51,673 nucleotides of DNA, from positions 1 through 51,673 of the forward strand of contig JAFGEC010000232.1 in assembly GCA_016931775.1 (NCBI GenBank), written 5' to 3'. Positions 1-51,673 of this stretch are shown here, in pieces. How positions within the stretch are numbered: the stretch's first letter is position 1; the number at the start of each line of letters is the position of its first letter. Position numbers and translations under genes: made by a program. The stretch comes from Candidatus Zhuqueibacterota bacterium (GTDB lineage: Bacteria; Zhuqueibacterota; Zhuqueibacteria; Residuimicrobiales; JAFGEC01). The notes under the pieces are model-generated. The model was given only the letters and a program-made list of their open reading frames with translations, did no database searches and had not been told where the DNA came from.

Positions 1-237
1 AAATTCGATCTCGTCATCTTTGATACGCCACCCCTTGATGCTGCTACTGATGCCGTTGTGTTGGGAAGTCAGGTGGATGCGGTTGCGGTTGTTGTGAGAG
101 CGGGCAAAACCAATTATCATAATGCCAAGGTAAAACTGGAAATATTTCAGGAAATTCCGGCGCATCTTATCGGTGTTATATTAAATGGTTCCGAAACGGC
201 TCTGTTGAATAACTATTACAGTTACTACCATTATTAA
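1..237 (+). CDS. C-terminal fragment of a bacterial tyrosine (BY) kinase / Wzc-EpsB-type ATPase domain (5' end outside window)
   Basis: Frame 1 is open from base 1 to TAA 235-237; it is absent from the ORF track because it has no start. Translation: KFDLVIFDTPPLDAATDAVVLGSQVDAVAVVVRAGKTNYHNAKVKLEIFQEIPAHLIGVILNGSETALLNNYYSYYHY. It shows a Walker-B-like DLVIFDTPP and a C-terminal tyrosine cluster (5 Tyr in the last 8 residues), typical of BY-kinases. Confidence 0.8.
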   Translation, partial: KFDLVIFDTPPLDAATDAVVLGSQVDAVAVVVRAGKTNYHNAKVKLEIFQEIPAHLIGVILNGSETALLNNYYSYYHY

Positions 238-262
238 AATATCAAAAGGGAAAGGGCAGTTT

Positions 263-1222
263 ATGCGATTTCTTGTGACGGGTGGAGCAGGTTTTATCGG
301 CTCTCATCTTGTTGAAAAATTAATTTCCACTAACCATGTGGATATTGTCGATAATTTTAATGATTATTATAATCCGGCAATTAAACGGGAGAATATAAAA
401 AAAGTACTTTCAAGTGATCATGTGAAATTATATGAAGGAGATATCCTTGATTATAATTTTTTAGAATCCATATTTAAACAAAATCAATATGACTATATCG
501 TACATCTGGCGGCCAGGGCGGGTGTTCGGCCGTCCATTCAAGAACCTCTGTTGTACGAAAAAGTGAATATTCAGGGAACCATGCATCTGTTGGAGTTGTG
601 TAAACAGTACCATACTGACAAGTTCATTTTTGCTTCTTCTTCTTCCGTTTATGGGGCAAACAAAAAGGTGCCTTTCCACGAAGATGATTCCGTTGATTTT
701 CCTGTTTCACCCTATGCAGCGACGAAAAAAGCCGGAGAACTCGTGTGCTATACCTATCATAAGCTTTACAATATTTCAATTACCTGTTTACGATTTTTTA
801 CTGTTTATGGCCCCAGACAACGTCCGGATATGGCCATTCATAAGTTTACGCGTCTTATATATGAAGATAAATCCGTACCGGTGTTCAGCAATGGCAAAAG
901 CAAAAGAGATTATACATATATTGATGACATCATTCAAGGTATACTGGCTTCCATCGAAAATTGCAATGGATATCACATTTATAATTTAGGAGAGTCAAAG
1001 ACAGTACAGCTGATGTATTTACTGGAGCTATTACAGAAAGGGCTGGGTAAAAAAGCACAACTCGAATTTTTACCGGATCAGCCCGGTGATGTTCCCGTCA
1101 CTTTTGCCGATGTGAGTCGTGCCAAAGCTGAATTAAATTATAATCCGCAAATTGCAATTGAGGAAGGTATAAATTCATTTATAGAATGGTTTTTGGATAA
1201 TAACAACACTGTGAAAAGATGA
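263..1222 (+). CDS. NAD-dependent extended-SDR sugar-nucleotide 4-epimerase (UDP-glucuronate 4-epimerase-like)
   Basis: 319 aa ORF. Rossmann motif GGAGFIGSHL, catalytic YAATK (YxxxK), and an RFFTVYGPRQRPDMA block typical of UDP-GlcA/UDP-sugar 4-epimerases. A purine-rich RBS lies upstream. Confidence 0.85.
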   Translation: MRFLVTGGAGFIGSHLVEKLISTNHVDIVDNFNDYYNPAIKRENIKKVLSSDHVKLYEGDILDYNFLESIFKQNQYDYIVHLAARAGVRPSIQEPLLYEKVNIQGTMHLLELCKQYHTDKFIFASSSSVYGANKKVPFHEDDSVDFPVSPYAATKKAGELVCYTYHKLYNISITCLRFFTVYGPRQRPDMAIHKFTRLIYEDKSVPVFSNGKSKRDYTYIDDIIQGILASIENCNGYHIYNLGESKTVQLMYLLELLQKGLGKKAQLEFLPDQPGDVPVTFADVSRAKAELNYNPQIAIEEGINSFIEWFLDNNNTVKR

Positions 1223-2676
1223 TATCTGAAAAGGAAAGATTTGTCGCAAATATCATGAAAGGCATGGATTTTGTAATCCTGTTGTTGGCTTTTCCTGCAG
1301 CGTATTTCCTTGATGAGTACATACGGCATATTGCCGAACTGAACGTCAAAGCTTATGCCACCGGACCGACGTTCGGAGGTGCCGCGTTTTTTATGTCCAA
1401 TTATTGGCAAATGTTATTTGGATTTCCGATTATTTGGATTGTACTTTTTTCATTGAACGGAATCTACCGTGATTATCGTATTCAACCCTTTAAAAAACAG
1501 GCATGGCTGATGCTTGTGTCGGGCGTGTGGGCAACCATTGCATCCGGCAGCTTTATCTTTTTATTGAAACTGGAAATGGCCAGCCGCTTGTTTTCCATTG
1601 TGTTTGCTTTTACCGCTTATCTGCTTCTATGTGGCGAAAAGTGGGCGGTGCGATATTTTCTCGATCATATGCATTCAAAAGGATATAATCAAGAAAATTT
1701 ATTGATCGTCGGTACCGGAAAAAGAGCCCGGGATTTTATCCATGCATTAAAAAATCATTCCAATTGGGGCTTGAAGATAGTTGGACTTATTGATGACGAA
1801 CATGGTTTGTTCGGTAAAGAGGTTTGCGGATACCGAGTGATCGGGCGTATCCAGGACATTCCGTTTATTATCAATCGTTTGGTTATCGATCGTGTTATTT
1901 TTGTCGTTCCGCGTTTATGGCTGCATCGTATTGAAGAGGCCATTCTCGCTTGTGAGGAGATTGGTGTCTCAACATCCATTTCACTTGATCTGTATAATCT
2001 CCATATCGCCAGAACACGTCAAACCGATTTTAACGGGTTCCCATTGCTTGAATTCGAAACCTTTTCTGCCAAGGAATGGCAGTTATTCATTAAACGCGCT
2101 TTGGATATTCTTGTTTCTCTTTCCGCTTTACTTTTCTTTTCTCCGCTCATGCTGGCTGTTGCAATTTTGATTAAATTGACATCCAACGGGCCGATTTTGT
2201 TCAATCAAACCCGCTGCGGACTCAAGGGCCGTAAATTTACTCTTTTCAAGTTCAGGTCTATGGTGAACGATGCTGAGGACAGGAAAAAGTATTTATTGGA
2301 AAACAATGAGATGGATGGGCCGGTTTTTAAAATAAAGAGAGACCCTCGTATTACGTCAATCGGTTATTTTTTACGCAAGACAAGTATCGATGAATTACCG
2401 CAATTTTTTAATGTATTAAAAGGTGATATGAGTATCGTCGGACCGCGACCGCCTCTGGAGAGTGAAATAGAGTTGTATGAAATTTGGCAACGACGTCGTC
2501 TAAGTTTAAAGCCAGGAATTACATGTATTTGGCAGGTCAGCGGCCGCAACAAACTGAGTTTCGATCAATGGATGAAGATGGACCTGGAATATATCGATAC
2601 ATGGTCTCTCTTTCTTGACTTGAGGATTATGATTAAAACTTTTTTTGTTGTGCTCATTGGATATGGGGCTGAATGA
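1219..2676 (+). CDS. Initiating polyprenyl-phosphate sugar-1-phosphate transferase (large WbaP/EpsB-type PGT)
   Basis: 485 aa. N-terminal TM helices, a central Rossmann-like LLIVGTGKRARD segment, and a C-terminal bacterial sugar transferase domain with KFRSM, DELPQ and GDMSIVGPRPP. ATGA overlap with the upstream stop. Confidence 0.9.
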   Translation: MISEKERFVANIMKGMDFVILLLAFPAAYFLDEYIRHIAELNVKAYATGPTFGGAAFFMSNYWQMLFGFPIIWIVLFSLNGIYRDYRIQPFKKQAWLMLVSGVWATIASGSFIFLLKLEMASRLFSIVFAFTAYLLLCGEKWAVRYFLDHMHSKGYNQENLLIVGTGKRARDFIHALKNHSNWGLKIVGLIDDEHGLFGKEVCGYRVIGRIQDIPFIINRLVIDRVIFVVPRLWLHRIEEAILACEEIGVSTSISLDLYNLHIARTRQTDFNGFPLLEFETFSAKEWQLFIKRALDILVSLSALLFFSPLMLAVAILIKLTSNGPILFNQTRCGLKGRKFTLFKFRSMVNDAEDRKKYLLENNEMDGPVFKIKRDPRITSIGYFLRKTSIDELPQFFNVLKGDMSIVGPRPPLESEIELYEIWQRRRLSLKPGITCIWQVSGRNKLSFDQWMKMDLEYIDTWSLFLDLRIMIKTFFVVLIGYGAE

Positions 2677-2707
2677 TCGTTACGGCTTTTTTTGATTACA
2701 GCATAAT

Positions 2708-3922
2708 ATGGAAAAAAAATTTAAATTAATGACACAGCAAAAAAAACAATTAAATATTTTAATGATCGCTCCCGAACCCTGGTTCCAACCAAGGGGAACC
2801 CCCTTTAGCGTATTACATCGCATCAAAGCGATTACATCATTGGGACATCATGTCGATTTGGTCACCTATCCCATTGGTGAAGACATACCAATGGAAAACC
2901 TGTCGATTCACCGGTCAATTCGGCTTCCTTTCGTAAAGAAAGTAAAAATCGGACCGTCGTTCGTAAAACTCTTGCTGGACATTCCTTTGTTTTTTAGTGC
3001 ATTGAGGTTGATGTCGCGTAATAAATATGATATTTTGCATACGCATGAAGAAGCCAGTTTTTTCGGAACTCTGCTGGCACGAAAATACAATGTATCGCAT
3101 CTTTATGACATGCATTCCTCCTTGCCACAACAGTTACGCAATTTCAAGTATACGAATTCAAAGTTGATTTATAAACTATTTGAAAAATTGGAAAAAGTCA
3201 CCCTTGAAAATGCAAAGGGTATTATAACCATTTGTCCTGAATTATATCATATGGTGAAGGCGGGTTATCCACAAAAAAACAGTATTCTCATAGAAAACGT
3301 TGGCGACAATTCTCTTGTTTTTGGTAAAGAAACCATAGATTTAATTGCAATGCGGGAAAAATATTCCATAGGAGCCGAGAAAATTATTTTATACTCCGGC
3401 ACATTCGAGCCGTATCAGGGATTGGAATTATTGATCGACAGTGCGCAATTTTTATTTCATAACGATGGTCCAAACGCTCAATATGTCATCGTTGGTGGTG
3501 CGGAGCATCAAATTGAAAAATATCGATCACTTGTAAAAAGCAAAGGACTTGATTCACGGTTTGTGTTTACAGGACATGTTCAACCACGTACCATGCCGGC
3601 TTTTATCGAACTTTCTCATGTGTTGGTGTCACCGAGGCTGGGCGGATCAAATTCTCCCCTAAAAATTTATTCTTATTTGCGTTCCGGTAAACCGATTGTG
3701 GCTACACGGCATATAACACACACTCAAATATTGGACGACAATGTTGCCCTTCTTGCAGAGCCGGATCCCAGTGCTTTTGCTAATGCTATTAAAATCGCCC
3801 TTGAAGATTCAAAACGTAAAAATAGTATGGTTCGGGCCGCCCAAAAATTGGCTCGTGAGCGATATAGCTATGAAGATTATATAAAAAAGACAAATTGGAT
3901 TATACAGCAGACATTGAATTAA
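2708..3922 (+). CDS. GT-B fold glycosyltransferase (GT4-like)
   Basis: 404 aa. N-terminal MIAPEPWFQPRGTPFSV-type GT4 start; the C-terminal half has the G-x-FEPYQG and SPRLGGSNSPLKIYSYLRSGKPIVAT pattern (E-x7-E region) of retaining GT4 enzymes. Confidence 0.8.
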   Translation: MEKKFKLMTQQKKQLNILMIAPEPWFQPRGTPFSVLHRIKAITSLGHHVDLVTYPIGEDIPMENLSIHRSIRLPFVKKVKIGPSFVKLLLDIPLFFSALRLMSRNKYDILHTHEEASFFGTLLARKYNVSHLYDMHSSLPQQLRNFKYTNSKLIYKLFEKLEKVTLENAKGIITICPELYHMVKAGYPQKNSILIENVGDNSLVFGKETIDLIAMREKYSIGAEKIILYSGTFEPYQGLELLIDSAQFLFHNDGPNAQYVIVGGAEHQIEKYRSLVKSKGLDSRFVFTGHVQPRTMPAFIELSHVLVSPRLGGSNSPLKIYSYLRSGKPIVATRHITHTQILDDNVALLAEPDPSAFANAIKIALEDSKRKNSMVRAAQKLARERYSYEDYIKKTNWIIQQTLN

Positions 3923-4696
3923 GTGATGGTCAAAGTTAAAGAACAGCATTATAGTTATCAACTATACAAACAAAAGTATTTTGCACAGGAATATGAAAAA
4001 GATCGGTTCGGTAGTCGATTCGGACAGTATTTAAAAACCAAAGAAGGCTTTATATATGCACGAATGGTTCCGGAATATAAAAGGTTAATCGATGTCGGTG
4101 CCGGAACAGGTAAACTCGCAATACTTCTTAAGCAGCCAAACTCATTTGTAGTGGCAACGGATGCTTCATTGGAAATGTTACGCGTTGCTGCGCAGTTGGC
4201 ACAACAGACGGATAAAAAAATCTCATTGGTAGTTTGTGATGCACATCATTTATGTTTTAAAAATAATTCATTTGATGTTGCTGTTTCATCACGTGTACTT
4301 ATGCATTTGGTGAATTGGAGATCAGCGCTGAGTGAATACTGTAGAATAAGTCGGAACAGTATCATATTAGATTTTCCTTATGCTGCCAGTTTTACTTTTT
4401 TTGAACGTGTAATTCGTAAATTTTTACAGTTTTTCAAAACAGCTCAATGCTACAGGGCATTTTGGCTCAAGACTGTGAAAACTGAATACAAAAAATATGG
4501 ATTTAAAGTCGTACAGTCGGAAAAGTTGTATTTTTTACCGATTTTTTTGCATCGATGTATGGGACGGATCAACTTTTCGGAAAAACTGGAAACCTTTTTT
4601 GCCCGAATTGGATTGACAGGAATGTTTGGCAGCCCTGTTATCCTCCGAGTCGATGCGACAGAGGAAGGAACCGAGAGCGATGACGAGAAATTTTAA
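3923..4696 (+). CDS. Class I SAM-dependent methyltransferase
   Basis: 257 aa. SAM-binding motif I LIDVGAGTGKLA followed by the acidic VVATDAS. GTG 3923 or ATG 3926 as start, directly after the upstream TAA. Confidence 0.8.
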   Translation: MMVKVKEQHYSYQLYKQKYFAQEYEKDRFGSRFGQYLKTKEGFIYARMVPEYKRLIDVGAGTGKLAILLKQPNSFVVATDASLEMLRVAAQLAQQTDKKISLVVCDAHHLCFKNNSFDVAVSSRVLMHLVNWRSALSEYCRISRNSIILDFPYAASFTFFERVIRKFLQFFKTAQCYRAFWLKTVKTEYKKYGFKVVQSEKLYFLPIFLHRCMGRINFSEKLETFFARIGLTGMFGSPVILRVDATEEGTESDDEKF

Positions 4697-6335
4697 AAAT
4701 TATTATGATCTCCTGATAATTGGCGGCGGTATATACGGTGCTGCCATCGCCTGGATTGCCGCCTCTCGTGGATTGTCTGTCGCGCTGGTGGAAAAGGGCG
4801 ATTTTGCCGGTGCCACTTCCGGCAACAGTCTCAAAATTATTCATGGCGGCTTGCGTTATCTTCAGCAATTGGATATTAAACGTGTCCGGGAATCGATTGC
4901 CGAAAGGAAAAAATTGCTTCAAATTGCCCCACATTTGATTCACCCGCTTACCTGTCTTATGCCGACAATCGGATTGGGAATGAAAGGGATGCCTATTTTG
5001 AGCCTCGGATTGCTGGTCAATGATATAATTAGTCTAGACCGCAATATCGGCATGGATGCGGAAAAATATCTGCCGCGTGGAAAAGTTATGTCCCGACAAA
5101 AAATGAAGCAAATATTGCCGTTTCTTTCGGACAAGTACACAGGTGCTGCCTTGTGGACGGATGCTCAGGTTTATAACTCAGAACGGCTGGTTCTTGCTTA
5201 TATAAAATCGGCAAAAAATGCCGGCGCTACGGTTTTTAATTACGCCAAGGTCGATTCTTTTTTACGCAACGGCCGGGACGTGATCGGAGCTCAGGTGAAT
5301 GATTTGATCCAGGGTTTGAATCTGCAAGTTCGAGCCAAAATGACGGTAACAGCGACCGGCCCCTGGACAAACTCGGTTCTCGAATTAACAGGAGAGTCTT
5401 TTAAGCCCTTTATTCCTTCAAAAGCAATGAATATATTATTGAGGCGCCGTATATCCCCTGATTACGCTTTTGCCGTATCGAGCGGTGTGGAATTTCGGAA
5501 TGGAAAAAAGAATTGGCGGAAAAAATCCCGACAATTGTTTATCACACCTTGGCGCGATGTAAGTATTGTCGGGACATCACATTTGCCGTATAACGGATCC
5601 ATTGAAAACTTCCGGATAACCATAACAGATATCCAGGATTTTTTGCTTGAACTGAACGAGATCCTGCCCGGTATCAATCTGGATGAATCCGACGTCTCAT
5701 TTTTTCACGGTGGTGTGTTGCCGTTGGCAAAACATCCGGAGCCGGACAAGGATGTTGAGCTTTTAAAACATTATAAAATTATTGATTTTTCAAAAAAAAT
5801 AGGTATCGGTGGATTATCCAGTGTCATCGGGGTAAAATACACGACGGCACGAGATGTGGCCGAAAAAGTTGTCGAATTTGTGATGTCCAAGTTGAATTTT
5901 CAGTCGGCAAATAAAATATTCAAAAATGTGATAGGCGGAGAAATTTTAAATTTCAAGCAATATATGCAAAGTGTTGAATCCGAAAGGCCGGGTAACTTGA
6001 GTGAGGATACCATTCGGCAGCTTGTGCTGAATTATGGAGATGAGTATCGAAAAATTGTTCAACTCGTTGGAAAAAATCCTTTGTTGGCGGAAACCCTGAA
6101 TTCGGCTGTCATTACAGCGCAAATCGTTTTTGCTGTTCGCGAGGAAATGGCTTTCAAGCTATCGGATGTTATTTTACGGCGCACAGAACTGGGTTCAGCG
6201 ATTTGTCCGGAAGATAATATATTACAAAAATGTGCAAAGATCATGGCAAAGGAACTGGGATGGTCTGCCGAACGGACTGAGGCAGAAATTGAAGAAGTAA
6301 AGCAGTTTTATACAGCAGCAGATAAGAGAAATTAA
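4680..6335 (+). CDS. FAD-dependent oxidoreductase of the GlpD/GlpA (glycerol-3-phosphate dehydrogenase-like) family
   Basis: DLLIIGGGIYGAA dinucleotide fold plus SGNSLKIIHGGLRYL, resembling the SSKLIHGGLRYL signature of GlpD. I place the start at ATG 4680 (MTRNFKNYYDLLIIGGG) rather than the track start 4626. It overlaps the methyltransferase stop by 17 nt. Confidence 0.75.
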   Translation: MTRNFKNYYDLLIIGGGIYGAAIAWIAASRGLSVALVEKGDFAGATSGNSLKIIHGGLRYLQQLDIKRVRESIAERKKLLQIAPHLIHPLTCLMPTIGLGMKGMPILSLGLLVNDIISLDRNIGMDAEKYLPRGKVMSRQKMKQILPFLSDKYTGAALWTDAQVYNSERLVLAYIKSAKNAGATVFNYAKVDSFLRNGRDVIGAQVNDLIQGLNLQVRAKMTVTATGPWTNSVLELTGESFKPFIPSKAMNILLRRRISPDYAFAVSSGVEFRNGKKNWRKKSRQLFITPWRDVSIVGTSHLPYNGSIENFRITITDIQDFLLELNEILPGINLDESDVSFFHGGVLPLAKHPEPDKDVELLKHYKIIDFSKKIGIGGLSSVIGVKYTTARDVAEKVVEFVMSKLNFQSANKIFKNVIGGEILNFKQYMQSVESERPGNLSEDTIRQLVLNYGDEYRKIVQLVGKNPLLAETLNSAVITAQIVFAVREEMAFKLSDVILRRTELGSAICPEDNILQKCAKIMAKELGWSAERTEAEIEEVKQFYTAADKRN

Positions 6336-6357
6336 ATCTTGAATTAGGGAGAACATC

Positions 6358-7374
6358 ATGTCAACGAGAGCTCTGGTTACAGGTGCCTCCGGTTTTACCG
6401 GGGGATATATGGTGCAAAATCTTATCGACCATGGCTATAACGTTCGCGTTTTCATTCAATCGACCAGTCCGATCGAAAAGTTAAAACAACAGGGTGTAGA
6501 ATTTGCATTTGGAGACGTTCGCAACCTCGAAGAGGTGGAAAATGCATGCGATGATATTGATGTGATCTATCACATCGCGGCGTTATATCGAACAACCAAT
6601 GTCCCCGATTCAGCCTATTGGGATGTAAATGCACTGGGAACAGAAAACATAATGAAAGCAGCAATTACAAAGGGTGTAAAACGTGTTCTACATTGCAGTA
6701 CCGTCGGCGTACACGGGCACATCGATAATCCACCTGCTACAGAGGAAGCCCCGTTCAATCCGGGGGATGTCTACCAGGAATCCAAGCTGGAAGGTGAAAA
6801 AATTGCGTTACATTATTATAAAACCAAAGGCCTGCCGGTTACGGTCGTACGCCCGTGTGGGATTTATGGACCGGGTGATTTTCGTATGCTCAAGTTTTAT
6901 CGATTAATCCAAAAACGCCGATTTGTTATGTTTGGCGATGGAAACGCCCTTTACCATTTAACCTATGTGACGGATACGGTGGAAGGATTTCGTCTAGCTG
7001 CGGAACATCCTGCTTCCATCGGTCAAGTTTACATCATTGCCGGCGACACCTATTTTACTCTGAACCAGTTTGCAGAAACCGTTTCAAAAGAGCTTTGTGT
7101 TCCTCCGCCACGGTTTCATTTTCCCGTTATGCCAATTTATGTCTTGTCTTATCTTGTAGAAAAATTCTGCGTTGCGCTGAGGACACCTCCACCCATTTTC
7201 CGCCGGCGGGTGGATTTTTTTACAAAATCTCGAGCCTTTGATTGCATCAAAGCAAAAAAAGAGTTACACTATCAACCAAAAGTCGGGATACAGGAAGGAA
7301 TCCGGAAAACAATCGCCTGGTATATTCAAAAAGGTCTGCTTGCGCCGGTAGAAGGATATCAAAAACCAGAATAA
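6358..7374 (+). CDS. NAD(P)-dependent epimerase/dehydratase/reductase (extended SDR)
   Basis: 338 aa. TGASGFTGG Rossmann motif and YQESK catalytic YxxxK. AGGGAG RBS upstream of the ATG. Confidence 0.85.
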   Translation: MSTRALVTGASGFTGGYMVQNLIDHGYNVRVFIQSTSPIEKLKQQGVEFAFGDVRNLEEVENACDDIDVIYHIAALYRTTNVPDSAYWDVNALGTENIMKAAITKGVKRVLHCSTVGVHGHIDNPPATEEAPFNPGDVYQESKLEGEKIALHYYKTKGLPVTVVRPCGIYGPGDFRMLKFYRLIQKRRFVMFGDGNALYHLTYVTDTVEGFRLAAEHPASIGQVYIIAGDTYFTLNQFAETVSKELCVPPPRFHFPVMPIYVLSYLVEKFCVALRTPPPIFRRRVDFFTKSRAFDCIKAKKELHYQPKVGIQEGIRKTIAWYIQKGLLAPVEGYQKPE

Positions 7375-7384
7375 AGGAATAGCC

Positions 7385-8119
7385 ATGCAAAACGAACCTA
7401 TCGGTATTCAACAGGATTTGAATGATCCCAGGGTAGGGAAAATCGCCAAGTATCAAAAGCTCGTTATCGGTAAAACCGGTTTGAGGGCTTTGTTCAAATA
7501 TGAGTTTATTATTATGCTATGCGGATCAATGCCCGGTGCGTTAGGATTATTTTTGCGATCAAAATTATACCCTATTCTCTTGGGATCTGTCGGTAGGAAT
7601 GTGGTTTTCGGTATGAACGTTACATTACGCCATCCCGAAAAAATTACAATCGGTGATAATGTCGTTATTGACGATAATTGTCTTTTGGATGCCAAAGGCA
7701 GTGAAAAATCAGGGATAAAAATCGGCAGTGGCATATTTCTAGGTCGCAATACGATTGTCAGCTGCAAAGACGGTACCATCGAAATAGGCGATGGGAGCAA
7801 TATCGGTTTTAATTGTGAGATATTTTCCGCCAGTCGTGTCGTTTTGGGTAAAAACAGCCTTTTAGCAGCGTACTGCTACGTGGTGGGTGGGCAACACACG
7901 TTCGATAGAACAGACATTTCTGTTTTGGAGCAGGAACGTAAATCTGTTGGTATAACAATCGATGATAACGTCTGGTTCGGCGCCGGCGTAAAAGTAATGG
8001 ACGGTGTGCACATCGGACGTGATACGGTCGTTGGTGCCGCAGCATTGGTCCGCGACGATCTGCCTGAATTTAGTATTTGTGTAGGTATTCCAGCAAAAGT
8101 GGTGAAAAGCCGAAAATAA
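7385..8119 (+). CDS. Left-handed beta-helix (hexapeptide-repeat) O-acyl/acetyltransferase
   Basis: 244 aa. Repeated [LIV]-G-x4 hexapeptides (ITIGDNVVIDDNCLL, IKIGSGIFLGRNTIV, IEIGDGSNIGFNCEI, ITIDDNVWFGAGVKV, VHIGRDTVVGAAALV). Confidence 0.85.
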   Translation: MQNEPIGIQQDLNDPRVGKIAKYQKLVIGKTGLRALFKYEFIIMLCGSMPGALGLFLRSKLYPILLGSVGRNVVFGMNVTLRHPEKITIGDNVVIDDNCLLDAKGSEKSGIKIGSGIFLGRNTIVSCKDGTIEIGDGSNIGFNCEIFSASRVVLGKNSLLAAYCYVVGGQHTFDRTDISVLEQERKSVGITIDDNVWFGAGVKVMDGVHIGRDTVVGAAALVRDDLPEFSICVGIPAKVVKSRK

Positions 8120-8138
8120 AATAAACCAAGGAGTAAAT

Positions 8139-9266
8139 TTGGCGCGTAGCAAATATAATATTCTTCATGTCATTGATAAATTTTCCATGGATGGCGTGAA
8201 CCCCAGTAGTTGTGCCTATTTAATTCGAGATTGGTTTCGATATTCAGACAGGTATATGTTTCAGGTAATGGCATGCGGTATTAAAAAAGCCGAACCTGCC
8301 GCAAAAATTTACGAGCAGGAAGGTATGTCCTGCTTTTTCCTGGGTAATGGAAAATATTCCTTGCGTAATGTATCAAATCTGGTACGCTTGATTAATGAAA
8401 AAGGCATAAATATTGTTCATCTGCACGGTTACAGCTCTGCTAATTTTGGCAGGATAGCTGCACGTCGGGTCAATATCCCCAATATCGTCCATGAACATGC
8501 CGTGCTTAGAATTTTACCGCATCAATATATGGCCGATTATTTTTTGCGAAATATGACCGATTCCGGTGTGGCTGTATCACAGGCCGTAAAGGATTTTATG
8601 AATAAAGGTCGGCATATACCCGAAGATAAAATCCATATAATTTGGAATGGAATCAATCTTGATAATTTTAAAAAAAGCGGTCCTCAAGCTGTTAGTCATT
8701 TAAAGAAAGAATTCAACATCTCGGATGACAAATATTTGTTGGGAACGATCACGCGATTTCGTGAAGAAAAGGGAAACGAGTTTTTAATTAGGGCGATGCC
8801 CAGAGTGGTAAAGCGGCATCCCGGGATTCTGTTGCTTCTGGCCGGTGAGGGACCGCTGCGTGAGAAATTGACGGCGCTGGTGAATACACTGGGCTTGCAG
8901 GATCACATAAGGTTTGTCGGTTTTCGCGAAGACATCGTGGATTTTCTGAGTATGGTCAATCTTGTGGCTATTCCATCACGGATTGAGGGATTTGGATTGG
9001 TAATGGCTGAGGCCATGTCGGTCGGAACGACTGTTGTATCCACCGATGTTGGTGGGCTGCGGGAAATCGCAAAACACGGACAGGACGCATGGCTTGTCCC
9101 TGCAGATGATCCTGATGCTTTGGCGAACGGTATTATTGAACTCGTTGAAAAACCGGAATTGGCATTAAAACTGAGAGAAAATGCCCTTAAATCCCGTCAG
9201 CGATTTGGTATACAATCCAACGTCGCTCAACTGGAAGATTTGTATAAAAAGTTATTAAAAATATGA
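8139..9266 (+). CDS. GT-B fold glycosyltransferase (GT4-like)
   Basis: 375 aa. TTG start 8 nt after AAGGAG. C-terminal PSRIEGFGLVMAEAMSVGTTVVSTDVGGLREI (E-x7-E motif). Confidence 0.85.
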   Translation: MARSKYNILHVIDKFSMDGVNPSSCAYLIRDWFRYSDRYMFQVMACGIKKAEPAAKIYEQEGMSCFFLGNGKYSLRNVSNLVRLINEKGINIVHLHGYSSANFGRIAARRVNIPNIVHEHAVLRILPHQYMADYFLRNMTDSGVAVSQAVKDFMNKGRHIPEDKIHIIWNGINLDNFKKSGPQAVSHLKKEFNISDDKYLLGTITRFREEKGNEFLIRAMPRVVKRHPGILLLLAGEGPLREKLTALVNTLGLQDHIRFVGFREDIVDFLSMVNLVAIPSRIEGFGLVMAEAMSVGTTVVSTDVGGLREIAKHGQDAWLVPADDPDALANGIIELVEKPELALKLRENALKSRQRFGIQSNVAQLEDLYKKLLKI

Positions 9267-9286
9267 CCAAACGCGGAGGTCTCTAA

Positions 9287-10321
9287 ATGAAAGCAGCTGT
9301 AATCGGATGTGGGAATATATCACATTTTCATATTCACGCTATTCGTTCGAATCCGTTCGTCGAACTGGTTGCATTATGTGATGCGAACGAAAAAATACTC
9401 GATGAAAGGGCAAACCAGTATCAAGTAACTAAAAGGTACACCAAACTCGATGAAATGCTGGATAAAGAGAATCCGGATGCACTCCACATTTTAACGCCGC
9501 CACATTCCCATTCGGAATTAGCGGTTTCGGCTATGGATCGCGGTATCCACGTTTTGGTTGAGAAACCCATGACGGTTTCAACAACTGAGGCAGACGAAAT
9601 GATTCAAATCTCCCGGAAAAAGAATGTCAAGCTCTGTATTAATCACAGTGCCCTTTTTACACCTGTGGTGACCCGAGCTATAGAATACGTAAACAGCTTT
9701 GCGTTTGGGTCTTTGGTGCATGTAGAGTGTCATTTCGGCTTTGATGTCACTCGAGTTTTGAACACTGGGCAAAACGAGCAAACCGGTCCTATGTCGTGGT
9801 ATGGACATCTTAAAGGGCATATTCTGGAGGATTTGCTGCCGCACCCGGTTTCTATTGTGATGGGATTCTTGCGTCAGTATTCGAATTCTTATTGTATTGT
9901 TAAGGACTATAAAAAACAAGGTTATGCAGATGAGTTGAGATTGCTACTCGATTCCCAAAAGGTCACTGCAACTGTCTCAGTGTCGCTTCGCTCACATCCA
10001 AGCCAATTTAAACTCTATTTGTACGGCACAAAAATGTCTTTGATTGTGGATGTCGGAGATATGGGTATTGTCAGACAGAAAATGTATAAACTGCCCAAGG
10101 CTGTGGCACGTGGTGTTGGTCATTTGTCCGAGTCCTGGCAGATTTTTCGCAACACCATCGGTCTAGCCGTTGGTGTTGCTCTGAAAAAAGTAGACAATGC
10201 CGCAGGCGTCGGTATCCTGATTGACAAGTTCTATAATAGCCTCAAGCATGGATGGCCTGTTCCCGTATCGGGCGAAGAAGGTAAAATCGTCGTTGAATTG
10301 GCGGAAAAGATCTGGTCATAA
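9287..10321 (+). CDS. Gfo/Idh/MocA-family NAD(P) oxidoreductase
   Basis: 344 aa. N-terminal MKAAVIGCGNISHFH Rossmann fold and the EKP motif (HVLVEKPM) typical of the family. GGAGG RBS. Confidence 0.8.
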   Translation: MKAAVIGCGNISHFHIHAIRSNPFVELVALCDANEKILDERANQYQVTKRYTKLDEMLDKENPDALHILTPPHSHSELAVSAMDRGIHVLVEKPMTVSTTEADEMIQISRKKNVKLCINHSALFTPVVTRAIEYVNSFAFGSLVHVECHFGFDVTRVLNTGQNEQTGPMSWYGHLKGHILEDLLPHPVSIVMGFLRQYSNSYCIVKDYKKQGYADELRLLLDSQKVTATVSVSLRSHPSQFKLYLYGTKMSLIVDVGDMGIVRQKMYKLPKAVARGVGHLSESWQIFRNTIGLAVGVALKKVDNAAGVGILIDKFYNSLKHGWPVPVSGEEGKIVVELAEKIWS

Positions 10322-10333
10322 AAGGAGTTAAAA

Positions 10334-11326
10334 ATGAAAATATTACTCACAGGTGCATCCGGTTTTCTCGGTGGTTATCTTGCGGAAAAGTTAACGAGAA
10401 AAAAACATCAAATACGTGCTATGGTCCGGAAGACAAGTGACAAAAGTATTCTTGAAAAATTAAATAACATAGAGTTGTTTACAGGTGACTTGCGTGATAA
10501 AAAATCTCTCCAGGGATGTATGGACGGTATTGATGCTGTGATACACGCCGGTGCGACAACACAAGGGAGTATGGAAGATTTCGAAAAAGGGACTATCGAC
10601 GGAACAAGATACATCATGGAGCTGGCAAAAGATGCCGATTTAAAATTGTTTCTGCTTGTCAGTTCACTCGTGGTTTATGACATCAACATCCTGGGAAAAA
10701 ATCCGCTCATAAATGAAGCTTTTCCACTGGAAAAGAATCCCCGGCTTGTAGGCCCTTACGCTTACACAAAAACAGAAAGTGAAAAAATTGCCCGGGAATA
10801 TGCGGAAAAATATAGCATACCCCTGACTGTCGTACGTCCTGGTTTAATATTCGGTGCCCGGCGCAATTTGTTTTTTCCACATCTCGGTTTTGCTGTCGCC
10901 GGAGGAAGATTAGTCATAAAAATCGGCTGGGATACCAAAGTGCTTCCTTTGACATACATTGATAACTGTTGTGAGCTGATGATTAAGCTATTAACTCATA
11001 AACCCGCCATCGGCAAAACTTTTAATATCATTGATCCCCAGACCATTACCCATAGCGAATATATTCGTTATTGGCGCAGAGCTTTACGTATAAAAGGCTT
11101 TACGGTAGCTATTCCTTTTTGTTTTTTTAAGCTTTTGGCTTTTTGTTTCGAGCAGCTCAATAAATTGCCAAAACTAAAAGGAAAATTTGGCATGAGTCGT
11201 TACAGGCTGATACCGAAATTTAAAAAAGTTCGCTTTGATGGCTCTTTGATCCTGCGTGAGCTAGGGTGGTATCCCGAGATTGAACTGGAAGAAGCATTGG
11301 AAAAAGCCTTTGAAATTAAAAAGTGA
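10334..11326 (+). CDS. NAD-dependent epimerase/dehydratase family protein (extended SDR)
   Basis: 330 aa. TGASGFLGG and YAYTK (YxxxK). AAGGAG RBS. Confidence 0.8.
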   Translation: MKILLTGASGFLGGYLAEKLTRKKHQIRAMVRKTSDKSILEKLNNIELFTGDLRDKKSLQGCMDGIDAVIHAGATTQGSMEDFEKGTIDGTRYIMELAKDADLKLFLLVSSLVVYDINILGKNPLINEAFPLEKNPRLVGPYAYTKTESEKIAREYAEKYSIPLTVVRPGLIFGARRNLFFPHLGFAVAGGRLVIKIGWDTKVLPLTYIDNCCELMIKLLTHKPAIGKTFNIIDPQTITHSEYIRYWRRALRIKGFTVAIPFCFFKLLAFCFEQLNKLPKLKGKFGMSRYRLIPKFKKVRFDGSLILRELGWYPEIELEEALEKAFEIKK

Positions 11327-12359
11327 GTCTGTTTTCAGAGGTGAAAAAATTAAATCCCTTCTAAAACCCAGATTGTTCAAATATTTAGGGCGCCTGACTT
11401 TTAGTCTGGCAATCTTAGTTTACCTGCTCAGCAAAATCAAATTGCAGGAATTCGCGGATATTTTGAATGAATTAAAATGGGAATATATACTGCTTTCAAT
11501 TTTTCCGTTTTTGGGTGAGATTTTATTAAAGACTATAAAATGGCGGATGCTTCTTCGTCTCAAGCAAATTAACGTGACTTTGCTGCATCTGTTAAAGATC
11601 TATTATGTCAGTAGTTTTATTGGTATATTCTTGCCATCCAGTCTCGGGATCGATTTACTCCGTACGTACAGTCTGGCCAAAAAAATAAAGAACACCGGAG
11701 AGTCCATTTCAACGGTTTTTATGGACCGTTTGTTGGGAATTTTATCATTGGTGTTTGTCGTCTTGCTGGGTGTTGTATTAATTAAAACCAATTTCGCCCG
11801 CAGTACATTCAAACTCATTGCCATTATTGCCGTATTATTGATTTTGCTTTTTGGATTCTTACTGTTGTTTCGTCCACTTTTAAAATGGATTGAAAAAATT
11901 TTGGTAAAGATGAACCTTCATGGTCCCGGCTTGAAAAAACTGGCCGTCGTGCTTCATGCAAGTTATGAGTCCATCGTCGGCTTTAAAAATTACAAAGCTG
12001 ATATGTTAAAGGTTTTTGGTGTTTCCATCTTGTTCCAGTTTACCCGTATTTCGATTACATATGTTCTGGCATTGGCTTTGGGAATTCAGTTGAGCATTGA
12101 GTACTGGGTAGCAATCGTTCCTCTTGTCACCCTCGCGTCTATGCTGCCCTTTGCTGTCGGTGGTTTGGGTGTTCGCGAAGGTGCTTTTGTCTGGTTCCTC
12201 TCCCAAGTCGGAATAGCCACTTCAACAGCTTTCTTTTTGTCAATTTTGGCCTTTATTCTGGGCATCTTAATCTCCCTGCCGGGGTTGTTTTTTTATTTGA
12301 AGAGCGGCATTGCGGATAAAGAGGAAAAAGTCGTGTCCGGTGTCGTCGAACAGATCTGA
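11280..12359 (+). CDS. UPF0104 / lysyl-PG-synthase-TM-like 'flippase-like' integral membrane protein
   Basis: About 8 predicted TM helices. FLPSSLGIDLLR and AVGGLGVREGAF resemble the conserved loops of the LPG_synthase_TM family. Only non-ATG starts are available (TTG 11280, 11307 or ~11370), so the start is uncertain. Confidence 0.6.
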   Translation: MNWKKHWKKPLKLKSESVFRGEKIKSLLKPRLFKYLGRLTFSLAILVYLLSKIKLQEFADILNELKWEYILLSIFPFLGEILLKTIKWRMLLRLKQINVTLLHLLKIYYVSSFIGIFLPSSLGIDLLRTYSLAKKIKNTGESISTVFMDRLLGILSLVFVVLLGVVLIKTNFARSTFKLIAIIAVLLILLFGFLLLFRPLLKWIEKILVKMNLHGPGLKKLAVVLHASYESIVGFKNYKADMLKVFGVSILFQFTRISITYVLALALGIQLSIEYWVAIVPLVTLASMLPFAVGGLGVREGAFVWFLSQVGIATSTAFFLSILAFILGILISLPGLFFYLKSGIADKEEKVVSGVVEQI

Positions 12360-12479
12360 AAGGAGTATTTTTTGACTGTATTTTGTATAGTTACAAGGTG
12401 GAGCCTAATATCGTCTGCTTTTTCCGGATTGATATGTAAATTTTACTGTTTTTAAGAATTACCTAAATAAATAAAACTG

Positions 12480-12496
12480 TTGGCATAAATATTGCA
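12480..12496 (+). promoter_or_regulatory. Sigma-54 (-24/-12) type promoter
   Basis: TTGGCATAAATATTGCA matches TGGCAC-N5-TTGCW. GG is at 12482-12483 and GC at 12494-12495, the exact 12-nt register. It lies in the 436-nt AT-rich intergenic gap upstream of the small ORF and the secreted protein gene. Confidence 0.6.
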
Positions 12497-12561
12497 AATC
12501 AACAGAGTTGATAAATATATTTTATCACAAAAACGTAAAATTGAAGGGAGGAGAATCAAGT

Positions 12562-12693
12562 ATGCGTTTTATATTCAAAGCGGTGCAAAATTGCCATAAG
12601 TTATTGTTTTTATGCATTTTTTTATTTTCAATTTTGAGGGGGTTTACATTAAATAACTCTTGCGAATCGGCGAAAAACAGATCGATTAGGTGA
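12562..12693 (+). CDS. Hypothetical 43-aa hydrophobic small protein (candidate only)
   Basis: ATG 12562 is preceded by a strong SD, GGGAGGAG (12546-12553). Product: MRFIFKAVQNCHKLLFLCIFLFSILRGFTLNNSCESAKNRSIR, with one TM-like stretch. It lies ~66 nt downstream of the sigma-54 promoter. No homology recognised. Confidence 0.3.
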   Translation: MRFIFKAVQNCHKLLFLCIFLFSILRGFTLNNSCESAKNRSIR

Positions 12694-12795
12694 GAATGCC
12701 AGAGTGTGGCCTCCTCGACACATTATTTTACAAAATTGTAATTAACATGAACAAAACTGCTACAGGTAAACACTCAAATACAAAGTGAGATAAAG

Positions 12796-14673
12796 GTGTT
12801 GAATAAATTAGAACAGAAAAAAATAAACTTCAAAAGATTTATTGTTTTTTCAAGTATATTCATTCTCAGTACGTTTTTTCAAAATGCCTGTTTCGGGGAG
12901 TTGGGAGTTTTTGATAGAAATCCGAATTATCTGACATATAAAGGTGAGCCCATCTTTCTTATCAGTGCCTGCCAGGAAGGTAAATGGCATATTTCAAAGT
13001 TGGATACGAATTTTATTAAAAGTATGAAGAATTTTGGCGCCAATCACACATGGATCATGTTGGATAATTACATTCGAACGAAGTGGTCATATACGAAATA
13101 CACGCCGCCTGAATACTGGCAAAAATTACGTGACATTGCCAGGGTTGCCTATGAAGAGGATGTAATACTGGGTATCAGTCTTTTCAGTTATGGTATTATA
13201 AGATATCCTCTTTCTTTTTCCTATAATAAAGAGTGCAGGGAATGTGACGGCGATCCGGGACCTCTCACACGAGGCCAGGGCTTTTTTAACCTCAGTAATC
13301 TGAATGGAGATGTTTTGGAAGCCCACCAAGTTCAGGAAAATAGTATGAAAAAAATTGTTGAAAATACGTGGATGTATCCAAATGTCTATTACCTCTACGG
13401 CTGGGAGTTAAATACGGTTTGGAATGATACCGTCGCCGAGTGGGTAAAGTGGGCCAGAAATTTTATGGAAACCGAAGGAGAGTTAGTCGCTCCAGGGAAA
13501 AAACACCTATTTGCATTGGAGAAAACCCTCACGATTGCCGAAGCTGAAACATTAGGTGTCGATTTTATTGTGGAAGAGGACGGGAATGCCGCCAAAACAG
13601 AAGGGCTGCCCTATGTCTATTGGAGTATGGATGGCATTTACCGTGGCACGCCGGTCTGGAACACATCCAGCGAACCGAAATTTAATTTGGCTTATATGCG
13701 GTCGGCGATTTTCGATACTGCTGCCGCCGGTATCGCCTCGATTTGGGGCACCGACTCTGTTGAAATGGATTATATGCACTCATTGGGCCAATTCGCAGCG
13801 ACCGTTGAAAATTGGTGTGATGAACCGGGACAAGAGATAACACTCACTACGCTACCGCCGGTGTCCGGTGGTCCCGGTATCGACCTTCCAAGTAGTGGCG
13901 CTTGTGTAGATATTGACTTTATTCCGCCTACGATTATCAACCTTTTTACTATTTCCGAGTCGGAAATGCAGATCCAATTTTCTGAACCTCTGAATCCGTT
14001 TACGGCAACGGATAAGAACAACTACCAAATAGATCCGTCACTCATTATTGTATCGGCTCAACTTTCGGAAGACCGGACAATTGTGAGTCTGCAAACGGCG
14101 ACGCATTTGAGAAATGTGATTTATACTTTGACGGTGAATAACGTTTCAGATGATGCGTACTATCCCAATCCGATCGCTCCTGGTACACAAGTATATTATT
14201 CTTATGTCACGGAATTGGTCGTATACAATGTCACACCCGCAGAATATGACACTTCAAGTGTCGATGTGGGAGAACAATATTATATCGACAGGGATTACGT
14301 TGTACAATCGATGCCGGATTCCTTGCAGGGATTGTTGTGGATTCGAACAGCCAACGATGACAAGAACAGCCAAGGTGATGATTTTGTAAAATTTTCCAGT
14401 ACAACCGATATACGAACTTTTGTCGGTTATGATATTCGTATAGCATCTCTGCCATTTTGGTTGCAGAATTGGGCCGATACAGGTACGTTTATAAAAACGT
14501 CCGACACACATTTTAGAATGTTCAAAAAAGATTTTAATTCCGGTTTTATTGAACTCGGCGGGAATTACAGTACAGCGGGAAGCATGTATATTGTGTTGAT
14601 AAAAGAAAACTTTACACCCGACACCACACCACCGGATTCACCAACAGGACTGAAAATTGAAAAGATATACTGA
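12796..14673 (+). CDS. Secreted multidomain protein: putative glycoside-hydrolase-like N-terminal domain + bacterial Ig-like domain + C-terminal CBM-like beta-sandwich
   Basis: 625 aa, GTG start. N-terminal signal peptide (KRFIVFSSIFILSTFFQNACFG). The first ~350 aa have an alternating pattern suggestive of a TIM-barrel hydrolase. The segment PPTIINLFTISESEMQIQFSEPLNPFTATDKNNYQI..YTLTVNNVSD looks like an SbsA/Big_5-type Ig domain. The C-terminal Y-x-DRDY...TANDDK...YD-x-R...PFWL pattern is seen in CBM-like modules. Confidence 0.5.
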   Translation: MLNKLEQKKINFKRFIVFSSIFILSTFFQNACFGELGVFDRNPNYLTYKGEPIFLISACQEGKWHISKLDTNFIKSMKNFGANHTWIMLDNYIRTKWSYTKYTPPEYWQKLRDIARVAYEEDVILGISLFSYGIIRYPLSFSYNKECRECDGDPGPLTRGQGFFNLSNLNGDVLEAHQVQENSMKKIVENTWMYPNVYYLYGWELNTVWNDTVAEWVKWARNFMETEGELVAPGKKHLFALEKTLTIAEAETLGVDFIVEEDGNAAKTEGLPYVYWSMDGIYRGTPVWNTSSEPKFNLAYMRSAIFDTAAAGIASIWGTDSVEMDYMHSLGQFAATVENWCDEPGQEITLTTLPPVSGGPGIDLPSSGACVDIDFIPPTIINLFTISESEMQIQFSEPLNPFTATDKNNYQIDPSLIIVSAQLSEDRTIVSLQTATHLRNVIYTLTVNNVSDDAYYPNPIAPGTQVYYSYVTELVVYNVTPAEYDTSSVDVGEQYYIDRDYVVQSMPDSLQGLLWIRTANDDKNSQGDDFVKFSSTTDIRTFVGYDIRIASLPFWLQNWADTGTFIKTSDTHFRMFKKDFNSGFIELGGNYSTAGSMYIVLIKENFTPDTTPPDSPTGLKIEKIY

Positions 14674-14811
14674 GTATGATCCTGGCTTCTTGGCATTCCG
14701 AAATATAATATTCCGTCTTTTTACTTTGATGATGACGGACGAAGACTTTGAATTTCTTCAATATACCGATAGGGCATGTAAAAAGCCCGGCTCAGTTCTT
14801 TTTTAATTGGA

Positions 14812-15639
14812 TCAAAAAGTGGCTCTTTTCAGCCGAATCATCACGATCTCCGGACGACAAAAAAAACGAACCGGCGGTGTAATCGTTCCTACACCCGAGG
14901 TTATTATCACATCCATATTGTCCCGTTTTTTCCGGCCGTACCGGTATTTCTGTCCATATCTGGAGGGTAATAGGGGCGCCCATGCTCCCAGCAGAGTCAC
15001 TTGCCCGCCATGAGTATGGCCGCATAATGTCAGATCGATGGCCGCATGGTCGAGTTCTTCCAGAAAATCGGGATTATGCGATAAAAGAACCGTAAAATCC
15101 TCATCGGTTACATCGTGTGTGGTATTTTCAACGAATTGTTTGTCCTCCCAAAAATCACCCACTCCGCCGATTTTAATAGAGTCCTGTTTATGATATATCC
15201 AATATGAAAGATTATCACACAGGAAAAAACCGGAGGCTTTGAACTGGGCGATTGTCTGATTTGCGCCCTCCCAATGGTCATGGTTTCCCAGTACCCCATA
15301 TATACCCAGGGGGGCATGCAGTTTTTTCAGCCGTTTGAAAACCGGAATGATATATTTACTGTCTCTGTGCACATAATCACCACCCAGAAAAATGATATCC
15401 GGATGGAGCCGGTTAATATTTTTGACAAGGCGGTCCACACGGTCAAAACTAAGATATGGACCACAGTGAATATCGGCAATAAAAACGATTTTTATTTCAT
15501 CAAAAGCGGCAGGGATGTCTGGATTGACAATTTGATAGGTGGTTATTTTTAACCATCGGGTTTCCAAGTACATATAACATGGGATGATGATAAAAAGCAG
15601 GAATAATAAATGAAATAATTTAAATTTTTCCCTGTACAT
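14812..15639 (-). CDS. Membrane-anchored metallophosphoesterase (calcineurin-like, YkuE/YaeI-type)
   Basis: 275 aa. N-terminal TM helix, then the canonical motifs DIHCGP, GGDYV, GNHDHW and CGHTHGGQ. Confidence 0.9.
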   Translation of the reverse strand: MYREKFKLFHLLFLLFIIIPCYMYLETRWLKITTYQIVNPDIPAAFDEIKIVFIADIHCGPYLSFDRVDRLVKNINRLHPDIIFLGGDYVHRDSKYIIPVFKRLKKLHAPLGIYGVLGNHDHWEGANQTIAQFKASGFFLCDNLSYWIYHKQDSIKIGGVGDFWEDKQFVENTTHDVTDEDFTVLLSHNPDFLEELDHAAIDLTLCGHTHGGQVTLLGAWAPLLPSRYGQKYRYGRKKRDNMDVIITSGVGTITPPVRFFCRPEIVMIRLKRATF

Positions 15640-15740
15640 AATATCCTGTTACTTTTCTTACTGCGGCATATCGCAAAGATCCTGTTTTCCACCATATTAC
15701 AGTGAATACCGGATATCTGTATGCGTACTTCGCCTCTCGG

Positions 15741-17213
15741 TCAATCACGGATGCAAACATCTTCAGCTTCGGGGGATCGGGAAAGCGTTTTTCGGGATTT
15801 GTAATAAATCGGTAATAGGTATTTGCTGACAATTTTGTTCCTTTTTAACCAGACTGCCGTAAAATGCCATGATCCTAAAAATGCCGGAATCCAAGCCAGC
15901 GGTCCCAATTTTGTCAGACGTCTGCGCAAGTACCTGCGGCGTACTTTTTCACTGGTTTTTCGTGCTTTGCCCAGCAGTTTTTTGCGTTGTTTAAGAGATA
16001 ATTCAGGGGTTTCAAACAACGGTCTGAGGACACCCTCACGTATGGTACCCAGATATTCCACCGGATCTGCGCGAAGTAAATGATTGTTTTTTAAATAATC
16101 AAACATGCGCGTGCCGGGATAGGGGATGATGTTGAAAAAAAAGGCCAGCTGTATGGGATAATGATCAACGAATTTAAACGAATTGTGTACCTCTAGCCAT
16201 GTTTCACCCGGAGACCCGATTAGAAAGTTCAATCCCACATCATAATTCAGACGACACGCCATATCAACCGCTTTTCTGATAACATCCAGGGTTTCTCCCT
16301 TGTTCAGCAGTTTCAAAACACGATCATTTGCCGATTCGACGGCAATTTGTACTTCCCATGCTCCGACATCACGCAGCCTTTTGAGCATATATTCGTCCAC
16401 TTTGTCCGCTCTCACCCCATTTGCCAGGCTGATTTGAATATCCAATTTTCGGGATTCGATTTCAGCACAAATATCTAGTACACGCTGACGGTTAAAAGTG
16501 AAATTATCGTCCATAACCAGAAAAGTCTTATAACCTCTGTCATACCAATACTGAATTTCAGACATTACGCTGTCCACGCTGCGCATGCGAATTTTCGCAC
16601 CCATAATGGAATGTACGGCACAGAACGTACAACCAAATGGGCAACCCCGTGATGTCAGAATACCCATCTCCTTTGACAAATAGCGATCCATTTCAAATCC
16701 GGTATAGGTTGGGAATGCCAGGGAATCAATATCGGCAATCGGCCGCCGTTTGCCTGAGAACACTACCTTACCGTTCTGCCGGTAGTATAATCCTTCAATA
16801 TTTTCAATGGTTTTCCCATGGCACAGCTCTACAATAGTCTCATCACTTTCACTGATACTGGCAAAATCTATTTCAGAACATTCTTCCAGTGTTGATTCCT
16901 GAAAAGCCGAAGTGTGCGGACCGCCGATTGCTATGTCGACTTTAAATTCGTTTTTGATCTGCTGGATCATCTCATAGGCTTTTTTATAGCCCAGACTCAC
17001 CATGCTTATACCCACCAGATCCGGATTGAATGCCGCTATTTTTCCCATAATGTCTTCTATCGTATGCCCCAGTTCACGGTCGATAATTGCGTATTTTATA
17101 TTGTGCCGCAGTAGGGATTCCGCTAGGTAGCCGATACCTACCGGGGGCCTGCGGGGCGCATAAAACATGCCTCGTGTATTCTGCCTGAGTAAAAGAACGC
17201 GTTCGTATCTCAT
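15741..17213 (-). CDS. Cobalamin (B12)-binding-domain radical SAM enzyme (class B)
   Basis: 490 aa. N-terminal flavodoxin-like B12-binding domain (PDLVGISMVS...DIAIGGPH), then SRGCPFGCTFC (CxxxCxxC radical SAM cluster). The basic C-terminal tail has a hydrophobic segment. Confidence 0.9.
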   Translation of the reverse strand: MRYERVLLLRQNTRGMFYAPRRPPVGIGYLAESLLRHNIKYAIIDRELGHTIEDIMGKIAAFNPDLVGISMVSLGYKKAYEMIQQIKNEFKVDIAIGGPHTSAFQESTLEECSEIDFASISESDETIVELCHGKTIENIEGLYYRQNGKVVFSGKRRPIADIDSLAFPTYTGFEMDRYLSKEMGILTSRGCPFGCTFCAVHSIMGAKIRMRSVDSVMSEIQYWYDRGYKTFLVMDDNFTFNRQRVLDICAEIESRKLDIQISLANGVRADKVDEYMLKRLRDVGAWEVQIAVESANDRVLKLLNKGETLDVIRKAVDMACRLNYDVGLNFLIGSPGETWLEVHNSFKFVDHYPIQLAFFFNIIPYPGTRMFDYLKNNHLLRADPVEYLGTIREGVLRPLFETPELSLKQRKKLLGKARKTSEKVRRRYLRRRLTKLGPLAWIPAFLGSWHFTAVWLKRNKIVSKYLLPIYYKSRKTLSRSPEAEDVCIRD

Positions 17214-17456
17214 GTGTCTCCGATTTTTGGTTTTTAGAGTATAATTTATTATATTAGTAAAATAATTCCATTTTGCAAAAGAAAAAATTTAGTGCGATGA
17301 TTATACCGTTAACCGAACTTGTCACTGACATTGATACAACCATAGCAAAACACTATATTTCCATATATATTATTGATTCCGTTAAATAAATGTTCGCAAA
17401 AATAACCTTTTGTGGCTAAAATATCTAATAGGTTCGTGTAATAAATAAAGGTTCTT

Positions 17457-18005
17457 ATGCCGTCGCCTTTTGGACATTTATTATCGGGAGTGGTGATTTT
17501 CTCCGGATTCCGGAAAAAAAAGTTGAATGGATTGAATCTTTTTATACTGGTGTTGTTTTTTTCAATCTTGCCGGATTTTGACTTTTTATTCGGTTTGGTT
17601 GAAGGCCAGCCCAACAAGTACCATCACCATTTTACACATAGTTTTTTCTTTGTTGTTTTTGCGGGTGTGATCGGTGCGTGGATATTTGCGCGGTTTGAAA
17701 AAATATCCAAAAAATCGGTGATTTGGCTTTTTATCATGCCGGGTGTTGTGCACCTGTTATTGGATTCTCTGGCTATCGATACCAGCATACCGCGAGGTTC
17801 ACCTTTGTTCTGGCCGCTTTGGAAAGAGTATTTTATCAGTCCTGTACTGATATTTTCAGATATCCAACGATCGCCCGAAACGGCAAAATTTTTTCCCAGT
17901 TTGTTCAGTCGGCATAATTTCATGGCTGTAATGATCGAACTGTTGTATCTAAGTCCTTTGCTTATTTTTATAATTTGGAAAAGAAACAAGACAAACGTAA
18001 CATGA
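17457..18005 (+). CDS. DUF457/YdjM-family membrane-bound metal-dependent hydrolase
   Basis: 182 aa. GHLLSG, LPDFDF, HHHFTHSF and VHLLLDS...GSPLFWP line up with the conserved His/Asp blocks of E. coli YdjM. Several TM helices. Confidence 0.75.
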   Translation: MPSPFGHLLSGVVIFSGFRKKKLNGLNLFILVLFFSILPDFDFLFGLVEGQPNKYHHHFTHSFFFVVFAGVIGAWIFARFEKISKKSVIWLFIMPGVVHLLLDSLAIDTSIPRGSPLFWPLWKEYFISPVLIFSDIQRSPETAKFFPSLFSRHNFMAVMIELLYLSPLLIFIIWKRNKTNVT

Positions 18006-18934
18006 CAGCGGAAGACGTACAACCTGAAATATCGGTGGTTATTCCATTTTATAATGAGGTGGAAAATGCGCCCAGAGTGTGGACGGCGCTTGAAAAAACT
18101 CTCAGGCAAATGGATCTAAGCTATGAAGTTATTTTTGTGGACGACGGAAGTACCGACGGCACGCAGGATGTATTAAGAGAACTGGCGAAATCCAACAGAA
18201 CCCTAAAGGTCATTCTATTCCGGGCTAATTTTGGCCAATCGGCTGCTATGGCTGCCGGATTTGAAGCCACGCGCGGGAAAGTCGTCATTGCTATGGATGG
18301 GGATCTGCAAAACGATCCCGCCGATATTCCTAAATTATTGCATAAACTCAAAGAAGGCTATGATGTGGTGAGTGGTTGGCGTGCGGATCGAAAAGACAAA
18401 CTTATTGCCCGAAAAATCCCATCTCGAATCGCCAATCGAATTATTTGTTCTGTGACCGATGTAAAACTTCACGACACCGGTTGTTCTCTCAAAGCCTTTC
18501 ATGGTGACACATTGAGAAAAATATCACTCTATGGTGAGCTGCATCGCTTTATCCCGGCGCTGTTACGTATTGAAGGTGCCCGTATCGCAGAAATTCCGGT
18601 GACTCACCATGCACGCAAATATGGTACGTCCAAGTATAATCTGTCCCGTACTTTCAGGGTGATTATGGATTTGGTGACAATTCGTTTATTAATGAAACAT
18701 TTACAGAATCCGCTGGTTTTTTTTGCCAGAATCTCGTTTTTATTTTTTTTTGCAGGAGCGGCCGCCTTTGCCGCATCTGTCTACATGCTGTCTGTTCAGA
18801 ATGCGCTTTTCGCAGATCTCAATATCCTGTTGATCTTGACTGCCCTGCTTTGGGCTTCATCGTTTCAATTTTTGCTCTTCGGCCTCGTCGGTAAGCTTGT
18901 TGTCAACAGCGGCACGAGAAAAATACTGAGCTAG
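18002..18934 (+). CDS. GT2 polyprenyl-phosphate glycosyltransferase (GtrB/ArnC/Dpm1-like) with C-terminal TM helices
   Basis: ISVVIPFYNE, VDDGSTDGT, the AMDGDLQNDP DxD motif, and DTGCSLKAF...HRFIP. Two C-terminal TM helices. Start set at ATG 18002 (ATGA overlap with the upstream stop) rather than the track start 17975. Confidence 0.9.
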   Translation: MTAEDVQPEISVVIPFYNEVENAPRVWTALEKTLRQMDLSYEVIFVDDGSTDGTQDVLRELAKSNRTLKVILFRANFGQSAAMAAGFEATRGKVVIAMDGDLQNDPADIPKLLHKLKEGYDVVSGWRADRKDKLIARKIPSRIANRIICSVTDVKLHDTGCSLKAFHGDTLRKISLYGELHRFIPALLRIEGARIAEIPVTHHARKYGTSKYNLSRTFRVIMDLVTIRLLMKHLQNPLVFFARISFLFFFAGAAAFAASVYMLSVQNALFADLNILLILTALLWASSFQFLLFGLVGKLVVNSGTRKILS

Positions 18935-18935
18935 A

Positions 18936-19925
18936 GTGTCATTATCGAAAAAGGTGAATCAAAAGGTGACGAAACAACAACTAGAAAAAAGCCGGAATGA
19001 AGAAAAAATCAGTGTTATCGCCGCACTGTATAATCAGAAAGAGATAGTGGCTTCTCTTTGCCAAAATCTAATTGCTACTTTTAGGGACTATAAAAACTGC
19101 GAGTTTATTTTCGTCGATGACGGCAGCAGTGATAGTACTTTTGAAGCACTTAAAAATTTGGCGGCCACGGAAAAAAATATAAAAATTGTAAAGTTACGAA
19201 CGAGGTTTGGAGAATCTTCTGCCCTTGATGCCGGATTTAAAAACGCCGATGGTGAATATATTGTTTTTTTTACAGTAAGGGTGAATATCAATCCGGCCCA
19301 TCTGGGACGACTTGTTACCAAATTGCAGCAAGGAGATGACGTTGTCATCGGTGTGCGGTCGCCCCGTCGGGATTCCTGGCTTAACCGGTTTGTATCCAGG
19401 GTTTTCAACACTATTACAAATCGAATGACCACCCTGCACCTGCATGATATTAACAGCGGTGTACTGGCGGTTCGTCGAGCCGTGCTGCAAAATGTACCAT
19501 TTTATGGCGCCTTAAATGCGTTTATCCCCGTACTCGCTTCACGTCAGGGATACAGGATTACTGAGGAAAAAATTGAGCAAATGCCGGGGCATTTTGACCA
19601 GTCCATGTATCCGACCAGTTATATCCGTCGTTTACTGGATCTTATCAGTGTGGTGTTTTTGTCAAAGTATTCCAAAAAACCTCTTCATTTTCTCGGATTT
19701 ATCGGTGCGATTTTTACTATTATAGGGCTGATAATCAATGTATATCTTTTTACTTACCGAATTTTAGGATTGATCAGTCTGGCCGGTAAACCTATGTTGC
19801 TGTTGGGTACAATTCTATTGATTATAGGCATCCAAATGATCTCTATCGGCCTGTTGGGTGAAATGATTATTTTTACACATGCCAAAGAAATCAAGGAATA
19901 TAATATAGAGGAAATTATTGATTAA
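18936..19925 (+). CDS. GtrB-like GT2 paralogue lacking the DxD metal-binding motif (possibly non-catalytic)
   Basis: 329 aa, same architecture (VDDGSSDS, C-terminal TM pair). Where neighbours have AMDGDLQNDP or NTDADNQYN it reads FFTVRVNINP, and YNE is YNQ. GTG start 1 nt after the upstream stop. Confidence 0.7.
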   Translation: MSLSKKVNQKVTKQQLEKSRNEEKISVIAALYNQKEIVASLCQNLIATFRDYKNCEFIFVDDGSSDSTFEALKNLAATEKNIKIVKLRTRFGESSALDAGFKNADGEYIVFFTVRVNINPAHLGRLVTKLQQGDDVVIGVRSPRRDSWLNRFVSRVFNTITNRMTTLHLHDINSGVLAVRRAVLQNVPFYGALNAFIPVLASRQGYRITEEKIEQMPGHFDQSMYPTSYIRRLLDLISVVFLSKYSKKPLHFLGFIGAIFTIIGLIINVYLFTYRILGLISLAGKPMLLLGTILLIIGIQMISIGLLGEMIIFTHAKEIKEYNIEEIID

Positions 19926-20909
19926 ATGAGACTTGTCATTCAAATACCCTGTTTGAATGAGGCGGAAAACTTACCATTGACTCTGTCTTGTTTACCCAAA
20001 AAGATGGATGGGATTGACGAAATTTTAATACTCGTGATTGATGACGGCAGTACCGATGGAACATCACAGGTCGCCCGTCAACATGGTGTACAGCATATTG
20101 TCCGTCTGAAAAAAAATAAAGGATTGGCACAGGGCTTTATGGCCGGATTGGATGCAGCTCTGCGTTTGGGCGCTGATATTATTGTGAACACTGATGCGGA
20201 TAACCAATATAACGCTGATGATATTCATAATCTGATCCAACCGATTATTGAAGGTAAAGCGGATTTTGTCGTCGGGGATCGGAATACGAAAAACATCGAA
20301 CATTTTTCATTTTTTAAAAAACAACTGCAGACCATCGGCAGCTGGGTGGTCCGCCAAGTGTCCAATACAAACGTTCCTGACGCAACCAGTGGATTCCGGG
20401 CGCTATCGCGGGAAGCTGCGTTGCAGATGAATGTCGTGTCGCAGTTTACATATACCCTGGAAACAATCATTCAGGCCGGCAAAAAAAATCTGGCCGTCGT
20501 CAATGTTCCTGTTCGCACCAATAAAAAAATTCGTGAATCGCGGCTTTTTTCCAGTAATTGGAGTTATGTAAAAAATTCTGTGGCCACGATGGCCCGGATT
20601 TATACAATGTACGAACCGCTCAAGATGTTTTCATACGTGGGCGCTGTGATTTTTGGACTCGGATTTCTTTTGTGTGGAAGATTTTTATATTTTTACCTCA
20701 CTTCACGTGGAACCGGCCATATTCAGTCCCTTATTCTGGCGGCCGTATTTATGATTGTGGGTTTTCAAATTTTTATTCTCGGCTTAATGGCTGATATTAT
20801 CGGTTCGAATAGAAAACTGTTGGAAAATATCTTATACCATCTTCGAAAAAGTGAAACGAAATATGTGCCCGAAACAAAAGGTGAAAAATCTAAAGAGCGG
20901 TCTCGATAA
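19926..20909 (+). CDS. GT2 polyprenyl-phosphate glycosyltransferase-like (Dpm1/GtrB-like) with C-terminal TM helices
   Basis: 327 aa. IQIPCLNE, IDDGSTDGT, and the TDADNQ DxD motif. Two C-terminal TM helices. The ATG directly follows the upstream TAA. Confidence 0.85.
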   Translation: MRLVIQIPCLNEAENLPLTLSCLPKKMDGIDEILILVIDDGSTDGTSQVARQHGVQHIVRLKKNKGLAQGFMAGLDAALRLGADIIVNTDADNQYNADDIHNLIQPIIEGKADFVVGDRNTKNIEHFSFFKKQLQTIGSWVVRQVSNTNVPDATSGFRALSREAALQMNVVSQFTYTLETIIQAGKKNLAVVNVPVRTNKKIRESRLFSSNWSYVKNSVATMARIYTMYEPLKMFSYVGAVIFGLGFLLCGRFLYFYLTSRGTGHIQSLILAAVFMIVGFQIFILGLMADIIGSNRKLLENILYHLRKSETKYVPETKGEKSKERSR

Positions 20910-22061
20910 ATGAAAATATCCATGTTGGGCACTTTACCACCCTTAAAAGGTATATCCTATTACTGCTGGCACCTGAGTAATGCCTTAAACTCCCGGACGG
21001 AATTGGAATTTTTTACTTTTCGGCGTTTATATCCGGAATTCTTATATCCTGGTGGTACAAAAGCCGCGGATGCAATGGATGTTGTGCCTCAAAAAGCGGC
21101 TTTTCGGAGTTATTCAATTCTTAGCATTTACAATCCCTTCAGCTGGATTTATACGGGCATGAAAATTTCTGGTGATGTTGTACACGCTCAGTTTTGGAGT
21201 TTACCTGTTATTCCGGTCTATTTGGTTATTTTTATCATTTTAAAATTGAGGCGAAAAAAAATTATTATCACCCTTCATAACGTCGTTCCGCATGAACAAA
21301 GCCGCCTTGATCGCCTTTTGATGACAACCGTGCTCAAATTCGGAGAAAAATTCATCGTTCACAGTCATCGGAACAAACAACAACTTGCCGACATATATCA
21401 GATTATTCCACAGAGGATTTTCAACGTTCCCATGGGACCACAAAGTGTGTATTTTAAAGATACCATTTGGAACCGGGAAAAAGCGCGGAAAGTTCTGGGA
21501 ATCGACGAAAATACAAAGGTGTTGCTTCTGTTTGGCAATATAAGAGATTACAAAGGAGTTGATGATTTTATCACAGTTTGTTCCCTCGTGAAAAAACGGT
21601 ATTCCGGTTCGGTCGTCGGTCTGATTGTGGGCCAGCCATGGATTTCTTTTGAAAAGTATTTCCGGCAAATTAATGCCATGGGATTAAAAGATGATATCAA
21701 AACATTTTTGAAATATATCCCGGATCAGGAGGTAAATAAATATTTCTATGCCTGCGATATCCTTCTGTTGCCGTATAAAGAGATGCATGGACAAAGCGCT
21801 GTGGGTAATATTGCAGTGGCGTTGGAAATTCCTGTTGTGGCAACAGATGTCGGTGGTTTGCCCGATCTGGTTCTGGATAAAAAATCCATATTAGCCCCAG
21901 AGGATACTGAGGGAATGGCAAATCGAGTGAATGAAATTATAACTCAAAAATTTTTGATTGAAAAATTGAAACGAGATGCTCAAAAAATAAAACAACAGAA
22001 TTCATGGGAATGTATTTCACAAAAAACTTTAGAGGTATATCATTCTGCGGGTATTGAATAA
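20910..22061 (+). CDS. GT-B fold glycosyltransferase (GT4/GT1-like)
   Basis: 383 aa. C-terminal LLPYKEMHGQSAVGNIAVALEIPVVATDVGGLPDLV block. The ATG directly follows the upstream TAA. Confidence 0.75.
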   Translation: MKISMLGTLPPLKGISYYCWHLSNALNSRTELEFFTFRRLYPEFLYPGGTKAADAMDVVPQKAAFRSYSILSIYNPFSWIYTGMKISGDVVHAQFWSLPVIPVYLVIFIILKLRRKKIIITLHNVVPHEQSRLDRLLMTTVLKFGEKFIVHSHRNKQQLADIYQIIPQRIFNVPMGPQSVYFKDTIWNREKARKVLGIDENTKVLLLFGNIRDYKGVDDFITVCSLVKKRYSGSVVGLIVGQPWISFEKYFRQINAMGLKDDIKTFLKYIPDQEVNKYFYACDILLLPYKEMHGQSAVGNIAVALEIPVVATDVGGLPDLVLDKKSILAPEDTEGMANRVNEIITQKFLIEKLKRDAQKIKQQNSWECISQKTLEVYHSAGIE

Positions 22062-22956
22062 AAGAAAAAAAAATGAAAGAAGCGACGCGTCGGTCATCAT
22101 ACCATCGTACAACCATTTGAACCATATTGGTACTTTGCTGACTTCCTTAATGGCTCAAAATACACAATGGAAGTATGAAGTGATCGTGGTCGACAGTGGA
22201 CAGGATTCAACTGCAGAATTTATAGAAAAAAATTTTCCTACAGTAAAATTGATTAAACTGAAAGAGCGTGCTTTTCCCGGCCAAGCACGCAACATCGGCG
22301 TTGAACATGCCCGGAGCGATATTTATGTTTTTACCGATACGGATTGCCATGTGAGCCCGGATTGGATCGAAGTCATTGTAAATGAGCAAAAGAGCGGTAA
22401 AATGGCATTGGTCGGGCCGGTAAAAAACGGGACACCCATTCAAATATTCGGTATTTTGGACTATTTGCTCGAGTTCTACGATACCTTGAATGTAAATAAA
22501 GGTGTAAAGATCGGGCCTGTCGGAACCGTCAATGTTTCCTATCACAAAACGATATTTCAACGCTTTGGTCCACTCGACAGCTTCATAAAGGGAAGCGACA
22601 GCCGCTTTTCAAGAAAAATACTCGCGGCGGGTATTTTTATTTTTCACAATAAAAAAATGATCGTTTGGCATCATAATCGTACAAATATTTTTAAGGTTTA
22701 TAAAAATCAATATCTACTCGGTCTGGGTGCGGCCAGGACAAATTCCCTCTTTAAGACCAAGGGTAAAATTTTAACTGATTATCCGGTTTTGATCCTATTT
22801 ATGCCGTTTGTGAGAACGATCAAAATCGGATCAATTTTATTTACCAAAAGTCCTGTTAATTTTATATTTTTTATATTACTTTATCCGTTGATATTTGCGG
22901 GATTGGCTATACATGCGTTTGGATTTGCGAAAGGATCTCGGCAGAGTGGAGAATAG
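22054..22956 (+). CDS. GT2 family glycosyltransferase (soluble-type catalytic domain, hydrophobic C-terminus)
   Basis: 300 aa. VIIPSYNH, VVDSGQDST, and the FTDTDCHV DxD motif. TTG is the only in-frame start; 8-nt overlap with the upstream gene. Confidence 0.8.
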   Translation: MNKRKKNERSDASVIIPSYNHLNHIGTLLTSLMAQNTQWKYEVIVVDSGQDSTAEFIEKNFPTVKLIKLKERAFPGQARNIGVEHARSDIYVFTDTDCHVSPDWIEVIVNEQKSGKMALVGPVKNGTPIQIFGILDYLLEFYDTLNVNKGVKIGPVGTVNVSYHKTIFQRFGPLDSFIKGSDSRFSRKILAAGIFIFHNKKMIVWHHNRTNIFKVYKNQYLLGLGAARTNSLFKTKGKILTDYPVLILFMPFVRTIKIGSILFTKSPVNFIFFILLYPLIFAGLAIHAFGFAKGSRQSGE

Positions 22957-24271
22957 AAAAATCGCCTATTTTTTAAATTTTTTTCCGGTTTTGTCGGAAA
23001 CTTTTATTCTCAGTGAAATAAAAAATCTGCTTAACAGCGGCTTGTTCATAGAGATTTATGCTTTATTTCGCTCTGATGATGATCCGGACAGCCAAACTGA
23101 ACCTTTGATCGGCAAAACCTGGTTTTTAACCGATCATTTCAAGGCCGGGAAAATAACCTGGGCTCATCTTTACATGTTTATGCATGCGCCGCGGCGCTAC
23201 ATCGCAACCCTGCTGTTTGCATTGTCTCATCGCAACTCCCGCTCGTTAATGCGGCTTTTCCTGATTTTTTTCAAATTCCATAGCAAATGTCGGCACAGCA
23301 TTAATAAAAATGATCGGCAAAATATACTTTTACATTTTTTACTGGTGATGCCTCTGACTAAATATATACTAAAAAATCCTCCATGCCATATACACGCTCA
23401 TTACTTAAATGCGAGTGTTTCATTTGCTCTGCTGGTTTCCAGGCTATGTGGGATACCCTATAGCGTTTCCATACACGCAACAGATATTTTTGTTTCTCCG
23501 GAGCTTCCGTTGGTAAAATTGCATAATGCAGCGTTTATTCTTACATGTACACAATATAATAAAAAGTTTATTATTGATCGTTATCCCGCAGTCGACTCGG
23601 ACAAAATTTTGGTCAACTATCATGGTGTTGATGTAAAACGTTTGTCTCCCGAAGAAAACGGTAAAAATGAATCGACTGTTCTATTATCCATCGGCCGTCT
23701 TGTGCCTAAAAAAGGTTTTAAATTGCTTATTTCAGCATGTCAAAATCTGAAGAGGCGGGGTATTCGTTTTCACTGTTTTATTATTGGGGAAGGTGATGAA
23801 CGGGCATCACTGGAACTTTTGACTCGGATCAAACGGGTAAACGATGTGATTACCTTTACGGGTGCTGTGCCCTCCAGCAAGGTAAGAGAGTATTATCAAA
23901 AAGCCGATATTTTTGTCTTGCCATGTGTGATCGATCAAAACGGCGATCGCGATGGAATACCCAATGTCATCGCAGAAGCAATGGCTATGGAGCGCCCGGT
24001 GGTGTCCACGACCGTTTCCGGTATTCCCGAATTGGTGAATTCGGGGGAGACCGGTATTCTGGTGGAACCGGGAGACGTAGCGGCGTTGGAAAAAGCTTTG
24101 ACGTTTTTAATTCAATCTCCACGGGAGGCAAGGCGTATGGGCAAAAAAGGCAGACAAAGAGTCAAGGATGTTTTTGACCGGGAAGAGAAAACCAAGGAGT
24201 TGATTGATATTTTTAAACTAAAGGTGTATCAGAACCATGCCGCGGAACAAACAAGCCGGAGTAGTGGTTAA
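22946..24271 (+). CDS. GT-B fold glycosyltransferase (GT4, WcaL-like)
   Basis: The N-terminus KIAYFLNFFPVLSETFILSEI is typical of this GT4 subgroup. C-terminal LPCVIDQNGDRDGIPNVIAEAMAMERPVVSTTVSGIPELV. Start placed at GTG 22946; track start 22895 is probably an artefactual extension. Confidence 0.8.
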   Translation: MENRKIAYFLNFFPVLSETFILSEIKNLLNSGLFIEIYALFRSDDDPDSQTEPLIGKTWFLTDHFKAGKITWAHLYMFMHAPRRYIATLLFALSHRNSRSLMRLFLIFFKFHSKCRHSINKNDRQNILLHFLLVMPLTKYILKNPPCHIHAHYLNASVSFALLVSRLCGIPYSVSIHATDIFVSPELPLVKLHNAAFILTCTQYNKKFIIDRYPAVDSDKILVNYHGVDVKRLSPEENGKNESTVLLSIGRLVPKKGFKLLISACQNLKRRGIRFHCFIIGEGDERASLELLTRIKRVNDVITFTGAVPSSKVREYYQKADIFVLPCVIDQNGDRDGIPNVIAEAMAMERPVVSTTVSGIPELVNSGETGILVEPGDVAALEKALTFLIQSPREARRMGKKGRQRVKDVFDREEKTKELIDIFKLKVYQNHAAEQTSRSSG

Positions 24272-25055
24272 TGCTGATGATTTTGGTTTGTCGGAATCCA
24301 TTAATGCCGGTGTTTTTCAATCGGCCAAAACCGGTATCGTCTCCAGCGTTTCCCTGGCCTCCAACGGGGCCGCCTTTGGGCAAGCTGTTTTAATGCTTGC
24401 TGATCTGGATGTTTCCGCCGGATGGCATGTCAATTTAACAAGTGGTTTTCCGGTTTCGAAATGTGTCCCGTCACTCTTGAAGGACGACCGTTTTATGGGT
24501 AAAATCGGTTTTTTACATCGTTTTTTTGCAGGGAAAATCAAAGTGGCGCATATAAAACGTGAACTTGATGCACAATTAAACAGGTTGTTGAAAGCCGGTA
24601 TCAGGCTGACACATGCCGATGGCCATCATGATATCCATTTTTTACCCGGCCTGGCACAGATTTTAGCGAATTACTTCCGCTGTGCACATATCGACCACGT
24701 CCGGTATGCGGGTTCCCGGCTGGGCCTGCTGGATGATGCTGTCAAGCCCGTGAATATATTATCCCATTGTTTGCATCGGTTGTTGAGTGAAAATTCCCCC
24801 TATCATGTCCCTAAACGTCATATAAACATGGTCTGGGGAAGGGAACTGTATTTCGCCAAAGATAAGGACGGGATTTTGACCCGTTATCTCTTATCTGCAG
24901 GCGATGGTATTCATTTAATCGTCTGTCATCCGTCGGATTTTGTCGAAAAACCGGTTTATAATTTACGCTACAACGGCGGCAGCAAGGAACTGACGGCTTT
25001 GTGTTCGGAAACCCTAAAAAATAAAGCAACTTTTATTTCTTTTAACGAACTGTAA
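24237..25055 (+). CDS. ChbG/YdjC/HpnK-family carbohydrate deacetylase
   Basis: 272 aa. VVNADDFGLSESINAG at the N-terminus and THADGHHDIH, the conserved metal-site blocks of the YdjC family. Confidence 0.85.
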   Translation: MPRNKQAGVVVNADDFGLSESINAGVFQSAKTGIVSSVSLASNGAAFGQAVLMLADLDVSAGWHVNLTSGFPVSKCVPSLLKDDRFMGKIGFLHRFFAGKIKVAHIKRELDAQLNRLLKAGIRLTHADGHHDIHFLPGLAQILANYFRCAHIDHVRYAGSRLGLLDDAVKPVNILSHCLHRLLSENSPYHVPKRHINMVWGRELYFAKDKDGILTRYLLSAGDGIHLIVCHPSDFVEKPVYNLRYNGGSKELTALCSETLKNKATFISFNEL

Positions 25056-25057
25056 AA

Positions 25058-26908
25058 ATGAACAGAAAAAATTATTATTATTTATGTTTTTTCCTGGCGT
25101 TGGCTTTGCTTTTGAGGCTGGGTTTATTGCTTATCACATGGCTCAATCCCGACGAAGGCGCACATTTGATGGATGGGCGGCTTATACTTGATGGTTACAT
25201 ACCTATCGTGGATTATGAAGCACGACAGCCGTTTTATGTTTTTATGCTGGCAGTTGTTCTTAAAATATTCGGAGCCAGTTTTATCTATGGCCGATTGTTG
25301 CCGGTGATGGCATCTCTTGGAACCGGTTTGATATTGTTTTATATCGGCCGTCGATTGTTTAACGATGCTGTCGGACTTGTCGCCTGCGCTATCTATTTGT
25401 TTTTGCCCTTTCTATTAATGTGGTCGGTTGTTGTAAAAACCGAACCCTTAACTATTCTGCTCGCGAGCGCCAGTATTCTGTTTATGTTAAAATCTTACAA
25501 CATCTCTATTGAAAATCTAGGCTGGATGGTCTTTTCCGGGATGTTTGCCGCATTGGCTTATTATGTAAGAGCTTCCGCTTTTTTAATACCGACCATCATT
25601 GTCCTCTTTCTTTTATTTCGCTATGATACCAAACCGAAAAAAAACGGACCGCGGTTATTTTTGTTTGCCTTGGGATACTTGGTCGTTTGTATTTTAGCCG
25701 GAACAGTGTTTTTATCATCTATGTCCTTTCGGGATATTCTAATATCGCAAGTTAATCCGCTGGATACAATATACGATCATGTTGCTCATTTTATTACCAA
25801 ACTTTGGATACAGGGGAAAAGCGTGGAAGGGAGTGGTTTTCGTGTCCTGGATCAAAACTTTAGCTACACAAAAGCCTCCTGGTATCAGGGTGTTGTTTTT
25901 TCTCTGTTTGTATTTGTCGGCGGGATTTTGGCTTTTCTGCATTTTCTTAGTCATCGTTTGAAACACCGGATCAATACTTATTTATTGCTTGCCATATGGA
26001 CCGGATTTATCCTTTTCCCCTACATTTATCAAACTTTTTATCGCGGTTTTTTCCCACAATATATAACTGAAGCGTTACCGCCGTTAATTCTTTTAACCGC
26101 ATCGACCGGCCATAGGTTGATGCTTAAAACATCTCTTGGTAAACGAAGAATTTTGACTGTGATAGGGGTTTTCGGTTTGTTGTTTATACTGCAAAAAGCA
26201 TTTTGGCAATATTATCCCGGATTCACATGGACGCTCATTATAGCTGCCCTTTTGTGTGGAGTGGTTTTATATCGCAAGGCAGTCAATTTTTATTCTTTAT
26301 GTTATATTGTTGTAGCTGCCGTCCTTTCAGGTATATTAAACCATTACCTGGAAGGAATCGGTGTAAACCGGCTTCTATGTGTCGGATGTACATTATTAAT
26401 GTATTCAACAATACTGCTTTGCAACTCTATTCTAAAATGGAAAAAAGTCCTACTGAAGTCCAGCAGTGTTGTGTTGCTGACCGCTTTTTATATTACCGCC
26501 ATTTACTCCGGATCGCTTATCGGTCCTCGGTATGTGGGTGTTTGGTCACCCAAAGTAGTATATCAGATTAAAAAAATCCTGGAAGAACATGGTGAACGGG
26601 CCGATACCGTGCTTTCCGGAGGGATGATTTGGACCTTTGAGTCCGGCCGTTATCCTTTTCTGAATGTATCTCATCCCACGCAATTTTTACTCAAGGAATG
26701 GCCTGATTTTGAAATTCAGTTTGAGAACAACAAACCGGATTTTATCATAAAGGAAAGCTATACGGAGAAAAAGTTTTCCTATTTCTGGGAATTCCTTGAA
26801 TCACAAATCGATAGCAGCTACAGCCTGGTAAAATCGGTTCCGGCTCCACCCGGCACAGTGGATATCTATAAATTAAACGATCCCTTCTCGACAATTGATG
26901 TTCAGTAA
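25058..26908 (+). CDS. GT-C fold polyprenyl-phosphate-sugar-dependent glycosyltransferase (ArnT/PMT, GT39/GT83-like)
   Basis: 616 aa. More than 10 TM helices followed by a soluble C-terminal domain. An acidic first-loop motif, NPDEGAHLMDG, follows TM1 as in ArnT/PMT_2 proteins. Confidence 0.75.
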   Translation: MNRKNYYYLCFFLALALLLRLGLLLITWLNPDEGAHLMDGRLILDGYIPIVDYEARQPFYVFMLAVVLKIFGASFIYGRLLPVMASLGTGLILFYIGRRLFNDAVGLVACAIYLFLPFLLMWSVVVKTEPLTILLASASILFMLKSYNISIENLGWMVFSGMFAALAYYVRASAFLIPTIIVLFLLFRYDTKPKKNGPRLFLFALGYLVVCILAGTVFLSSMSFRDILISQVNPLDTIYDHVAHFITKLWIQGKSVEGSGFRVLDQNFSYTKASWYQGVVFSLFVFVGGILAFLHFLSHRLKHRINTYLLLAIWTGFILFPYIYQTFYRGFFPQYITEALPPLILLTASTGHRLMLKTSLGKRRILTVIGVFGLLFILQKAFWQYYPGFTWTLIIAALLCGVVLYRKAVNFYSLCYIVVAAVLSGILNHYLEGIGVNRLLCVGCTLLMYSTILLCNSILKWKKVLLKSSSVVLLTAFYITAIYSGSLIGPRYVGVWSPKVVYQIKKILEEHGERADTVLSGGMIWTFESGRYPFLNVSHPTQFLLKEWPDFEIQFENNKPDFIIKESYTEKKFSYFWEFLESQIDSSYSLVKSVPAPPGTVDIYKLNDPFSTIDVQ

Positions 26909-26920
26909 TCATTTCAAAAT

Positions 26921-28402
26921 ATGACTTTAAAACAAAAGACAATTTCGGGCGTTTTGTGGACCGGCGTCGCAAAGTTGGTGTTGCAGTGTTATTTGGTCGT
27001 AGTAATGGTCATTCTGGCCCGTTTACTCGCCGTAAAAGATTTCGGGATTATCGGTATGGCGCCGTTATTAACGGTGGCCATAAGTATCGTCAATGACAGG
27101 GGATTAGGTTCCGCCATTGTGCAGAAAAAGAACCTGGATCAAAATCATCTTTCGTCGGTTTTTTGGGGTGGTATAATTTTCAGCACGGTTCTTTTTGCGT
27201 TATCTTTGATGCTCGCTGCGCCGCTTGCACGATTCCTACATGAACCACAACTCGAATCCGTCATTTCCGTCCTTGCTGTCGGCTTTATTATCGGATCGTT
27301 TGCCATCGTACAGAGAGGATTGCTTACCAGGGAAATGGATTTTAAAAAATTGGCAATTATAGAGGTTTTTTCCGTAAGCGTCAGCGGAACCGCTGCTGTT
27401 GTTATGGCGCTTATGGGATTCGGCGTTTGGAGCTTGGTAAGCAATATTCTTTTAAAATATATTCTGGATGTGATATGTTTTTGGAAATTTAGTAAATGGC
27501 GGCCGTTGCTACATTTCCGTTACCGGGAATTTAAAGAGTATTTTACCTATAGTGGCAGTGTGATGGCTACAGATTCCGTGGTATATCTGAATAACGTTGC
27601 TGATATATCCATTATTGAAAAAATGTTGGGATCTGAGCTGTTCGGATTTTACAGTATGGCGATGAATTTTGTTAAAATTCCTATTACCCGACTATCCGCA
27701 ATAGTGGCCAAAGTGGTCTTTCCTGCTTTTTCTCAAGTACAAAATGACATGCTCAAGTTTAAAAATGGCTATTTAAAGGCAACCGGCCTTATTTCAGTTA
27801 TCACATTTCCGGTACTGGCAGGTATGGCGCTTTTAGCCCGTGAGTTCATAATTGTATTTTTTACGGAAAAATGGCTGCCGATGGCTACGCCACTCATCCT
27901 GTTAACACCCATGGCTATTCTCAAATCAGTCGGGACCATCCGGGGTCCCGTCTTTAAAGCATGCGGCAGACCGGATATTCTGTTTAAATGGAATGTGGCC
28001 TATTTTATTTTGCTCGTTGCAGCGGTTTATTGGGGCACACGTTACGGTTTGACGGGCGTCGCTGCTTGTTATACCGGGTTATATGTTATCACATTTCCAA
28101 TCATTCAAAAAATTACCAACCGGCAGGTTAACGTGAAAGACCGTGAATACTATCGTGTAATCTCTACCAGTTTTGTCGCGTCGGCTCTGATGTTGGGCGT
28201 TGGTCTGGTAACAAAGGTGATATTAAAACATTTCTTCAAATCTCATGTAATGGTAGTATTGTTCTCCTGTTTTATTGTATGTATACTTGTATATATCGGC
28301 TTGGTTTTTTTACTTGATCGAAATATTGTAAATGAATTTATAGAAATAATGATTCAGCGAAAATATAAAAAAAATCAGCAGGGAAAATCCGACGCGTTAT
28401 GA
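26921..28402 (+). CDS. Wzx-type (MOP superfamily) lipid-linked oligosaccharide flippase
   Basis: 493 aa, ~12-14 TM helices. The N-terminus KTISGVLWTGVAKLVLQCYLVVVMVILARLL..DFG is typical of polysaccharide biosynthesis (Polysacc_synt) proteins. Confidence 0.8.
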   Translation: MTLKQKTISGVLWTGVAKLVLQCYLVVVMVILARLLAVKDFGIIGMAPLLTVAISIVNDRGLGSAIVQKKNLDQNHLSSVFWGGIIFSTVLFALSLMLAAPLARFLHEPQLESVISVLAVGFIIGSFAIVQRGLLTREMDFKKLAIIEVFSVSVSGTAAVVMALMGFGVWSLVSNILLKYILDVICFWKFSKWRPLLHFRYREFKEYFTYSGSVMATDSVVYLNNVADISIIEKMLGSELFGFYSMAMNFVKIPITRLSAIVAKVVFPAFSQVQNDMLKFKNGYLKATGLISVITFPVLAGMALLAREFIIVFFTEKWLPMATPLILLTPMAILKSVGTIRGPVFKACGRPDILFKWNVAYFILLVAAVYWGTRYGLTGVAACYTGLYVITFPIIQKITNRQVNVKDREYYRVISTSFVASALMLGVGLVTKVILKHFFKSHVMVVLFSCFIVCILVYIGLVFLLDRNIVNEFIEIMIQRKYKKNQQGKSDAL

Positions 28403-29502
28403 AAATTGCTATAATGGGAATACGAGGGATTCCGGCCAATTACGGCGGTTTCGAAACTTTTATCGAGGAAATGGCTCCTCGCCTTGCAGCAAAAGGACAC
28501 CAAGTTACCGTGTTCGGTCGTTCGCAATATATACAGTACGATCAAAAATATTATAAAAACGTGCGACTGCGAATTTTCCCAACCATCGGTCACAAGTATC
28601 TTGATACGGTGGTTCATACATTCTTATGTGCTCTTGTTAGTTTTTTTGACCGTTATGATGTCGTGTTTATTTGTAACAGTGCCAACGCGATATTTTCTTT
28701 CATGCCGCGCCTCTGGTTTAAACCTACCGTGCTCAATGTAGACGGATTGGAGTGGAAAAGGCAAAAATGGAATTGGGCCGGAAAGGCATTCTACAGGGTA
28801 TCCGAATTTCTGGCAACGTTTCTTCCCACAGCTATCGTATCCGACGCAAGAGAAGTTGAACGATACTATTTGCAAAAATTTGGCAAAAAGTCATGTTTTA
28901 TCCCCTACGGTGCGCCGGATGGCCCGGTCAAAAGTGTGGATATATTAAAAAAGTATAAACTTGAACCAAATGAATATATTTTGTACGTTAGTCGTATGGA
29001 GCCGGAAAACAATGCTCATAGAGTTGTCAGAGCTTTTGAGCGCGTAAAAACAGAGAAAAAACTTGTTATGGTCGGTGATGCACCTTACAGTCATGAATAT
29101 ATCGAAAATTTGAAAAAAACCAATGACCGGCGGATTATCTTTACCGGTTATGTGTTTGGACAAGGATATCGAGAATTTCAGAGCCATGCATATTTTTACA
29201 TCCAGGCAACGGAGGTCGGCGGTACACATCCGGCATTGTTGGAAGGAATGGGTTTCGGCAATTGTATTTTGGCCAACCGGGTACCGGAACACGAAGAGGT
29301 CGTTGGAGATGCCGGTATTTATTTTTCCACTGTTGACAACAACGACTTGACGGCAAAATTACAGCAACTGTGTGATCATCCGGAAATAGTGCAAAAATAT
29401 CGGATAAAAGTCCGACAGCGAGTCAAACAAAAGTATAACTGGGATGTGGTGACAAGACAATATGAAAGTTTGTTTTTTCGTGTTGCGAAAAACAAGGAAT
29501 AA
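28399..29502 (+). CDS. GT-B glycosyltransferase with DUF1972-type N-terminal domain (WchF/RgpA-like, often rhamnosyltransferases)
   Basis: 367 aa. MKIAIMGIRGIPANYGGFETFIEE is the hallmark DUF1972 N-terminus. C-terminal EVGGTHPALLEGMGFGNCILA. ATGA overlap with the upstream stop. Confidence 0.8.
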   Translation: MKIAIMGIRGIPANYGGFETFIEEMAPRLAAKGHQVTVFGRSQYIQYDQKYYKNVRLRIFPTIGHKYLDTVVHTFLCALVSFFDRYDVVFICNSANAIFSFMPRLWFKPTVLNVDGLEWKRQKWNWAGKAFYRVSEFLATFLPTAIVSDAREVERYYLQKFGKKSCFIPYGAPDGPVKSVDILKKYKLEPNEYILYVSRMEPENNAHRVVRAFERVKTEKKLVMVGDAPYSHEYIENLKKTNDRRIIFTGYVFGQGYREFQSHAYFYIQATEVGGTHPALLEGMGFGNCILANRVPEHEEVVGDAGIYFSTVDNNDLTAKLQQLCDHPEIVQKYRIKVRQRVKQKYNWDVVTRQYESLFFRVAKNKE

Positions 29503-29526
29503 TTTTTTTAAATATGGAGAATATTG

Positions 29527-30255
29527 ATGGTTAATTCGTTGTCAATTTTGATCGCAATTCCTGCCTATAACGAAGAAAAGAGTATCAGTGATGTGATTGG
29601 TCGGGTACGGTCTTCTTTGGGAGAGTATGACCTATTGGTCGTTAACGACGGATCCGTAGACAATACTGCCAAAGTGCTTAAACAAGAAAATGTCACTACG
29701 GCAACACATTTATGCAATCTTGGTTATGGACGTGCTATTCAAACCATTGTTAAATTTGCCCTTAAAAACGGATATGATGGTCTGATTACACTGGATGCCG
29801 ACGGCCAACACCAACCCGAGCAAATAAGAGAATTGATTCGGTCATTTGAAAACAGCGATGTGGATATGATCATCGGTTCACGGCATTTGGGGAAAAACGC
29901 CTATAAGAATATCCCCTTCGGTCGGAAAATTGGAATGCTGCTGTTTTCCCGTATCGTGGGGCTTTTGTGTGGAAAACGAATATATGATACATCATCCGGA
30001 TTGAAAGCCATCCGTAAAACCGTATTTAAACCGCTGATCGAATGTAATTTTGTTGATTTTCATGCCGAAGCAATCGTATATTTGATGAGGCTTGGTTATA
30101 AACTTGACGAGTTTCCAATTACTGTGGCAGAGCGAACTGCGGGTGAATCCATGTATTCTTTTTTGAACCATTTTAAATATCCTCTTAAAACCGGTTTGCT
30201 CATTGTGTTATCAATCATGGATGCGGAAATTAAAAAGAGAGGGGTTCAAAAATGA
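29527..30255 (+). CDS. GT2 polyprenyl-phosphate glycosyltransferase-like (Dpm1/PpgS-like, no long TM tail)
   Basis: ~243 aa. IAIPAYNEE, VNDGSVDNT, LDADGQHQP (DxD), DTSSGLKA. Confidence 0.85.
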   Translation: MVNSLSILIAIPAYNEEKSISDVIGRVRSSLGEYDLLVVNDGSVDNTAKVLKQENVTTATHLCNLGYGRAIQTIVKFALKNGYDGLITLDADGQHQPEQIRELIRSFENSDVDMIIGSRHLGKNAYKNIPFGRKIGMLLFSRIVGLLCGKRIYDTSSGLKAIRKTVFKPLIECNFVDFHAEAIVYLMRLGYKLDEFPITVAERTAGESMYSFLNHFKYPLKTGLLIVLSIMDAEIKKRGVQK

Positions 30256-30623
30256 CTGTTCAGGGAATTATTCTGCTTGATATTATCGGCATAGCTTTTA
30301 TTTTTTGGATTATTTCTCTTGTTAGACATACTCGACTTTATGTGGGCTATGGCGTTATTTTTATCACATCGATATTTGCCACTATGATGATTATATCCGT
30401 TCCATTTCTGCTGCATCTGATTACCCGGCTGATGGGGGCGCTGTTTCCGGCTTCCGCTCTTACAATGCTGGCTTTGGGATTTATTATCTTCCTTTTGATC
30501 TATATACTTACCCAAACCACCATCTTATCCAATCGGCTGTCGCGCCTGGTTCAGGAAATCGCCATTCGAGATGCGGAGCAGCAAAAAAAAAATTTAAATA
30601 AAAATACGAATGCCTTTGAATAA
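30252..30623 (+). CDS. Small 4-TM membrane protein, DUF2304-like
   Basis: 123 aa. Three to four TM helices followed by an amphipathic tail, LSNRLSRLVQEIAIRD. Position immediately after a Dpm1-like GT2 (ATGA overlap) and before a GT-C gene is the usual DUF2304 context. Confidence 0.6.
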   Translation: MTVQGIILLDIIGIAFIFWIISLVRHTRLYVGYGVIFITSIFATMMIISVPFLLHLITRLMGALFPASALTMLALGFIIFLLIYILTQTTILSNRLSRLVQEIAIRDAEQQKKNLNKNTNAFE

Positions 30624-32250
30624 CGACAAGAAAATTTTCTATATTTTAATAGCCATATTGTTGGTATCGGCCGGGTTGCGGTTTTACTCGATTCATTTTG
30701 GTGAACCTTTCCGTTACCATCCCGACGAGGTGAAACTGCTATCGACGGCCGGACGTTTGCTGCAATCCAAATTTGTTGACAGCGACGCTTATTTTGCCTA
30801 CGGTGTTTATCCCGTTTTTTTTACCCTTTTGCTGGCCGTTTTGATAGGTGTTTTTATTATAATGAACATTTTAACAGGACGTTTTGCCTCCTTTGACGAT
30901 GCACGAATTCTTTATGAGAATAATCCTTTCCCTTTTTTGGCTGTCGGCCGATATTTCGTCGCCTTTCTGGGCATTTGTACCGTGTATGTTATGTACCGGC
31001 TCTTAAAGAGAATGTACAATAAGACGGTTGCCATTCTCGGCGCTGCTTTATTGGCTGTAAATTTTGTTCATGTTCGAAATTCTCATTTCAGCACCGTTGA
31101 TGTTCCTGCAACCTTCTTTACACTCTTGGGATTGTATTTTTGTGCACTGATTATCGAGAAACCTCGTCTGCGCTATTATCTTTTCGCCGCTGTTTTTATC
31201 GGTTGGGCTTTTGCCACAAAATTCAGCCTGTTTTTTTTAGCTTTGCCTTTTATTTATGCCCATTTCTGTGCATCATATACTGAAAAGTCATTTGTAACGC
31301 GATTATTGAGCAAAAATTTTTGGATTGGTTCCGTAACCGGTGTCGTCGCGTTTGTTCTTGCCTGCCCTATTATTTTCTTAAATTTCGAAAAAACCTGGGG
31401 TGGGATAATGAGGACGAAAAACTTCGAGAGCGCCGGAAAAATCGGCAGCGGTGGTGCATTGCTCTCTTATTGGACCGGACAGCAATCAGAAGGTTTTGGC
31501 GTTTTTTACCCCAATTCCATTCCCCATACTTTTGGCGTATTGCTTACCCTTATCGCCGTTTTGGGAATTTTCTATTTATGGATCCGTCATCGCAAGCAGG
31601 ATATTTTATTGCTGGCTTTTTTTATCCCTTCCTATATTATGTTCGAAGGTATGGCATACCGCGCCATGCGTCATATTTTACCTTTGATTCCCGTTATTTT
31701 GGCAGCGGTTGCTGTTTTTCTTGGCAGACTATTTATAATTTTTGGGTCAAAAAAACGTAAATATATTATTGTAGTGACCATGCTCGCGCTTTTGGGCAGT
31801 TCGGTGGCCAGAACGACGTTTTATCTCTATTATCTCGGTCAACCGGATCCGCGCAGCCAGGCACTGGAATGGTGCTTGGAACATATACCGGAGTCGAGTT
31901 CAGTAGCTGTAGAGTCATTCCCGCCGTTTTTACCCGGTTACAATGGAAATGAAGTGAAAGGTTCGACACGGTATAACATCTTTGAAATGAATTTGCTCCA
32001 GAAAGACTCCCGGCTCAGTTCAAAGCTGGTGAAAACTATTGCACAAGATTCCATTAATTACTATATTATGGATGGTTTTACACGTCATGTGTTTGACTGG
32101 GAGCAAACGTACCGTCGCTACCCTGAAATAATCAAAGACAGACAAAAATTTTTCCAATGGCTCAATTCCCACAGCCGAATTGTCGCGGAATTTAAACCTG
32201 CAAATGATAAAATTCAGCCTTTTATTCGGATTTATAGGATTATGTTTTGA
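30610..32250 (+). CDS. GT-C fold glycosyltransferase (ArnT/PMT_2-like)
   Basis: 546 aa, multi-TM with a soluble C-terminal domain. The first-loop motif FRYHPDEVKLL follows TM1. Confidence 0.75.
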   Translation: MPLNNDKKIFYILIAILLVSAGLRFYSIHFGEPFRYHPDEVKLLSTAGRLLQSKFVDSDAYFAYGVYPVFFTLLLAVLIGVFIIMNILTGRFASFDDARILYENNPFPFLAVGRYFVAFLGICTVYVMYRLLKRMYNKTVAILGAALLAVNFVHVRNSHFSTVDVPATFFTLLGLYFCALIIEKPRLRYYLFAAVFIGWAFATKFSLFFLALPFIYAHFCASYTEKSFVTRLLSKNFWIGSVTGVVAFVLACPIIFLNFEKTWGGIMRTKNFESAGKIGSGGALLSYWTGQQSEGFGVFYPNSIPHTFGVLLTLIAVLGIFYLWIRHRKQDILLLAFFIPSYIMFEGMAYRAMRHILPLIPVILAAVAVFLGRLFIIFGSKKRKYIIVVTMLALLGSSVARTTFYLYYLGQPDPRSQALEWCLEHIPESSSVAVESFPPFLPGYNGNEVKGSTRYNIFEMNLLQKDSRLSSKLVKTIAQDSINYYIMDGFTRHVFDWEQTYRRYPEIIKDRQKFFQWLNSHSRIVAEFKPANDKIQPFIRIYRIMF

Positions 32251-33989
32251 AAAGAATTTCTGAAAATAAAATTGTTCTTTTGATTTTTCTCGTTGCTCTG
32301 ATTTTGCGCGTGGCGTATGTTTTGAGTCTGGAAGAAAAATGGTATTTTTTTGATACGGTTTACTATGATGCTGCCGCTCAATCGCTGATTCAGGGTGAGG
32401 GATTCGGCCCCAGCTTGTATTTTCAAAATCTGTATGCAAATTATTGTCTTGAACCCCTTTATCCGCTGTTTCTTGCAAGCGCTTATGGCATATTCGGACA
32501 CTCTTTTCTTGTTCCCCGTATTTATCAGGTGATTTTGAGTATGCTTGTGCTCCTTTTACTTTACATTTTGAGCAAAAAACTTTGTCCCTCTCATTGCTCA
32601 TTAGTGTTACTTTTATATGGCGCCGTGTTTCCGTTTTTTGTGTTTATAACAGGGCTTTTATACATTACGCAATTGTTTACTTTTTTTATTGTTTTGCAAA
32701 TTTTTGTTTTTTATCGGTTTTATATAACACAGCGTTTGGGCTGGTTGATAGTCGGCGGATTGCTGATGGGATTGGCGATTCTGGCGCGACCAATTTATTT
32801 ATTGAGCATTCCTCTGTTTTATTTGTGGGTGTTTTTCGCTTGTAAAGGCAGGTTTGGGAAAAAGACGTTAACCGTTTTTGTTTCGGTGATTTTAACAATG
32901 CTTGCTTTGACACCGTGGACCGTACGAAATGCTCTGGTTTTTCAAAAATTTGCTTTTGCCCGGGCCTGCCTTTCGCAATCGGAAGCCTTTGGCAGCACCT
33001 TTTGGGAAATACAAAGACGAAAGGTTTACGGTGAGCATGGATTTCGAGCGCGTCAACTGGGTGTACATTGTTATTTTGAAAACAATAGAGTCGCTGTTGA
33101 TTATTATGTTGATGGTAAACCTGAATATAAATATGTTTCTTTGGAAGATATAAACCTCCCCGATTTTGATTCTTATTCGGGTATTTTGTTCTGTGGTCCC
33201 TTTGAGAACCGATTAAAGAGTATTCGTGGTTATGAACGGTCGATAAGTGGTGCCGATACAACTGATCATATCGTGTTCAATTCGGACTCTCCTGAGATCG
33301 ATTTCGTGCATGTACATAATGTACAAAAAACCGATTCGTTTTTTGTCTTTTCTGCTGATGGTGATGGATGGGAATTTCCCATGGTTTTTACGCAAGGTGG
33401 ACGATCAAATTACTTTGAAATGGATTATGCACCGGGCACGATGGCACAGCAGGCACGCCGGGTTGCCATGTTGATTTATCTTGATAAACCGCAGCTAAAA
33501 TCAACAGGCCTCATGGTTTGGCTGCATCCGTGGGGTGAGCCGGATTTGTGGCGTTTTGAAAACGGAAAACCCGCGTCTTCCATTCAAGTTTTAAAATATC
33601 CTTACGAGTCGAAGCGTTACAGTTTTAAAAACCTGTTGTCAAAATACCCCAAAGAGTATTTACTTGTTCATTATATCCCTAGATTTCTACGATTTTGGTC
33701 ACCCAAGGTGACAGGGGTACGAAACAAAGAGCAGCAGCCCGGTCCTTTAAAACAAGCTTTGTCGATCTCTTTTTTCATACCGGTATTGATCCTTTTCCCG
33801 TTTGGTATCTGGAAGATGAGGAGGAACTTTATAACGTTGGCTTTACTGTTGATCCCGATCGTTACGCTCAGTTTCGGGTATTCAATTTTCGGTACACAAA
33901 CAAGATACCGGATTCCCATAGATGGATTTTTAATTCTGTTGGCTGCCCAGGGATTGTCTTTGTTGCGTGGTGTAAAAAAGGAATGCTGA
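32247..33989 (+). CDS. GT-C fold glycosyltransferase-like membrane protein with a large internal soluble domain
   Basis: 580 aa. The N-terminus KIVLLIFLVALILRVAYVL...FFDTVYYDAAAQSLIQGEGFG is typical of ArnT-like proteins. A ~260-aa non-membrane segment lies between the TM bundle and the last two TM helices. TTGA overlap with the upstream stop. Confidence 0.65.
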   Translation: MKRISENKIVLLIFLVALILRVAYVLSLEEKWYFFDTVYYDAAAQSLIQGEGFGPSLYFQNLYANYCLEPLYPLFLASAYGIFGHSFLVPRIYQVILSMLVLLLLYILSKKLCPSHCSLVLLLYGAVFPFFVFITGLLYITQLFTFFIVLQIFVFYRFYITQRLGWLIVGGLLMGLAILARPIYLLSIPLFYLWVFFACKGRFGKKTLTVFVSVILTMLALTPWTVRNALVFQKFAFARACLSQSEAFGSTFWEIQRRKVYGEHGFRARQLGVHCYFENNRVAVDYYVDGKPEYKYVSLEDINLPDFDSYSGILFCGPFENRLKSIRGYERSISGADTTDHIVFNSDSPEIDFVHVHNVQKTDSFFVFSADGDGWEFPMVFTQGGRSNYFEMDYAPGTMAQQARRVAMLIYLDKPQLKSTGLMVWLHPWGEPDLWRFENGKPASSIQVLKYPYESKRYSFKNLLSKYPKEYLLVHYIPRFLRFWSPKVTGVRNKEQQPGPLKQALSISFFIPVLILFPFGIWKMRRNFITLALLLIPIVTLSFGYSIFGTQTRYRIPIDGFLILLAAQGLSLLRGVKKEC

Positions 33990-34934
33990 ATGTATAAAAA
34001 TAAAAAAAATTGTGTTGTTGTACCCGCCTATAACGAGTCCACCCAGATTAACCGAGTTCTGGAATCAATGCCGGAGTTTGTTGATAAAATAGTTGTTGTG
34101 AATGATAACAGCAAGGATAATACGGCAAAAATCGTGCAAGAATACGACAGCGACCGAGTTGTACTCATAAATCATGATATCAACCAGGGTGTGGGCGGAG
34201 CGATCGCAAGCGGATACAAATGGGCACGTGATAATGATTACGATGTAGCCATCGTTATGGCGGGTGACGGACAGATGGATCCCGGAGATCTGCCGGCTGT
34301 TCTCGATCCTGTTGTTGAAAACCGTGCCGATTATTCAAAAGGCAATCGGCTTTTTACCGGCGAGGCGTTTAAGAAAATTCCCAAAATACGATATTTTGGC
34401 AATTCGTTGCTTTCTTTTTTTACTAAAATTGCGTCGGGCTATTGGCACATTGCCGATTCCCAGTCCGGCTATACTGCCATAAATCTTAAAGCATTGCGAA
34501 CCATCGATTGGGACGCAATGTATAAACGATACGGCCAGCCCAACGATCTGTTGGTCAGGTTAAACGTTTACGATTTTCGCGTTTGTGATGTAAAAATAAA
34601 ACCTGTGTATGGAATTGGTGAAATTTCAGGTATTAAATTACGCAAAGTGATATTTACCATTGGATGGTTATTGCTCAAACGGTTCTTCTGGCGACTGGCG
34701 CAAAAATATGTTATCCGTGATTTCCATCCCTTGGTATTCTTTTATATTTTCGGCATAGGCCTTTTAGGCTTGAGTCTGCCGCTGTTTCTGCGTTTTATGT
34801 ACTTTTTATTTACCGTAGGGCGTATTCCCAGTATAAATTTCCTGTCGTGGATGTTATGCATGATTATGGGATTTCAATTTGTCTTTTTTGCCATGTGGTT
34901 CGATATGGAGAGGAACAGGGACCTAAAAGGGTGA
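33990..34934 (+). CDS. GT2 polyprenyl-phosphate glycosyltransferase (GtrB-like) with C-terminal TM helices
   Basis: 314 aa. VVVPAYNE, VNDNSKDNT, MAGDGQMDP (DxD), DSQSGYTA. C-terminal TM pair. Confidence 0.85.
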   Translation: MYKNKKNCVVVPAYNESTQINRVLESMPEFVDKIVVVNDNSKDNTAKIVQEYDSDRVVLINHDINQGVGGAIASGYKWARDNDYDVAIVMAGDGQMDPGDLPAVLDPVVENRADYSKGNRLFTGEAFKKIPKIRYFGNSLLSFFTKIASGYWHIADSQSGYTAINLKALRTIDWDAMYKRYGQPNDLLVRLNVYDFRVCDVKIKPVYGIGEISGIKLRKVIFTIGWLLLKRFFWRLAQKYVIRDFHPLVFFYIFGIGLLGLSLPLFLRFMYFLFTVGRIPSINFLSWMLCMIMGFQFVFFAMWFDMERNRDLKG

Positions 34935-36112
34935 AGAAAATATTACATTTTACCAGCTCTTATCCGCGGGAAAAATCCGACCTTTCGGGTATTTTTATAC
35001 AAAAATTGGCCTTGAATTGTGTTTCCGAATTTCAGATTTTCATTCTTACACCGCATTGTCCCTGTACCGCCAGGCATGAAATTGTTAACGGTATAACAGT
35101 GATCAGATTCCCATATTTTATTCAAAAATACCAACGGCTTGTTTACGGCGATTCGATTTTGCAAAATTTGAAAAGAAATAAATGGCTCTATCTTCAGGTG
35201 CCGTTTTATATTGTGTTTTCGGCTATTTACTTTGCCGCTGCCGTACGCTCCCGTCGTATTGATCTGGTTCACGCACATTGGATTTTCCCCCATGGATTTG
35301 TGGCCGTTTTAATGAAAAGATTGCTGAATTTACAGTGTAAAATAATCATCACATCGCATGGCAGTGATATGTTTTCAATGAACGGTTGGATTTTTCAGAA
35401 ATTGAAAAAATACGCCCTTTCTTATTGTGATAAAATAAATGTCGTAAGCTCTGCAATTCAGGATAAAATTATCAAAAATTTTGGCTTGACAAATATCGCC
35501 CGGATACCTATGGGCACAGAGGCGGACATGTTTATCCGAGCAAAGCCAAAACCGGTCGAACAGGATTATCTGTTGTTCGTCGGCCGTTTGAGTGAGAAAA
35601 AGGGCGTGACCTATCTACTTGATGCTTTTCGCATTATCCGTTCCGAAGGTTATACTTTAAAATTGGTCATTATCGGCTCCGGCAACCAAAAAAAACGGCT
35701 CGAAGCGCAGGCAAAAAGACTTTTATTAAACGGGCATGTAATTTTTGCAGATGCAATGGAACAGCAAAAGCTGGCGGCTTTTTATCAACATGCCCGTGTC
35801 CTCATCGGACCGTCAATTTCCGAAGGATTTGGTCTGGTTTTCGTTGAGGCCATGCTGGCAAAATGCCCGGTCGTGGCTTCAAATATCGGCGGAATACCGG
35901 ATTTAATTCAACATGAAAAAACCGGACTTTTGGTGGAGCAAAAACAGCCTGTGCAAATCGCCAGGGCCGTTGAACGTCTTTTAAATGATCCCGTATTTTC
36001 TGAAAAAATAGTGGAAAGGGCATTTAATTATGCACAGCAGCATTTCACCTGGAACGCTGTTTCCAAACAGTTCAAATTACTTTATGATCAGGTGCTCGCG
36101 GAAGTGTCTTGA
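34931..36112 (+). CDS. GT-B fold glycosyltransferase (GT4-like)
   Basis: Start placed at GTG 34931 (VKKILHFTSSYP; GTGA overlap with the upstream stop). C-terminal GPSISEGFGLVFVEAMLAKCPVVASNIGGIPDLI E-x7-E block. Confidence 0.85.
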   Translation: MKKILHFTSSYPREKSDLSGIFIQKLALNCVSEFQIFILTPHCPCTARHEIVNGITVIRFPYFIQKYQRLVYGDSILQNLKRNKWLYLQVPFYIVFSAIYFAAAVRSRRIDLVHAHWIFPHGFVAVLMKRLLNLQCKIIITSHGSDMFSMNGWIFQKLKKYALSYCDKINVVSSAIQDKIIKNFGLTNIARIPMGTEADMFIRAKPKPVEQDYLLFVGRLSEKKGVTYLLDAFRIIRSEGYTLKLVIIGSGNQKKRLEAQAKRLLLNGHVIFADAMEQQKLAAFYQHARVLIGPSISEGFGLVFVEAMLAKCPVVASNIGGIPDLIQHEKTGLLVEQKQPVQIARAVERLLNDPVFSEKIVERAFNYAQQHFTWNAVSKQFKLLYDQVLAEVS

Positions 36113-36235
36113 ATGAAATATCATTTTTTAAATCGGTTTTATAAAAAATACTTTCACGGCATTATTTCTGCAACTGAATATATTAAATATCTTTTGACTC
36201 GAAAATCTGAACTTTTATTTTTGCATCCGCTATGA
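36113..36235 (+). CDS. Candidate 40-aa micro-ORF filling the intergenic gap (hypothetical)
   Basis: ATG 36113 immediately follows TGA 36110-36112. Its TGA stop (36233-36235) overlaps ATG 36232 of the next gene. Product: MKYHFLNRFYKKYFHGIISATEYIKYLLTRKSELLFLHPL. No homology recognised. Confidence 0.2.
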   Translation: MKYHFLNRFYKKYFHGIISATEYIKYLLTRKSELLFLHPL

Positions 36236-37185
36236 AAAGTATCAAATACATAATTTTTGTTTTCATCGTGCTGATTGCAGTGATTTATTTTTATTTCAAT
36301 GGTGATAAACTTAAATTGCTCATCCGTATAAACTGGTTGGATGCGGTGATTTTGTTCATTTTTGTTTTTTTATCTTTCCTGGTTCTGTCTTATCAATTTT
36401 ATTATTACATGCGGATATTTAAAATTAGACTTTTATTTAGGGAATATTTTGGTCTGACGGTTTGCAGTACCATGTTCAACTATTATCTGCCCGCCCGTGG
36501 TGGTCTGGTAGCCAGAGCGTTTTATCTTAAAAAAAAGCATGGTTTTTATTATTCCCACTATACCTCGTTGATTGTCGGATCATATTTAATTACATATAAC
36601 ACCACTGCCCTGTTTGGACTCATTGTCGGTATTATTCTCTATATAAATGGACTTCAAAATCAGCTCAATCTGATCTTCATTTTTACTTTTTTGCTTGTAG
36701 TATCACTTGCAGGAACCACTATTTTACTCATTATTGTTCGTAAAAAACGGTTCGCCGGCCGCAGTAAGGTGAGCAATTTTTTTAGCCGTGTTAAAAACGG
36801 ATTAAAATATTTCCGCCAGAATCGGCACTTGATCCTAAATATTATATCGATCAATTTACTGTTCATTGTTGTTATGGCATTACGTCTTTACTGGAGTTTT
36901 TGTAGTCTTGATATAAGCGTCAACTTTTTCCAGATTTTTTGCGTGAGTGCGCTGGCAAATTTTACCATGGTCATATCGATTACACCGGCTAATTTGGGCA
37001 TCAGAGAGGGGATCGTCGGTTTTTCGGCGAGTTTACTGGGTGTTGAACTACCGGATGCCATACTTGCGGCAGCTCTGGATCGGTTAGCCGGTATGATTTT
37101 TAATTTTGCTTTCGGACTGTATTACAGCCGGCTATTACTGCATGATGTGAACTGGAAAAGGAAACCGGATATAATGGATAACTAA
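36232..37185 (+). CDS. UPF0104 / lysyl-PG-synthase-TM-like 'flippase-like' membrane protein (second copy)
   Basis: 317 aa, ~8 TM helices. NYYLPARGG and TPANLGIREG loops are typical of the family. Confidence 0.65.
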   Translation: MKSIKYIIFVFIVLIAVIYFYFNGDKLKLLIRINWLDAVILFIFVFLSFLVLSYQFYYYMRIFKIRLLFREYFGLTVCSTMFNYYLPARGGLVARAFYLKKKHGFYYSHYTSLIVGSYLITYNTTALFGLIVGIILYINGLQNQLNLIFIFTFLLVVSLAGTTILLIIVRKKRFAGRSKVSNFFSRVKNGLKYFRQNRHLILNIISINLLFIVVMALRLYWSFCSLDISVNFFQIFCVSALANFTMVISITPANLGIREGIVGFSASLLGVELPDAILAAALDRLAGMIFNFAFGLYYSRLLLHDVNWKRKPDIMDN

Positions 37186-37191
37186 TTCATC

Positions 37192-38565
37192 ATGGATTTT
37201 TTGTCATTTTTATACATGGGTTTTGGTTTCTTCATTTCAATTAATCAGGGCGTGACGATGATAATCGGCGTTCGATCCAATGGTCTTATTTTGGGTGCCG
37301 ATGTGTTGATGCCGGTGGATCTCTTTGTCTATTTGATATTAATTTTTGCAAAAAATAAAAGCCGCCAATCAAAATATTATTTGATGGTCGTGAGTGCTAA
37401 AATTCTCGCCATTCTATTTCTTTTAATTTCAGTAAGCGGTGTTTTTTTTGCTGATGAACCAGTGCTGGTGAAATTTCAACTGGTGCATTTAACAAGAGCC
37501 ATTTTGATTTTTTATTGTATTGCCAGCAGATTGCACGATTATAAACATATGAGATATTTTATTATCGGATTATTATGGGGATTGGGCTTTCAGTGTTTCA
37601 TCGGATTTTATCAGTGGCAATTCGGTCCAATCACTATACCGTTTCTTGAAACTGGGTACGGATTTAGAGTGACCGGAACAATGGAAGTTACCAATGCGTA
37701 TGGCGCATACCTCGTTTCAATGATACCCATACTCGCCAGGGTGATGCTGTTTACCGATTTGAAACCGAAAATAATTTATTATGTATTTGCCGCATGGGGG
37801 CTTGGCGCCCTGTATGCAACCTACACACGCGGTGCTTGGTTGGCTTTTATGGGATCCATGGTGTTTTTTTTCGGGAAGGAATTTTTAGGTAAAAAAGTGA
37901 ACATGAAAAAAAAGTTATTAGTGATCGGATTGAGCGTTGTGGTTTTTTCAACCGTTGTGGTAAAATATGGAGATATTATCGTCAAACGGATGGAGAATTC
38001 AAAACAATCCTTGACGGCGGATGCAAAGCAAAGCCGTATGAGTCTGGCCAAGGATGCTATGCGTGTCATTTCAGAACATAAACTTTTTGGCGTTGGCCTG
38101 GAGCACTATCGATTTTACTCCGATCCGGAAATTCCCGGACTTCGGATTGTGCACAATGCCTTTTTACTTATTGCCGCAGAACAGGGTATTTTAAACTTTA
38201 TTATTTTTGTTACCTTACATCTTATAGTTGGAATAGGGGCGCTTAAAATATTCAAATTTCGTGATCCGTTTCTCTATCATGTCGGCATGGGAACCTTTAC
38301 CGCTTTTATCGGCCTTTTGGTATATCATATGGTCGCACCCGACTATCGGATGATCGGCGTCTTGTTACAGCATTGGCGGCTGCCGGGAATGATTTTAGCA
38401 TTGCTTGTTTGTAACGATCTCACCGAAAAAAGAAAAACCAAAAAACGACGGCAGATGGCGATGGCCGGTGTGTCGGGTAACGATGTAAAGAAACCTGCTT
38501 CAGAATTATCTCCAGTCGATATCCAACGACGGTATATGAAAAGGTTTCCTCATAACGAACTTTGA
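37192..38565 (+). CDS. O-antigen ligase/polymerase family (Wzy_C domain) membrane protein
   Basis: 457 aa, ~10-12 TM helices. TYTRGAWLAF followed by a periplasmic loop containing HNAFL (Wzy_C-like signature). Confidence 0.75.
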   Translation: MDFLSFLYMGFGFFISINQGVTMIIGVRSNGLILGADVLMPVDLFVYLILIFAKNKSRQSKYYLMVVSAKILAILFLLISVSGVFFADEPVLVKFQLVHLTRAILIFYCIASRLHDYKHMRYFIIGLLWGLGFQCFIGFYQWQFGPITIPFLETGYGFRVTGTMEVTNAYGAYLVSMIPILARVMLFTDLKPKIIYYVFAAWGLGALYATYTRGAWLAFMGSMVFFFGKEFLGKKVNMKKKLLVIGLSVVVFSTVVVKYGDIIVKRMENSKQSLTADAKQSRMSLAKDAMRVISEHKLFGVGLEHYRFYSDPEIPGLRIVHNAFLLIAAEQGILNFIIFVTLHLIVGIGALKIFKFRDPFLYHVGMGTFTAFIGLLVYHMVAPDYRMIGVLLQHWRLPGMILALLVCNDLTEKRKTKKRRQMAMAGVSGNDVKKPASELSPVDIQRRYMKRFPHNEL

Positions 38566-40028
38566 ATATTATGGCACAAATTCATAAAAATATAAGTTTT
38601 GCCGGTATCGGTCAATTTCTGTATACAATTCTGGCTTTTATCCTGATACCTTTTGCCACACGTTATCTGGATAACGACGGTTATGGATTGTATACTTTAG
38701 CCGCCACTTTGGGTTTTTTTATAACGATGGCCGGTGACCTGGGTCTGTCCACATTACTGACCCGTGAAATTTCAAAAAACCGACGCCCTGCATCGCGTTT
38801 GTTTTTTTGCGCCAATGGTATCAAAACGGCAACAACTCCGATAGCCGTCGGTGTATTGTTGATTTATCTCAAACTGGGTGGATTTGATGCCATCGGTATA
38901 CAGGCAATTCTCATTTTTGCCCTCTCTTCCATTTTTAGTGCATTTACACAGGCCATTTTTGCGGTTTTTAGGGGCTTTGAAAAAATACAGTATGAAACTT
39001 TGGGCGTTTTTATCGACAAGTTGCTGTCCGTTACACTCGGTATTCTTTTTCTGGTACTTGAATTTGATATACGCGTTTTTATTTCATCTTTTCTGATTGC
39101 TGCTGTGGTCAAGTTTGCTCTTGCACTGTTTTATTTAACAAGAAAATTTATACCTTTCGGTGTCACATTTAATCTCACCCGTTCAAGAGTATTGCTGCGT
39201 ACCGCTGTCCCTTTCGGTATCTCGGTTTTTTTAGCCATGTGCTATAACTACCTGGATATCATCATGCTGTCCGTCATGACGAATCTGAAGGAGGTCGGTT
39301 TATACTCTGTAAGTTATAAACTGTTGTCGCTGACAACGATCATTCCTACAGTACTCACAACCGCGTTTTTACCTCAACTTTCAATCCATTTTCGTGATTC
39401 CAAAACACTGTCAGCGCTTTTTTTGAAAGGCTGCACCTTTCTTTTTATCTTTTCGTTTCCTATGATTCCTTTTGTGTTTTTGCTGCCGAAGGAGATCATT
39501 CTATTAATTTCCGGCCCCGGTTGGGATGGCTCGGATATTGCTTTACAAATTCTCGTTTTTGCTGCATTCGCACAAATGTTAAACAGTTTTTTTGTGCCGT
39601 TATATGCAGCCGTCAATCTCCAAAACAAGATCGTTCGGTATCAAATTATCGGTCTGGTGGTCAATATTGTACTGAACTCAATTCTGATCCCCATAATCTC
39701 CTTCCGTGGTGCTGCAATTGCAACCGTGGCCACTGAATGGATTATTTTAGTTTTTATTTTCCGGTGGGCGCGGCAAAAAATTTTAAAAAAGCATATTCAT
39801 TTACTCGACGGTCGTTTTATATTGAAAATAGCCGCTGCGACGATCCTGATGACCGGTAGTATTTTAATACTGCAACGGATAAGGATAACAGGTATAACAT
39901 TGTTTCTCCTGGTCGCCGGTATTTACCTTTTGGGACTGCAAATTACTGGAGCGATTGGGTTTAAATCTATTTTAAAAAGTGCACGAAAATTTATACAATC
40001 AAAAAGGAAGCAAAGCATTCGTGAATAA
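38562..40028 (+). CDS. Wzx-type (MOP superfamily) oligosaccharide flippase, second copy
   Basis: 488 aa, ~14 TM helices. The real start may be ATG 38571 (MAQIHKNISFAG). Confidence 0.8.
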   Translation: MNIMAQIHKNISFAGIGQFLYTILAFILIPFATRYLDNDGYGLYTLAATLGFFITMAGDLGLSTLLTREISKNRRPASRLFFCANGIKTATTPIAVGVLLIYLKLGGFDAIGIQAILIFALSSIFSAFTQAIFAVFRGFEKIQYETLGVFIDKLLSVTLGILFLVLEFDIRVFISSFLIAAVVKFALALFYLTRKFIPFGVTFNLTRSRVLLRTAVPFGISVFLAMCYNYLDIIMLSVMTNLKEVGLYSVSYKLLSLTTIIPTVLTTAFLPQLSIHFRDSKTLSALFLKGCTFLFIFSFPMIPFVFLLPKEIILLISGPGWDGSDIALQILVFAAFAQMLNSFFVPLYAAVNLQNKIVRYQIIGLVVNIVLNSILIPIISFRGAAIATVATEWIILVFIFRWARQKILKKHIHLLDGRFILKIAAATILMTGSILILQRIRITGITLFLLVAGIYLLGLQITGAIGFKSILKSARKFIQSKRKQSIRE

Positions 40029-40797
40029 AAAAATCGACAGGATTTTTGAATTTTATAAAAAAGAAAAAGCCCTGGTCACATCGCCGTTCATTGAAATAGG
40101 GGGTAAGCTGAACGATGGCTTGCTGTCGGCTGTTTTTACGGCTCTCGGTATCGAAACCAGGGCAAAAATTGTGGTGGATATCGGATGCGGAACAGGTGCA
40201 CTGGCGCGATATTTCAATCATTTTTCTTTTTATGTTGGTATGGATCTTGTTAAACACCCGAGCCTTTCAGGATCGATCGATAATATGCACGTATACAGTC
40301 AGGGAGATGCCCAGCAGCTACCCTTCGCCCGGGAATCCGCCGACCTGGTGGTGTGCTTGGATAGTTTTGAGCATTATCCAGATCAGCTGCGCGCCGCGAA
40401 GCAGTTTTATGATATTATGAAAAAAGGTGGTGTATTGTTCCTTTCTGTTCCCAATTATGCCAATGTTGCCGGATGGGTGAAAAAACGTTTGGAAAAAAGC
40501 GGCCGTTACGAGCCGGATTCTTGGGCTCCGTTTGACTCCTGGAAGCCCGAAGAACTGGAGCAATTTGTTACACCGGCACTTGTAAAAAAGGTGTTTTCCA
40601 GAGCAGGTTTTTCACGTTTTCAGTATATCGGTTACAGAGCTGAAGTCGCCGTCGGCCTGTTCCCGTGGATATGGCATCCCAAAATGCCCGGTAAACTCGA
40701 ACGGTTAATCCGGATGATTTTTAAACCATTTTCCGGAATGATAGTCAACCTGTGGCCTGACTGCAGTTTGCATACGTTTTGGAAAATAGTAAAGTAA
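40021..40797 (+). CDS. Class I SAM-dependent methyltransferase
   Basis: VVDIGCGTGALA motif I, plus DLVVCLDSFEHYPD and GGVLFLSVPN (post-I/II motifs). Start placed at GTG 40021, overlapping the upstream stop by 8 nt, instead of track start 39979. Confidence 0.8.
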   Translation: MNKKIDRIFEFYKKEKALVTSPFIEIGGKLNDGLLSAVFTALGIETRAKIVVDIGCGTGALARYFNHFSFYVGMDLVKHPSLSGSIDNMHVYSQGDAQQLPFARESADLVVCLDSFEHYPDQLRAAKQFYDIMKKGGVLFLSVPNYANVAGWVKKRLEKSGRYEPDSWAPFDSWKPEELEQFVTPALVKKVFSRAGFSRFQYIGYRAEVAVGLFPWIWHPKMPGKLERLIRMIFKPFSGMIVNLWPDCSLHTFWKIVK

Positions 40798-40837
40798 ACC
40801 GGTTTTCTATAAATCCGTAATAAAACAAAGGTTTCAA

Positions 40838-42073
40838 ATGTCGAATAGTAAAAAAAAGATATGCTATTTTAATCATATGGAAGATCTTTTCGGCAGCTCT
40901 ATCGGTTCGACAATCAAGGCGGTCGAGCTGTTGAAACACCTGGAAAAGCACGATTTTGAGGTTTTTTACTATTGGCGGTTTGGCGGACAGGCATCGAGTC
41001 CTCAACAGCAACGAGGATGGCGAAAAGCCCTCAAACACCCGTTGCTGCGTCGTCTTTTTTTTACTCCCAAGTATATGTTACTCAACTTGAAGGAAATGGT
41101 TGCAGAGTACCGATTTATCCGTCGATACCAGCCGGATTTGCTGATTCTGCGCCTCGATTTGTACCGTTTTTCCGTGGTTCTGCTTGCGAAGCTCTTGGGT
41201 ATTCCGCTTGTTTTGGAAGCGGACAGTGCAATGTCTTATGAATGGCTTACTTTTAATAATAAAGACCGCAATATATGGCCGCAATGGCTTTATTTTTTTG
41301 AAAAGTTTTGTTTGAAAAATGCTCGAGCGGTTTTTGCGCAATCTCTGGAAACCCGGCAGTATCTCTCAAAGACTCACGGTTTTCACACCGATGATATAAT
41401 GGTTATAACCAATGGAGCACGGATTTTGCCCAATGAACCGTCCCAAAATTCACGAAAACGGAAGGAACTGGGTATCCCGGAGAACGGACTGGTATGCGGT
41501 TTCCTCGGATCATTGCATTTTTGGCATGGCACGGATTTATTGTATCAACTCATGGACCGGCTTTTAAGAAAAAATCATCGAGTCTGGTTTTTAATTGTGG
41601 GAACCGGCGGCCCCTATGCTGAACAATTCAAACAACACTGTGCGCAAAGTGAATGGTATAACCGTGTGGTATTTGCCGGTTATGTTGAGCATGGTCGGGC
41701 GTATGAATATATCAATCTTTTTGATATCGCTTTGGCGCCATATTCCTCTCAAGGATTGTTTTATTATTCGCCGGTAAAAATATTTGAATATATGGCGCAG
41801 GGGAAACCCGTCATTACGACACGAGTGGGACAAATAGCGCGTCTCGTGCAGCCGGGTGAAAATGGTGTTTTTTTCGATCCGGAAAAACCGGAGGATCTTT
41901 TTGAAAAGACATCGAGTCTTGTAAACAATTCAAAATTGAGGGTGCATGTTGGCCGGAACGCTCGAAATACGATTTTGGAAAACCATACATGGGATCACAA
42001 GGCGGCGCAGCTGGCACAGCTATGTAATAAAGTGATAAAACGCTCTTACATATCCAATGACTCTATTCGATAA
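40838..42073 (+). CDS. GT-B fold glycosyltransferase (GT4-like)
   Basis: 411 aa. The C-terminal SPVKIFEYMAQGKPVITTRVGQIARLV region is typical of GT4. Confidence 0.8.
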   Translation: MSNSKKKICYFNHMEDLFGSSIGSTIKAVELLKHLEKHDFEVFYYWRFGGQASSPQQQRGWRKALKHPLLRRLFFTPKYMLLNLKEMVAEYRFIRRYQPDLLILRLDLYRFSVVLLAKLLGIPLVLEADSAMSYEWLTFNNKDRNIWPQWLYFFEKFCLKNARAVFAQSLETRQYLSKTHGFHTDDIMVITNGARILPNEPSQNSRKRKELGIPENGLVCGFLGSLHFWHGTDLLYQLMDRLLRKNHRVWFLIVGTGGPYAEQFKQHCAQSEWYNRVVFAGYVEHGRAYEYINLFDIALAPYSSQGLFYYSPVKIFEYMAQGKPVITTRVGQIARLVQPGENGVFFDPEKPEDLFEKTSSLVNNSKLRVHVGRNARNTILENHTWDHKAAQLAQLCNKVIKRSYISNDSIR

Positions 42074-42122
42074 TTCGTCAAATTTTTAGTACGCTTTAAG
42101 TGCTTTGTGGTATGTTAATTTC

Positions 42123-42803
42123 TTAAACGAGTTTGTCGGATTTTTCTCCAAACAAAATATTCGAAATGCCGAATAGCGGGATTGTATAGGGCAGCTTTTT
42201 GAGTAGTTTAAATAAAAGGATCGGCGTACGGTTCGGAGTAAACCAGCCTCCGGTTTTAATCATATAATTTTGAATTTCTGCTTTTTCAACCAGCGATCGT
42301 ATGTATCGCGGTGTAAAGCGAAAAGTACCGCGTTCCGCTGGAGTGAGAAGTGCAAAAATTATTTGGGCGGGATTCCATACATTGGGTTCAAAAATTAAAA
42401 TATACCGCCGGCTCACCCTTGTCATTTCACGGACGACGTCGAGGGGTTTTGCGATATGATGCAGTAATTCCCAGCATGTGACCATATCAAATTTTTTGTC
42501 TTGGAAAGGTAGTTTGTATGCATCCGCTAGACATACCCTGTCTTTGGAAGGATTTTTATGAAGCATGGATATGGAAATATCACAACCGAACATGCCTTTC
42601 GTGATATCCTTCATAAACCACATACCGAAACCGTCACCGCATCCTACCTCAAGTATGGAATTGACCGGGTTTTGCAGTAAACCGCTGATAAAATCCATTC
42701 GCTGATTGGAAAAACCCTGTACCACCGGGTGGTGAACTGTTCGCAGATTGGTCGTTACATCCCAAAATTTTTTCTGTTTCGTATCAAAATCAGACATAAT
42801 CAA
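42123..42803 (-). CDS. Class I SAM-dependent methyltransferase (only minus-strand gene in the right-hand 30 kb)
   Basis: 226 aa. ILEVGCGDGFG motif I and FDMVTCWELLHHI motif. Confidence 0.8.
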   Translation of the reverse strand: MIMSDFDTKQKKFWDVTTNLRTVHHPVVQGFSNQRMDFISGLLQNPVNSILEVGCGDGFGMWFMKDITKGMFGCDISISMLHKNPSKDRVCLADAYKLPFQDKKFDMVTCWELLHHIAKPLDVVREMTRVSRRYILIFEPNVWNPAQIIFALLTPAERGTFRFTPRYIRSLVEKAEIQNYMIKTGGWFTPNRTPILLFKLLKKLPYTIPLFGISNILFGEKSDKLV

Positions 42804-42884
42804 AACTGTTGTATTTTAGTTGTAAAATGTTATATTTTATCCGCTAAATGCAATATTTGGTGTATTTTAAATTAATAATTTATT

Positions 42885-44468
42885 ATGAATAAAACCAGTC
42901 GTTTTATGAAAATATTGAAAATTGTCTCAATAGCATTGTTTGTCGTTCTTGTCGTATTTTTGCAATTTTACGGCATAAATTCCCTTGTTTTAAACAGCGA
43001 TGAGTTACATCCTGCACGGACACTTGTCAGCGACGATTGGAGTCTGGTTGATTATCCCTGGCCGGAAGAAGCAACACGAGAGTTTTTTAACGACTGGCCC
43101 ATCCAATTTCCGCCGCTTTTCGGCCTGGCTGTTCGTCTTGCTGTTGTTTTATTCGGGAGCAACCATTTTGCCTTGCGGTTTTTTCCCGCTTTTTTTGCAG
43201 TCCTTGCAGTGGGAGCATCTTTCCTTCTGTACAGGTTATTCGTTTCAACGCCGTGGGCTTTCACCGGTGCTGTTATAATGGGCGTTATGTCTGACAAACT
43301 CATGTGGTATGCCAAGTGCTTGAAACATTATACGGCCGATGTGCTTTTTACCGTTCTGCTTTTATATTTTGGCAAGATGGCACTGGATCGTAATCGGATT
43401 TTATACTGGATACTATTTTCGGTTACCGCATCCGTTGCGATATGGGTGGCATTCGGATCCGTATTTGTGGCCGGTGCTGTGTTTGTGGCCGTTTTTTATA
43501 AATGGATTGTCCTGGATCACCAATCTGGTGGTTGGAAAAAAATAATTAGCGGCGGCCTGCTGTTTGCATGTTCTCTTGCCGCTCTTTATTTCATTAATAT
43601 CTCTAAAGCGGTTTCCAACCCGGTGTTTTTGCAGGCTTGGGATCTGCAAACTTTTGTGGGGAGCCGGGCGTCCGATTTTGGCTATCTGTTACGATTTTTC
43701 CTTCACAAGGGTTATCACATTTTACTTCTTCCATACTATTTTTTTGAAGATAATTATGCGTTTGCTGTTCCGGCGAATCTATGTATCATTATTTATTTTG
43801 TATATGCAGTAAAAAAGCGCCAATGGACGAATCTGAAGTTGTTTCTTTTGCCTCTGGTGTTCGTATTGTTATTATCCACAATGGGGAAGTATCCGTTTTC
43901 TGCAGGACGGTTGTCTCTGTTTTTGCTGCCGATTTGGATTCTTTTGATACTTTTAGGATTACGGCAGGTTTTTCGTTATTTATACCGGCGGAATAAATAC
44001 TTACTCTATGCTGTTACTTCAATTTGCGTCGCTTTGTCATTGTTTCTGGTGTATACAAATGTTGTCAAAGTTTCACATCAAAAATATGCAGGTGGGCGTC
44101 GGGTGGATCAAATGATTTTTGCCTTGAAAGAAAACGCCCGCGATCAGGATACCGTTTTTTTACACTGGGGAGCCATTCTGCCGTTTTATTTTTACTATAC
44201 GGATCATAAACCCGGCTACCAAAAACAGTATCCTGTTGACCATTTGGGCACAATAAACGTGATTTACGGTGAGGAACATACCCTGTTTCCGCAAAATGAG
44301 GAAGCCCAGTTCGAGCGGGTAGTGAATGTGCCCGGACGGCTTTGGATTGTTTTCGGCCATTTATGGCCCTCTGATGATATGAAAAAATTAGTTGATATGC
44401 TGGATAACCGCAGAGTGAGGCTGCAAAAATTCGAATTTAAAGGATGTGTACTCTTTCTTTACGATTAA
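42885..44468 (+). CDS. GT-C fold glycosyltransferase-like membrane protein (ArnT/PMT_2-like)
   Basis: 527 aa, ~10 TM helices plus a soluble C-terminal domain. The first-loop motif LNSDELHPARTL follows TM1. Confidence 0.65.
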   Translation: MNKTSRFMKILKIVSIALFVVLVVFLQFYGINSLVLNSDELHPARTLVSDDWSLVDYPWPEEATREFFNDWPIQFPPLFGLAVRLAVVLFGSNHFALRFFPAFFAVLAVGASFLLYRLFVSTPWAFTGAVIMGVMSDKLMWYAKCLKHYTADVLFTVLLLYFGKMALDRNRILYWILFSVTASVAIWVAFGSVFVAGAVFVAVFYKWIVLDHQSGGWKKIISGGLLFACSLAALYFINISKAVSNPVFLQAWDLQTFVGSRASDFGYLLRFFLHKGYHILLLPYYFFEDNYAFAVPANLCIIIYFVYAVKKRQWTNLKLFLLPLVFVLLLSTMGKYPFSAGRLSLFLLPIWILLILLGLRQVFRYLYRRNKYLLYAVTSICVALSLFLVYTNVVKVSHQKYAGGRRVDQMIFALKENARDQDTVFLHWGAILPFYFYYTDHKPGYQKQYPVDHLGTINVIYGEEHTLFPQNEEAQFERVVNVPGRLWIVFGHLWPSDDMKKLVDMLDNRRVRLQKFEFKGCVLFLYD

Positions 44469-44514
44469 TTGTAAACTGACCGGCTCCTCAATGATGTAGA
44501 AAAATAAATATTTT

Positions 44515-45675
44515 ATGAAGTCGAAACGAAAAATAAACGTCATGCAACTGATCGAAGGTTTCGGATTGGGTGGCGCTGAAAAAAAAGTGTGTGAATTGAT
44601 CGCACGCATGGATCCCGATCGGTTCAATACCGTGGTCTGTTCATTCGGGATCTGTGAGGAAATCCGTGATTTTTTTACCGATTTGAATGTCAAGGTATAC
44701 ACATTACCAAGATATCAACAATTCGATATCTCGCTCATTTGGCGACTGCGCCAGGTCATCCGGCGTGAAAAAATCGATATCATCATGTCGACGTTGTTTC
44801 ATGCGGATTTTTGGGGCGCTCTGGTTGGTAAATGGGCAGGTGCAAAAGCGGTTTTTTCCTGGGAAACCATTTCATCACCTGAATGGCTGATTCCGAGGCG
44901 TTTATATCCATATCGCCTGGTCATCCGGCTTGCCGACAAGGTGATTTCCGTTTCCCATGCGACGGCACACTGGCTGGAGGAAAAACGCGGTGTGCCCCGA
45001 AGCCGGATTGAGGTCATTCCGTACGGGGTAGATTTGTGCACTTATAAAAACGGCGATGAACCACAATTGCGTAATGAAATCGGCTTACGCAAGGAAAATA
45101 TCGTTATAGGAATGGTTGGCCGGTTGGTTCTTCAAAAAGGGCATATGTACCTTATCGAGGCAGCCGAATCTGTTGTGAAGGAATTCCCGCAGGTAAGGTT
45201 CGTTCTGGTGGGTGACGGCCCGTTGCGAAACGAAATCGAAAATCGTGTCATGGAAAAAGGCCTGCAAGACTATTTCCTGTTGTTGGGAATCCGGCATGAC
45301 GTACCTCAACTCTTACGCGAGTTTGATATTTTTTGTTTGCCCTCTCTGTTTGAGGGATTGCCCAATGTCATTTTAGAGGCCATGGCTTCGGGTTTGCCGG
45401 TGGTCGCAACCCATGTGGACGGCACCAAAGAAGCGGTTGTTCCCAAGGAAACCGGTTTGTTGATTCCACCCAAAAATCCATCCGAACTCGTACGCGCGCT
45501 TAAAATTCTGCTTTCCGACCCGCAAAAAGCCGCTGCTATGGGCAGGGCCGGCCGGAAACGGGTTGAAAAGTACTTTTCGCTGGAAGGACAAGTGAAAAGT
45601 TTTGAGAAATTGTATGAAACGTATACCTTTCGGGAAAAAACGCTTTCAACAGATGACGGTTTGAACTGGCCCTGA
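44515..45675 (+). CDS. GT-B fold glycosyltransferase (GT4-like)
   Basis: 386 aa. N-terminal LIEGFGLGGAEK and C-terminal LPSLFEGLPNVILEAMASGLPVVATHVDGTKE (E-x7-E). Confidence 0.85.
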   Translation: MKSKRKINVMQLIEGFGLGGAEKKVCELIARMDPDRFNTVVCSFGICEEIRDFFTDLNVKVYTLPRYQQFDISLIWRLRQVIRREKIDIIMSTLFHADFWGALVGKWAGAKAVFSWETISSPEWLIPRRLYPYRLVIRLADKVISVSHATAHWLEEKRGVPRSRIEVIPYGVDLCTYKNGDEPQLRNEIGLRKENIVIGMVGRLVLQKGHMYLIEAAESVVKEFPQVRFVLVGDGPLRNEIENRVMEKGLQDYFLLLGIRHDVPQLLREFDIFCLPSLFEGLPNVILEAMASGLPVVATHVDGTKEAVVPKETGLLIPPKNPSELVRALKILLSDPQKAAAMGRAGRKRVEKYFSLEGQVKSFEKLYETYTFREKTLSTDDGLNWP

Positions 45676-45755
45676 AGCAGTAGAAGATTTCCTGCTTTCA
45701 CCACATCACAAAAAATTTAATCTGGCTGCGATTGTTATAGTTCCGGAAATATCCA

Positions 45756-46997
45756 ATGAAAATTCTCAGTGTTCACAAGTTTCATTACATAGAAGGCGGC
45801 GCGGAAAGATATGTTTTCAATCTTTCCGATGTTCTGGAAAAGCGGAAACATACCGTCATTCCGTTTTCCATGCGGCATCCCAAAAACGTACCCTCTCCCT
45901 ACGACGATTTTTTTTCCCCATATTTTAATCCGGAGCAGTTTAAAAGTACGAAAAACCCGATGCGAATTGCTCAAAACGCCATTCGCGTCATCTATAATCG
46001 CGAGGCACAGAAAAAGCTGGCATCACTCATTGAAAAAACCAAACCCGAAATAGCCCATGTTCACAGCATCTATCACCATTTGTCGCCCGCGGTGCTCAAG
46101 ACGTTGAAGGATCACCATTTGCCGGTTTTACAAACACTGCACGACTTTAAACTTCTTTGTCCGAATATCGTGTTTTTAGACGGCAAGAACAAGGTCTGTA
46201 CTCTGTGCAGTAGAGGCAACAACTGGCATGCCATGTGGAAAAAATGTTTCCGCAATTCATTGCCGGGCAGTTTTTTGGTCTCACTCGAGGCGACTGTTCA
46301 TAAATATCTGCGCAGTTATAAAAAATATATCGATGTGTTTCATGTACCCAGCCGGTTTTTGGGCAGCCGGATTATACAAAACGGATACTCTCATCGGCCG
46401 GTAGAAGTGTTGCCTTATACACTCAATGTGAACAATTATTTGCCGAACTATAATCCTGATAACTATTTTGTCTTCGTCGGACGCCTGTCCGTGGAAAAAG
46501 GCGTGCTGTTTTTGCTGGATGCCATTAAAAAGATAAAATCGATTCAATTGAAAATTATCGGTACGGGACCGTTGGAACAACAGATGAAAGAACGTATTAG
46601 CCGCGAACAGTTGACTCATGTAAAAATGGTAGGGTATCAATCGGGAGAGGCATTAAAAAAACTGGTGTCGGGGGCGCTTTTTACCACGGCGCCGTCTCTG
46701 TGCCACGATAACTCACCGTTGTCCATCTATGAATCGTTTTCTCTGGGAAATGCCGTCCTGGGTTCGCGGATGGGAGGTATTCCTGAACTCATCGAGCCTG
46801 GTGTAGATGGATTGGTCTTTGAGCCGGATAATACGGATGATTTTGCCGACAAGGTCGAACAGCTGGTCTCAAACAGGGATAAGACCGTTCAAATGGGCAA
46901 AAACGGCCGCCGAAAAGCGGAAAAACTGTACGCGCCGGATGTTCATTATGAACGGATTATGGAAATGTACCGGAAAACCTGTAAACTGGCGGGATAA
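45756..46997 (+). CDS. GT-B fold glycosyltransferase (GT4-like)
   Basis: 413 aa. N-terminal KILSVHKFHYIEGGAERY and C-terminal SPLSIYESFSLGNAVLGSRMGGIPELI. Confidence 0.85.
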   Translation: MKILSVHKFHYIEGGAERYVFNLSDVLEKRKHTVIPFSMRHPKNVPSPYDDFFSPYFNPEQFKSTKNPMRIAQNAIRVIYNREAQKKLASLIEKTKPEIAHVHSIYHHLSPAVLKTLKDHHLPVLQTLHDFKLLCPNIVFLDGKNKVCTLCSRGNNWHAMWKKCFRNSLPGSFLVSLEATVHKYLRSYKKYIDVFHVPSRFLGSRIIQNGYSHRPVEVLPYTLNVNNYLPNYNPDNYFVFVGRLSVEKGVLFLLDAIKKIKSIQLKIIGTGPLEQQMKERISREQLTHVKMVGYQSGEALKKLVSGALFTTAPSLCHDNSPLSIYESFSLGNAVLGSRMGGIPELIEPGVDGLVFEPDNTDDFADKVEQLVSNRDKTVQMGKNGRRKAEKLYAPDVHYERIMEMYRKTCKLAG

Positions 46998-47193
46998 AGG
47001 GAGAAATTTGATACCGTGGACGGGCGGTCTTGCTCCGCAGCAGTTGGGAAGACCTGAAAAGGAATCAGAAAAGATTGATATTTAAAACATCAGTCTTACA
47101 GCACCCCGCTTTTTTGTGTCCGTGATCGATTCGGAACTTTAATATTTTTACCAATCGTTTTTATCTTGAAAAAAAATCTGTATTAACTACAAG

Positions 47194-47210
47194 TTGGCAC
47201 TGTGTTTGCC
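47194..47210 (+). promoter_or_regulatory. Sigma-54 (-24/-12) type promoter for the giant secreted protein gene
   Basis: TTGGCACTGTGTTTGCC gives TGGCAC-N5-TTGC. GG is at 47196-47197 and GC at 47208-47209 (12-nt register). It lies in the 372-nt intergenic region, ~160 nt upstream of ATG 47370. Confidence 0.65.
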
Positions 47211-47302
47211 TGTTGTTTAGTATTTAGAGGTCGAATTGAGGAGCTCTATTTACTAAGACGAAAAAAAACAATGATTTAAAAATTAGGCAACTATGGGACC
47301 TT

Positions 47303-47343
47303 TGTTTTGTTTCCAGACAACTGTTTTGAGTTGAAACAAAACA
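47303..47343 (+). promoter_or_regulatory. Perfect 11-bp inverted repeat (hairpin or operator) in the predicted 5' UTR
   Basis: TGTTTTGTTTC (47303-47313) and GAAACAAAACA (47333-47343) are exact reverse complements with a 19-nt spacer. The repeat ends 11 nt before the GGAGG RBS (47355-47359). Confidence 0.4.
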
Positions 47344-47369
47344 CCCACAGATTCGGAGGTTAAAAGGCC

Positions 47370-50300
47370 ATGATTAAAAAGCATCCTTCACTGGCAATAT
47401 GTTTATTTATGATGATTCTGTTCGGTTTTATCGGAGCGCCGGACAGCCTGGCGGTCACGGACGATTTTCAGGGCCGGACGACATTGGGGCCGAACTGGTC
47501 GGCAGATCCGGAATATCAAATCGTCAACGGACGTCTGCATAATTCCGCAACAATCGCCGCATGGGATTACCTGGCGACTTTTAACGGGCTGACAAATCCC
47601 AATCAAGTGAGTATGACCTGGGCGGCTTCACCGTTTTGTGATGATGACGGTGCCAAAGCCAGTGGACTGGCGATTTGCCTGAGCAGTTTTTCACCCACTG
47701 CCAACGGTTATTTTATCTACGAGCGTAACGGCTACATCTATCTCTATCCCATAAACAGCGGTGCCATTACCGGCAGTCCTATTGATAGTGAAATACGGGC
47801 CGGCGGATCGCCGGCAGCCGGACCGGGTAAAACGTTGATGGTGCAGTTTTTCCCGGCGGATTTCACGTTCAAGGTGTATATCAACAATGTGTTGTTGGGT
47901 ACATTGCAGGACCCTGCAAAAACGCATAATTACGGCACCTATTATTCGGGTGTTTTTCTGCTTGGTAATGCAGCCAATGATGTAGAAGCATTTACAGCCG
48001 ATGTGGTCTCCACCGGTGATTCCACATCGCCATCGGCCATCACCAATCTGGCAGCCACAGCCACTTCCGCCAATGCCGTTCAGCTGAGCTGGACGGCGAC
48101 CGGCGATGATGGAACCACTGGGACCGCCTCCGGTTACGATATACGTTACAGTACCGCTACTATAACTGCGGCAAACTTTAATGCGGCAACCCAGGCAACC
48201 GGTATCCCGGCGCCGAAAGCGGCCAGCCTGGCTGAAACTTTCAGTGTCTCCGGACTCAGTGCCGAAACGCAGTATTATTTTGCCATCAAGGCGAGGGACG
48301 AGGCGTTTAACTGGTCGGCGATTTCCAACGTACCTTCTGCCACCACACCGGAAGGCGGAGTGACTCCACCGCCCAGTGGAGAGGTGCTGTCTTATACCGA
48401 CAATTTCGATCGAGTGGCATTGGGTGCGGATTGGGCGGCAACGACATATCACCAGCTTGTGGATGGGACGTTGGGTCTTAATGGCAGTGCCGGAGGAGGA
48501 TGGGATTATCTGGCCACTTTTATCAAATCTCCCATCGCCGAAAATCCTGTCGGTGTCGCCATGAAATTTGATGCCGTATTAAGCGATCCACCCGCAGCTA
48601 ACGGTACCAACACGTGCGGTTTTGGACTGCTGCTGGATTCACCCTCTGCGACGGCAAACGGTTATCTGCTTTTGTACCGTAGCGGTAAATTAACGCTTTA
48701 TAACGTGGCCGGCGGCAGTGCGGGCGGACCGATCGCGGCAGTCACCGCTCTCTCGCCGGACCCGATTCCCGGTGATGTGGTGAAAGTGATGATTACCATT
48801 GAAGGGGGACAACAAAAGTTTGCAGTCTCTAAAAATGAAGTTGCTGTTGGAACCGTTACGATCGCCAGTCCGACGCACAATCCGAGTACCTGGTATACGG
48901 GTGTGATGCAGGTCGGTGGTTATAATAACAATATCACCTATTTTACAATTTACTACCAGGGCGCCGGCGAGCCCGGACAGATTACCGAGCATTATGGCAA
49001 CCTTCAATCCGGCCCGATTTTTTCCACGCTTCCCGATTCCGTGGCCGTCCGGGTGACCGATGCCACAGGTAATCCTTTTGAAGGTACGGTGGTGGATTTC
49101 CAGGTTGTTCAGGGAACCGCTGATTTAAGTATTGACGAATTTGAGTATGACGGGTTGATCTGGTATGAATGCGAAAAAGGCGCTGTTGTATCACCCGCGA
49201 TTATCGAGCAGGACGAGGCCGCTTCGGGGGGCGCGTATGTAGTGACGCCCTATGTTGAAGGTAATTACCGAAGAGGGCGTTCGATTATGAATATCTACGT
49301 CCCTGAGATGGGTAATTTTGATCTTTATTTACGAATTCAATGTCCTACAAAAAATTCCAACAGTTTCTTTTACAAATTTAACAATGAAGATTCCGTTGAA
49401 ATTACGTACAGTAACGCATGGACATATTGGCAGTGGAAACCTGTGGCTAACAAAACCCTGGAAAAAGGTTTTCACAAAGTGCATATAGGAACCCGCGAAC
49501 CGGGGACACTGTTTGATAAAATCGTATTAAACGATAAAAATAAAAATCCCAATTACACCGGGCCGGCTGCAGGTTCGAAAGGCGGCACAGGGCCGTTGCT
49601 TCCCAATATGTCAGATATGAACGGTATCGCTTATACCTACGTCACATTCGGCAGCGATGCAAACAACGATGTGATCATTAATGCCACGGCTTACCGTTCC
49701 GACGGCACCACACAACTGGACGGTTCACCGGTGGCTTTTACCCTGGATCCTTTACCGGGTGCGGCGGTTTCAATGGAACGTGATCCGGGTCTTGCCGATC
49801 CGATGGTGGGTCCTCCCGGTTCACAAATGCAGACACCATTACGTGTTATGGTTTATGATCAGTACGATAACCGTGTACCCGGCATTTCGATCAATTGGGC
49901 CATCACCATGGGCAGTGGCGGTTCGTTGTCCGACAACGTTTCGGTGACTGACGAAAACGGTGAGGCGATTACATATTTGACCCTCTCCCTGCTGGGAGAC
50001 AATTATACGGTTCAGGCGACAAATAATGCCCTAACCGGTTCACCGGCTACATTTAATATCGTACCCGGCAATCCTCCGCAAACTGTCCAATTGATCGGAC
50101 CGAAAACACAACAAACAACCTTTGCCGGCACCAAGGTAGACAGCTTGCTGACGGTAAAAATTCTGGACGATGAAGGCAGTCCGTTTAAGGATTACCCTGT
50201 TGAATTTAGCGTAACCGCCGGAGGCGGATCGGTTGCAGCAGCTACCGGTAAAGGCAATAATACATACGAAATAACCACCGAAGCCGCTTCATCGGTGATC

Positions 50301-51673
50301 GTAAAAAGTGACGCCAACGGTTTGGCCCGGGCGCAATGGACGCTTGGTAATACCGTCGGTCTGAATACCGTCGAAGCTCGTGCTTCAGGATTGATCGGAT
50401 CGCCTATTACTTTTACAGCCATGGGAGAACTGGGCCCGGCTGCCATATTGACAAAAAACAGCGGTGATGCACAGACCGGCCCGGTGGGTCTGAAACTGGC
50501 GAAACCCCTTGAAGTGAAATTAACCGATGCCTACGGAAATCCGATCCCCAGCAAAGCGATAAAATTTATCCTGGATCAGGGGACGGGTGCCTATATCGAT
50601 CAAGCCGGTGTTATGGAAAAAACCGTCTATACCAATGCTGAAGGCCTGGCTCACGTCGAATTGATCATGGGAAGTATAGAATCCGAAGAGCATTTGGTAA
50701 GAGCGACCGCTGTTGGAACGGAAATATCGGCCGTTGTCTTCACGGCCACGGCAACAGCGCCTATTGCCGCTGCCATTCAGTATGTATCCGGTAACGGAAT
50801 TTATGCCTTTGATCACTGGGTTTATCAGGATACCGTGGTGACGCGGCCGCTCAAGGATCCGTTTGTGGTCAAGGTTGTGGGTCCATTTGGAAAGCCGGTG
50901 GCCAACCATCCCGTTATATTCTCTGTTATCGAAGGTGGCGGAAACCTCAGCGGTAATGCTGAGGTGACGGCTGTGAGTAACGCCGAGGGCCTCGTCTCTG
51001 CTAAATTGACATTGGGGACGCTGGCGGGCGACAGTATACATATCGTTGAAGCCACGTCATTCCGTGAGGATATACCGACCCAGCCGTTAAATAATTCGCC
51101 CATTGTTTTTAAAGCCACCGCCCGGCCGAAACCGGCGTCAAAGTTGGTTATGGACGCGCAGACCAATAATCAAACCGCTCAGGTGGGCCAGCCACTGCCC
51201 AAACCGGTGCGTGTTTTGGTGACCGATGTCCACGGCAATTATATTGGAGGGCATTTTGTCACTTTTGAAATTCAGGGAGAAGGCGGCCAGCTGCAGGACG
51301 ATATGGGATTTGACCAGCTTAAGCAGGTACGGACCGGTGCCGATGACGGCTATGCATCCATCGTGTGGTACATGCCGGAGAAACCGGGTATGGTGTCATT
51401 GAACGCTACATCTTTTACAGAAACAGGTGTGAATTTGGATGGTAGTCCGGTTACTTTTCTTGCAACCGCTACCGTCGGCAATCCCGACAGTATGGCACGG
51501 GTAACAGCGGATTCGGTGCTCAAAGGAATAGCGGGTAAAAAGCTCGCCCAACGCCCGACGGTAAAAATTCTTGATGGACTGGGCAATAAAATTGCCGGTT
51601 ACCCTGTCACTTTTCAAGTCAAATCAGGAGAAGGCACGGTTAACGGCGCACCCCAGGTAACGATTCCAACAAA
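47370..51673 (+). CDS. Giant secreted surface/adhesin-like protein, 5' partial (>=1434 aa): signal peptide, LamG-like, FN3, LamG-like, then >=7 Big_1-type Ig repeats
   Basis: Not in the ORF track. ATG 47370 lies 10 nt after GGAGG. I translated every codon to 51671 and found no stop. MIKKHPSLAICLFMMILFGFIGAPDSLA is a signal peptide. FN3 signature: AVQLSWTATGDDGTTGTASGYDIRYS. Repeats show the pattern V-x-V-x-D-x-x-G-N-P...V-x-F...TD-x-NG-x-A...GSP-x-x-F. Confidence 0.9.
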   Translation, partial: MIKKHPSLAICLFMMILFGFIGAPDSLAVTDDFQGRTTLGPNWSADPEYQIVNGRLHNSATIAAWDYLATFNGLTNPNQVSMTWAASPFCDDDGAKASGLAICLSSFSPTANGYFIYERNGYIYLYPINSGAITGSPIDSEIRAGGSPAAGPGKTLMVQFFPADFTFKVYINNVLLGTLQDPAKTHNYGTYYSGVFLLGNAANDVEAFTADVVSTGDSTSPSAITNLAATATSANAVQLSWTATGDDGTTGTASGYDIRYSTATITAANFNAATQATGIPAPKAASLAETFSVSGLSAETQYYFAIKARDEAFNWSAISNVPSATTPEGGVTPPPSGEVLSYTDNFDRVALGADWAATTYHQLVDGTLGLNGSAGGGWDYLATFIKSPIAENPVGVAMKFDAVLSDPPAANGTNTCGFGLLLDSPSATANGYLLLYRSGKLTLYNVAGGSAGGPIAAVTALSPDPIPGDVVKVMITIEGGQQKFAVSKNEVAVGTVTIASPTHNPSTWYTGVMQVGGYNNNITYFTIYYQGAGEPGQITEHYGNLQSGPIFSTLPDSVAVRVTDATGNPFEGTVVDFQVVQGTADLSIDEFEYDGLIWYECEKGAVVSPAIIEQDEAASGGAYVVTPYVEGNYRRGRSIMNIYVPEMGNFDLYLRIQCPTKNSNSFFYKFNNEDSVEITYSNAWTYWQWKPVANKTLEKGFHKVHIGTREPGTLFDKIVLNDKNKNPNYTGPAAGSKGGTGPLLPNMSDMNGIAYTYVTFGSDANNDVIINATAYRSDGTTQLDGSPVAFTLDPLPGAAVSMERDPGLADPMVGPPGSQMQTPLRVMVYDQYDNRVPGISINWAITMGSGGSLSDNVSVTDENGEAITYLTLSLLGDNYTVQATNNALTGSPATFNIVPGNPPQTVQLIGPKTQQTTFAGTKVDSLLTVKILDDEGSPFKDYPVEFSVTAGGGSVAAATGKGNNTYEITTEAASSVIVKSDANGLARAQWTLGNTVGLNTVEARASGLIGSPITFTAMGELGPAAILTKNSGDAQTGPVGLKLAKPLEVKLTDAYGNPIPSKAIKFILDQGTGAYIDQAGVMEKTVYTNAEGLAHVELIMGSIESEEHLVRATAVGTEISAVVFTATATAPIAAAIQYVSGNGIYAFDHWVYQDTVVTRPLKDPFVVKVVGPFGKPVANHPVIFSVIEGGGNLSGNAEVTAVSNAEGLVSAKLTLGTLAGDSIHIVEATSFREDIPTQPLNNSPIVFKATARPKPASKLVMDAQTNNQTAQVGQPLPKPVRVLVTDVHGNYIGGHFVTFEIQGEGGQLQDDMGFDQLKQVRTGADDGYASIVWYMPEKPGMVSLNATSFTETGVNLDGSPVTFLATATVGNPDSMARVTADSVLKGIAGKKLAQRPTVKILDGLGNKIAGYPVTFQVKSGEGTVNGAPQVTIPT
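48981..51673 (+). repeat. Tandem array of ~110-120-aa Big_1 (invasin/intimin-type) Ig-like coding repeats
   Basis: Approximate unit boundaries are 48981, 49750, 50070, 50430, 50760, 51123 and 51478, with the last unit truncated by the window. Units are divergent at the nucleotide level but share the protein motif described for the CDS. Confidence 0.7.

Follow-up and report, generated by a model that had tools for sequence, protein, structure and literature searches.

The window of 51,673 nucleotides analysed here belongs to an uncultured member of KSB1 (Candidatus Zhuqueibacterota, FCB group) and carries a gene cluster of ~47 kb. From its sequence, we lean towards the view that it directs the synthesis of a conserved Wzx/Wzy, Wza/Wzc-exported surface polysaccharide, to which four lipid-sugar/GT-C branches would add further sugars in the periplasm. 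Each component is of a known type; what is unusual is the number of branches in one locus and the conservation of that locus across the phylum. Pfam scans of all open reading frames of at least 150 residues in the window found, between positions 1 and 46,997, one initiating PGT, nine GT4 (GT-B), six GT2 and four GT-C enzymes, together with two Wzx, one Wzy_C and two UPF0104 proteins, the same family counts as in the original prediction. Positions 1-237 translate as the C-terminus of a BY-kinase, as that prediction had it for the left edge. Almost all genes of the locus are co-directional, with short gaps or overlapping frames. The core of the earlier reading, that several polyprenyl-P-sugar synthase/GT-C branches belong to a polysaccharide locus of the Wzx/Wzy type, held under profile-HMM annotation, structure prediction and a neighbourhood search, and none of the outcomes it had named as contrary was found in full.

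The four large membrane proteins had been proposed to be GT-C enzymes, and Pfam PMT_2 matches, two AlphaFold models that matched GT-C entries alone in the PDB, and conserved acidic motifs in loop 1 bear this out:
25058-26908 (+): GTC_1, GT-C, about 12 TM helices, loop-1 motif NPDEGAHL; PMT_2
30610-32250 (+): GTC_2, GT-C, loop-1 motif HPDExK; PMT_2 above cut-off, PMT
32247-33989 (+): GTC_3, GT-C, loop-1 motif DTxxYD; PMT_2
42885-44468 (+): GTC_4, GT-C, loop-1 motif SDELHPAR; structure model, PMT_2 just under cut-off

GTC_1 and GTC_3 matched PMT_2 with 52 and 39 bits (cut-off 26), and GTC_4 fell just short with 25.3 bits (gathering cut-off 26.1). The predicted structures of GTC_2 and GTC_4 show a GT-C fold: with the AlphaFold2 model of GTC_2 (pLDDT 90) the top 44 Foldseek matches in the PDB were all GT-C, and with that of GTC_4 (pLDDT 90.5) the best match was ArnT (2.8e-7), followed by STT3, AglB, PglB, ALG12 and ALG9. 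Acidic motifs right behind TM1 are kept among the orthologues of all four proteins, being at least 90% conserved for GTC_1 (32 orthologues) and retained for GTC_3 (17 orthologues), with D37 and E38 of GTC_2 and the loop-1 D and E of GTC_4 invariant. GTC_4 has 28 full-length orthologues at 37-70% identity (the query and one weak 24% match left out); the named ones are all from KSB1, and several are called GT family 39. The four GT-Cs are mutually unrelated.

Five of the six GT2 proteins (GT2_1, 2, 3, 5 and 6) resemble polyprenyl-phosphate-sugar synthases; none of the six reached an NCBIfam equivalog cut-off:
17975-18934 (+): GT2_1, ArnC/GtrB-type polyprenyl-P-sugar synthase; DxD intact, two C-terminal TM helices
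18936-19925 (+): GT2_2, ArnC-like paralogue without DxD; NCBIfam ArnC-like, 9.7e-41
19926-20909 (+): GT2_3, DPMS/AglJ/GtrB-type synthase; two TM helices, matches to DPMS, ArnC and GtrB
22054-22956 (+): GT2_4, generic GT-A glycosyltransferase, hydrophobic C-terminus; PDB and NCBIfam
29524-30255 (+): GT2_5, soluble PpgS/GacI/WpsA-type polyprenyl-P-sugar synthase; NCBIfam PpgS (9e-28), ArnC, DPhHxTase
30252-30623 (+): DUF2304 small membrane protein, 123 residues (GacJ/WpsB/Rv3632 type); Pfam 6.5e-13, gene call in L001
33990-34934 (+): GT2_6, AglJ/PpgS-type synthase; two TM helices

In the PDB, GT2_1 matched ArnC (1.6e-43) and GtrB (2e-30) end to end, membrane helices included, and its MDGDLQNDP motif is kept in orthologues. 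GT2_2 has T-x-R in place of DxD, as do 25 of 25 orthologues in the alignment, and may be a pseudo-enzyme or a metal-independent variant. The GT2_3 family is spread over many bacterial phyla (315 genome matches, the best 80 of the 315 at 52-73% identity). GT2_6 matched the NCBIfam models AglJ (full length, 5e-19) and PpgS (2e-16), and the alignment shows the D and Q of its DxDxQ motif retained.

Five GT2 proteins had also been expected to be of the Dpm1/GtrB/ArnC type; the number stands, the membership does not. Two C-terminal hydrophobic helices are found in GT2_1, 2, 3, 4 and 6 (five of the six), and we rejected GT2_4 as a lipid-sugar synthase because its PDB matches point to a catalytic domain unlike that of Dpm1/GtrB: the best were chondroitin synthase, 5tze ('Glycosyl transferase') and heparosan synthase, DPMS scoring just 1.6e-5. 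Its NCBIfam matches are MftF/EpsD, and it is probably a repeat-unit GT. No TM helices were predicted in GT2_5. Though soluble, it counts as a polyprenyl-P-sugar synthase because a GacJ/WpsB-type partner, the DUF2304 protein (49 bits, Pfam cut-off 25.5), is encoded directly after it, between GT2_5 and GTC_2, in a frame that overlaps both neighbours. The arrangement, known here from the genes, is like that of GacI/GacJ and WpsA/WpsB, pairs shown to make GlcNAc-P-Und (10.1101/180810; PMC10821137). With GT2_4 out, GT2_5 and DUF2304 in, and GT2_2 lacking DxD, the predicted count is four canonical synthase units, not five, for the four GT-Cs. The DUF2304 gene had been overlooked before.

Genes for flipping, polymerization and export are the following:
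1-237 (+): Wzc-type BY-kinase (PCP-2a), C-terminal 78 residues; translation, tyrosine cluster at the end (...YYSYYHY-stop)
11280-12359 (+): UPF0104/LPG_synthase_TM flippase-like membrane protein 1; Pfam 9e-38
26921-28402 (+): Wzx1, MOP-family flippase; Polysacc_synt_3 2.6e-81
36232-37185 (+): UPF0104 flippase-like membrane protein 2; Pfam
37192-38565 (+): Wzy_C-domain protein; Pfam 4.9e-18
38562-40028 (+): Wzx2, MOP-family flippase; Pfam

The kinase end is 51-75% identical to Wzc C-termini upstream of the epimerase-PGT genes in KSB1 relatives, and one relative has a full Wzc of 772 residues (Wzz, GNVR and P-loop domains) with a Poly_export/Wza gene before it. Wzx1 matched PRK10459 (MOP flippase) with 289 bits (cut-off 273), and the first UPF0104 protein matched TIGR00374 with 87.5 bits (cut-off 43.2); the role of UPF0104 proteins is predicted only (PMC12713373; 10.1101/2022.03.11.483950). 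A search of the PDB found no sequence relative of the Wzy_C-domain protein. It is likely a polymerase, and a ligase or O-oligosaccharyltransferase is conceivable, since its family includes these besides polymerases.

Initiation, tailoring and cytoplasmic transfer would fall to most of these genes:
263-1222 (+): NAD-dependent sugar epimerase/dehydratase (GalE/RmlB-like); Pfam Epimerase/GDP_Man_Dehyd
1219-2676 (+): initiating polyprenyl-phosphate hexose-1-phosphate transferase (large PGT, WcaJ/EpsZ type); Bac_transf 1.4e-69, CoA_binding_3
2708-3922 (+): GT4_1, cytoplasmic GT-B glycosyltransferase; Pfam
3923-4696 (+): SAM methyltransferase MT1; Pfam
4626-6335 (+): FAD oxidoreductase, GlpD/GlpO type (DAO, DAO_C); Pfam
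6358-7374 (+): SDR epimerase/reductase; Pfam, best NCBIfam match HpnA, under cut-off
7385-8119 (+): hexapeptide O-acetyltransferase (WcaF/WbbJ-like); Pfam
8139-9266 (+): GT4_2; Pfam
9287-10321 (+): GFO/IDH/MocA sugar dehydrogenase; Pfam
10334-11326 (+): SDR epimerase/reductase; Pfam
20910-22061 (+): GT4_3; Pfam
22895-24271 (+): GT4_4; Pfam, next to YdjC, conserved
24237-25055 (+): YdjC-family carbohydrate deacetylase; Pfam 8e-41, ChbG/HpnK-like under cut-off
28399-29502 (+): GT4_5, DUF1972 GT4, Cps2T/WchF-like; Pfam, ~70% identity across KSB1
34931-36112 (+): GT4_6; Pfam, start from gene call in L001
39979-40797 (+): SAM methyltransferase MT2; Pfam, conserved position after Wzx2
40838-42073 (+): GT4_7; Pfam
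42123-42803 (-): SAM methyltransferase MT3; Pfam
44515-45675 (+): GT4_8; Pfam
45756-46997 (+): GT4_9; Pfam

The PGT scored 423 bits against TIGR03025 (NCBIfam EPS_sugtrans; cut-off 296) and is 66-79% identical across KSB1. The epimerase before it, whose NCBIfam GalE and RmlB matches are under cut-off, is present in all KSB1 PGT loci (61-76% identity), and GT4_1 adjoins the PGT in relatives too (50-60%). Also kept in KSB1 loci are the FAD oxidoreductase (41-54%) and the SDR at 6358-7374 (56-63% in most, ~32% in three).

Together, these genes would encode a phylum-conserved biosynthesis of a complex cell-surface polysaccharide on two lipid-carrier tracks; our confidence, slightly better than even, applies to this explanation as a whole. 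Going by family membership, the PGT would start an undecaprenyl-diphosphate-linked repeat unit; the cytoplasmic GT4s would complete it together with GT2_4 and the tailoring enzymes (sugar dehydrogenases, epimerases, methyl- and acetyltransferases); a Wzx would flip it and the Wzy_C protein would polymerize it, with export by Wzc/Wza encoded at and beyond the left edge. [quoted passage not shown] Because no GtrA flippase is present in the locus, we propose that these lipid-sugars are flipped by the remaining Wzx, by the pair of UPF0104 proteins or by both; Wzx-type flippases (GacK, WpsG, a MATE flippase) have been proposed for Und-P-sugar branches (PMC8035078, PMC11127046). The four GT-Cs would then transfer the sugars, at the periplasmic face, onto the glycan while it grows or once it is complete. 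A point against this explanation is that one PGT stands beside nine GT4s and two Wzx, numbers that would suit a second, GT2-initiated oligosaccharide chain.

The cluster had been described as fused, but it is no chance fusion: everything between Wza/Wzc at one end and the giant protein at the other forms one syntenic unit in many KSB1 genomes. The order is conserved, at 33-78% identity, over dozens of KSB1 species genomes, as seen in 39 GTC_2-centred loci, in KSB1 GT2_3-centred loci and in about 40 PGT-centred KSB1 loci. In six genomes the PGT and GTC_2 share a strand, at a distance of 28-36 kb; in at least two (CAXXFV, JAKQNR) the locus is broken over contigs.

A single branch per known system is an outdated view: two GT-A/GT-C pairs occur in the SCC locus of S. 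mutans (PMC11754754), and two GT-Cs in the Pgf cluster (PMC11092751). L. lactis and B. subtilis have three GT-A/GT-C pairs per genome each, and a GT-C branch has also been described for Wzx/Wzy polymers, e.g., B. anthracis GtsABC (PMC8035078). Described loci have one or two synthase/GT-C pairs, whereas four are predicted here; we found no description in the literature of a locus with at least four.

The 3' end of the window holds one further conserved gene:
47370-51673 (+): giant secreted fn3/Big_1/MG-domain protein, N-terminal 1434 residues; open frame of at least 1434 residues

Its orthologues (79%, 44%, 44% and 35% identity) are ~2600-2750 residues at full length, with FlgD_ig in four of four and a weak Por_Secre_tail (T9SS-type) match in two of four. 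The gene directly follows the last GT4 in four of five relatives, and this conserved adjacency argues for some functional link. It points to a connection with a protein, which counts against the explanation above, but the giant protein is not Ser/Thr/Pro-rich: its frame contains TTPEGGVTPPPSG, the single linker of the kind that had been put forward, and S/T/P make up at most 11 of 20 residues in any stretch, so that a role as glycan acceptor through such linkers is not supported by the sequence. An open reading frame at 47691-48452 (-) falls inside the giant gene and was discarded as an antisense artefact.

A non-conserved insert of three genes on mixed strands (12796-17213) precedes the YdjM gene:
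within 12796-17213 (+): secreted Ig-like protein, 625 residues; domain search
14812-15639 (-): membrane metallophosphoesterase; domain search
15741-17213 (-): B12-binding radical SAM enzyme; domain search
17457-18005 (+): YdjM-family inner-membrane protein; Pfam

The metallophosphoesterase and radical SAM genes are absent upstream of YdjM in every KSB1 relative inspected. Larger homologues of the 625-residue protein (29-35% identity) are encoded there in three relatives (L043, L045, L051), and YdjM itself always precedes the GT2 trio.

The gene inventory of the window was drawn from a listing of open reading frames (ORFs) and from Pfam scans, by which plus-strand genes run nearly unbroken from the left edge to 46997. 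The tally in the original prediction was exact: one initiating phosphoglycosyl transferase (PGT), nine GT-B, six GT2 and four GT-C enzymes, two Wzx, one Wzy-like and two UPF0104 proteins. A gene for a DUF2304 protein of 123 residues, between GT2_5 and GTC_2, had been overlooked. With the proteins of each family numbered from left to right, the layout is as follows.

Features of the window, left to right (plus strand unless stated)
Left edge, last 78 residues of a BY-kinase (Wzc), ending ...YYSYYHY
SDR epimerase, then at 1219-2676 a large PGT (Bac_transf + CoA_binding_3)
GT4_1, methyltransferase, GlpD-like FAD oxidoreductase (4626-6335), second SDR
WcaF-like acetyltransferase, GT4_2, GFO-type dehydrogenase, third SDR
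UPF0104 (LPG_synthase_TM) membrane protein, the end of the left block
Middle, 625-residue secreted protein, then a metallophosphoesterase and a B12 radical SAM enzyme, both on the minus strand
Start of the right block, YdjM, GT2_1, GT2_2 (18936-19925), GT2_3 (19926-20909), GT4_3, GT2_4, GT4_4, YdjC, in this order
GTC_1, Wzx1, GT4_5, GT2_5 (29524-30255), DUF2304 gene (30252-30623), GTC_2 (30610-32250), GTC_3 (32247-33989)
GT2_6, GT4_6, second UPF0104 protein, Wzy_C protein, Wzx2, methyltransferase, GT4_7
Methyltransferase (minus strand), GTC_4 (42885-44468), GT4_8, GT4_9
3' end, from 47370 onward, frame of at least 1434 residues leaving the window, with fn3 and Big_1 domains (the giant protein)

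The PGT scored 423 bits with TIGR03025, against a cut-off of 296. Both Wzx proteins matched Polysacc_synt or Polysacc_synt_3, with Wzx1 above the cut-off of PRK10459 (WzxC-like), and one protein has a Wzy_C domain, of a family that also includes WaaL ligases and PglL oligosaccharyltransferases. At the position where the window holds the end of Wzc, one relative (L146; L numbers denote loci in relatives) has a Poly_export (Wza) gene and a full-length Wzc of 772 residues ahead of the epimerase. A Wzx/Wzy system with OPX and PCP partners is thereby represented by the PGT, MOP-family Wzx, a PCP-2a Wzc and an OPX Wza, the Wza and the full Wzc being those of the relative. Pfam scans of the window found no ABC transporter or dTDP-rhamnose genes and no formyltransferase, aminotransferase, ArnD or ArnE/F domains, and there is no GtrA-like ORF in it. 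Scans for sigma-70 promoters and intrinsic terminators at the strand switches and at the 3' end gave no more than the shuffle expectation, with models that are uninformative for an FCB-group organism.

That the four large membrane proteins are GT-C enzymes was borne out both by profile HMMs and by structure prediction, the latter for GTC_2 and GTC_4. The gathering score of PMT_2 was exceeded by GTC_1, GTC_2 and GTC_3 and missed by GTC_4 by 0.8 bits; each of the four has 9-12 predicted transmembrane (TM) helices, then a soluble tail. Because PDB sequence searches with the four GT-Cs (and with Wzy) gave nothing significant, GTC_2 and GTC_4 were modelled from orthologue alignments. With the GTC_2 model (pLDDT 90.3), the top 44 Foldseek matches in the PDB were all GT-C (STT3, ALG12, ALG9, AglB, ArnT, PglB, PMTs, AftA and Emb). 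The best match of the GTC_4 model (pLDDT 90.5) was ArnT (E 2.8e-7, TM 0.59/0.57), followed by the same GT-C set. An acidic motif lies right after TM1 in all four (NPDEGAHL in GTC_1, HPDExK in GTC_2, DTxxYD in GTC_3 and SDELHPAR in GTC_4), and these loop-1 motifs are invariant or at least 90% conserved among the orthologues of each GT-C. An acidic residue at this position is the hallmark of GT-C catalysis, which is predicted here; judged by profile, motif and model, all four proteins are GT-C enzymes. The PMT/PMT_2 membrane domain and the loop-1 Asp-Glu motif of GT39/PMT are present, and several orthologues are named 'glycosyltransferase family 39' at NCBI. MIR domains, which eukaryotic PMTs carry, were not found by Pfam in the PMT-type proteins of the window. 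GTC_2 and GTC_3 are adjacent and their frames overlap. The four are not recent duplicates, because they are mutually distant, with pairwise BLAST E-values of 0.003 or worse.

Five GT2 proteins had been proposed to make the polyprenyl-phosphate-sugar donors. This held up for GT2_1, GT2_3 and GT2_6 at the level of resemblance, and fell for GT2_4, which is generic; GT2_2 has lost its DxD and is not counted as canonical, and the soluble GT2_5 is to be added. Residues 18-309 of GT2_1, membrane helices included, align in the PDB with ArnC (1.6e-43), GtrB (2e-30) and DPMS. GT2_3 aligned with DPMS, ArnC and GtrB and matched the AglJ model end to end, as did GT2_6, which has two TM helices and also matched PpgS. 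The best matches of GT2_5 (243 residues) were PpgS (top NCBIfam), ArnC and a haloarchaeal Dol-P-hexose synthase, and its gene is followed, in overlapping frames, by those of the DUF2304 protein and GTC_2. The layout is that of GacI/GacJ, WpsA/WpsB and PpgS/Rv3632, in which a small membrane protein activates a TM-less HexNAc-P-polyprenol synthase (10.1101/180810; PMC10821137). GT2_4 has a hydrophobic C-terminus; its catalytic domain is nearest to chondroitin and heparosan synthases and to PDB 5tze ('Glycosyl transferase'), DPMS reaching just 1.6e-5, and on these PDB matches it is treated as an ordinary repeat-unit transferase. On sequence and architecture only, four canonical synthase units (GT2_1, GT2_3, GT2_5 with DUF2304, and GT2_6) would thus stand alongside the four GT-Cs.

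GT2_2 is ArnC-like overall and has FTVRVNINP at the position of MDGDLQNDP in GT2_1. T-x-R is found instead of D-x-D in 25 of 25 GT2_2 orthologues (L043-L068), and all GT2_1 orthologues retain DxDLQNDP. Because the DxD is replaced in every orthologue and kept in those of GT2_1, GT2_2 would be either a pseudo-enzyme that has been conserved or a variant that works without metal. Both GtrB and ArnC form tetramers, and since GT2_2 invariably lies directly after the canonical GT2_1, a hetero-oligomer of the two is an obvious possibility.

The window derives from metagenome SRR13394437 (Logan). Homologues of GTC_2 and GTC_4 came almost only from metagenome-assembled genomes (MAGs) of 'candidate division KSB1' (Candidatus Zhuqueibacterota, FCB group). 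Genome collections were scanned three times, with GTC_2, GT2_3 and the PGT in turn as the centre, and the window proteins served to annotate the loci; with GTC_2 alone the scan found no relatives, and an alignment of its homologues was needed as the query. The same co-occurrence of GT2, GT-C, Wzx and Wzy genes was found in KSB1 relatives, in one shared order. On the left, this is (Wza)-Wzc-epimerase-PGT-GT4_1-(MT)-DAO-SDR-acetyltransferase-(GT4_2-GFO-SDR-UPF0104) ..., with MT a methyltransferase and DAO the FAD oxidoreductase; in the middle, YdjM-GT2_1-GT2_2-GT2_3-(variable GTs)-GT4_4-YdjC-(GT2-epimerase)-GTC_1-Wzx1-GT4_5-(GT2_5-DUF2304)-GTC_2-(GTC_3); and on the right, after GTC_3, (GT2_6...)-Wzy-Wzx2-MT-GT4_7-GTC_4-GT4-GT4-giant protein. 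Identities were about 33-50% for the GT-Cs, 54-70% for GT2_1 and GT2_2, and 65-79% for the PGT, GT4_5 and GT2_3. The distance from the PGT to GTC_2 is 28-36 kb, on one strand, in six genomes (29.4 kb in the window), including the 6.5-Mb chromosome OY843751.1 and one 3.6-Mb contig. A fifth PMT_2 GT-C was found in the relative WJMF01000099.1 (L206 14346-15821). Outside KSB1, the surroundings of two GT-C genes contained no further GT-C; one was a Wzx/Wzy locus in which the GT-C is embedded singly, and a sample of two is too small for a census. Among the records found, the organisms that bear the locus are known only from metagenome assemblies, and the readings given here are drawn from sequence, gene order and predicted structure.

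Several smaller features of these loci were also recorded. The locus occurs in many MAGs labelled 'uncultured Cytophagia' or 'Calditrichota' and in one labelled 'Actinomycetota', which are probably mislabelled or loosely classified bins. The GlpD/GlpO-like FAD oxidoreductase (DAO + DAO_C) lies beside an SDR in every KSB1 copy; as pure speculation, the two could carry out a DprE1/DprE2-like two-step epimerisation of a lipid-linked sugar, oxidising and then reducing it. In the closest relative, GT4_6 and UPF0104 are separated by a pyruvyl transferase gene (L002 15522-16592), and WJMF01000099.1 also has an amine-oxidase-like gene and an extra GT4 ahead of the giant protein. In three relatives (entry L003/L204/L206/L207), a Golvesin_C protein of about 690 residues, one with GHL15 as well, follows the methyltransferase, and the DUF2304 gene has moved beside Wzy. 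As for the middle of the window, the metallophosphoesterase and radical SAM genes were not found at that position in relatives, and larger homologues of the 625-residue protein lie upstream of the GT2 trio in three relatives; the insert as a whole (12796-17213) looks specific to this lineage. The 625-residue protein is secreted and Ig-like, and corresponds to part of relatives of about 1230 residues with Big_5, DUF5060 and Apiosidase-like domains (L043). A part for the metallophosphoesterase in UpsH-like Und-P recycling (PMC11898649) was rejected: the gene is not conserved in relatives and resembles YaeI/LpxG.

In the best-supported reading of the locus, an Und-PP track (PGT, cytoplasmic GTs, Wzx, Wzy and Wzc/Wza) would build and export a polymer, and four Und-P-sugar branches would then modify this polymer at the periplasmic face. 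Component family and fold, catalytic motifs either intact or degenerate, tight gene coupling and deep synteny are what we observe; from them we infer all substrates, the direction of flipping, the matching of flippases to lipids and of synthases to GT-Cs, and the acceptor. Of the parts of a multi-component (three-component) transmembrane glycosylation system, the locus has predicted GT-A synthases and polytopic GT-Cs, each with its conserved acidic motif in an extracytoplasmic loop; candidate flippases for a polyprenyl-P-sugar are the two Wzx and the two UPF0104 proteins. Adjacency suggests two pairs, GT2_5/DUF2304 with GTC_2 and GT2_6 with GTC_3. Wzx-type flippases have been proposed for monophosphate-linked donors (GacK, WpsG and a Citrobacter MATE protein; PMC8035078; PMC10821137; PMC11127046), and for UPF0104 proteins the role of lipid flippase is predicted in GpgSDF and HexSDF, with fusions to GT domains known from several phyla (PMC12713373; PMC10128005; 10.1101/2022.03.11.483950). 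Either type could stand in for the absent GtrA.

Both halves of this reading have described counterparts. Group 1 capsule and colanic acid loci share with the window a WcaJ-type PGT, a WzxC-like Wzx (Wzx1), Wzy_C, a WcaF-like acetyltransferase and a BY-kinase, and with the relatives Wza; unlike the window, they have about 4-8 cytoplasmic GTs and no GT-C, UPF0104 or lipid-monophosphate synthases, and they are strain-variable and not phylum-conserved. Mycobacteria have many GT-Cs (Emb, Aft) clustered and working on one glycan, but these mostly share a decaprenyl-P-arabinose donor that arises without a GT2, and the backbone does not depend on Wzy; we take Rv3779 to be the GT-C of a trio with PpgS and Rv3632. 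PpgS, the best NCBIfam match of GT2_5, has a co-transcribed DUF2304 partner that stimulates synthesis (10.1101/180810). GacI/GacJ/GacK/GacL of Streptococcus pyogenes, for the GlcNAc side chain of the group A carbohydrate, bring together a soluble GT2, DUF2304, a Wzx-type flippase and a GT-C in one string (10.1101/180810; PMC8035078), as do the contiguous Wzx1, GT4_5, GT2_5, DUF2304 and GTC_2 genes of the window. The Gac polyrhamnose, however, is made on GlcNAc-PP-Und and ABC-exported in a Gram-positive organism, whereas the window combines PGT/Wzx/Wzy/Wza-Wzc with three further GT-Cs in the FCB group; a polyrhamnose backbone is not indicated, the window being devoid of ABC transporter and dTDP-rhamnose genes and GT4_5 being Cps2T-like but below the cut-off. 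More than one GT-A/GT-C pair per locus is found in Streptococcus mutans SCC region 2 (SccN/SccM, SccP/SccQ), where each pair has its own Und-P-sugar anomer and acceptor position (PMC11754754); unlike the window, this region has two pairs, each of which adds glucose, and its polymer is one exported by an ABC transporter. In the Arn (ArnC/ArnD/ArnE-F/ArnT) and Gtr systems, ArnC and GtrB are nearest to GT2_1 over the full length, ArnT is structurally nearest to GTC_4, and ArnD is paralleled by YdjC, but ArnA, ArnB, ArnD, ArnE/F and GtrA are all missing here and a lipid A acceptor is not indicated. Membership of the Arn (lipid A L-Ara4N) pathway was rejected, the NCBIfam ArnC scores being 175 and 140 bits against a cut-off of 529.

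The division of labour could also be that of Lactococcus, in which the cwps/PSP system has a GT2 plus small membrane protein priming on Und-P, cytoplasmic GTs, Wzx and GT-Cs (PMC10821137; PMC8035078). Transposed to the window as a dual- or multi-chain scheme, one or more GT2s, especially GT2_5 with DUF2304, would prime a second oligosaccharide on polyprenyl monophosphate, some GT4s (for example GT4_5, about 70% conserved) would extend it, Wzx1 would flip it, and the GT-Cs would polymerise this chain, transfer it as a whole to the polymer begun by the PGT, or do both. The string Wzx1-GT4_5-GT2_5-DUF2304-GTC_2-GTC_3 does parallel WpsA/WpsB, cytoplasmic GTs, WpsG and the GT-Cs WpsH/WpsJ (PMC10821137). 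Such a scheme would account for two Wzx proteins and nine GT4s with a single PGT, and the adjacency and frame overlap of GTC_2 and GTC_3 fit it as well. However, GT2_5 and DUF2304 are absent from several syntenic KSB1 loci that retain Wzx1, GT4_5 and GTC_2. Moreover, GT4_5 is Cps2T/WchF-like, a type that presumably acts on a diphosphate-linked primer, in agreement with the conserved PGT, and oligosaccharide- and monosaccharide-transferring GT-Cs are indistinguishable by sequence. We consider the scheme unlikely, if worth keeping in mind. Lactococcus has three additional GT-A/GT-C pairs per genome, CsdAB/CD/EF (PMC8035078; PMC10821137), but unlike those of the window they lie dispersed, away from the cluster, with a single GtrA for all three, and there is no PGT/Wza/Wzc track.

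The gene that follows the glycan locus bears on the acceptor. In look-ups centred on the GTC_4 orthologues of five relatives, a colinear orthologue of the giant protein was found directly after the last GT4 in four of the five (79%, 44%, 44% and 35% identical), and because of this colinearity we regard the giant protein as a conserved terminal member of the locus.

Giant-protein orthologues, the conserved last gene of the locus
L202 14495-
L204 14244-
L206 17327-
L207 14338-

The orthologues have about 2600-2750 residues and fn3, Big_1, MG and FlgD_ig domains, FlgD_ig being present in all four; weak matches to Por_Secre_tail in two of the four suggest that the giant protein may be a T9SS cargo. 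Ser/Thr/Pro-rich linkers, ascribed to it in the original prediction, were not confirmed: no stretch of 20 residues holds more than 12 S/T/P, there are no S/T-rich tracts, and the Bacteroidota O-glycosylation sequon D[ST][AILVMT] shows no enrichment (z at most 2), so that its sequence appears unlike that of a mucin-type substrate. Antisense ORFs within the giant gene, at 47691-48452 (minus strand) and elsewhere on the minus strand of 47370-51673, are artefacts; the G+C content rises to 0.51 at 48-50 kb, against about 0.41 elsewhere in the window.

Some or all of the GT-Cs might accordingly move polyprenyl-P sugars to surface proteins, in the manner of PMT, Pgf or PgtC2, or the Wzy_C protein might be a PglL-type O-oligosaccharyltransferase, with the giant protein as the prime substrate or the glycan as its anchor. 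The conserved place of the giant protein and its FlgD_ig and Por_Secre_tail matches speak for this, as does PgfS, the second-best NCBIfam match of both GT2_1 and GT2_2. In some KSB1 loci a GT2 and an epimerase stand beside GTC_1, much like pgfS-pgfM1-pgfE-pgfM2, which adjoins the genes of its adhesin substrates (PMC11092751), and conservation across the phylum fits a general glycosylation system better than a variable capsule. But the upstream Wza and Wzc point to export of a free polymer, the giant protein has neither Ser/Thr-rich tracts nor an enriched sequon, the Por_Secre_tail matches are weak, and adjacency by itself is no proof of a substrate; protein glycosylation therefore seems distinctly improbable to us. 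A bolder reading, on which we would place similarly little weight, is a KSB1 pathway conserved throughout the phylum in which one flipped lipid-linked glycan would be extended in the periplasm by the four GT-Cs, each with its own polyprenyl-P-sugar synthase, so that bacteria would have their equivalent of the ALG steps that take place in the lumen when eukaryotes assemble N-glycans; the T9SS-type protein of about 2700 residues would carry the finished glycan or be anchored by it, the UPF0104 proteins would be lipid-sugar flippases, and the DxD-less GT2 would be an obligate partner of the ArnC-like synthase. Luminal assembly of lipid-linked oligosaccharides in eukaryotes and archaea (DPM1/ALG5 with ALG3/9/12/6/8/10) is a working analogy only: there, a number of Dol-P-sugar synthases of the GT2 type supply several distinct GT-Cs, which lengthen a single lipid-linked glycan once it has been flipped. 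ALG12 and ALG9 also turned up when the GTC_2 and GTC_4 models were matched by structure, but the likeness seen is one of fold, and no STT3-type domain architecture was identified here.

A further alternative, which we hold to be very unlikely, is that a GT, the YdjC deacetylase and a UPF0104 protein form a synthase-deacetylase-flippase (SDF) unit that makes a free amino-glycolipid on a membrane lipid. The hopanoid HpnI/K/L enzymes are one SDF-like example. GT4_4 and YdjC are always adjacent, there are two UPF0104 genes, and HpnA, HpnK, HpnL and HpnJ are the best or second-best NCBIfam matches of SDR, YdjC, UPF0104 and radical SAM proteins, respectively, but every Hpn-type score is far under its cut-off. 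Precedents are GpgSDF, for GlcN-phosphatidylglycerol, and HexSDF; GpgD, however, carries the annotation COG3233 and HexD that of a polysaccharide deacetylase, with YdjC named in neither paper (PMC12713373; PMC10128005). Moreover, the UPF0104 genes lie apart from YdjC, conservation in relatives does not extend to the radical SAM gene, and such a unit would cover just a small part of the locus. Membership of the hopanoid Hpn pathway itself was rejected on the scores (HpnA 169 against 368, HpnJ 153 against 578, HpnK 78 against 233 and HpnL 49 against 196). The likeness of the five genes (6358-7374, 11280-12359, 15741-17213 on the minus strand, 24237-25055 and 36232-37185) is, on these profile matches, one of a domain set shared with a pathway of lipid-GlcNAc formation, deacetylation and flipping, with no orthology.

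That several independent glycan loci merely lie side by side in this genome is scarcely credible: the minus-strand insert at 14812-17213 does divide the left from the right block, and at least two genomes have the locus in separate pieces (CAXXFV with the PGT on one large contig and GTC_2 on another, JAKQNR with GTC_2 away from the rest), but order and spacing are repeated in six genomes at 33-78% protein identity, left-block genes (DAO, SDR, UPF0104, acetyltransferase) directly adjoin the GT2 trio in some genomes, and the sole Wzx and Wzy genes are in the right block while the sole PGT, Wzc and Wza are on the left.

Returning to the reading of one polymer modified by four branches, each module of the locus has a described counterpart. 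The original prediction that known systems carry one such branch was too strict: in the literature searched, described loci have one GT-A/GT-C pair or two (S. mutans SCC, PMC11754754; Pgf, with two GT-Cs, PMC11092751), and the most pairs per genome were three, scattered, in L. lactis and B. subtilis (PMC8035078); four or more such pairs in one locus were not found described. Judging from the genes, what appears new is a Wzx/Wzy/Wza-Wzc locus into which four different GT-C branches, the synthases that go with them and two candidate flippase classes are integrated, with conservation across the phylum. Glycosylation outside the cytoplasm from polyprenyl-phosphate sugars has mainly been known as one branch added on to a polymer. 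Four GT-Cs (five in one relative), four synthases and a full Wzx/Wzy/Wza-Wzc set, conserved in this uncultured phylum, suggest that periplasmic GT-C chemistry can be a major builder of glycan, with possibly a large share in its assembly beyond last-step decoration. The locus may serve as a test case for the rules that pair synthases with GT-Cs, for the predicted flippase role of UPF0104 proteins (as in GpgSDF and HexSDF), for the role of a conserved DxD-less GT2 and for whether a giant surface protein of the T9SS type is tied to a glycan locus. Nothing relevant on the glycans and cell envelope of KSB1/Zhuqueibacterota was found in the published literature searched, and the locus offers a genomic marker for the KSB1 cell envelope.

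Two observations concern partial sets of these genes elsewhere. A distant relative has a compact module (L205 7050-14322) of a GT-C, a GT2, DUF2304, a GTC_4-like protein and two GT4s, followed by trigger factor, ClpP and ClpX, without the rest of the locus and without the giant protein. The GT2_3 family gave 315 genome matches, of which the best 80 loci (52-73% identical, L064-L122) span Nitrospirota, Clostridia, Gammaproteobacteria, Acidobacteriota and others. Outside KSB1, GT2_3 often precedes a membrane protein of about 320 residues, a methyltransferase and a polytopic membrane protein of about 755 residues, none of which has a Pfam match. We suspected the first to be UPF0104-like and the last to be GT-C-like, and hmmsearch and hhalign comparisons with the window proteins were non-significant; the arrangement may be an undescribed three-component module.

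Follow-up and report, generated by a model that had tools for sequence, protein, structure and literature searches.

A DxD-less ArnC/GtrB-like protein encoded beside a canonical polyprenyl-phosphate glycosyltransferase: a candidate non-catalytic partner

The window analysed here, 51,673 nucleotides of a contig from a Candidatus Zhuqueibacterota bacterium, carries three closely packed GT2 genes on the plus strand at 18002-20909 (copies 1, 2 and 3; Table 1). All three products share the DDGS-x-D block in the alignment, but where copies 1 and 3 have the metal-binding DxD, copy 2 has none. What is a glycosyltransferase-like protein doing without this motif? Is the gene decaying? Is copy 2 an enzyme that has dispensed with its metal? 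Or does it serve its neighbour?

The locus and the history of its middle gene

The first-pass annotation described three tandem GT2 genes with tight junctions, and the open reading frames and a direct reading of the junctions agree with it. The stop of a YdjM-family gene overlaps the start of copy 1 (ATGA), the TAG of copy 1 (18932-18934) is followed by the GTG of copy 2 at 18936, and the TAA of copy 2 (19923-19925) by the ATG of copy 3 at 19926. PF00535 is above cut-off in all three products (E 3e-33, 3.5e-25 and 1e-22 for copies 1, 2 and 3), yet these are not close paralogues: copies 2 and 3 are 31% and 22% identical to copy 1, and trees place the three in separate, old families. Most loci of the phylum have a YdjM-family homologue immediately 5' of copy 1. 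Copy 3 (TIGR04182 at E 2e-38, under the cut-off) is a common third gene, but in some of these loci it has moved, another gene takes its place or it was not found, and outside the phylum it was not seen beside the pair; it is outside the conserved core. Further away in the window are two flippase-like genes, with homologues just 5' of the cassette in several loci, and three PMT_2/ArnT-like GT-C genes with other genes in between, which are likely users of lipid-linked sugars.

Table 1. Features of the window discussed in the text
Feature	Position	Strand	Basis or remark
LPG_synthase_TM flippase-like protein, candidate carrier-lipid flippase (inferred)	11280..12359	+	PF03706, E 9e-38
YdjM-family inner-membrane protein	17457..18005	+	PF04307, E 3.2e-20; opens the conserved cassette
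Copy 1, canonical ArnC-like polyprenyl-phosphate GT2, paired clade	18002..18934	+	ATG start, 310 aa
DGD (DxD) motif, copy 1	18296..18304	+	Alignment, orthologue conservation
Copy 2, DxD-less ArnC/GtrB-like protein	18936..19925	+	GTG start, 329 aa
DDGS box, copy 2 (D61-S64)	19116..19127	+	D61 48/48, D62 46/48, S64 48/48
T113-V114-R115 replacing DxD, copy 2	19272..19280	+	Alignment, 48 orthologues
R141-x-P-R144-x-D146, copy 2	19356..19373	+	48/48 invariant; ArnC R128/R131 equivalents
D171, HDxxG block, copy 2	19446..19448	+	ArnC D158 equivalent; 48/48
Conserved C-terminal segment ...IIFTHAKEIKEYNIEEIID, copy 2	19866..19922	+	Alignment, invariant residues, model strand 324-328
Copy 3, canonical AglJ/DPMS-like polyprenyl-phosphate GT2 (DAD)	19926..20909	+	ATG start, 327 aa
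DAD motif, copy 3	20193-20201		Alignment
PMT_2/ArnT-like GT-C genes (three)	25058-26908, 30610-32250, 32247-33989	+	PF13231, PF02366
Second LPG_synthase_TM flippase-like protein	36232-37185		PF03706, E 3.6e-28

One explanation of a missing motif would be that copy 2 is a duplicate decaying into a pseudogene. Its only basis is the missing DxD and YNE, and we regard it as practically untenable. The frame of copy 2 is intact, an orthologue is present in about 90% of the 151 sampled genomes of the phylum (related genomes, so non-independent samples), and 82 positions are at least 95% conserved, compared with 93 in copy 1. Over 14 close pairs dN/dS is around 0.1 for copy 2 (0.02-0.17), in the same range as for copy 1 (0.04-0.14) and copy 3 (0.03-0.11); selection is purifying. 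Within the limits of sequence analysis decay is refuted, in keeping with the first-pass annotation, which had doubted it and proposed the comparison of dN/dS and conservation in relatives.

The same annotation described a middle paralogue that has lost its DxD, and as a local, recent event this does not hold. The motif was lost long ago, and its absence marks out a large group: in trees from FastTree or short IQ-TREE searches the DxD-less proteins fall into one split with SH-like support of 100 (57 rows against 99 canonical proteins), and the split persists with SH-aLRT 93 when all trait-bearing columns are removed (supports are 87-93 once this is done). Copy 2 thus belongs to an ancient clade of DxD-less ArnC/GtrB-like proteins found in many phyla, for which the searches made here found neither a named family nor a paper. 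The clade holds the sub-clade of copy 2, which we call TxR after the residues that replace the motif, and a large sister sub-clade, PxY, in which the DDGS box is degraded to xDGx and a Tyr, not an Arg, occupies the position of the second Asp.

The fold and the rebuilt donor site of copy 2

Is copy 2 still a GT2 protein? PF00535 covers residues 26-185 with 89.3 bits (cut-off 23.3), and ArnC and GtrB are matched at E 1.6e-33 and 5e-25; copy 1 matches ArnC (9hwj) at E 1.5e-43. The AF2 model of copy 2 (pLDDT 83, pTM 0.77) places helices at 226-245, 249-277 and 286-318, with a strand (324-328) at the end of the chain, and its best Foldseek matches are ArnC (E 3e-20), GtrB and DPMS, whose architecture it shares. 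Against the ArnC equivalog NF007986 (cut-off 529 bits) copy 2 scores 139.8 and copy 1 scores 175.5, both below; neither is ArnC in the strict sense.

The differences are concentrated where the donor binds. Mg2+/Mn2+ and the nucleotide diphosphate are coordinated by DxD-L-Q, 100-DADLQN in ArnC and 94-DADLQD in GtrB (PMC12690121). Copy 1 has this site in full, and D99-G-D101-L-Q103, R127, R130, R137, D158, R205, S210 and K211 are invariant in its 48 orthologues. As first noticed on reading the three genes, FFTVRVNINP of copy 2 (nt 19266-19295) aligns with AMDGDLQNDP of copy 1 and NTDADNQYN of copy 3, and its YNQ with YNE and LNE. Copy 2 reads T113-V-R115-V-N117 and its family T/S-x-R-V-(R/H/N/K), so that DxD-L-Q is not found; in ArnC numbering, D100 has become T/S, D102 R and Q104 R/H/N/K. 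Among 48 orthologues R115 is present in all, position 113 is T in 38, S in 7 and A in 3, and the equivalent of Q104 is R in 31, H in 7, N in 6, K in 1 and G in 1. TxR is also found in the 120 relatives among the matches listed, which are 53-82% identical to copy 2. Around this site (ArnC numbering) N77 is replaced by small, variable residues, R205 by an invariant Gly, and K211 and E19 are variable. Loss or relaxation of the canonical residues (DxD, the Q ligand, R205, K211 and the YNE Glu) with purifying selection maintained is the pattern of a pseudoenzyme.

Other residues are untouched: the equivalents of R128, R131, D133, D158 and S210 are still invariant. D62 in the DDGS box corresponds to ArnC D48, a UDP contact (PMC12690121). 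The acceptor phosphate is held by basic residues, R128 and R137 in ArnC and R122 and R125 in GtrB, with R128 and R131 of ArnC assigned to the lipid-phosphate site (PMC12690121, PMC12698845); in copy 2 R141 and R144 are invariant, and the R137 equivalent is R in 24 and Q in 23 orthologues. R141-x-P-R144-x-D146 is conserved in the PxY consensus too, and D171 is kept in 150 cluster representatives wherever the position can be aligned.

Could copy 2 then be an active enzyme that does without a metal? Its product would be a second lipid-linked sugar, perhaps made while copy 2 remains in complex with copy 1: the guanidinium of R115 and the basic residue two positions on would replace Mg2+/Mn2+ and neutralise the diphosphate leaving group, with D171 or another residue assisting. 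The invariant R115, with R, H or K at the Q104 position in 39 of 48 orthologues, keeps this mechanism possible for the TxR sub-clade, as do D171, the arginines R141 and R144 of the acceptor site and the retained DDGS box, which includes the Asp that contacts UDP. Replacement of the UDP-contacting R205 by an invariant Gly looks more like relocation of a positive charge than random loss, and the several GT-C enzymes at the locus could use several lipid-linked donors. There are precedents in other GT-A enzymes: GT14 C2GnT-L and bacterial GT6 lack DxD, as copy 2 does, and act metal-free, the role of the metal being taken by basic side chains in GT14 (PMC7185993) and by polypeptide contacts in bacterial GT6 (PMC3961637), and R115 of copy 2 stands exactly at the metal-ligand position. 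These are, however, other CAZy families with other acceptors, and no metal-independent GT2 polyprenyl-phosphate transferase turned up in the literature searched here. The first Asp of DxD, the proposed catalytic base in ArnC, GtrB and DPMS (PMC12690121, PMC12698845), is T/S in the TxR sub-clade, and N77, K211 and the YNE Glu are lost or relaxed as well. In the PxY sub-clade the strict pairing and the hairpin described below are the same, but there is a Tyr, no such Arg, and a degraded DDGS box; no role shared throughout the clade can therefore depend on an Arg in the metal's place, and Arg-assisted catalysis is unlikely to be that role. Nor would an independent copy 2 enzyme explain the strict co-inheritance with one partner clade, or the loss of the hairpin in that partner. 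We consider this explanation, the main rival, unlikely, though far from negligible.

Pairing with copy 1 and the C-terminal hairpin

If copy 2 is neither decaying nor a probable catalyst, what keeps it? The gene order offers a clue. Copy 1 is immediately 5' of copy 2 in 29 of 29 order-level loci and nearly always so at the phylum level. In other phyla (80 loci from Gammaproteobacteria, Nitrospira, Scalindua, Gemmatimonadota, Ignavibacteria, Calditrichota and Binatia) a canonical DxD gene lies at most 400 nt upstream of the DxD-less gene on the same strand in 71, and 5 further loci are cut by the contig start. The upstream partners form one clade (support 99) when placed in a tree with 92 canonical representatives and 73 stand-alone close homologues, none of the stand-alone proteins falls inside it, and it keeps SH-aLRT 87 with the trait columns removed. 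Presence and absence also go together: of the 151 genomes of the phylum about 133 have both genes, 12 have neither (they represent 6 or more families, and four are 93-98% complete) and 6 are discordant, all with the gene at a contig end. A search for longer proteins found no fusion of copy 1 with copy 2, which is weak evidence. In cyanobacteria, Geobacter and Acidobacteria close homologues of copy 1 act without a partner, and the catalytic fold itself therefore does not need one.

What, then, would the partner contribute? In the ArnC and GtrB tetramers a C-terminal beta-hairpin bridges adjacent protomers (PMC4728340, PMC12690121). The segment ...IIFTHAKEIKEYNIEEIID of copy 2 aligns as its counterpart and is highly conserved in the DxD-less proteins. 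Stand-alone homologues of copy 1 retain the hairpin motif GLLAEL.MRTYHESQGRPIYRVRE, whereas the paired catalytic clade has a variable tail after TM2 without it. The degeneration is complementary, with the hairpin lost in the copy 1 clade and kept in the copy 2 clade.

The first-pass annotation had suggested a non-catalytic regulatory or scaffolding subunit. Its partnership part is favoured by the comparative evidence (fixed adjacency, one partner clade, joint presence and absence, the hairpin pattern). The state of the sequence, the selection on it, the gene order, the clades and the co-occurrence are observed; binding of copy 2 to copy 1, the inactivity of copy 2 and any identity given to the sugar are what we infer. 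A widespread DxD-less family that is not decaying and sits almost always directly 3' of one enzyme clade is probably a non-catalytic partner, and we lean, if only slightly, towards a heteromeric polyprenyl-phosphate glycosyltransferase in which catalysis would fall to copy 1, and copy 2 would be a subunit for assembly or lipid handling with no catalysis of its own. The two would form a hetero-oligomer analogous to the ArnC and GtrB homotetramers. Copy 1 would do the chemistry, from nucleotide-sugar and polyprenyl phosphate to polyprenyl-phosphate-sugar, and copy 2 would not carry out canonical metal-dependent transfer. Because it keeps the fold, two TM helices, the lipid-phosphate arginines and the hairpin lost in the copy 1 clade, copy 2 would instead supply assembly, and would probably also handle the lipid acceptor or the product. 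The polyprenyl-phosphate-sugar would next be flipped, and the GT-C enzymes at this locus would use it.

Might copy 2 handle lipids for someone else? As an adaptor outside the glycosyltransferase, and not a structural subunit of copy 1, it would take up polyprenyl-phosphate, or the sugar adduct of this lipid, and deliver it to other machinery, for example a flippase-like protein or an acyl/aminoacyl transferase. The conservation of the lipid-phosphate arginines and of the TM and juxtamembrane architecture across the DxD-less clade is consistent with this, as are the flippase-like genes in the window and beside the cassette in relatives. One DxD-less protein (P0263) is fused to an LPG_synthase_TM flippase-like domain, and others (P0185, P0191, P0278-P0280) to a FemAB-family XrtA/PEP-CTERM-associated protein (TIGR03019, above cut-off). 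Such fusions are few, however, and all lie within the PxY sub-clade; the invariant neighbour of the clade is a member of the copy 1 clade, not a flippase-like or FemAB-like gene, and loss of the hairpin on one side with retention on the other suggests that copy 2 touches copy 1 directly. An adaptor of this kind seems quite improbable.

The heteromer of copies 1 and 2 can be extended beyond this locus. With rather less than even confidence, we propose a large, multi-phylum family of bacterial polyprenyl-phosphate glycosyltransferases that would be obligate heteromers, each built from two ArnC-like proteins with only a distant relationship: a catalytic subunit that has lost the tetramer-bridging hairpin, and a DxD-less subunit with hairpin and lipid-phosphate site that would recruit the carrier lipid or pass the lipid-linked sugar to a flippase or modifying enzyme. 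If true, carrier-lipid glycosylation would have a full-length pseudoenzyme partner with the GT2 fold, of which no description was found in the literature searchable here.

Likeness to known systems

Closest to copy 2 are the homotetrameric undecaprenyl-phosphate glycosyltransferases ArnC (PmrF) and GtrB (PDB 9hwj, 9bhc, 8vxh, 5ekp, 9nyc-f). Copy 2 shares their GT-A domain, juxtamembrane helices, two TM helices and C-terminal hairpin, and keeps the DDGS box, the lipid-phosphate arginines and the HDxxG Asp; it differs in the rebuilt metal and diphosphate site and in the loss or relaxation of N77, K211 and E19. ArnC and GtrB are also single genes forming homotetramers, whereas copy 2 is nearly always paired with a second, canonical family member.

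Motif-less relatives that are under selection and needed by an active enzyme are known from COSMC with T-synthase (GT31) and from the trypanosomatid prozymes of DHS and PRMT1. COSMC has lost both DxD and xED (PMC7185993), and dead paralogues are reported to activate their enzymes in heterotetramers (PMC3663545, bioRxiv 10.1101/776112). These systems are eukaryotic, whereas copies 1 and 2 are bacterial, membrane-embedded proteins with only a distant relationship; COSMC acts as a chaperone in folding and not as a stable subunit, and in copy 2, by comparison, the lost motifs are on the donor side only.

In gene order the pair resembles GacI/GacJ of Streptococcus pyogenes and PpgS/Rv3632 of Mycobacterium tuberculosis, with the enzyme first and the partner right after. 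GacJ, inactive alone, is a non-catalytic membrane partner that forms a stable complex with GacI, lowering the Km for Und-P from 18.7 to 1.1 uM and raising Vmax (bioRxiv 10.1101/180810). GacJ, of 113 aa and with three TM helices, belongs to DUF2304 and is unrelated to GT2, while copy 2 is ArnC-like over its full length and has a GT-A domain of its own. GacI/GacJ would be the nearest functional analogue of the proposed pair of copies 1 and 2.

The active site of copy 2

Copies 1, 2 and 3, the three tandem GT2 genes at 18002-20909, follow one another with almost no spacing, as reading of the gene junctions shows, and each encodes a protein that matches PF00535. Copies 1 and 2 find their nearest likeness in ArnC and copy 3 in AglJ; none of the three reaches an equivalog cut-off among the NCBIfam models. 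Compared with solved enzymes, copy 2 matches ArnC (E 1.6e-33) and GtrB (E 5e-25), and its AlphaFold model (pLDDT 83) has ArnC, GtrB and DPMS as top Foldseek matches. The first-pass annotation had placed the three genes and their motifs correctly, judging by the ORFs and the alignment.

Coordinates of the features discussed, in window positions
Feature	Position	Strand	Remarks
Polysaccharide locus	1-47000	+	nearly all on one strand
LPG_synthase_TM gene (MprF flippase-like)	11280-12359	+
625-aa ORF	12796-14673	+
Metallophosphoesterase gene	14812-15639	-	divergent, just upstream of the cassette
B12-binding radical SAM gene	15741-17213	-	PF04055 + PF02310; divergent, just upstream of the cassette
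YdjM-family gene	17457-18005	+	PF04307; overlaps the start of copy 1
Copy 1	18002-18934	+	ORF, stop TAG
Copy 2	18936-19925	+	ORF, start GTG at 18936, stop TAA 19923-19925
Copy 3	19926-20909	+	ORF, ATG at 19926
YdjC-family gene (carbohydrate deacetylase family)	24237-25055	+
PMT_2 GT-C gene	25058-26908	+	2 nt after the YdjC-family gene
LPG_synthase_TM gene (MprF flippase-like)	36232-37185	+
ORF of >1434 aa	47370-51671	+	open at window end; fn3, Big_1 and macroglobulin MG4 domains; end of polysaccharide locus

What is left of an active site in copy 2? The alignment sets its T113-V-R115-V-N117 against D99-G-D101-L-Q103 of copy 1 and D90-A-D92-N-Q94 of copy 3, so the DxD is indeed missing from copy 2 and kept by its neighbours, as had been read from the sequence, and YNE is replaced by YNQ. 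Residue roles were taken from work on ArnC and GtrB (PMC12690121, PMC12698845, PMC4728340) and conservation from 48 orthologues, with ArnC numbering. Residues of ArnC with a known role include D48 of the DDGS box, which contacts UDP, R128, which coordinates the UndP phosphate, S210, a further UDP contact, and the conserved D133 and D158 (PMC12690121, PMC12698845). The equivalents of all of these are kept in the copy 2 family, those of R128, D133, D158 and S210 invariantly, together with that of R131, which shares an R-x-x-R-x-D block with R128. Other positions differ from ArnC, where D100, the first Asp of the DxD, is now the proposed catalytic base, D102 and Q104 are metal ligands, N77 and R205 contact UDP, and K211 does so through its backbone (PMC12690121, PMC12698845). 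In the copy 2 family the D100 position is T/S, D102 an invariant Arg, Q104 R/H/N/K, N77 small and variable and R205 an invariant Gly; K211 is variable, as is the Glu of the conserved N-terminal YNE motif. Going by these residue states, the donor-diphosphate and metal site of copy 2 is rebuilt in a conserved manner, with the lipid side and the fold preserved. On sequence alone, the sole new invariant and clade-specific acidic residue is E93 (Q in copy 1).

Is copy 2 simply a gene on its way out? A DxD at this position is likewise absent from all 120 listed relatives, which are 53-82% identical to copy 2 and nearly all read T/S-x-R. Among 151 sampled genomes of the phylum Zhuqueibacterota, going by source names candidate division KSB1, 146 have a match to copy 2 at E <= 1e-60 and about 136 a clear orthologue, including three in which copy 1 is cut by a contig end (these tallies, and those for copy 1 below, include the unpublished genomes G088 and G145, from which no loci or sequences were used). 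In 14 close pairs the dN/dS values span 0.02-0.17 (copy 2), 0.04-0.14 (copy 1) and 0.03-0.11 (copy 3), and 82 positions of copy 2 are at least 95% conserved (93 in copy 1). With orthologues this widespread, such low dN/dS and so many conserved positions, the decaying-gene reading is rejected and retains practically no probability, which bears out the earlier view that copy 2 is something other than simple decay.

The DxD-less clade and its upstream partners

An exhaustive profile search covered 1.8 billion cluster representatives. Of the best 150 matches, 94 have a DxD and about 55 do not; most of the latter read T-L-P-x-Y-x-Q, with DDGS also reduced to xDGx. These PxY proteins, with Tyr at the D102 position, and the TxR family, which comprises copy 2 and its relatives with Arg there, group together on one side of a split in the tree (SH-like support 100); every canonical protein, copy 1 included, lies on the other. 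The split persists (SH-aLRT 93) once the trait columns are removed (YNE, DDGS, the N77/E93 region, DxD, the R205 region and the C-terminus). E93 is common to the PxY sub-clade, and features found clade-wide are R-x-F-G-E, R-x-P-R-x-D, a V-x-Q block, Y-x-R-R-L-L-D and a C-terminus reading ...G-E-x-I-I-F-T-H-A-x-x-x-K-E-Y-x-I. The trees thus place copy 2 as a member of an ancient DxD-less clade. A recent tandem duplication of copy 1 is rejected, since copies 1 and 2 fall in separate, strongly separated clades. PxY-type genes occur at no fewer than 584 places in the species-representative genome set, cultured Salinisphaera among them. A few are fused to other domains: P0185, P0191 and P0278-P0280 to a FemAB-family XrtA/PEP-CTERM-associated protein or a related GNAT/FemAB-type domain (P0185 scores 326 bits against TIGR03019, cut-off 260), and P0263 to an LPG_synthase_TM domain.

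At the order level, copy 2 directly follows copy 1 in 29/29 loci, and the complete cassette (YdjM-family gene, copy 1, copy 2, copy 3) is found in 27 of them; of the remaining two, one has a radical-SAM gene instead of copy 3 and the other is cut by a contig end after copy 2. Copies 1 and 2 also stay adjacent in loci from the wider class and phylum and from related MAGs; in some of these, copy 3 sits elsewhere, gives way to another gene or was not found. The PxY-type genes show the same arrangement: of the 80 best loci, 71 have a canonical DxD gene on the same strand, within 400 nt upstream, the other nine being cut by a contig start (five) or unassigned by a simple motif rule (four). Across all the phyla represented, the upstream genes fall into one split together with copy 1 (support 99; SH-aLRT 87 without the trait columns). 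Outside it lie 92 canonical representatives and the 73 stand-alone proteins closely homologous to copy 1, which come from cyanobacteria, Geobacter, Acidobacteria and other groups.

When the same 151 genomes were searched with copy 1, both orthologues were found in about 133 and neither in 12, counts in which related genomes are non-independent samples. The 12 are drawn from six families or more and include four genomes of 93-98% completeness. In all six discordant genomes, including G073, the surviving gene lies at a contig end, on the very side where its partner would be expected. The window's own genome carries, at locus L123 (G000:C263:2987-3931), a further stand-alone canonical ArnC-like paralogue with DADLQDD and a C-terminal hairpin, sharing 40% identity with copy 1 and 36% with copy 2, and followed by a GT2 gene.

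Could copy 2 be an active, metal-independent enzyme with R115 as metal surrogate? The Arg is invariant at a metal-ligand position, DDGS and D171 are retained, and precedents exist in GT14 (PMC7185993) and bacterial GT6 (PMC3961637). However, the proposed base D100 is gone, and the PxY sub-clade is equally paired and has no such Arg; on these alignments we consider metal-independent catalysis unlikely.

C-terminal hairpins and the proposed hetero-oligomer

In GtrB and ArnC a C-terminal hairpin bridges neighbouring protomers of the tetramer (PMC4728340, PMC12690121). Stand-alone homologues of copy 1 have the same pattern after TM2 (G-L-L-A-E-L-x-M-R-T-Y-H-E-S-Q-G-R-P-I-Y-R-V-R-E). The paired catalytic clade is without this motif and continues with T-G-(D/S) and a variable tail, in this phylum G-L-I-G-K-x-I-V-x-T-G-x-R-K and then a variable tail. 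The DxD-less partner has a highly conserved hairpin, residues 311-329 in copy 2. Catalysis lost in one partner and the bridging element in the other is the pattern expected of mutually dependent subunits, and we infer that copy 1- and copy 2-type subunits may have become dependent on each other.

Our preferred reading, held at slightly better than even, is that copies 1 and 2 form a hetero-oligomeric polyprenyl-phosphate glycosyltransferase. Copy 1 would be the catalyst of polyprenyl-phosphate sugar transfer; copy 2, as a non-catalytic subunit, would provide for assembly and probably also for the handling of carrier lipid or product. This agrees with the first-pass suggestion of a regulatory or scaffolding subunit. 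A predicted copy 1-copy 2 heterodimer, from a 38-row alignment of each, scored 0.16 against a mark of 0.32 and counts neither for nor against this reading. Among the longer proteins searched, none joins a copy 1-type to a copy 2-type protein, which is weak evidence; P0124 (633 aa) has two complete canonical ArnC-like modules in tandem, each with DDGS, DADLQ and its own TM pair, and the other long matches carry unrelated extra domains. The few fusions that link PxY-type proteins to LPG_synthase_TM and TIGR03019 in nature would suit another role for copy 2, as an adaptor of lipid-linked sugars serving a flippase or FemAB-type transferase; this role we hold to be distinctly improbable.

The surrounding locus and known systems

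What else the window encodes would suit a putative system decorating a glycan at the membrane's outer face. It holds one initiating sugar transferase (Bac_transf), at least eight GT4 and several GT2 genes, two Wzx-like genes, a Wzy_C gene, methyltransferases, an FAD oxidoreductase (DAO), and GT-C genes, three of them clearly PMT_2/ArnT-like and one weakly so. No GtrA-type flippase was seen in the locus. Homologues of its LPG_synthase_TM genes lie just upstream of the cassette in loci L111, L112 and L119, and elsewhere in L003 and L005. The layout of the YdjC-family and PMT_2 genes recalls lipid-linked aminosugar deacylation before transfer, as in ArnD/ArnT, and might serve a similar step. A homologue of the radical SAM protein (28% identity, E 4e-39) directly follows copy 2 at L103:2490-3938, the usual place of copy 3. 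The 625-aa ORF, which has no Pfam match, may be a recurring neighbour of the pair; its homologues lie upstream of DxD/DxD-less pairs in the gammaproteobacterial MAG loci L127 and L132.

ArnC, GtrB and DPMS are examples of polyprenyl-phosphate sugar synthases, the enzymes that feed all outer-face membrane glycosylation; ArnC is a target in polymyxin resistance, and the solved enzymes are homotetramers with four equal active sites. If the canonical and DxD-less proteins do work as a pair, this enzyme class also has an asymmetric two-gene form, a natural system for the roles of non-catalytic parts (hairpin, juxtamembrane helices, lipid-phosphate site). Annotation would then be corrected for many genes, at least 584 loci of species-representative genomes in the PxY sub-clade alone, now labelled plain 'glycosyltransferase' or even 'ArnC'. 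Copy 2 and its PxY-type relatives reach no NCBIfam cut-off, their clusters in the protein atlas bear only the generic name 'glycosyltransferase', and cluster members have no specific names except the FemAB fusion. In open-access papers and bioRxiv we found none on DxD-less, inactive or heteromeric polyprenyl-phosphate glycosyltransferases of this family; a metal-independent GT2 lipid-sugar synthase, should copy 2 be one, would be mechanistically interesting and was likewise not found described there.

We would rate the case as a probable pseudoenzyme or accessory partner of an oligomeric enzyme. The present analysis adds the grouping of the DxD-less proteins in one clade and of their partners in another, the multi-phylum spread, the complementary hairpin loss and the co-occurrence table. 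GacI/GacJ and PpgS/Rv3632 show that enzymes of this kind may rely on the product of the next gene downstream, a partner that improves their use of Und-P (bioRxiv 10.1101/180810). The pair in the window resembles both systems in having a partner gene directly downstream of a polyprenyl-phosphate glycosyltransferase.

Follow-up and report, generated by a model that had tools for sequence, protein, structure and literature searches.

Five coupled genes in a glycan locus of Candidatus Zhuqueibacterota probably encode two multi-component transmembrane glycosylation modules

Five consecutive genes on a 51,673-nt contig of an uncultured Candidatus Zhuqueibacterota bacterium (JAFGEC010000232.1, analyzed whole and hereafter called the window) encode two GT2 glycosyltransferases (GT2a and GT2b), a small membrane protein and two GT-C candidates (GT-C1 and GT-C2), which raises the question of what this combination makes and on which side of the membrane. 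On the evidence of gene structure, of family and fold assignments, of catalytic motifs and of conserved synteny and joint inheritance, we think it probable that these genes, which lie within one long operon-like glycan locus, encode two modules for multi-component transmembrane glycosylation, a well-known scheme (reviewed in PMC8035078) that is found here in a little-studied phylum.

All five ORFs are located on the + strand where the original prediction had placed them, and their consecutive ends overlap or abut when read from the sequence: GT2a (29527-30255, 242 aa), the small DUF2304 ORF (30252-30623, 123 aa), GT-C1 (30610-32250, 546 aa), GT-C2 (32247-33989, 580 aa) and GT2b (33990-34934, 314 aa). 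The successive junctions are a 4-nt overlap (ATGA), a 14-nt overlap, a 4-nt overlap (TTGA) and a 0-nt gap, and GT2b overlaps the next gene, coding for a GT4, by 4 nt (GTGA at 34931). For GT2a we chose the ATG at 29527, with GGAG 6 nt upstream; the mechanical ORF start is the TTG at 29524. Doubtful starts were compared with the related locus L002 (79% identical), in which the GT-C2 start TTG 32247 is a GTG with the GTGA overlap retained and no start codon occupies the position of the alternative TTG 32280; likewise, ATG 30610 of GT-C1 is kept and TTG 30616 is not. The five genes are real, and orthologues in the same order are found in other assemblies. They belong to a run of about 21 genes that all point the same way (17975-42073), beyond which additional glycan genes reach 46997, and between 17975 and 36112 all intergenic gaps are ≤24 nt, the majority being 0 or negative. 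Start/stop coupling is a feature of this wider array and is not peculiar to the five genes, and the proposed self-contained cassette of two donor synthases and two transferases dissolves into a much longer coupled array, in a window that holds four polyprenyl-phosphate-sugar-synthase-like GT2s and four GT-Cs.

GT2a matches PF00535 (75.6 bits, above the Pfam gathering score), and its top solved-structure matches are all polyprenyl-phosphate glycosyltransferases (ArnC, DPMS and GtrB; ArnC 9hwj at 2.7e-19 and Dol-P-Man synthase 5mlz at 6.9e-17). Residues 90-94 read DADGQ, of the DxDxQ type proposed as a hallmark of the polyprenyl-phosphate glycosyltransferase group (PMC10821137), and a Kyte-Doolittle scan finds no TM segment. 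The sole Pfam match of the small ORF is DUF2304 (PF10066, 49.3 bits versus a cut-off of 25.5). Of the profiles to which it had been likened, DUF2304 is thus confirmed, while the GtrA and ArnEF likeness is not borne out; the GtrA family has no match among the scanned window ORFs of at least 110 aa. Instead of the four TM helices first counted, the Kyte-Doolittle scan gives three strong segments, as described for GacJ (bioRxiv 10.1101/180810), in a protein with 3-4 TM helices, a C-terminal amphipathic tail and conserved LYVGYGV and FPASAL motifs. The DUF2304 proteins GacJ, Rv3632 and WpsB bind and stimulate their GT2 partners, and each characterized partner is a Pren-P-HexNAc synthase (bioRxiv 10.1101/180810, PMC10821137, PMC9671496); for GacJ and Rv3632, both DUF2304 members, stimulation of the respective GT2 is described in bioRxiv 10.1101/180810. 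We rejected a role of the small protein as a GtrA- or ArnE/F-like flippase, given that its characterized relatives are synthase activators or anchors, not flippases. GT2a is probably a GacI/PpgS/WpsA-type enzyme that loads a sugar (HexNAc?) onto polyprenyl phosphate, and the DUF2304 protein is its probable membrane anchor and activator, of the GacJ/Rv3632/WpsB family.

Such GT2-DUF2304 pairs are an already known unit, with GacI/GacJ, PpgS/Rv3632 and WpsA/WpsB as characterized examples. A GT2a-like gene lies immediately 5′ of the DUF2304 gene in 23/23 genome loci from other phyla (Acidobacteriota, Chloroflexota, Gemmatimonadota and others), most of them with a 4-nt overlap, and GT-C genes are again associated with the pair in unrelated phyla. 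The nearest named relatives of the window belong to candidate division KSB1 (Ca. Zhuqueibacterota), and the core composed of GT2a, DUF2304, GT-C1 and GT-C2 is present in 8/8 related loci, although in four of them DUF2304 does not adjoin GT2a and follows GT-C2 or Wzy_C instead. Profile similarity and conserved synteny of the small ORF, on which the original prediction was staked, were therefore both found. Relative to the KSB1-type loci L031 and L032, flanking genes are 43-71% identical whereas GT2a is 37-38% identical, and DUF2304 is 32% identical to that of L031 (L031 only). Compared with Acidobacteriota, GT2a and DUF2304 are 55-62% and 49-59% identical, respectively, with no flanking genes in common. 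From these identities, GT2a and DUF2304 appear to have been swapped in together, as a pair, in this lineage.

Both GT-C candidates exceed Pfam gathering scores, GT-C1 with PMT_2 (56.0 bits) and PMT (PF02366, 40 bits) and GT-C2 with PMT_2 (39.4 bits), and their similarity to each other is not detectable by BLASTP. Their high-confidence AF2 models (pLDDT 93.1 and pTM 0.93 for GT-C1, pLDDT 89.1 for GT-C2) match GT-C enzymes almost exclusively. All high-probability Foldseek matches of GT-C1 (E to ~0.02) are GT-C enzymes or the GT-C-like GPI-transamidase subunit, and include STT3, ALG12, ArnT (5f15, 8.9e-8), PglB, Pmt4 and Emb; GT-C2 matches Pmt1/Pmt2 (6p25, 5.5e-7) and ArnT (245 columns, rmsd 4.1). 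After TM1, H37-P-D39-E40 of GT-C1 is invariant in the alignment and D36 of GT-C2 is at least 90% conserved. GT-C1 has a predicted C-terminal periplasmic domain of ~130 aa. The PMT_2 matches and AlphaFold models thus indicate that each is a predicted membrane glycosyltransferase with a GT-C fold. In the GT-C2 model, residues ~270-452 (33054-33602, + strand) form an all-strand beta-sandwich insert that has no Pfam match, gives weak Foldseek matches to concanavalin-A-like folds (E 0.025-0.06) and is missing from shorter homologues. The insert matches just 19 representative clusters among 1.84 billion; most of these are GT-C2 orthologues that carry the domain in the same position. Its modeled fold points to a probable periplasmic carbohydrate- or acceptor-binding domain.

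GT2b matches PF00535 (88.5 bits, above the gathering score), AglJ (TIGR04182, 68.7 bits, full length) and PpgS (59.9 bits). Its topology is that of GtrB, AglJ and DPMS, being membrane-anchored through a C-terminal TM hairpin (helices 248-266 and 284-302, Kyte-Doolittle scan). Its motif, AGDGQ, lacks the first Asp of DxDxQ, and the orthologue in L006 has DGDGQ. As a single sequence GT2b finds weak PDB matches to generic GT2s; a four-orthologue profile has Dol-P-Man synthase 5mlz as best PDB match (1.2e-11), followed by ArnC and GtrB. The family assignments originally made (Dpm1/ArnC-like GT2, DUF2304, two GT-Cs and GtrB-like GT2) hold on the basis of Pfam matches and GT-C models. An LPG_synthase_TM membrane protein, resembling the MprF flippase domain (36232-37185, + strand; PF03706, 99.3 bits; TIGR00374 "flippase-like domain", 54.2 bits, over cut-off), is found together with GT2b in the window, L002, L006, L032 and L033, and both are absent from L031, L034 and JGI 3300072015. 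In L033 the family member is a 335-aa gene without Pfam record that alignment segments in common suggest to be the orthologue of the L032 gene. GT2b is thus an accessory gene, present in 5/8 loci and always accompanied by the LPG_synthase_TM gene, whose product, by position, is a candidate flippase traveling with GT2b.

The window further encodes two Wzx proteins, two MprF-flippase-like proteins, a YdjC deacetylase, Wzy_C and a classical phosphoglycosyltransferase (1219-2676) that could prime an Und-PP-linked repeat unit. Two additional + strand GT2s each have two C-terminal TM helices: a full-length ArnC/GtrB-like polyprenyl-phosphate glycosyltransferase (17975-18934, DGDLQ; ArnC at 1.6e-43 over residues 18-309, GtrB at 2e-30) and a DPMS/ArnC/GtrB-like enzyme (19926-20909, DADNQ; DPMS at 3.6e-14, ArnC at 1.1e-11, full length). 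The YdjC-family gene (24237-25055, + strand; PF04794, 141 bits) has HpnK and chitin-disaccharide-deacetylase NCBIfam matches, both under cut-off. By analogy with NaxD, an Und-P-GalNAc deacetylase of the YdjC superfamily (PMC11279074), its product is a candidate de-N-acetylase of lipid-linked HexNAc. A third PMT_2-type GT-C, GT-C0 (25058-26908, + strand, 616 aa; PMT_2, 52 bits; eleven Kyte-Doolittle TM segments), starts 2 nt past YdjC, and the two genes are also neighbors in L002, L031, L033 and L034. The MOP-family flippase Wzx1 (26921-28402, + strand; Polysacc_synt_3, 273.5 bits; NF007773, 289 bits, over cut-off) is, from its position, the candidate flippase of the GT2a product, in the role of GacK. 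It is followed by a GT4 with N-terminal DUF1972 and Glycos_transf_1 (28399-29502, + strand), which resembles the beta-1,4-rhamnosyltransferase Cps2T (NF046071, 164.8 bits over the full length, cut-off 500 bits), is syntenic and 70-84% identical in relatives, and could extend the lipid-linked first sugar. The loci L002, L006, L031, L032, L033 and L034 all keep the order Wzx1, GT4, GT2a. A probable fourth GT-C, GT-C3 (42885-44468, + strand, 527 aa, ~10 TM helices), scores slightly under the 26.1-bit PMT_2 cut-off (25.3 bits) and has orthologues in L031 and in L034; the L034 protein gives a weak PMT_2 match.

In the scheme that we favor, soluble GT2a would dock on the DUF2304 protein and move a sugar from a nucleotide sugar onto polyprenyl phosphate, most likely HexNAc by analogy with the three characterized DUF2304-partnered enzymes. 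Before it is flipped, the Cps2T-like GT4 may extend this lipid-P-sugar or YdjC may de-N-acetylate it; flipping would probably proceed via Wzx1, and the lipid-P-sugar would then serve GT-C1, possibly GT-C2, to glycosylate an acceptor in the periplasm. In a second module, membrane-anchored GT2b would make another polyprenyl-P-sugar, which the MprF-flippase-like protein may flip and GT-C2 may consume, its insert binding the acceptor glycan. The most likely acceptor is the polysaccharide that the Wzx/Wzy pathway of this locus makes. The sugar specificities of GT2a and GT2b are a guess because both enzymes score far under every NCBIfam equivalog cut-off (GT2a, 97 bits versus 370 for PpgS, its best match). 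Pairing GT2b with GT-C2 is weak since three of the eight loci lack GT2b and retain GT-C2. The presence of two donor synthases and two transferases had been argued to suggest two distinct decorations; yet, because relatives dispense with GT2b and keep both GT-Cs, one donor serving two transferases and two donor/transferase pairs are equally likely. The surplus of candidate donor synthases and GT-Cs in the window was also counted against any fixed pairing. A disaccharide branch, suggested earlier to be built outside the cytoplasm, could equally arise inside the cell on a monophosphate lipid, by analogy with Lactococcus WpsA/B (PMC10821137); relatives retain the Cps2T-like GT4 and a Wzx gene immediately upstream of GT2a.

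The Lactococcus pathway also inspires the strongest competing explanation, which we nonetheless consider unlikely. There, HexNAc-P-polyprenol made by GT2a and DUF2304 would act as a primer and not as a donor; cytoplasmic enzymes such as the Cps2T-like GT4 would build an oligosaccharide on the monophosphate lipid, Wzx1 would flip it, a Wzy-like protein may polymerize it, and GT-C1 would ligate the whole chain to another polymer. WpsA/WpsB, WpsC and WpsJ operate in this manner (PMC10821137), the Wzx1/GT4/GT2a block occurs in every KSB1-type locus with that region recovered, and Wzy_C and another Wzx are encoded downstream. However, the phosphoglycosyltransferase gives the locus another means of priming, action of the GT4 on a monophosphate lipid is an assumption of the model, and the tandem GT-C pair is not needed. 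Considerably less probable is protein O-glycosylation, in which PMT-like GT-C1 and/or GT-C2 would place the lipid-P-sugar on Ser/Thr of proteins that are secreted or surface-exposed; one such target could be the secreted multi-domain fn3/Big_1 protein of at least 1434 aa encoded from 47370 onward, after the locus. The PF02366 match and PMT-style Asp-Glu pair of GT-C1 are compatible with it, as is the finding that GT-C2 has its best structural matches in Pmt1, Pmt2 and Pmt4, in which a luminal domain likewise interrupts the TM helices; in relatives, large Golvesin_C proteins follow the locus. On the other hand, PMT_2 is a generic ArnT/PMT-like family from which the NCBI "GT39" names derive, the surroundings (PGT, Wzx, Wzy_C, many GT4/GT2) are those of a typical polysaccharide locus, the GT-C2 insert is ConA-like with no MIR domain, and the giant ORF differs in GC (0.51 versus 0.40-0.42) and is separated by a 372-nt gap. 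Finally, that GT2a and GT2b are ordinary repeat-unit enzymes acting on Und-PP-linked intermediates, with GT-Cs as polymerases or ligases and DUF2304 as a mere membrane tether, would suit the breadth of the GT2 family, the sub-cut-off equivalog scores and the generic single-sequence PDB matches of GT2b, but is highly improbable given the structural matches and DxDxQ of GT2a, the GtrB-like hairpin of GT2b, the Pren-P-HexNAc synthases partnering DUF2304 and the recurrent GT-C association in unrelated phyla.

The proposed two-module organization resembles known systems, the first module being of the GacI/GacJ/GacK/GacL type and the second of the GtrB/GT-C type. The family assignments bear out the predicted logic of lipid-P-sugar synthase, small membrane partner and GT-C transferase, and the mycobacterial parallel drawn with it also stands: PpgS acts with Rv3632, and GalN is transferred by Rv3779 (PMC9671496). 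In Lactococcus, WpsA/WpsB are GacI/GacJ homologues, WpsC extends GlcNAc-P-C55 with Rha or Gal, and transfer of the product is carried out by the GT-C WpsJ (PMC10821137). A precedent for two Und-P-Glc synthases and two GT-Cs exists in S. mutans (PMC11754754).

All five genes of the original prediction were found on the plus strand: GT2a (29527-30255, 242 aa), a short GT2 glycosyltransferase; a DUF2304 small membrane protein (30252-30623, 123 aa); the GT-C enzymes GT-C1 (30610-32250) and GT-C2 (32247-33989); and a second GT2 glycosyltransferase, GT2b (33990-34934, 314 aa). GT2a and the DUF2304 gene overlap by 4 nt (ATGA), the DUF2304 gene and GT-C1 by 14 nt, and GT-C1 and GT-C2 by 4 nt (TTGA); the gap between GT-C2 and GT2b is 0 nt, and the GT4 gene that follows begins with a GTG at 34931, within the stop of GT2b. 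Gene callers elsewhere picked TTG 30616 and TTG 32280 as alternative starts. Comparison with L002, a relative 79% identical to the window, settles the starts as ATG 30610 and TTG 32247: the former is also present in L002, where the equivalent of 30616 is not a start codon, and the latter is replaced by a GTG that retains the overlap (GTGA), with no start codon at the equivalent of 32280. The coupling is real but not peculiar to these five genes, as all gaps between 17975 and 36112 are at most 24 nt and the co-directional series of about 21 genes extends to 42073 with no gap above 119 nt. A promoter and terminator consensus scan of 22000-41000 yielded counts close to those of shuffled sequence, with all terminator-like sites inside coding sequence, and Rfam and tRNA scans of the window returned no matches.

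GT2a carries a PF00535 domain and no transmembrane (TM) segment. The solved structures closest to it all belong to polyprenyl-phosphate glycosyltransferases, namely ArnC (2.7e-19), the Dol-P-Man synthase (DPMS) of P. furiosus (6.9e-17) and GtrB (2e-6), and it has the motif DADGQ at residue 90, which fits the DxDxQ pattern proposed as a hallmark of the polyprenyl-phosphate glycosyltransferases among GT2s, and whose first Asp is not a metal ligand (PMC10821137). We infer from these similarities that GT2a probably transfers a sugar to polyprenyl monophosphate. The best NCBIfam match is PpgS, but at 97 bits against an equivalog cut-off of 370 GT2a is no PpgS orthologue; ArnC scores 69 bits (cut-off 529). 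The 123-aa protein has PF10066 as its sole Pfam match (49.3 bits against a gathering score of 25.5), with residues 7-109 aligned to positions 4-106 of the 106-position profile. Kyte-Doolittle analysis places TM segments at residues 6-24, 35-53 and 69-87, plus a weaker one in between, and a length of 123 aa with three to four TM segments fits the family size (about 110-140 aa; the homologues found measure 114-170 aa). The Pfam search rules out the suggestion that this small partner is GtrA-like, since only DUF2304 was matched and GtrA (PF04138) was not at E values up to 0.01. Being TM-free and coupled to a DUF2304 gene, GT2a falls into the partner-protein (GacI) class of membrane attachment, and the DUF2304 protein would bind and stimulate it, a role suggested by family likeness and by the inheritance of the two genes as a pair.

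Evidence for such a partnership comes from related loci. The window is of metagenomic origin. GT-C1 and GT-C2 have homologues at 42-50% identity in genomes named candidate division KSB1, that is, Candidatus Zhuqueibacterota of the FCB group, and we compared eight loci (the window, L002, L006, L031, L032, L033, L034 and JGI 3300072015). Their conserved order is GT4, YdjC, (GT-C0), Wzx1, GT4-DUF1972, GT2a, ..., GT-C1, GT-C2, ..., Wzy_C, Wzx2, methyltransferase. All eight contain GT2a, DUF2304, GT-C1 and GT-C2, with the DUF2304 gene directly 3′ of GT2a in four and after GT-C2 or after Wzy_C in the other four. A scan with the DUF2304 alignment, taking one genome per species, recovered 23 loci from Acidobacteriota, Anaerolineae, Gemmatimonadota and others, a set that does not include the 79% relative GCA_054923695.1. 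In every one of the 23, the DUF2304 gene directly follows a short GT2a-like gene, mostly with a 4-nt overlap.

Sequence identities reveal different histories for the pair and for its flanks. Compared with the KSB1 loci L031 and L032, the window shares 70-71% identity in GT4-DUF1972, 45-50% in GT-C1, 43-47% in GT-C2 and 48-51% in Wzx1, and only 37-38% in GT2a and 32% in DUF2304 (L031 only). Against Acidobacteriota (L004-L018), by contrast, identity reaches 55-62% for GT2a and 49-59% for DUF2304, with no flanking gene in common. The GT2a–DUF2304 pair is hence closer to acidobacterial pairs than to that of the KSB1 relatives, while the opposite holds for the flanks. The simplest reading is that the lineage comprising the window, L002 and L006 acquired a foreign coupled GT2–DUF2304 pair in place of its own short GT2 and lost its own distal DUF2304 gene; no DUF2304 gene follows Wzy_C in the window. 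No compositional trace of the exchange was found, the GC and GC3 of the pair matching those of its neighbours. This apparent exchange is comparative evidence that GT2a and the DUF2304 protein work together.

Both GT-C1 and GT-C2 exceed the PMT_2 cut-off of 26.1 (56.0 and 39.4 bits, respectively), and GT-C1 also matches PMT (40.0 bits against 22.7). Direct PDB sequence searches with the two proteins gave no matches, and the fold was therefore tested using predicted structures. AlphaFold models built on alignments of 57 (GT-C1) and 24 (GT-C2) homologues reached pLDDT values of 93.1 and 89.1. High-probability Foldseek matches of GT-C1 in the PDB are STT3, ALG12/ALG9, ArnT, PglB, Pmt4, Emb and AftA, with TM-scores normalised to the query of 0.50-0.57, and the matches at probability 1.00 are GT-C enzymes and the GT-C-like PIG-U subunit of GPI transamidase. 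GT-C2 best matches Pmt1, Pmt2 and Pmt4, and its N-terminal module of about 245 residues aligns to ArnT at an rmsd of 4.1. According to these models, both proteins have the GT-C fold with its conserved N-terminal TM module. Residues H37, D39 and E40 of GT-C1, within YHPDE, are invariant among the 57 sequences, and D36 of GT-C2 is conserved in at least 90% of the 24; in both proteins these acidic residues lie directly after TM1, in the first extracytoplasmic loop. Family membership and the neighbouring donor-synthase genes suggest that GT-C1 and GT-C2 use a polyprenyl-phosphate-linked donor outside the cytoplasm. A recent duplication as the source of the two enzymes is ruled out, as none of the window's four GT-Cs shows significant BLASTP similarity to another.

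GT-C2 also contains an all-beta domain of about 190 residues inserted between TM blocks (33054-33602, plus strand; residues ~270-452). The insert matches no Pfam family and weakly resembles concanavalin-A-type lectins (Foldseek E 0.025-0.06). It is absent from shorter GT-C2 homologues and rare overall, being matched by 19 representative clusters of 1.84 billion, most of them orthologues that carry it in the same place. Three giant proteins (2473-5440 aa) contain repeats that match a sub-segment of the insert as well (~residues 106-183).

Pairs of GT-C enzymes are not confined to the KSB1 loci. In five loci of the wider scan (L004, L010, L012, L014 and L017), from Acidobacteriota and from MAGs labelled Heliomicrobium/Heliobacteriaceae, the GT2–DUF2304 pair comes just after two tandem genes for polytopic proteins of ~540 and ~570 aa. 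These proteins have no Pfam match on record; a remote relationship, at a probability of 95-96%, to the GT-C1 and GT-C2 families was found by hhalign. Thus the combination of two GT-Cs with GT2–DUF2304 recurs across phyla.

GT2b differs from GT2a in its layout, PF00535 followed by two C-terminal TM helices (248-266 and 284-302), which is that of GtrB, ArnC and AglJ. Its motif is AGDGQ at residue 91, the first Asp being lost, and the L006 orthologue has DGDGQ. A PDB search with the single sequence gave only weak generic matches; a four-orthologue profile placed DPMS best (1.2e-11), followed by ArnC and GtrB, with generic GT2s scoring too. AglJ is matched at 68.7 bits (cut-off 325). Since GT2a and GT2b both fall below the equivalog cut-offs concerned (PpgS, ArnC, AglJ and PgfS), sugar specificity is unreadable from homology.

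GT2b is present in five of the eight related loci (the window, L002, L006, L032 and L033), each time with a gene of the LPG_synthase_TM family no more than two or three genes away, and no such gene was seen nearby in the three loci without GT2b (L031, L034 and JGI 3300072015). In L033 the neighbour encodes 335 aa with no Pfam record, and we take it to be the orthologue of the L032 LPG_synthase_TM gene. The family members are not all orthologous, as illustrated by a BLASTP E of about 0.02 between those of the window and L032. This joint presence and absence hints that the LPG_synthase_TM protein flips the GT2b product. As for the proposal that two donors serve two transferases, it is equally plausible that one donor serves two GT-Cs, because both GT-Cs persist in loci where GT2b is absent.

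The five genes are, moreover, only a slice of a larger set of synthase and transferase genes. A glycan locus spans the whole window up to 46997, with sugar-nucleotide enzymes, many GT4 genes and methyltransferases, as well as a WbaP/WcaJ-type phosphoglycosyltransferase (1219-2676), two LPG_synthase_TM genes resembling the MprF flippase domain (11280-12359 and 36232-37185), two MOP/Wzx flippases (26921-28402, Wzx1, and 38562-40028) and a Wzy_C protein (37192-38565). Two further GT2s have synthase features, namely GT2_17975 (17975-18934; PDB ArnC 1.6e-43, DGDLQ; 175 bits against the ArnC NCBIfam cut-off of 529) and GT2_19926 (19926-20909; PDB DPMS 3.6e-14, DADNQ), each with two C-terminal TM helices. 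Two further PMT_2-type GT-Cs are encoded at 25058-26908 (GT-C0, 616 aa) and 42885-44468. This brings the total in the window to four candidate lipid-P-sugar synthases and four GT-Cs. Between GT2_17975 and GT2_19926 lies a paralogue (18936-19925) that is ~29-32% identical to the GT2_17975 product, scores 139.8 bits for the ArnC NCBIfam family, keeps the two C-terminal TM helices and has an orthologue in L006. With TVRVN where DxDxQ would be expected, this GtrB-like protein is probably catalytically inactive. A 625-aa ORF (12796-14673) was ruled out as a fifth GT-C, as it has one N-terminal TM or signal segment and a weak Big_5 match only. The 436-nt gap 5′ of it is the largest within the first part of the locus, and the co-directional order is broken further on by a metallophosphoesterase gene (14812-15639) and a B12-binding radical SAM gene (15741-17213), both on the minus strand.

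The YdjC deacetylase gene (24237-25055) ends 2 nt before the start of GT-C0, an adjacency kept in L002, L031, L033 and L034. By analogy, YdjC could provide the deacetylation that PpgS-type routes are missing. The order of YdjC and GT-C0 also resembles the NaxD/GT-C logic of Francisella. In hopanoid side-chain clusters, the YdjC, LPG_synthase_TM and radical SAM families likewise occur together (HpnK/HpnL/HpnJ); the HpnK and HpnL NCBIfam scores of the window are far below their cut-offs. The GT4-DUF1972 gene (28399-29502) always lies between Wzx1 and GT2a and is 70-84% identical in relatives, and its best NCBIfam match is the pneumococcal beta-1,4-rhamnosyltransferase Cps2T (164.8 bits, full length, below the cut-off). 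Past the locus, a giant ORF of at least 1434 aa (47370-51673, running off the end of the window) combines a signal-peptide-like N-terminus with fn3, two Big_1 and MG4-like domains, at a GC of 0.51 compared with 0.40-0.42 in the glycan locus. Its product is possibly a surface protein, and it is conceivable that it serves as a target for glycosylation.

The observed families, folds, motifs, synteny and co-inheritance, together with the characterized systems, lead us to propose two modules, for which we infer the lipid acceptor, the sugars, the flippases, the pairing of donors with GT-Cs and the final acceptor. In the first, GT2a with its DUF2304 partner would make a lipid-linked sugar that Wzx1 would flip for use by GT-C1, perhaps GT-C2; the Cps2T-like GT4 may extend this lipid-linked sugar and YdjC may deacetylate it. 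In the second, the product of GT2b would pass through the LPG_synthase_TM protein to GT-C2. The acceptor would most likely be the Wzx/Wzy polysaccharide of the same locus. A far bolder joint reading, likened to mycobacterial arabinan and lipomannan, would see a periplasmic assembly line in a diderm candidate phylum, in which four polyprenyl-P-sugar synthases feed four unrelated GT-Cs and a substantial part of the surface glycan is built or branched there, not merely decorated; LPG_synthase_TM would be a new class of polyprenyl-P-sugar flippase inherited with GT2b in the place of GtrA, and GT-C2 would read its acceptor through the lineage-restricted concanavalin-like insert. We consider this whole combination improbable.

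The GacI/GacJ-type arrangement has so far been studied in Gram-positive cocci and Corynebacteriales. Our results indicate that GT2–DUF2304 is widespread in uncultured Acidobacteriota, Chloroflexota, Gemmatimonadota and KSB1-like bacteria, and that in uncultured phyla it recurs beside pairs of GT-C enzymes. An exchange of two genes between phyla, into an otherwise vertically inherited locus, would provide independent comparative support for the idea of an obligate complex. YdjC is a candidate for the “unidentified deacetylase” of PpgS-type routes, and an MprF-flippase-like protein travels with a GtrB-like synthase. The known glycosylation scheme is unchanged by these findings, whose lesser points of interest are the pair exchange, the co-occurrence of GT2b with LPG_synthase_TM, the rare GT-C2 insert and the four-plus-four complement.

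Among characterized systems, the FlmF2/NaxD/FlmK system of Francisella, which adds GalN to lipid A and has FlmK as its transferase, is like YdjC and GT-C0 in position and family only. NaxD is a YdjC-superfamily enzyme that deacetylates Und-P-GalNAc ahead of a GT-C-type transfer (review PMC11279074). O-antigen glucosylation by GtrA/GtrB/GtrC and the lipid A L-Ara4N pathway ArnC/ArnD/ArnE-F/ArnT have their overall logic in common with the window, and GT2b, GT2_17975 and GT2_19926 share the GtrB/ArnC architecture, a GT-A domain with two C-terminal TM helices. Given that neither a GtrA-family gene nor an ArnE/F-type flippase was found among the scanned window ORFs of at least 110 aa, this is not a strict Gtr or Arn system, although it works alike; NCBIfam gave no equivalog-level ArnT or ArnC match in the window.

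The S. mutans Scc system, in which the two Und-P-Glc synthases and two GT-Cs SccN/SccM and SccP/SccQ install two side chains, one synthase also serving a further, unidentified transferase, is a direct precedent for two donors and two transferases; the part of the account available to us mentions no DUF2304 partner, and the window, with four synthase-like GT2s and as many GT-Cs, exceeds the set it describes (PMC11754754). In Lactococcus, WpsA/WpsB make GlcNAc-P-C55, which is elongated in the cytoplasm, flipped and then moved by a GT-C (PMC10821137). This polysaccharide pellicle system, in which WpsA/WpsB have cytoplasmic GTs, Wzx and the GT-C WpsJ encoded beside them, resembles the conserved order Wzx1, GT4, GT2a, DUF2304, GT-C1 of the window, but in Lactococcus the lipid-P-sugar is a primer for elongation and no monosaccharide donor. 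In M. tuberculosis, PpgS and the DUF2304 protein Rv3632 that aids it (PMC9671496; bioRxiv 10.1101/180810) make polyprenyl-P-GalNAc, and flipping and deacetylation by unidentified factors precede transfer by the GT-C Rv3779 (PMC9671496). For this GalN modification of arabinogalactan, the YdjC deacetylase of the window operon offers a candidate for the deacetylation step; unlike in the window, PpgS/Rv3632 do not form one coupled block with the GT-C.

For the GlcNAc side chain of the S. pyogenes group A carbohydrate, GacI makes GlcNAc-P-Und, the DUF2304 protein GacJ binds and stimulates GacI, and the GT-C GacL transfers the sugar (bioRxiv 10.1101/180810), GacK being a Wzx-type flippase (PMC10821137, PMC8035078) whose gene, like that of GacL, belongs to the same cluster. 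All four component types also occur in the window, a likeness of Pfam-level membership, and GT2a is, like GacI, a short TM-free GT2 with a DUF2304 gene directly after it, the pair being translationally coupled in the window. GacIJKL, however, has one GT-C where the window has two in tandem, unrelated in sequence, and the host of the window, compared with S. pyogenes, is probably a diderm, its relatives belonging to the FCB group. All equivalog cut-offs being missed, none of the characterized systems has an orthologue here. [quoted passage not shown]
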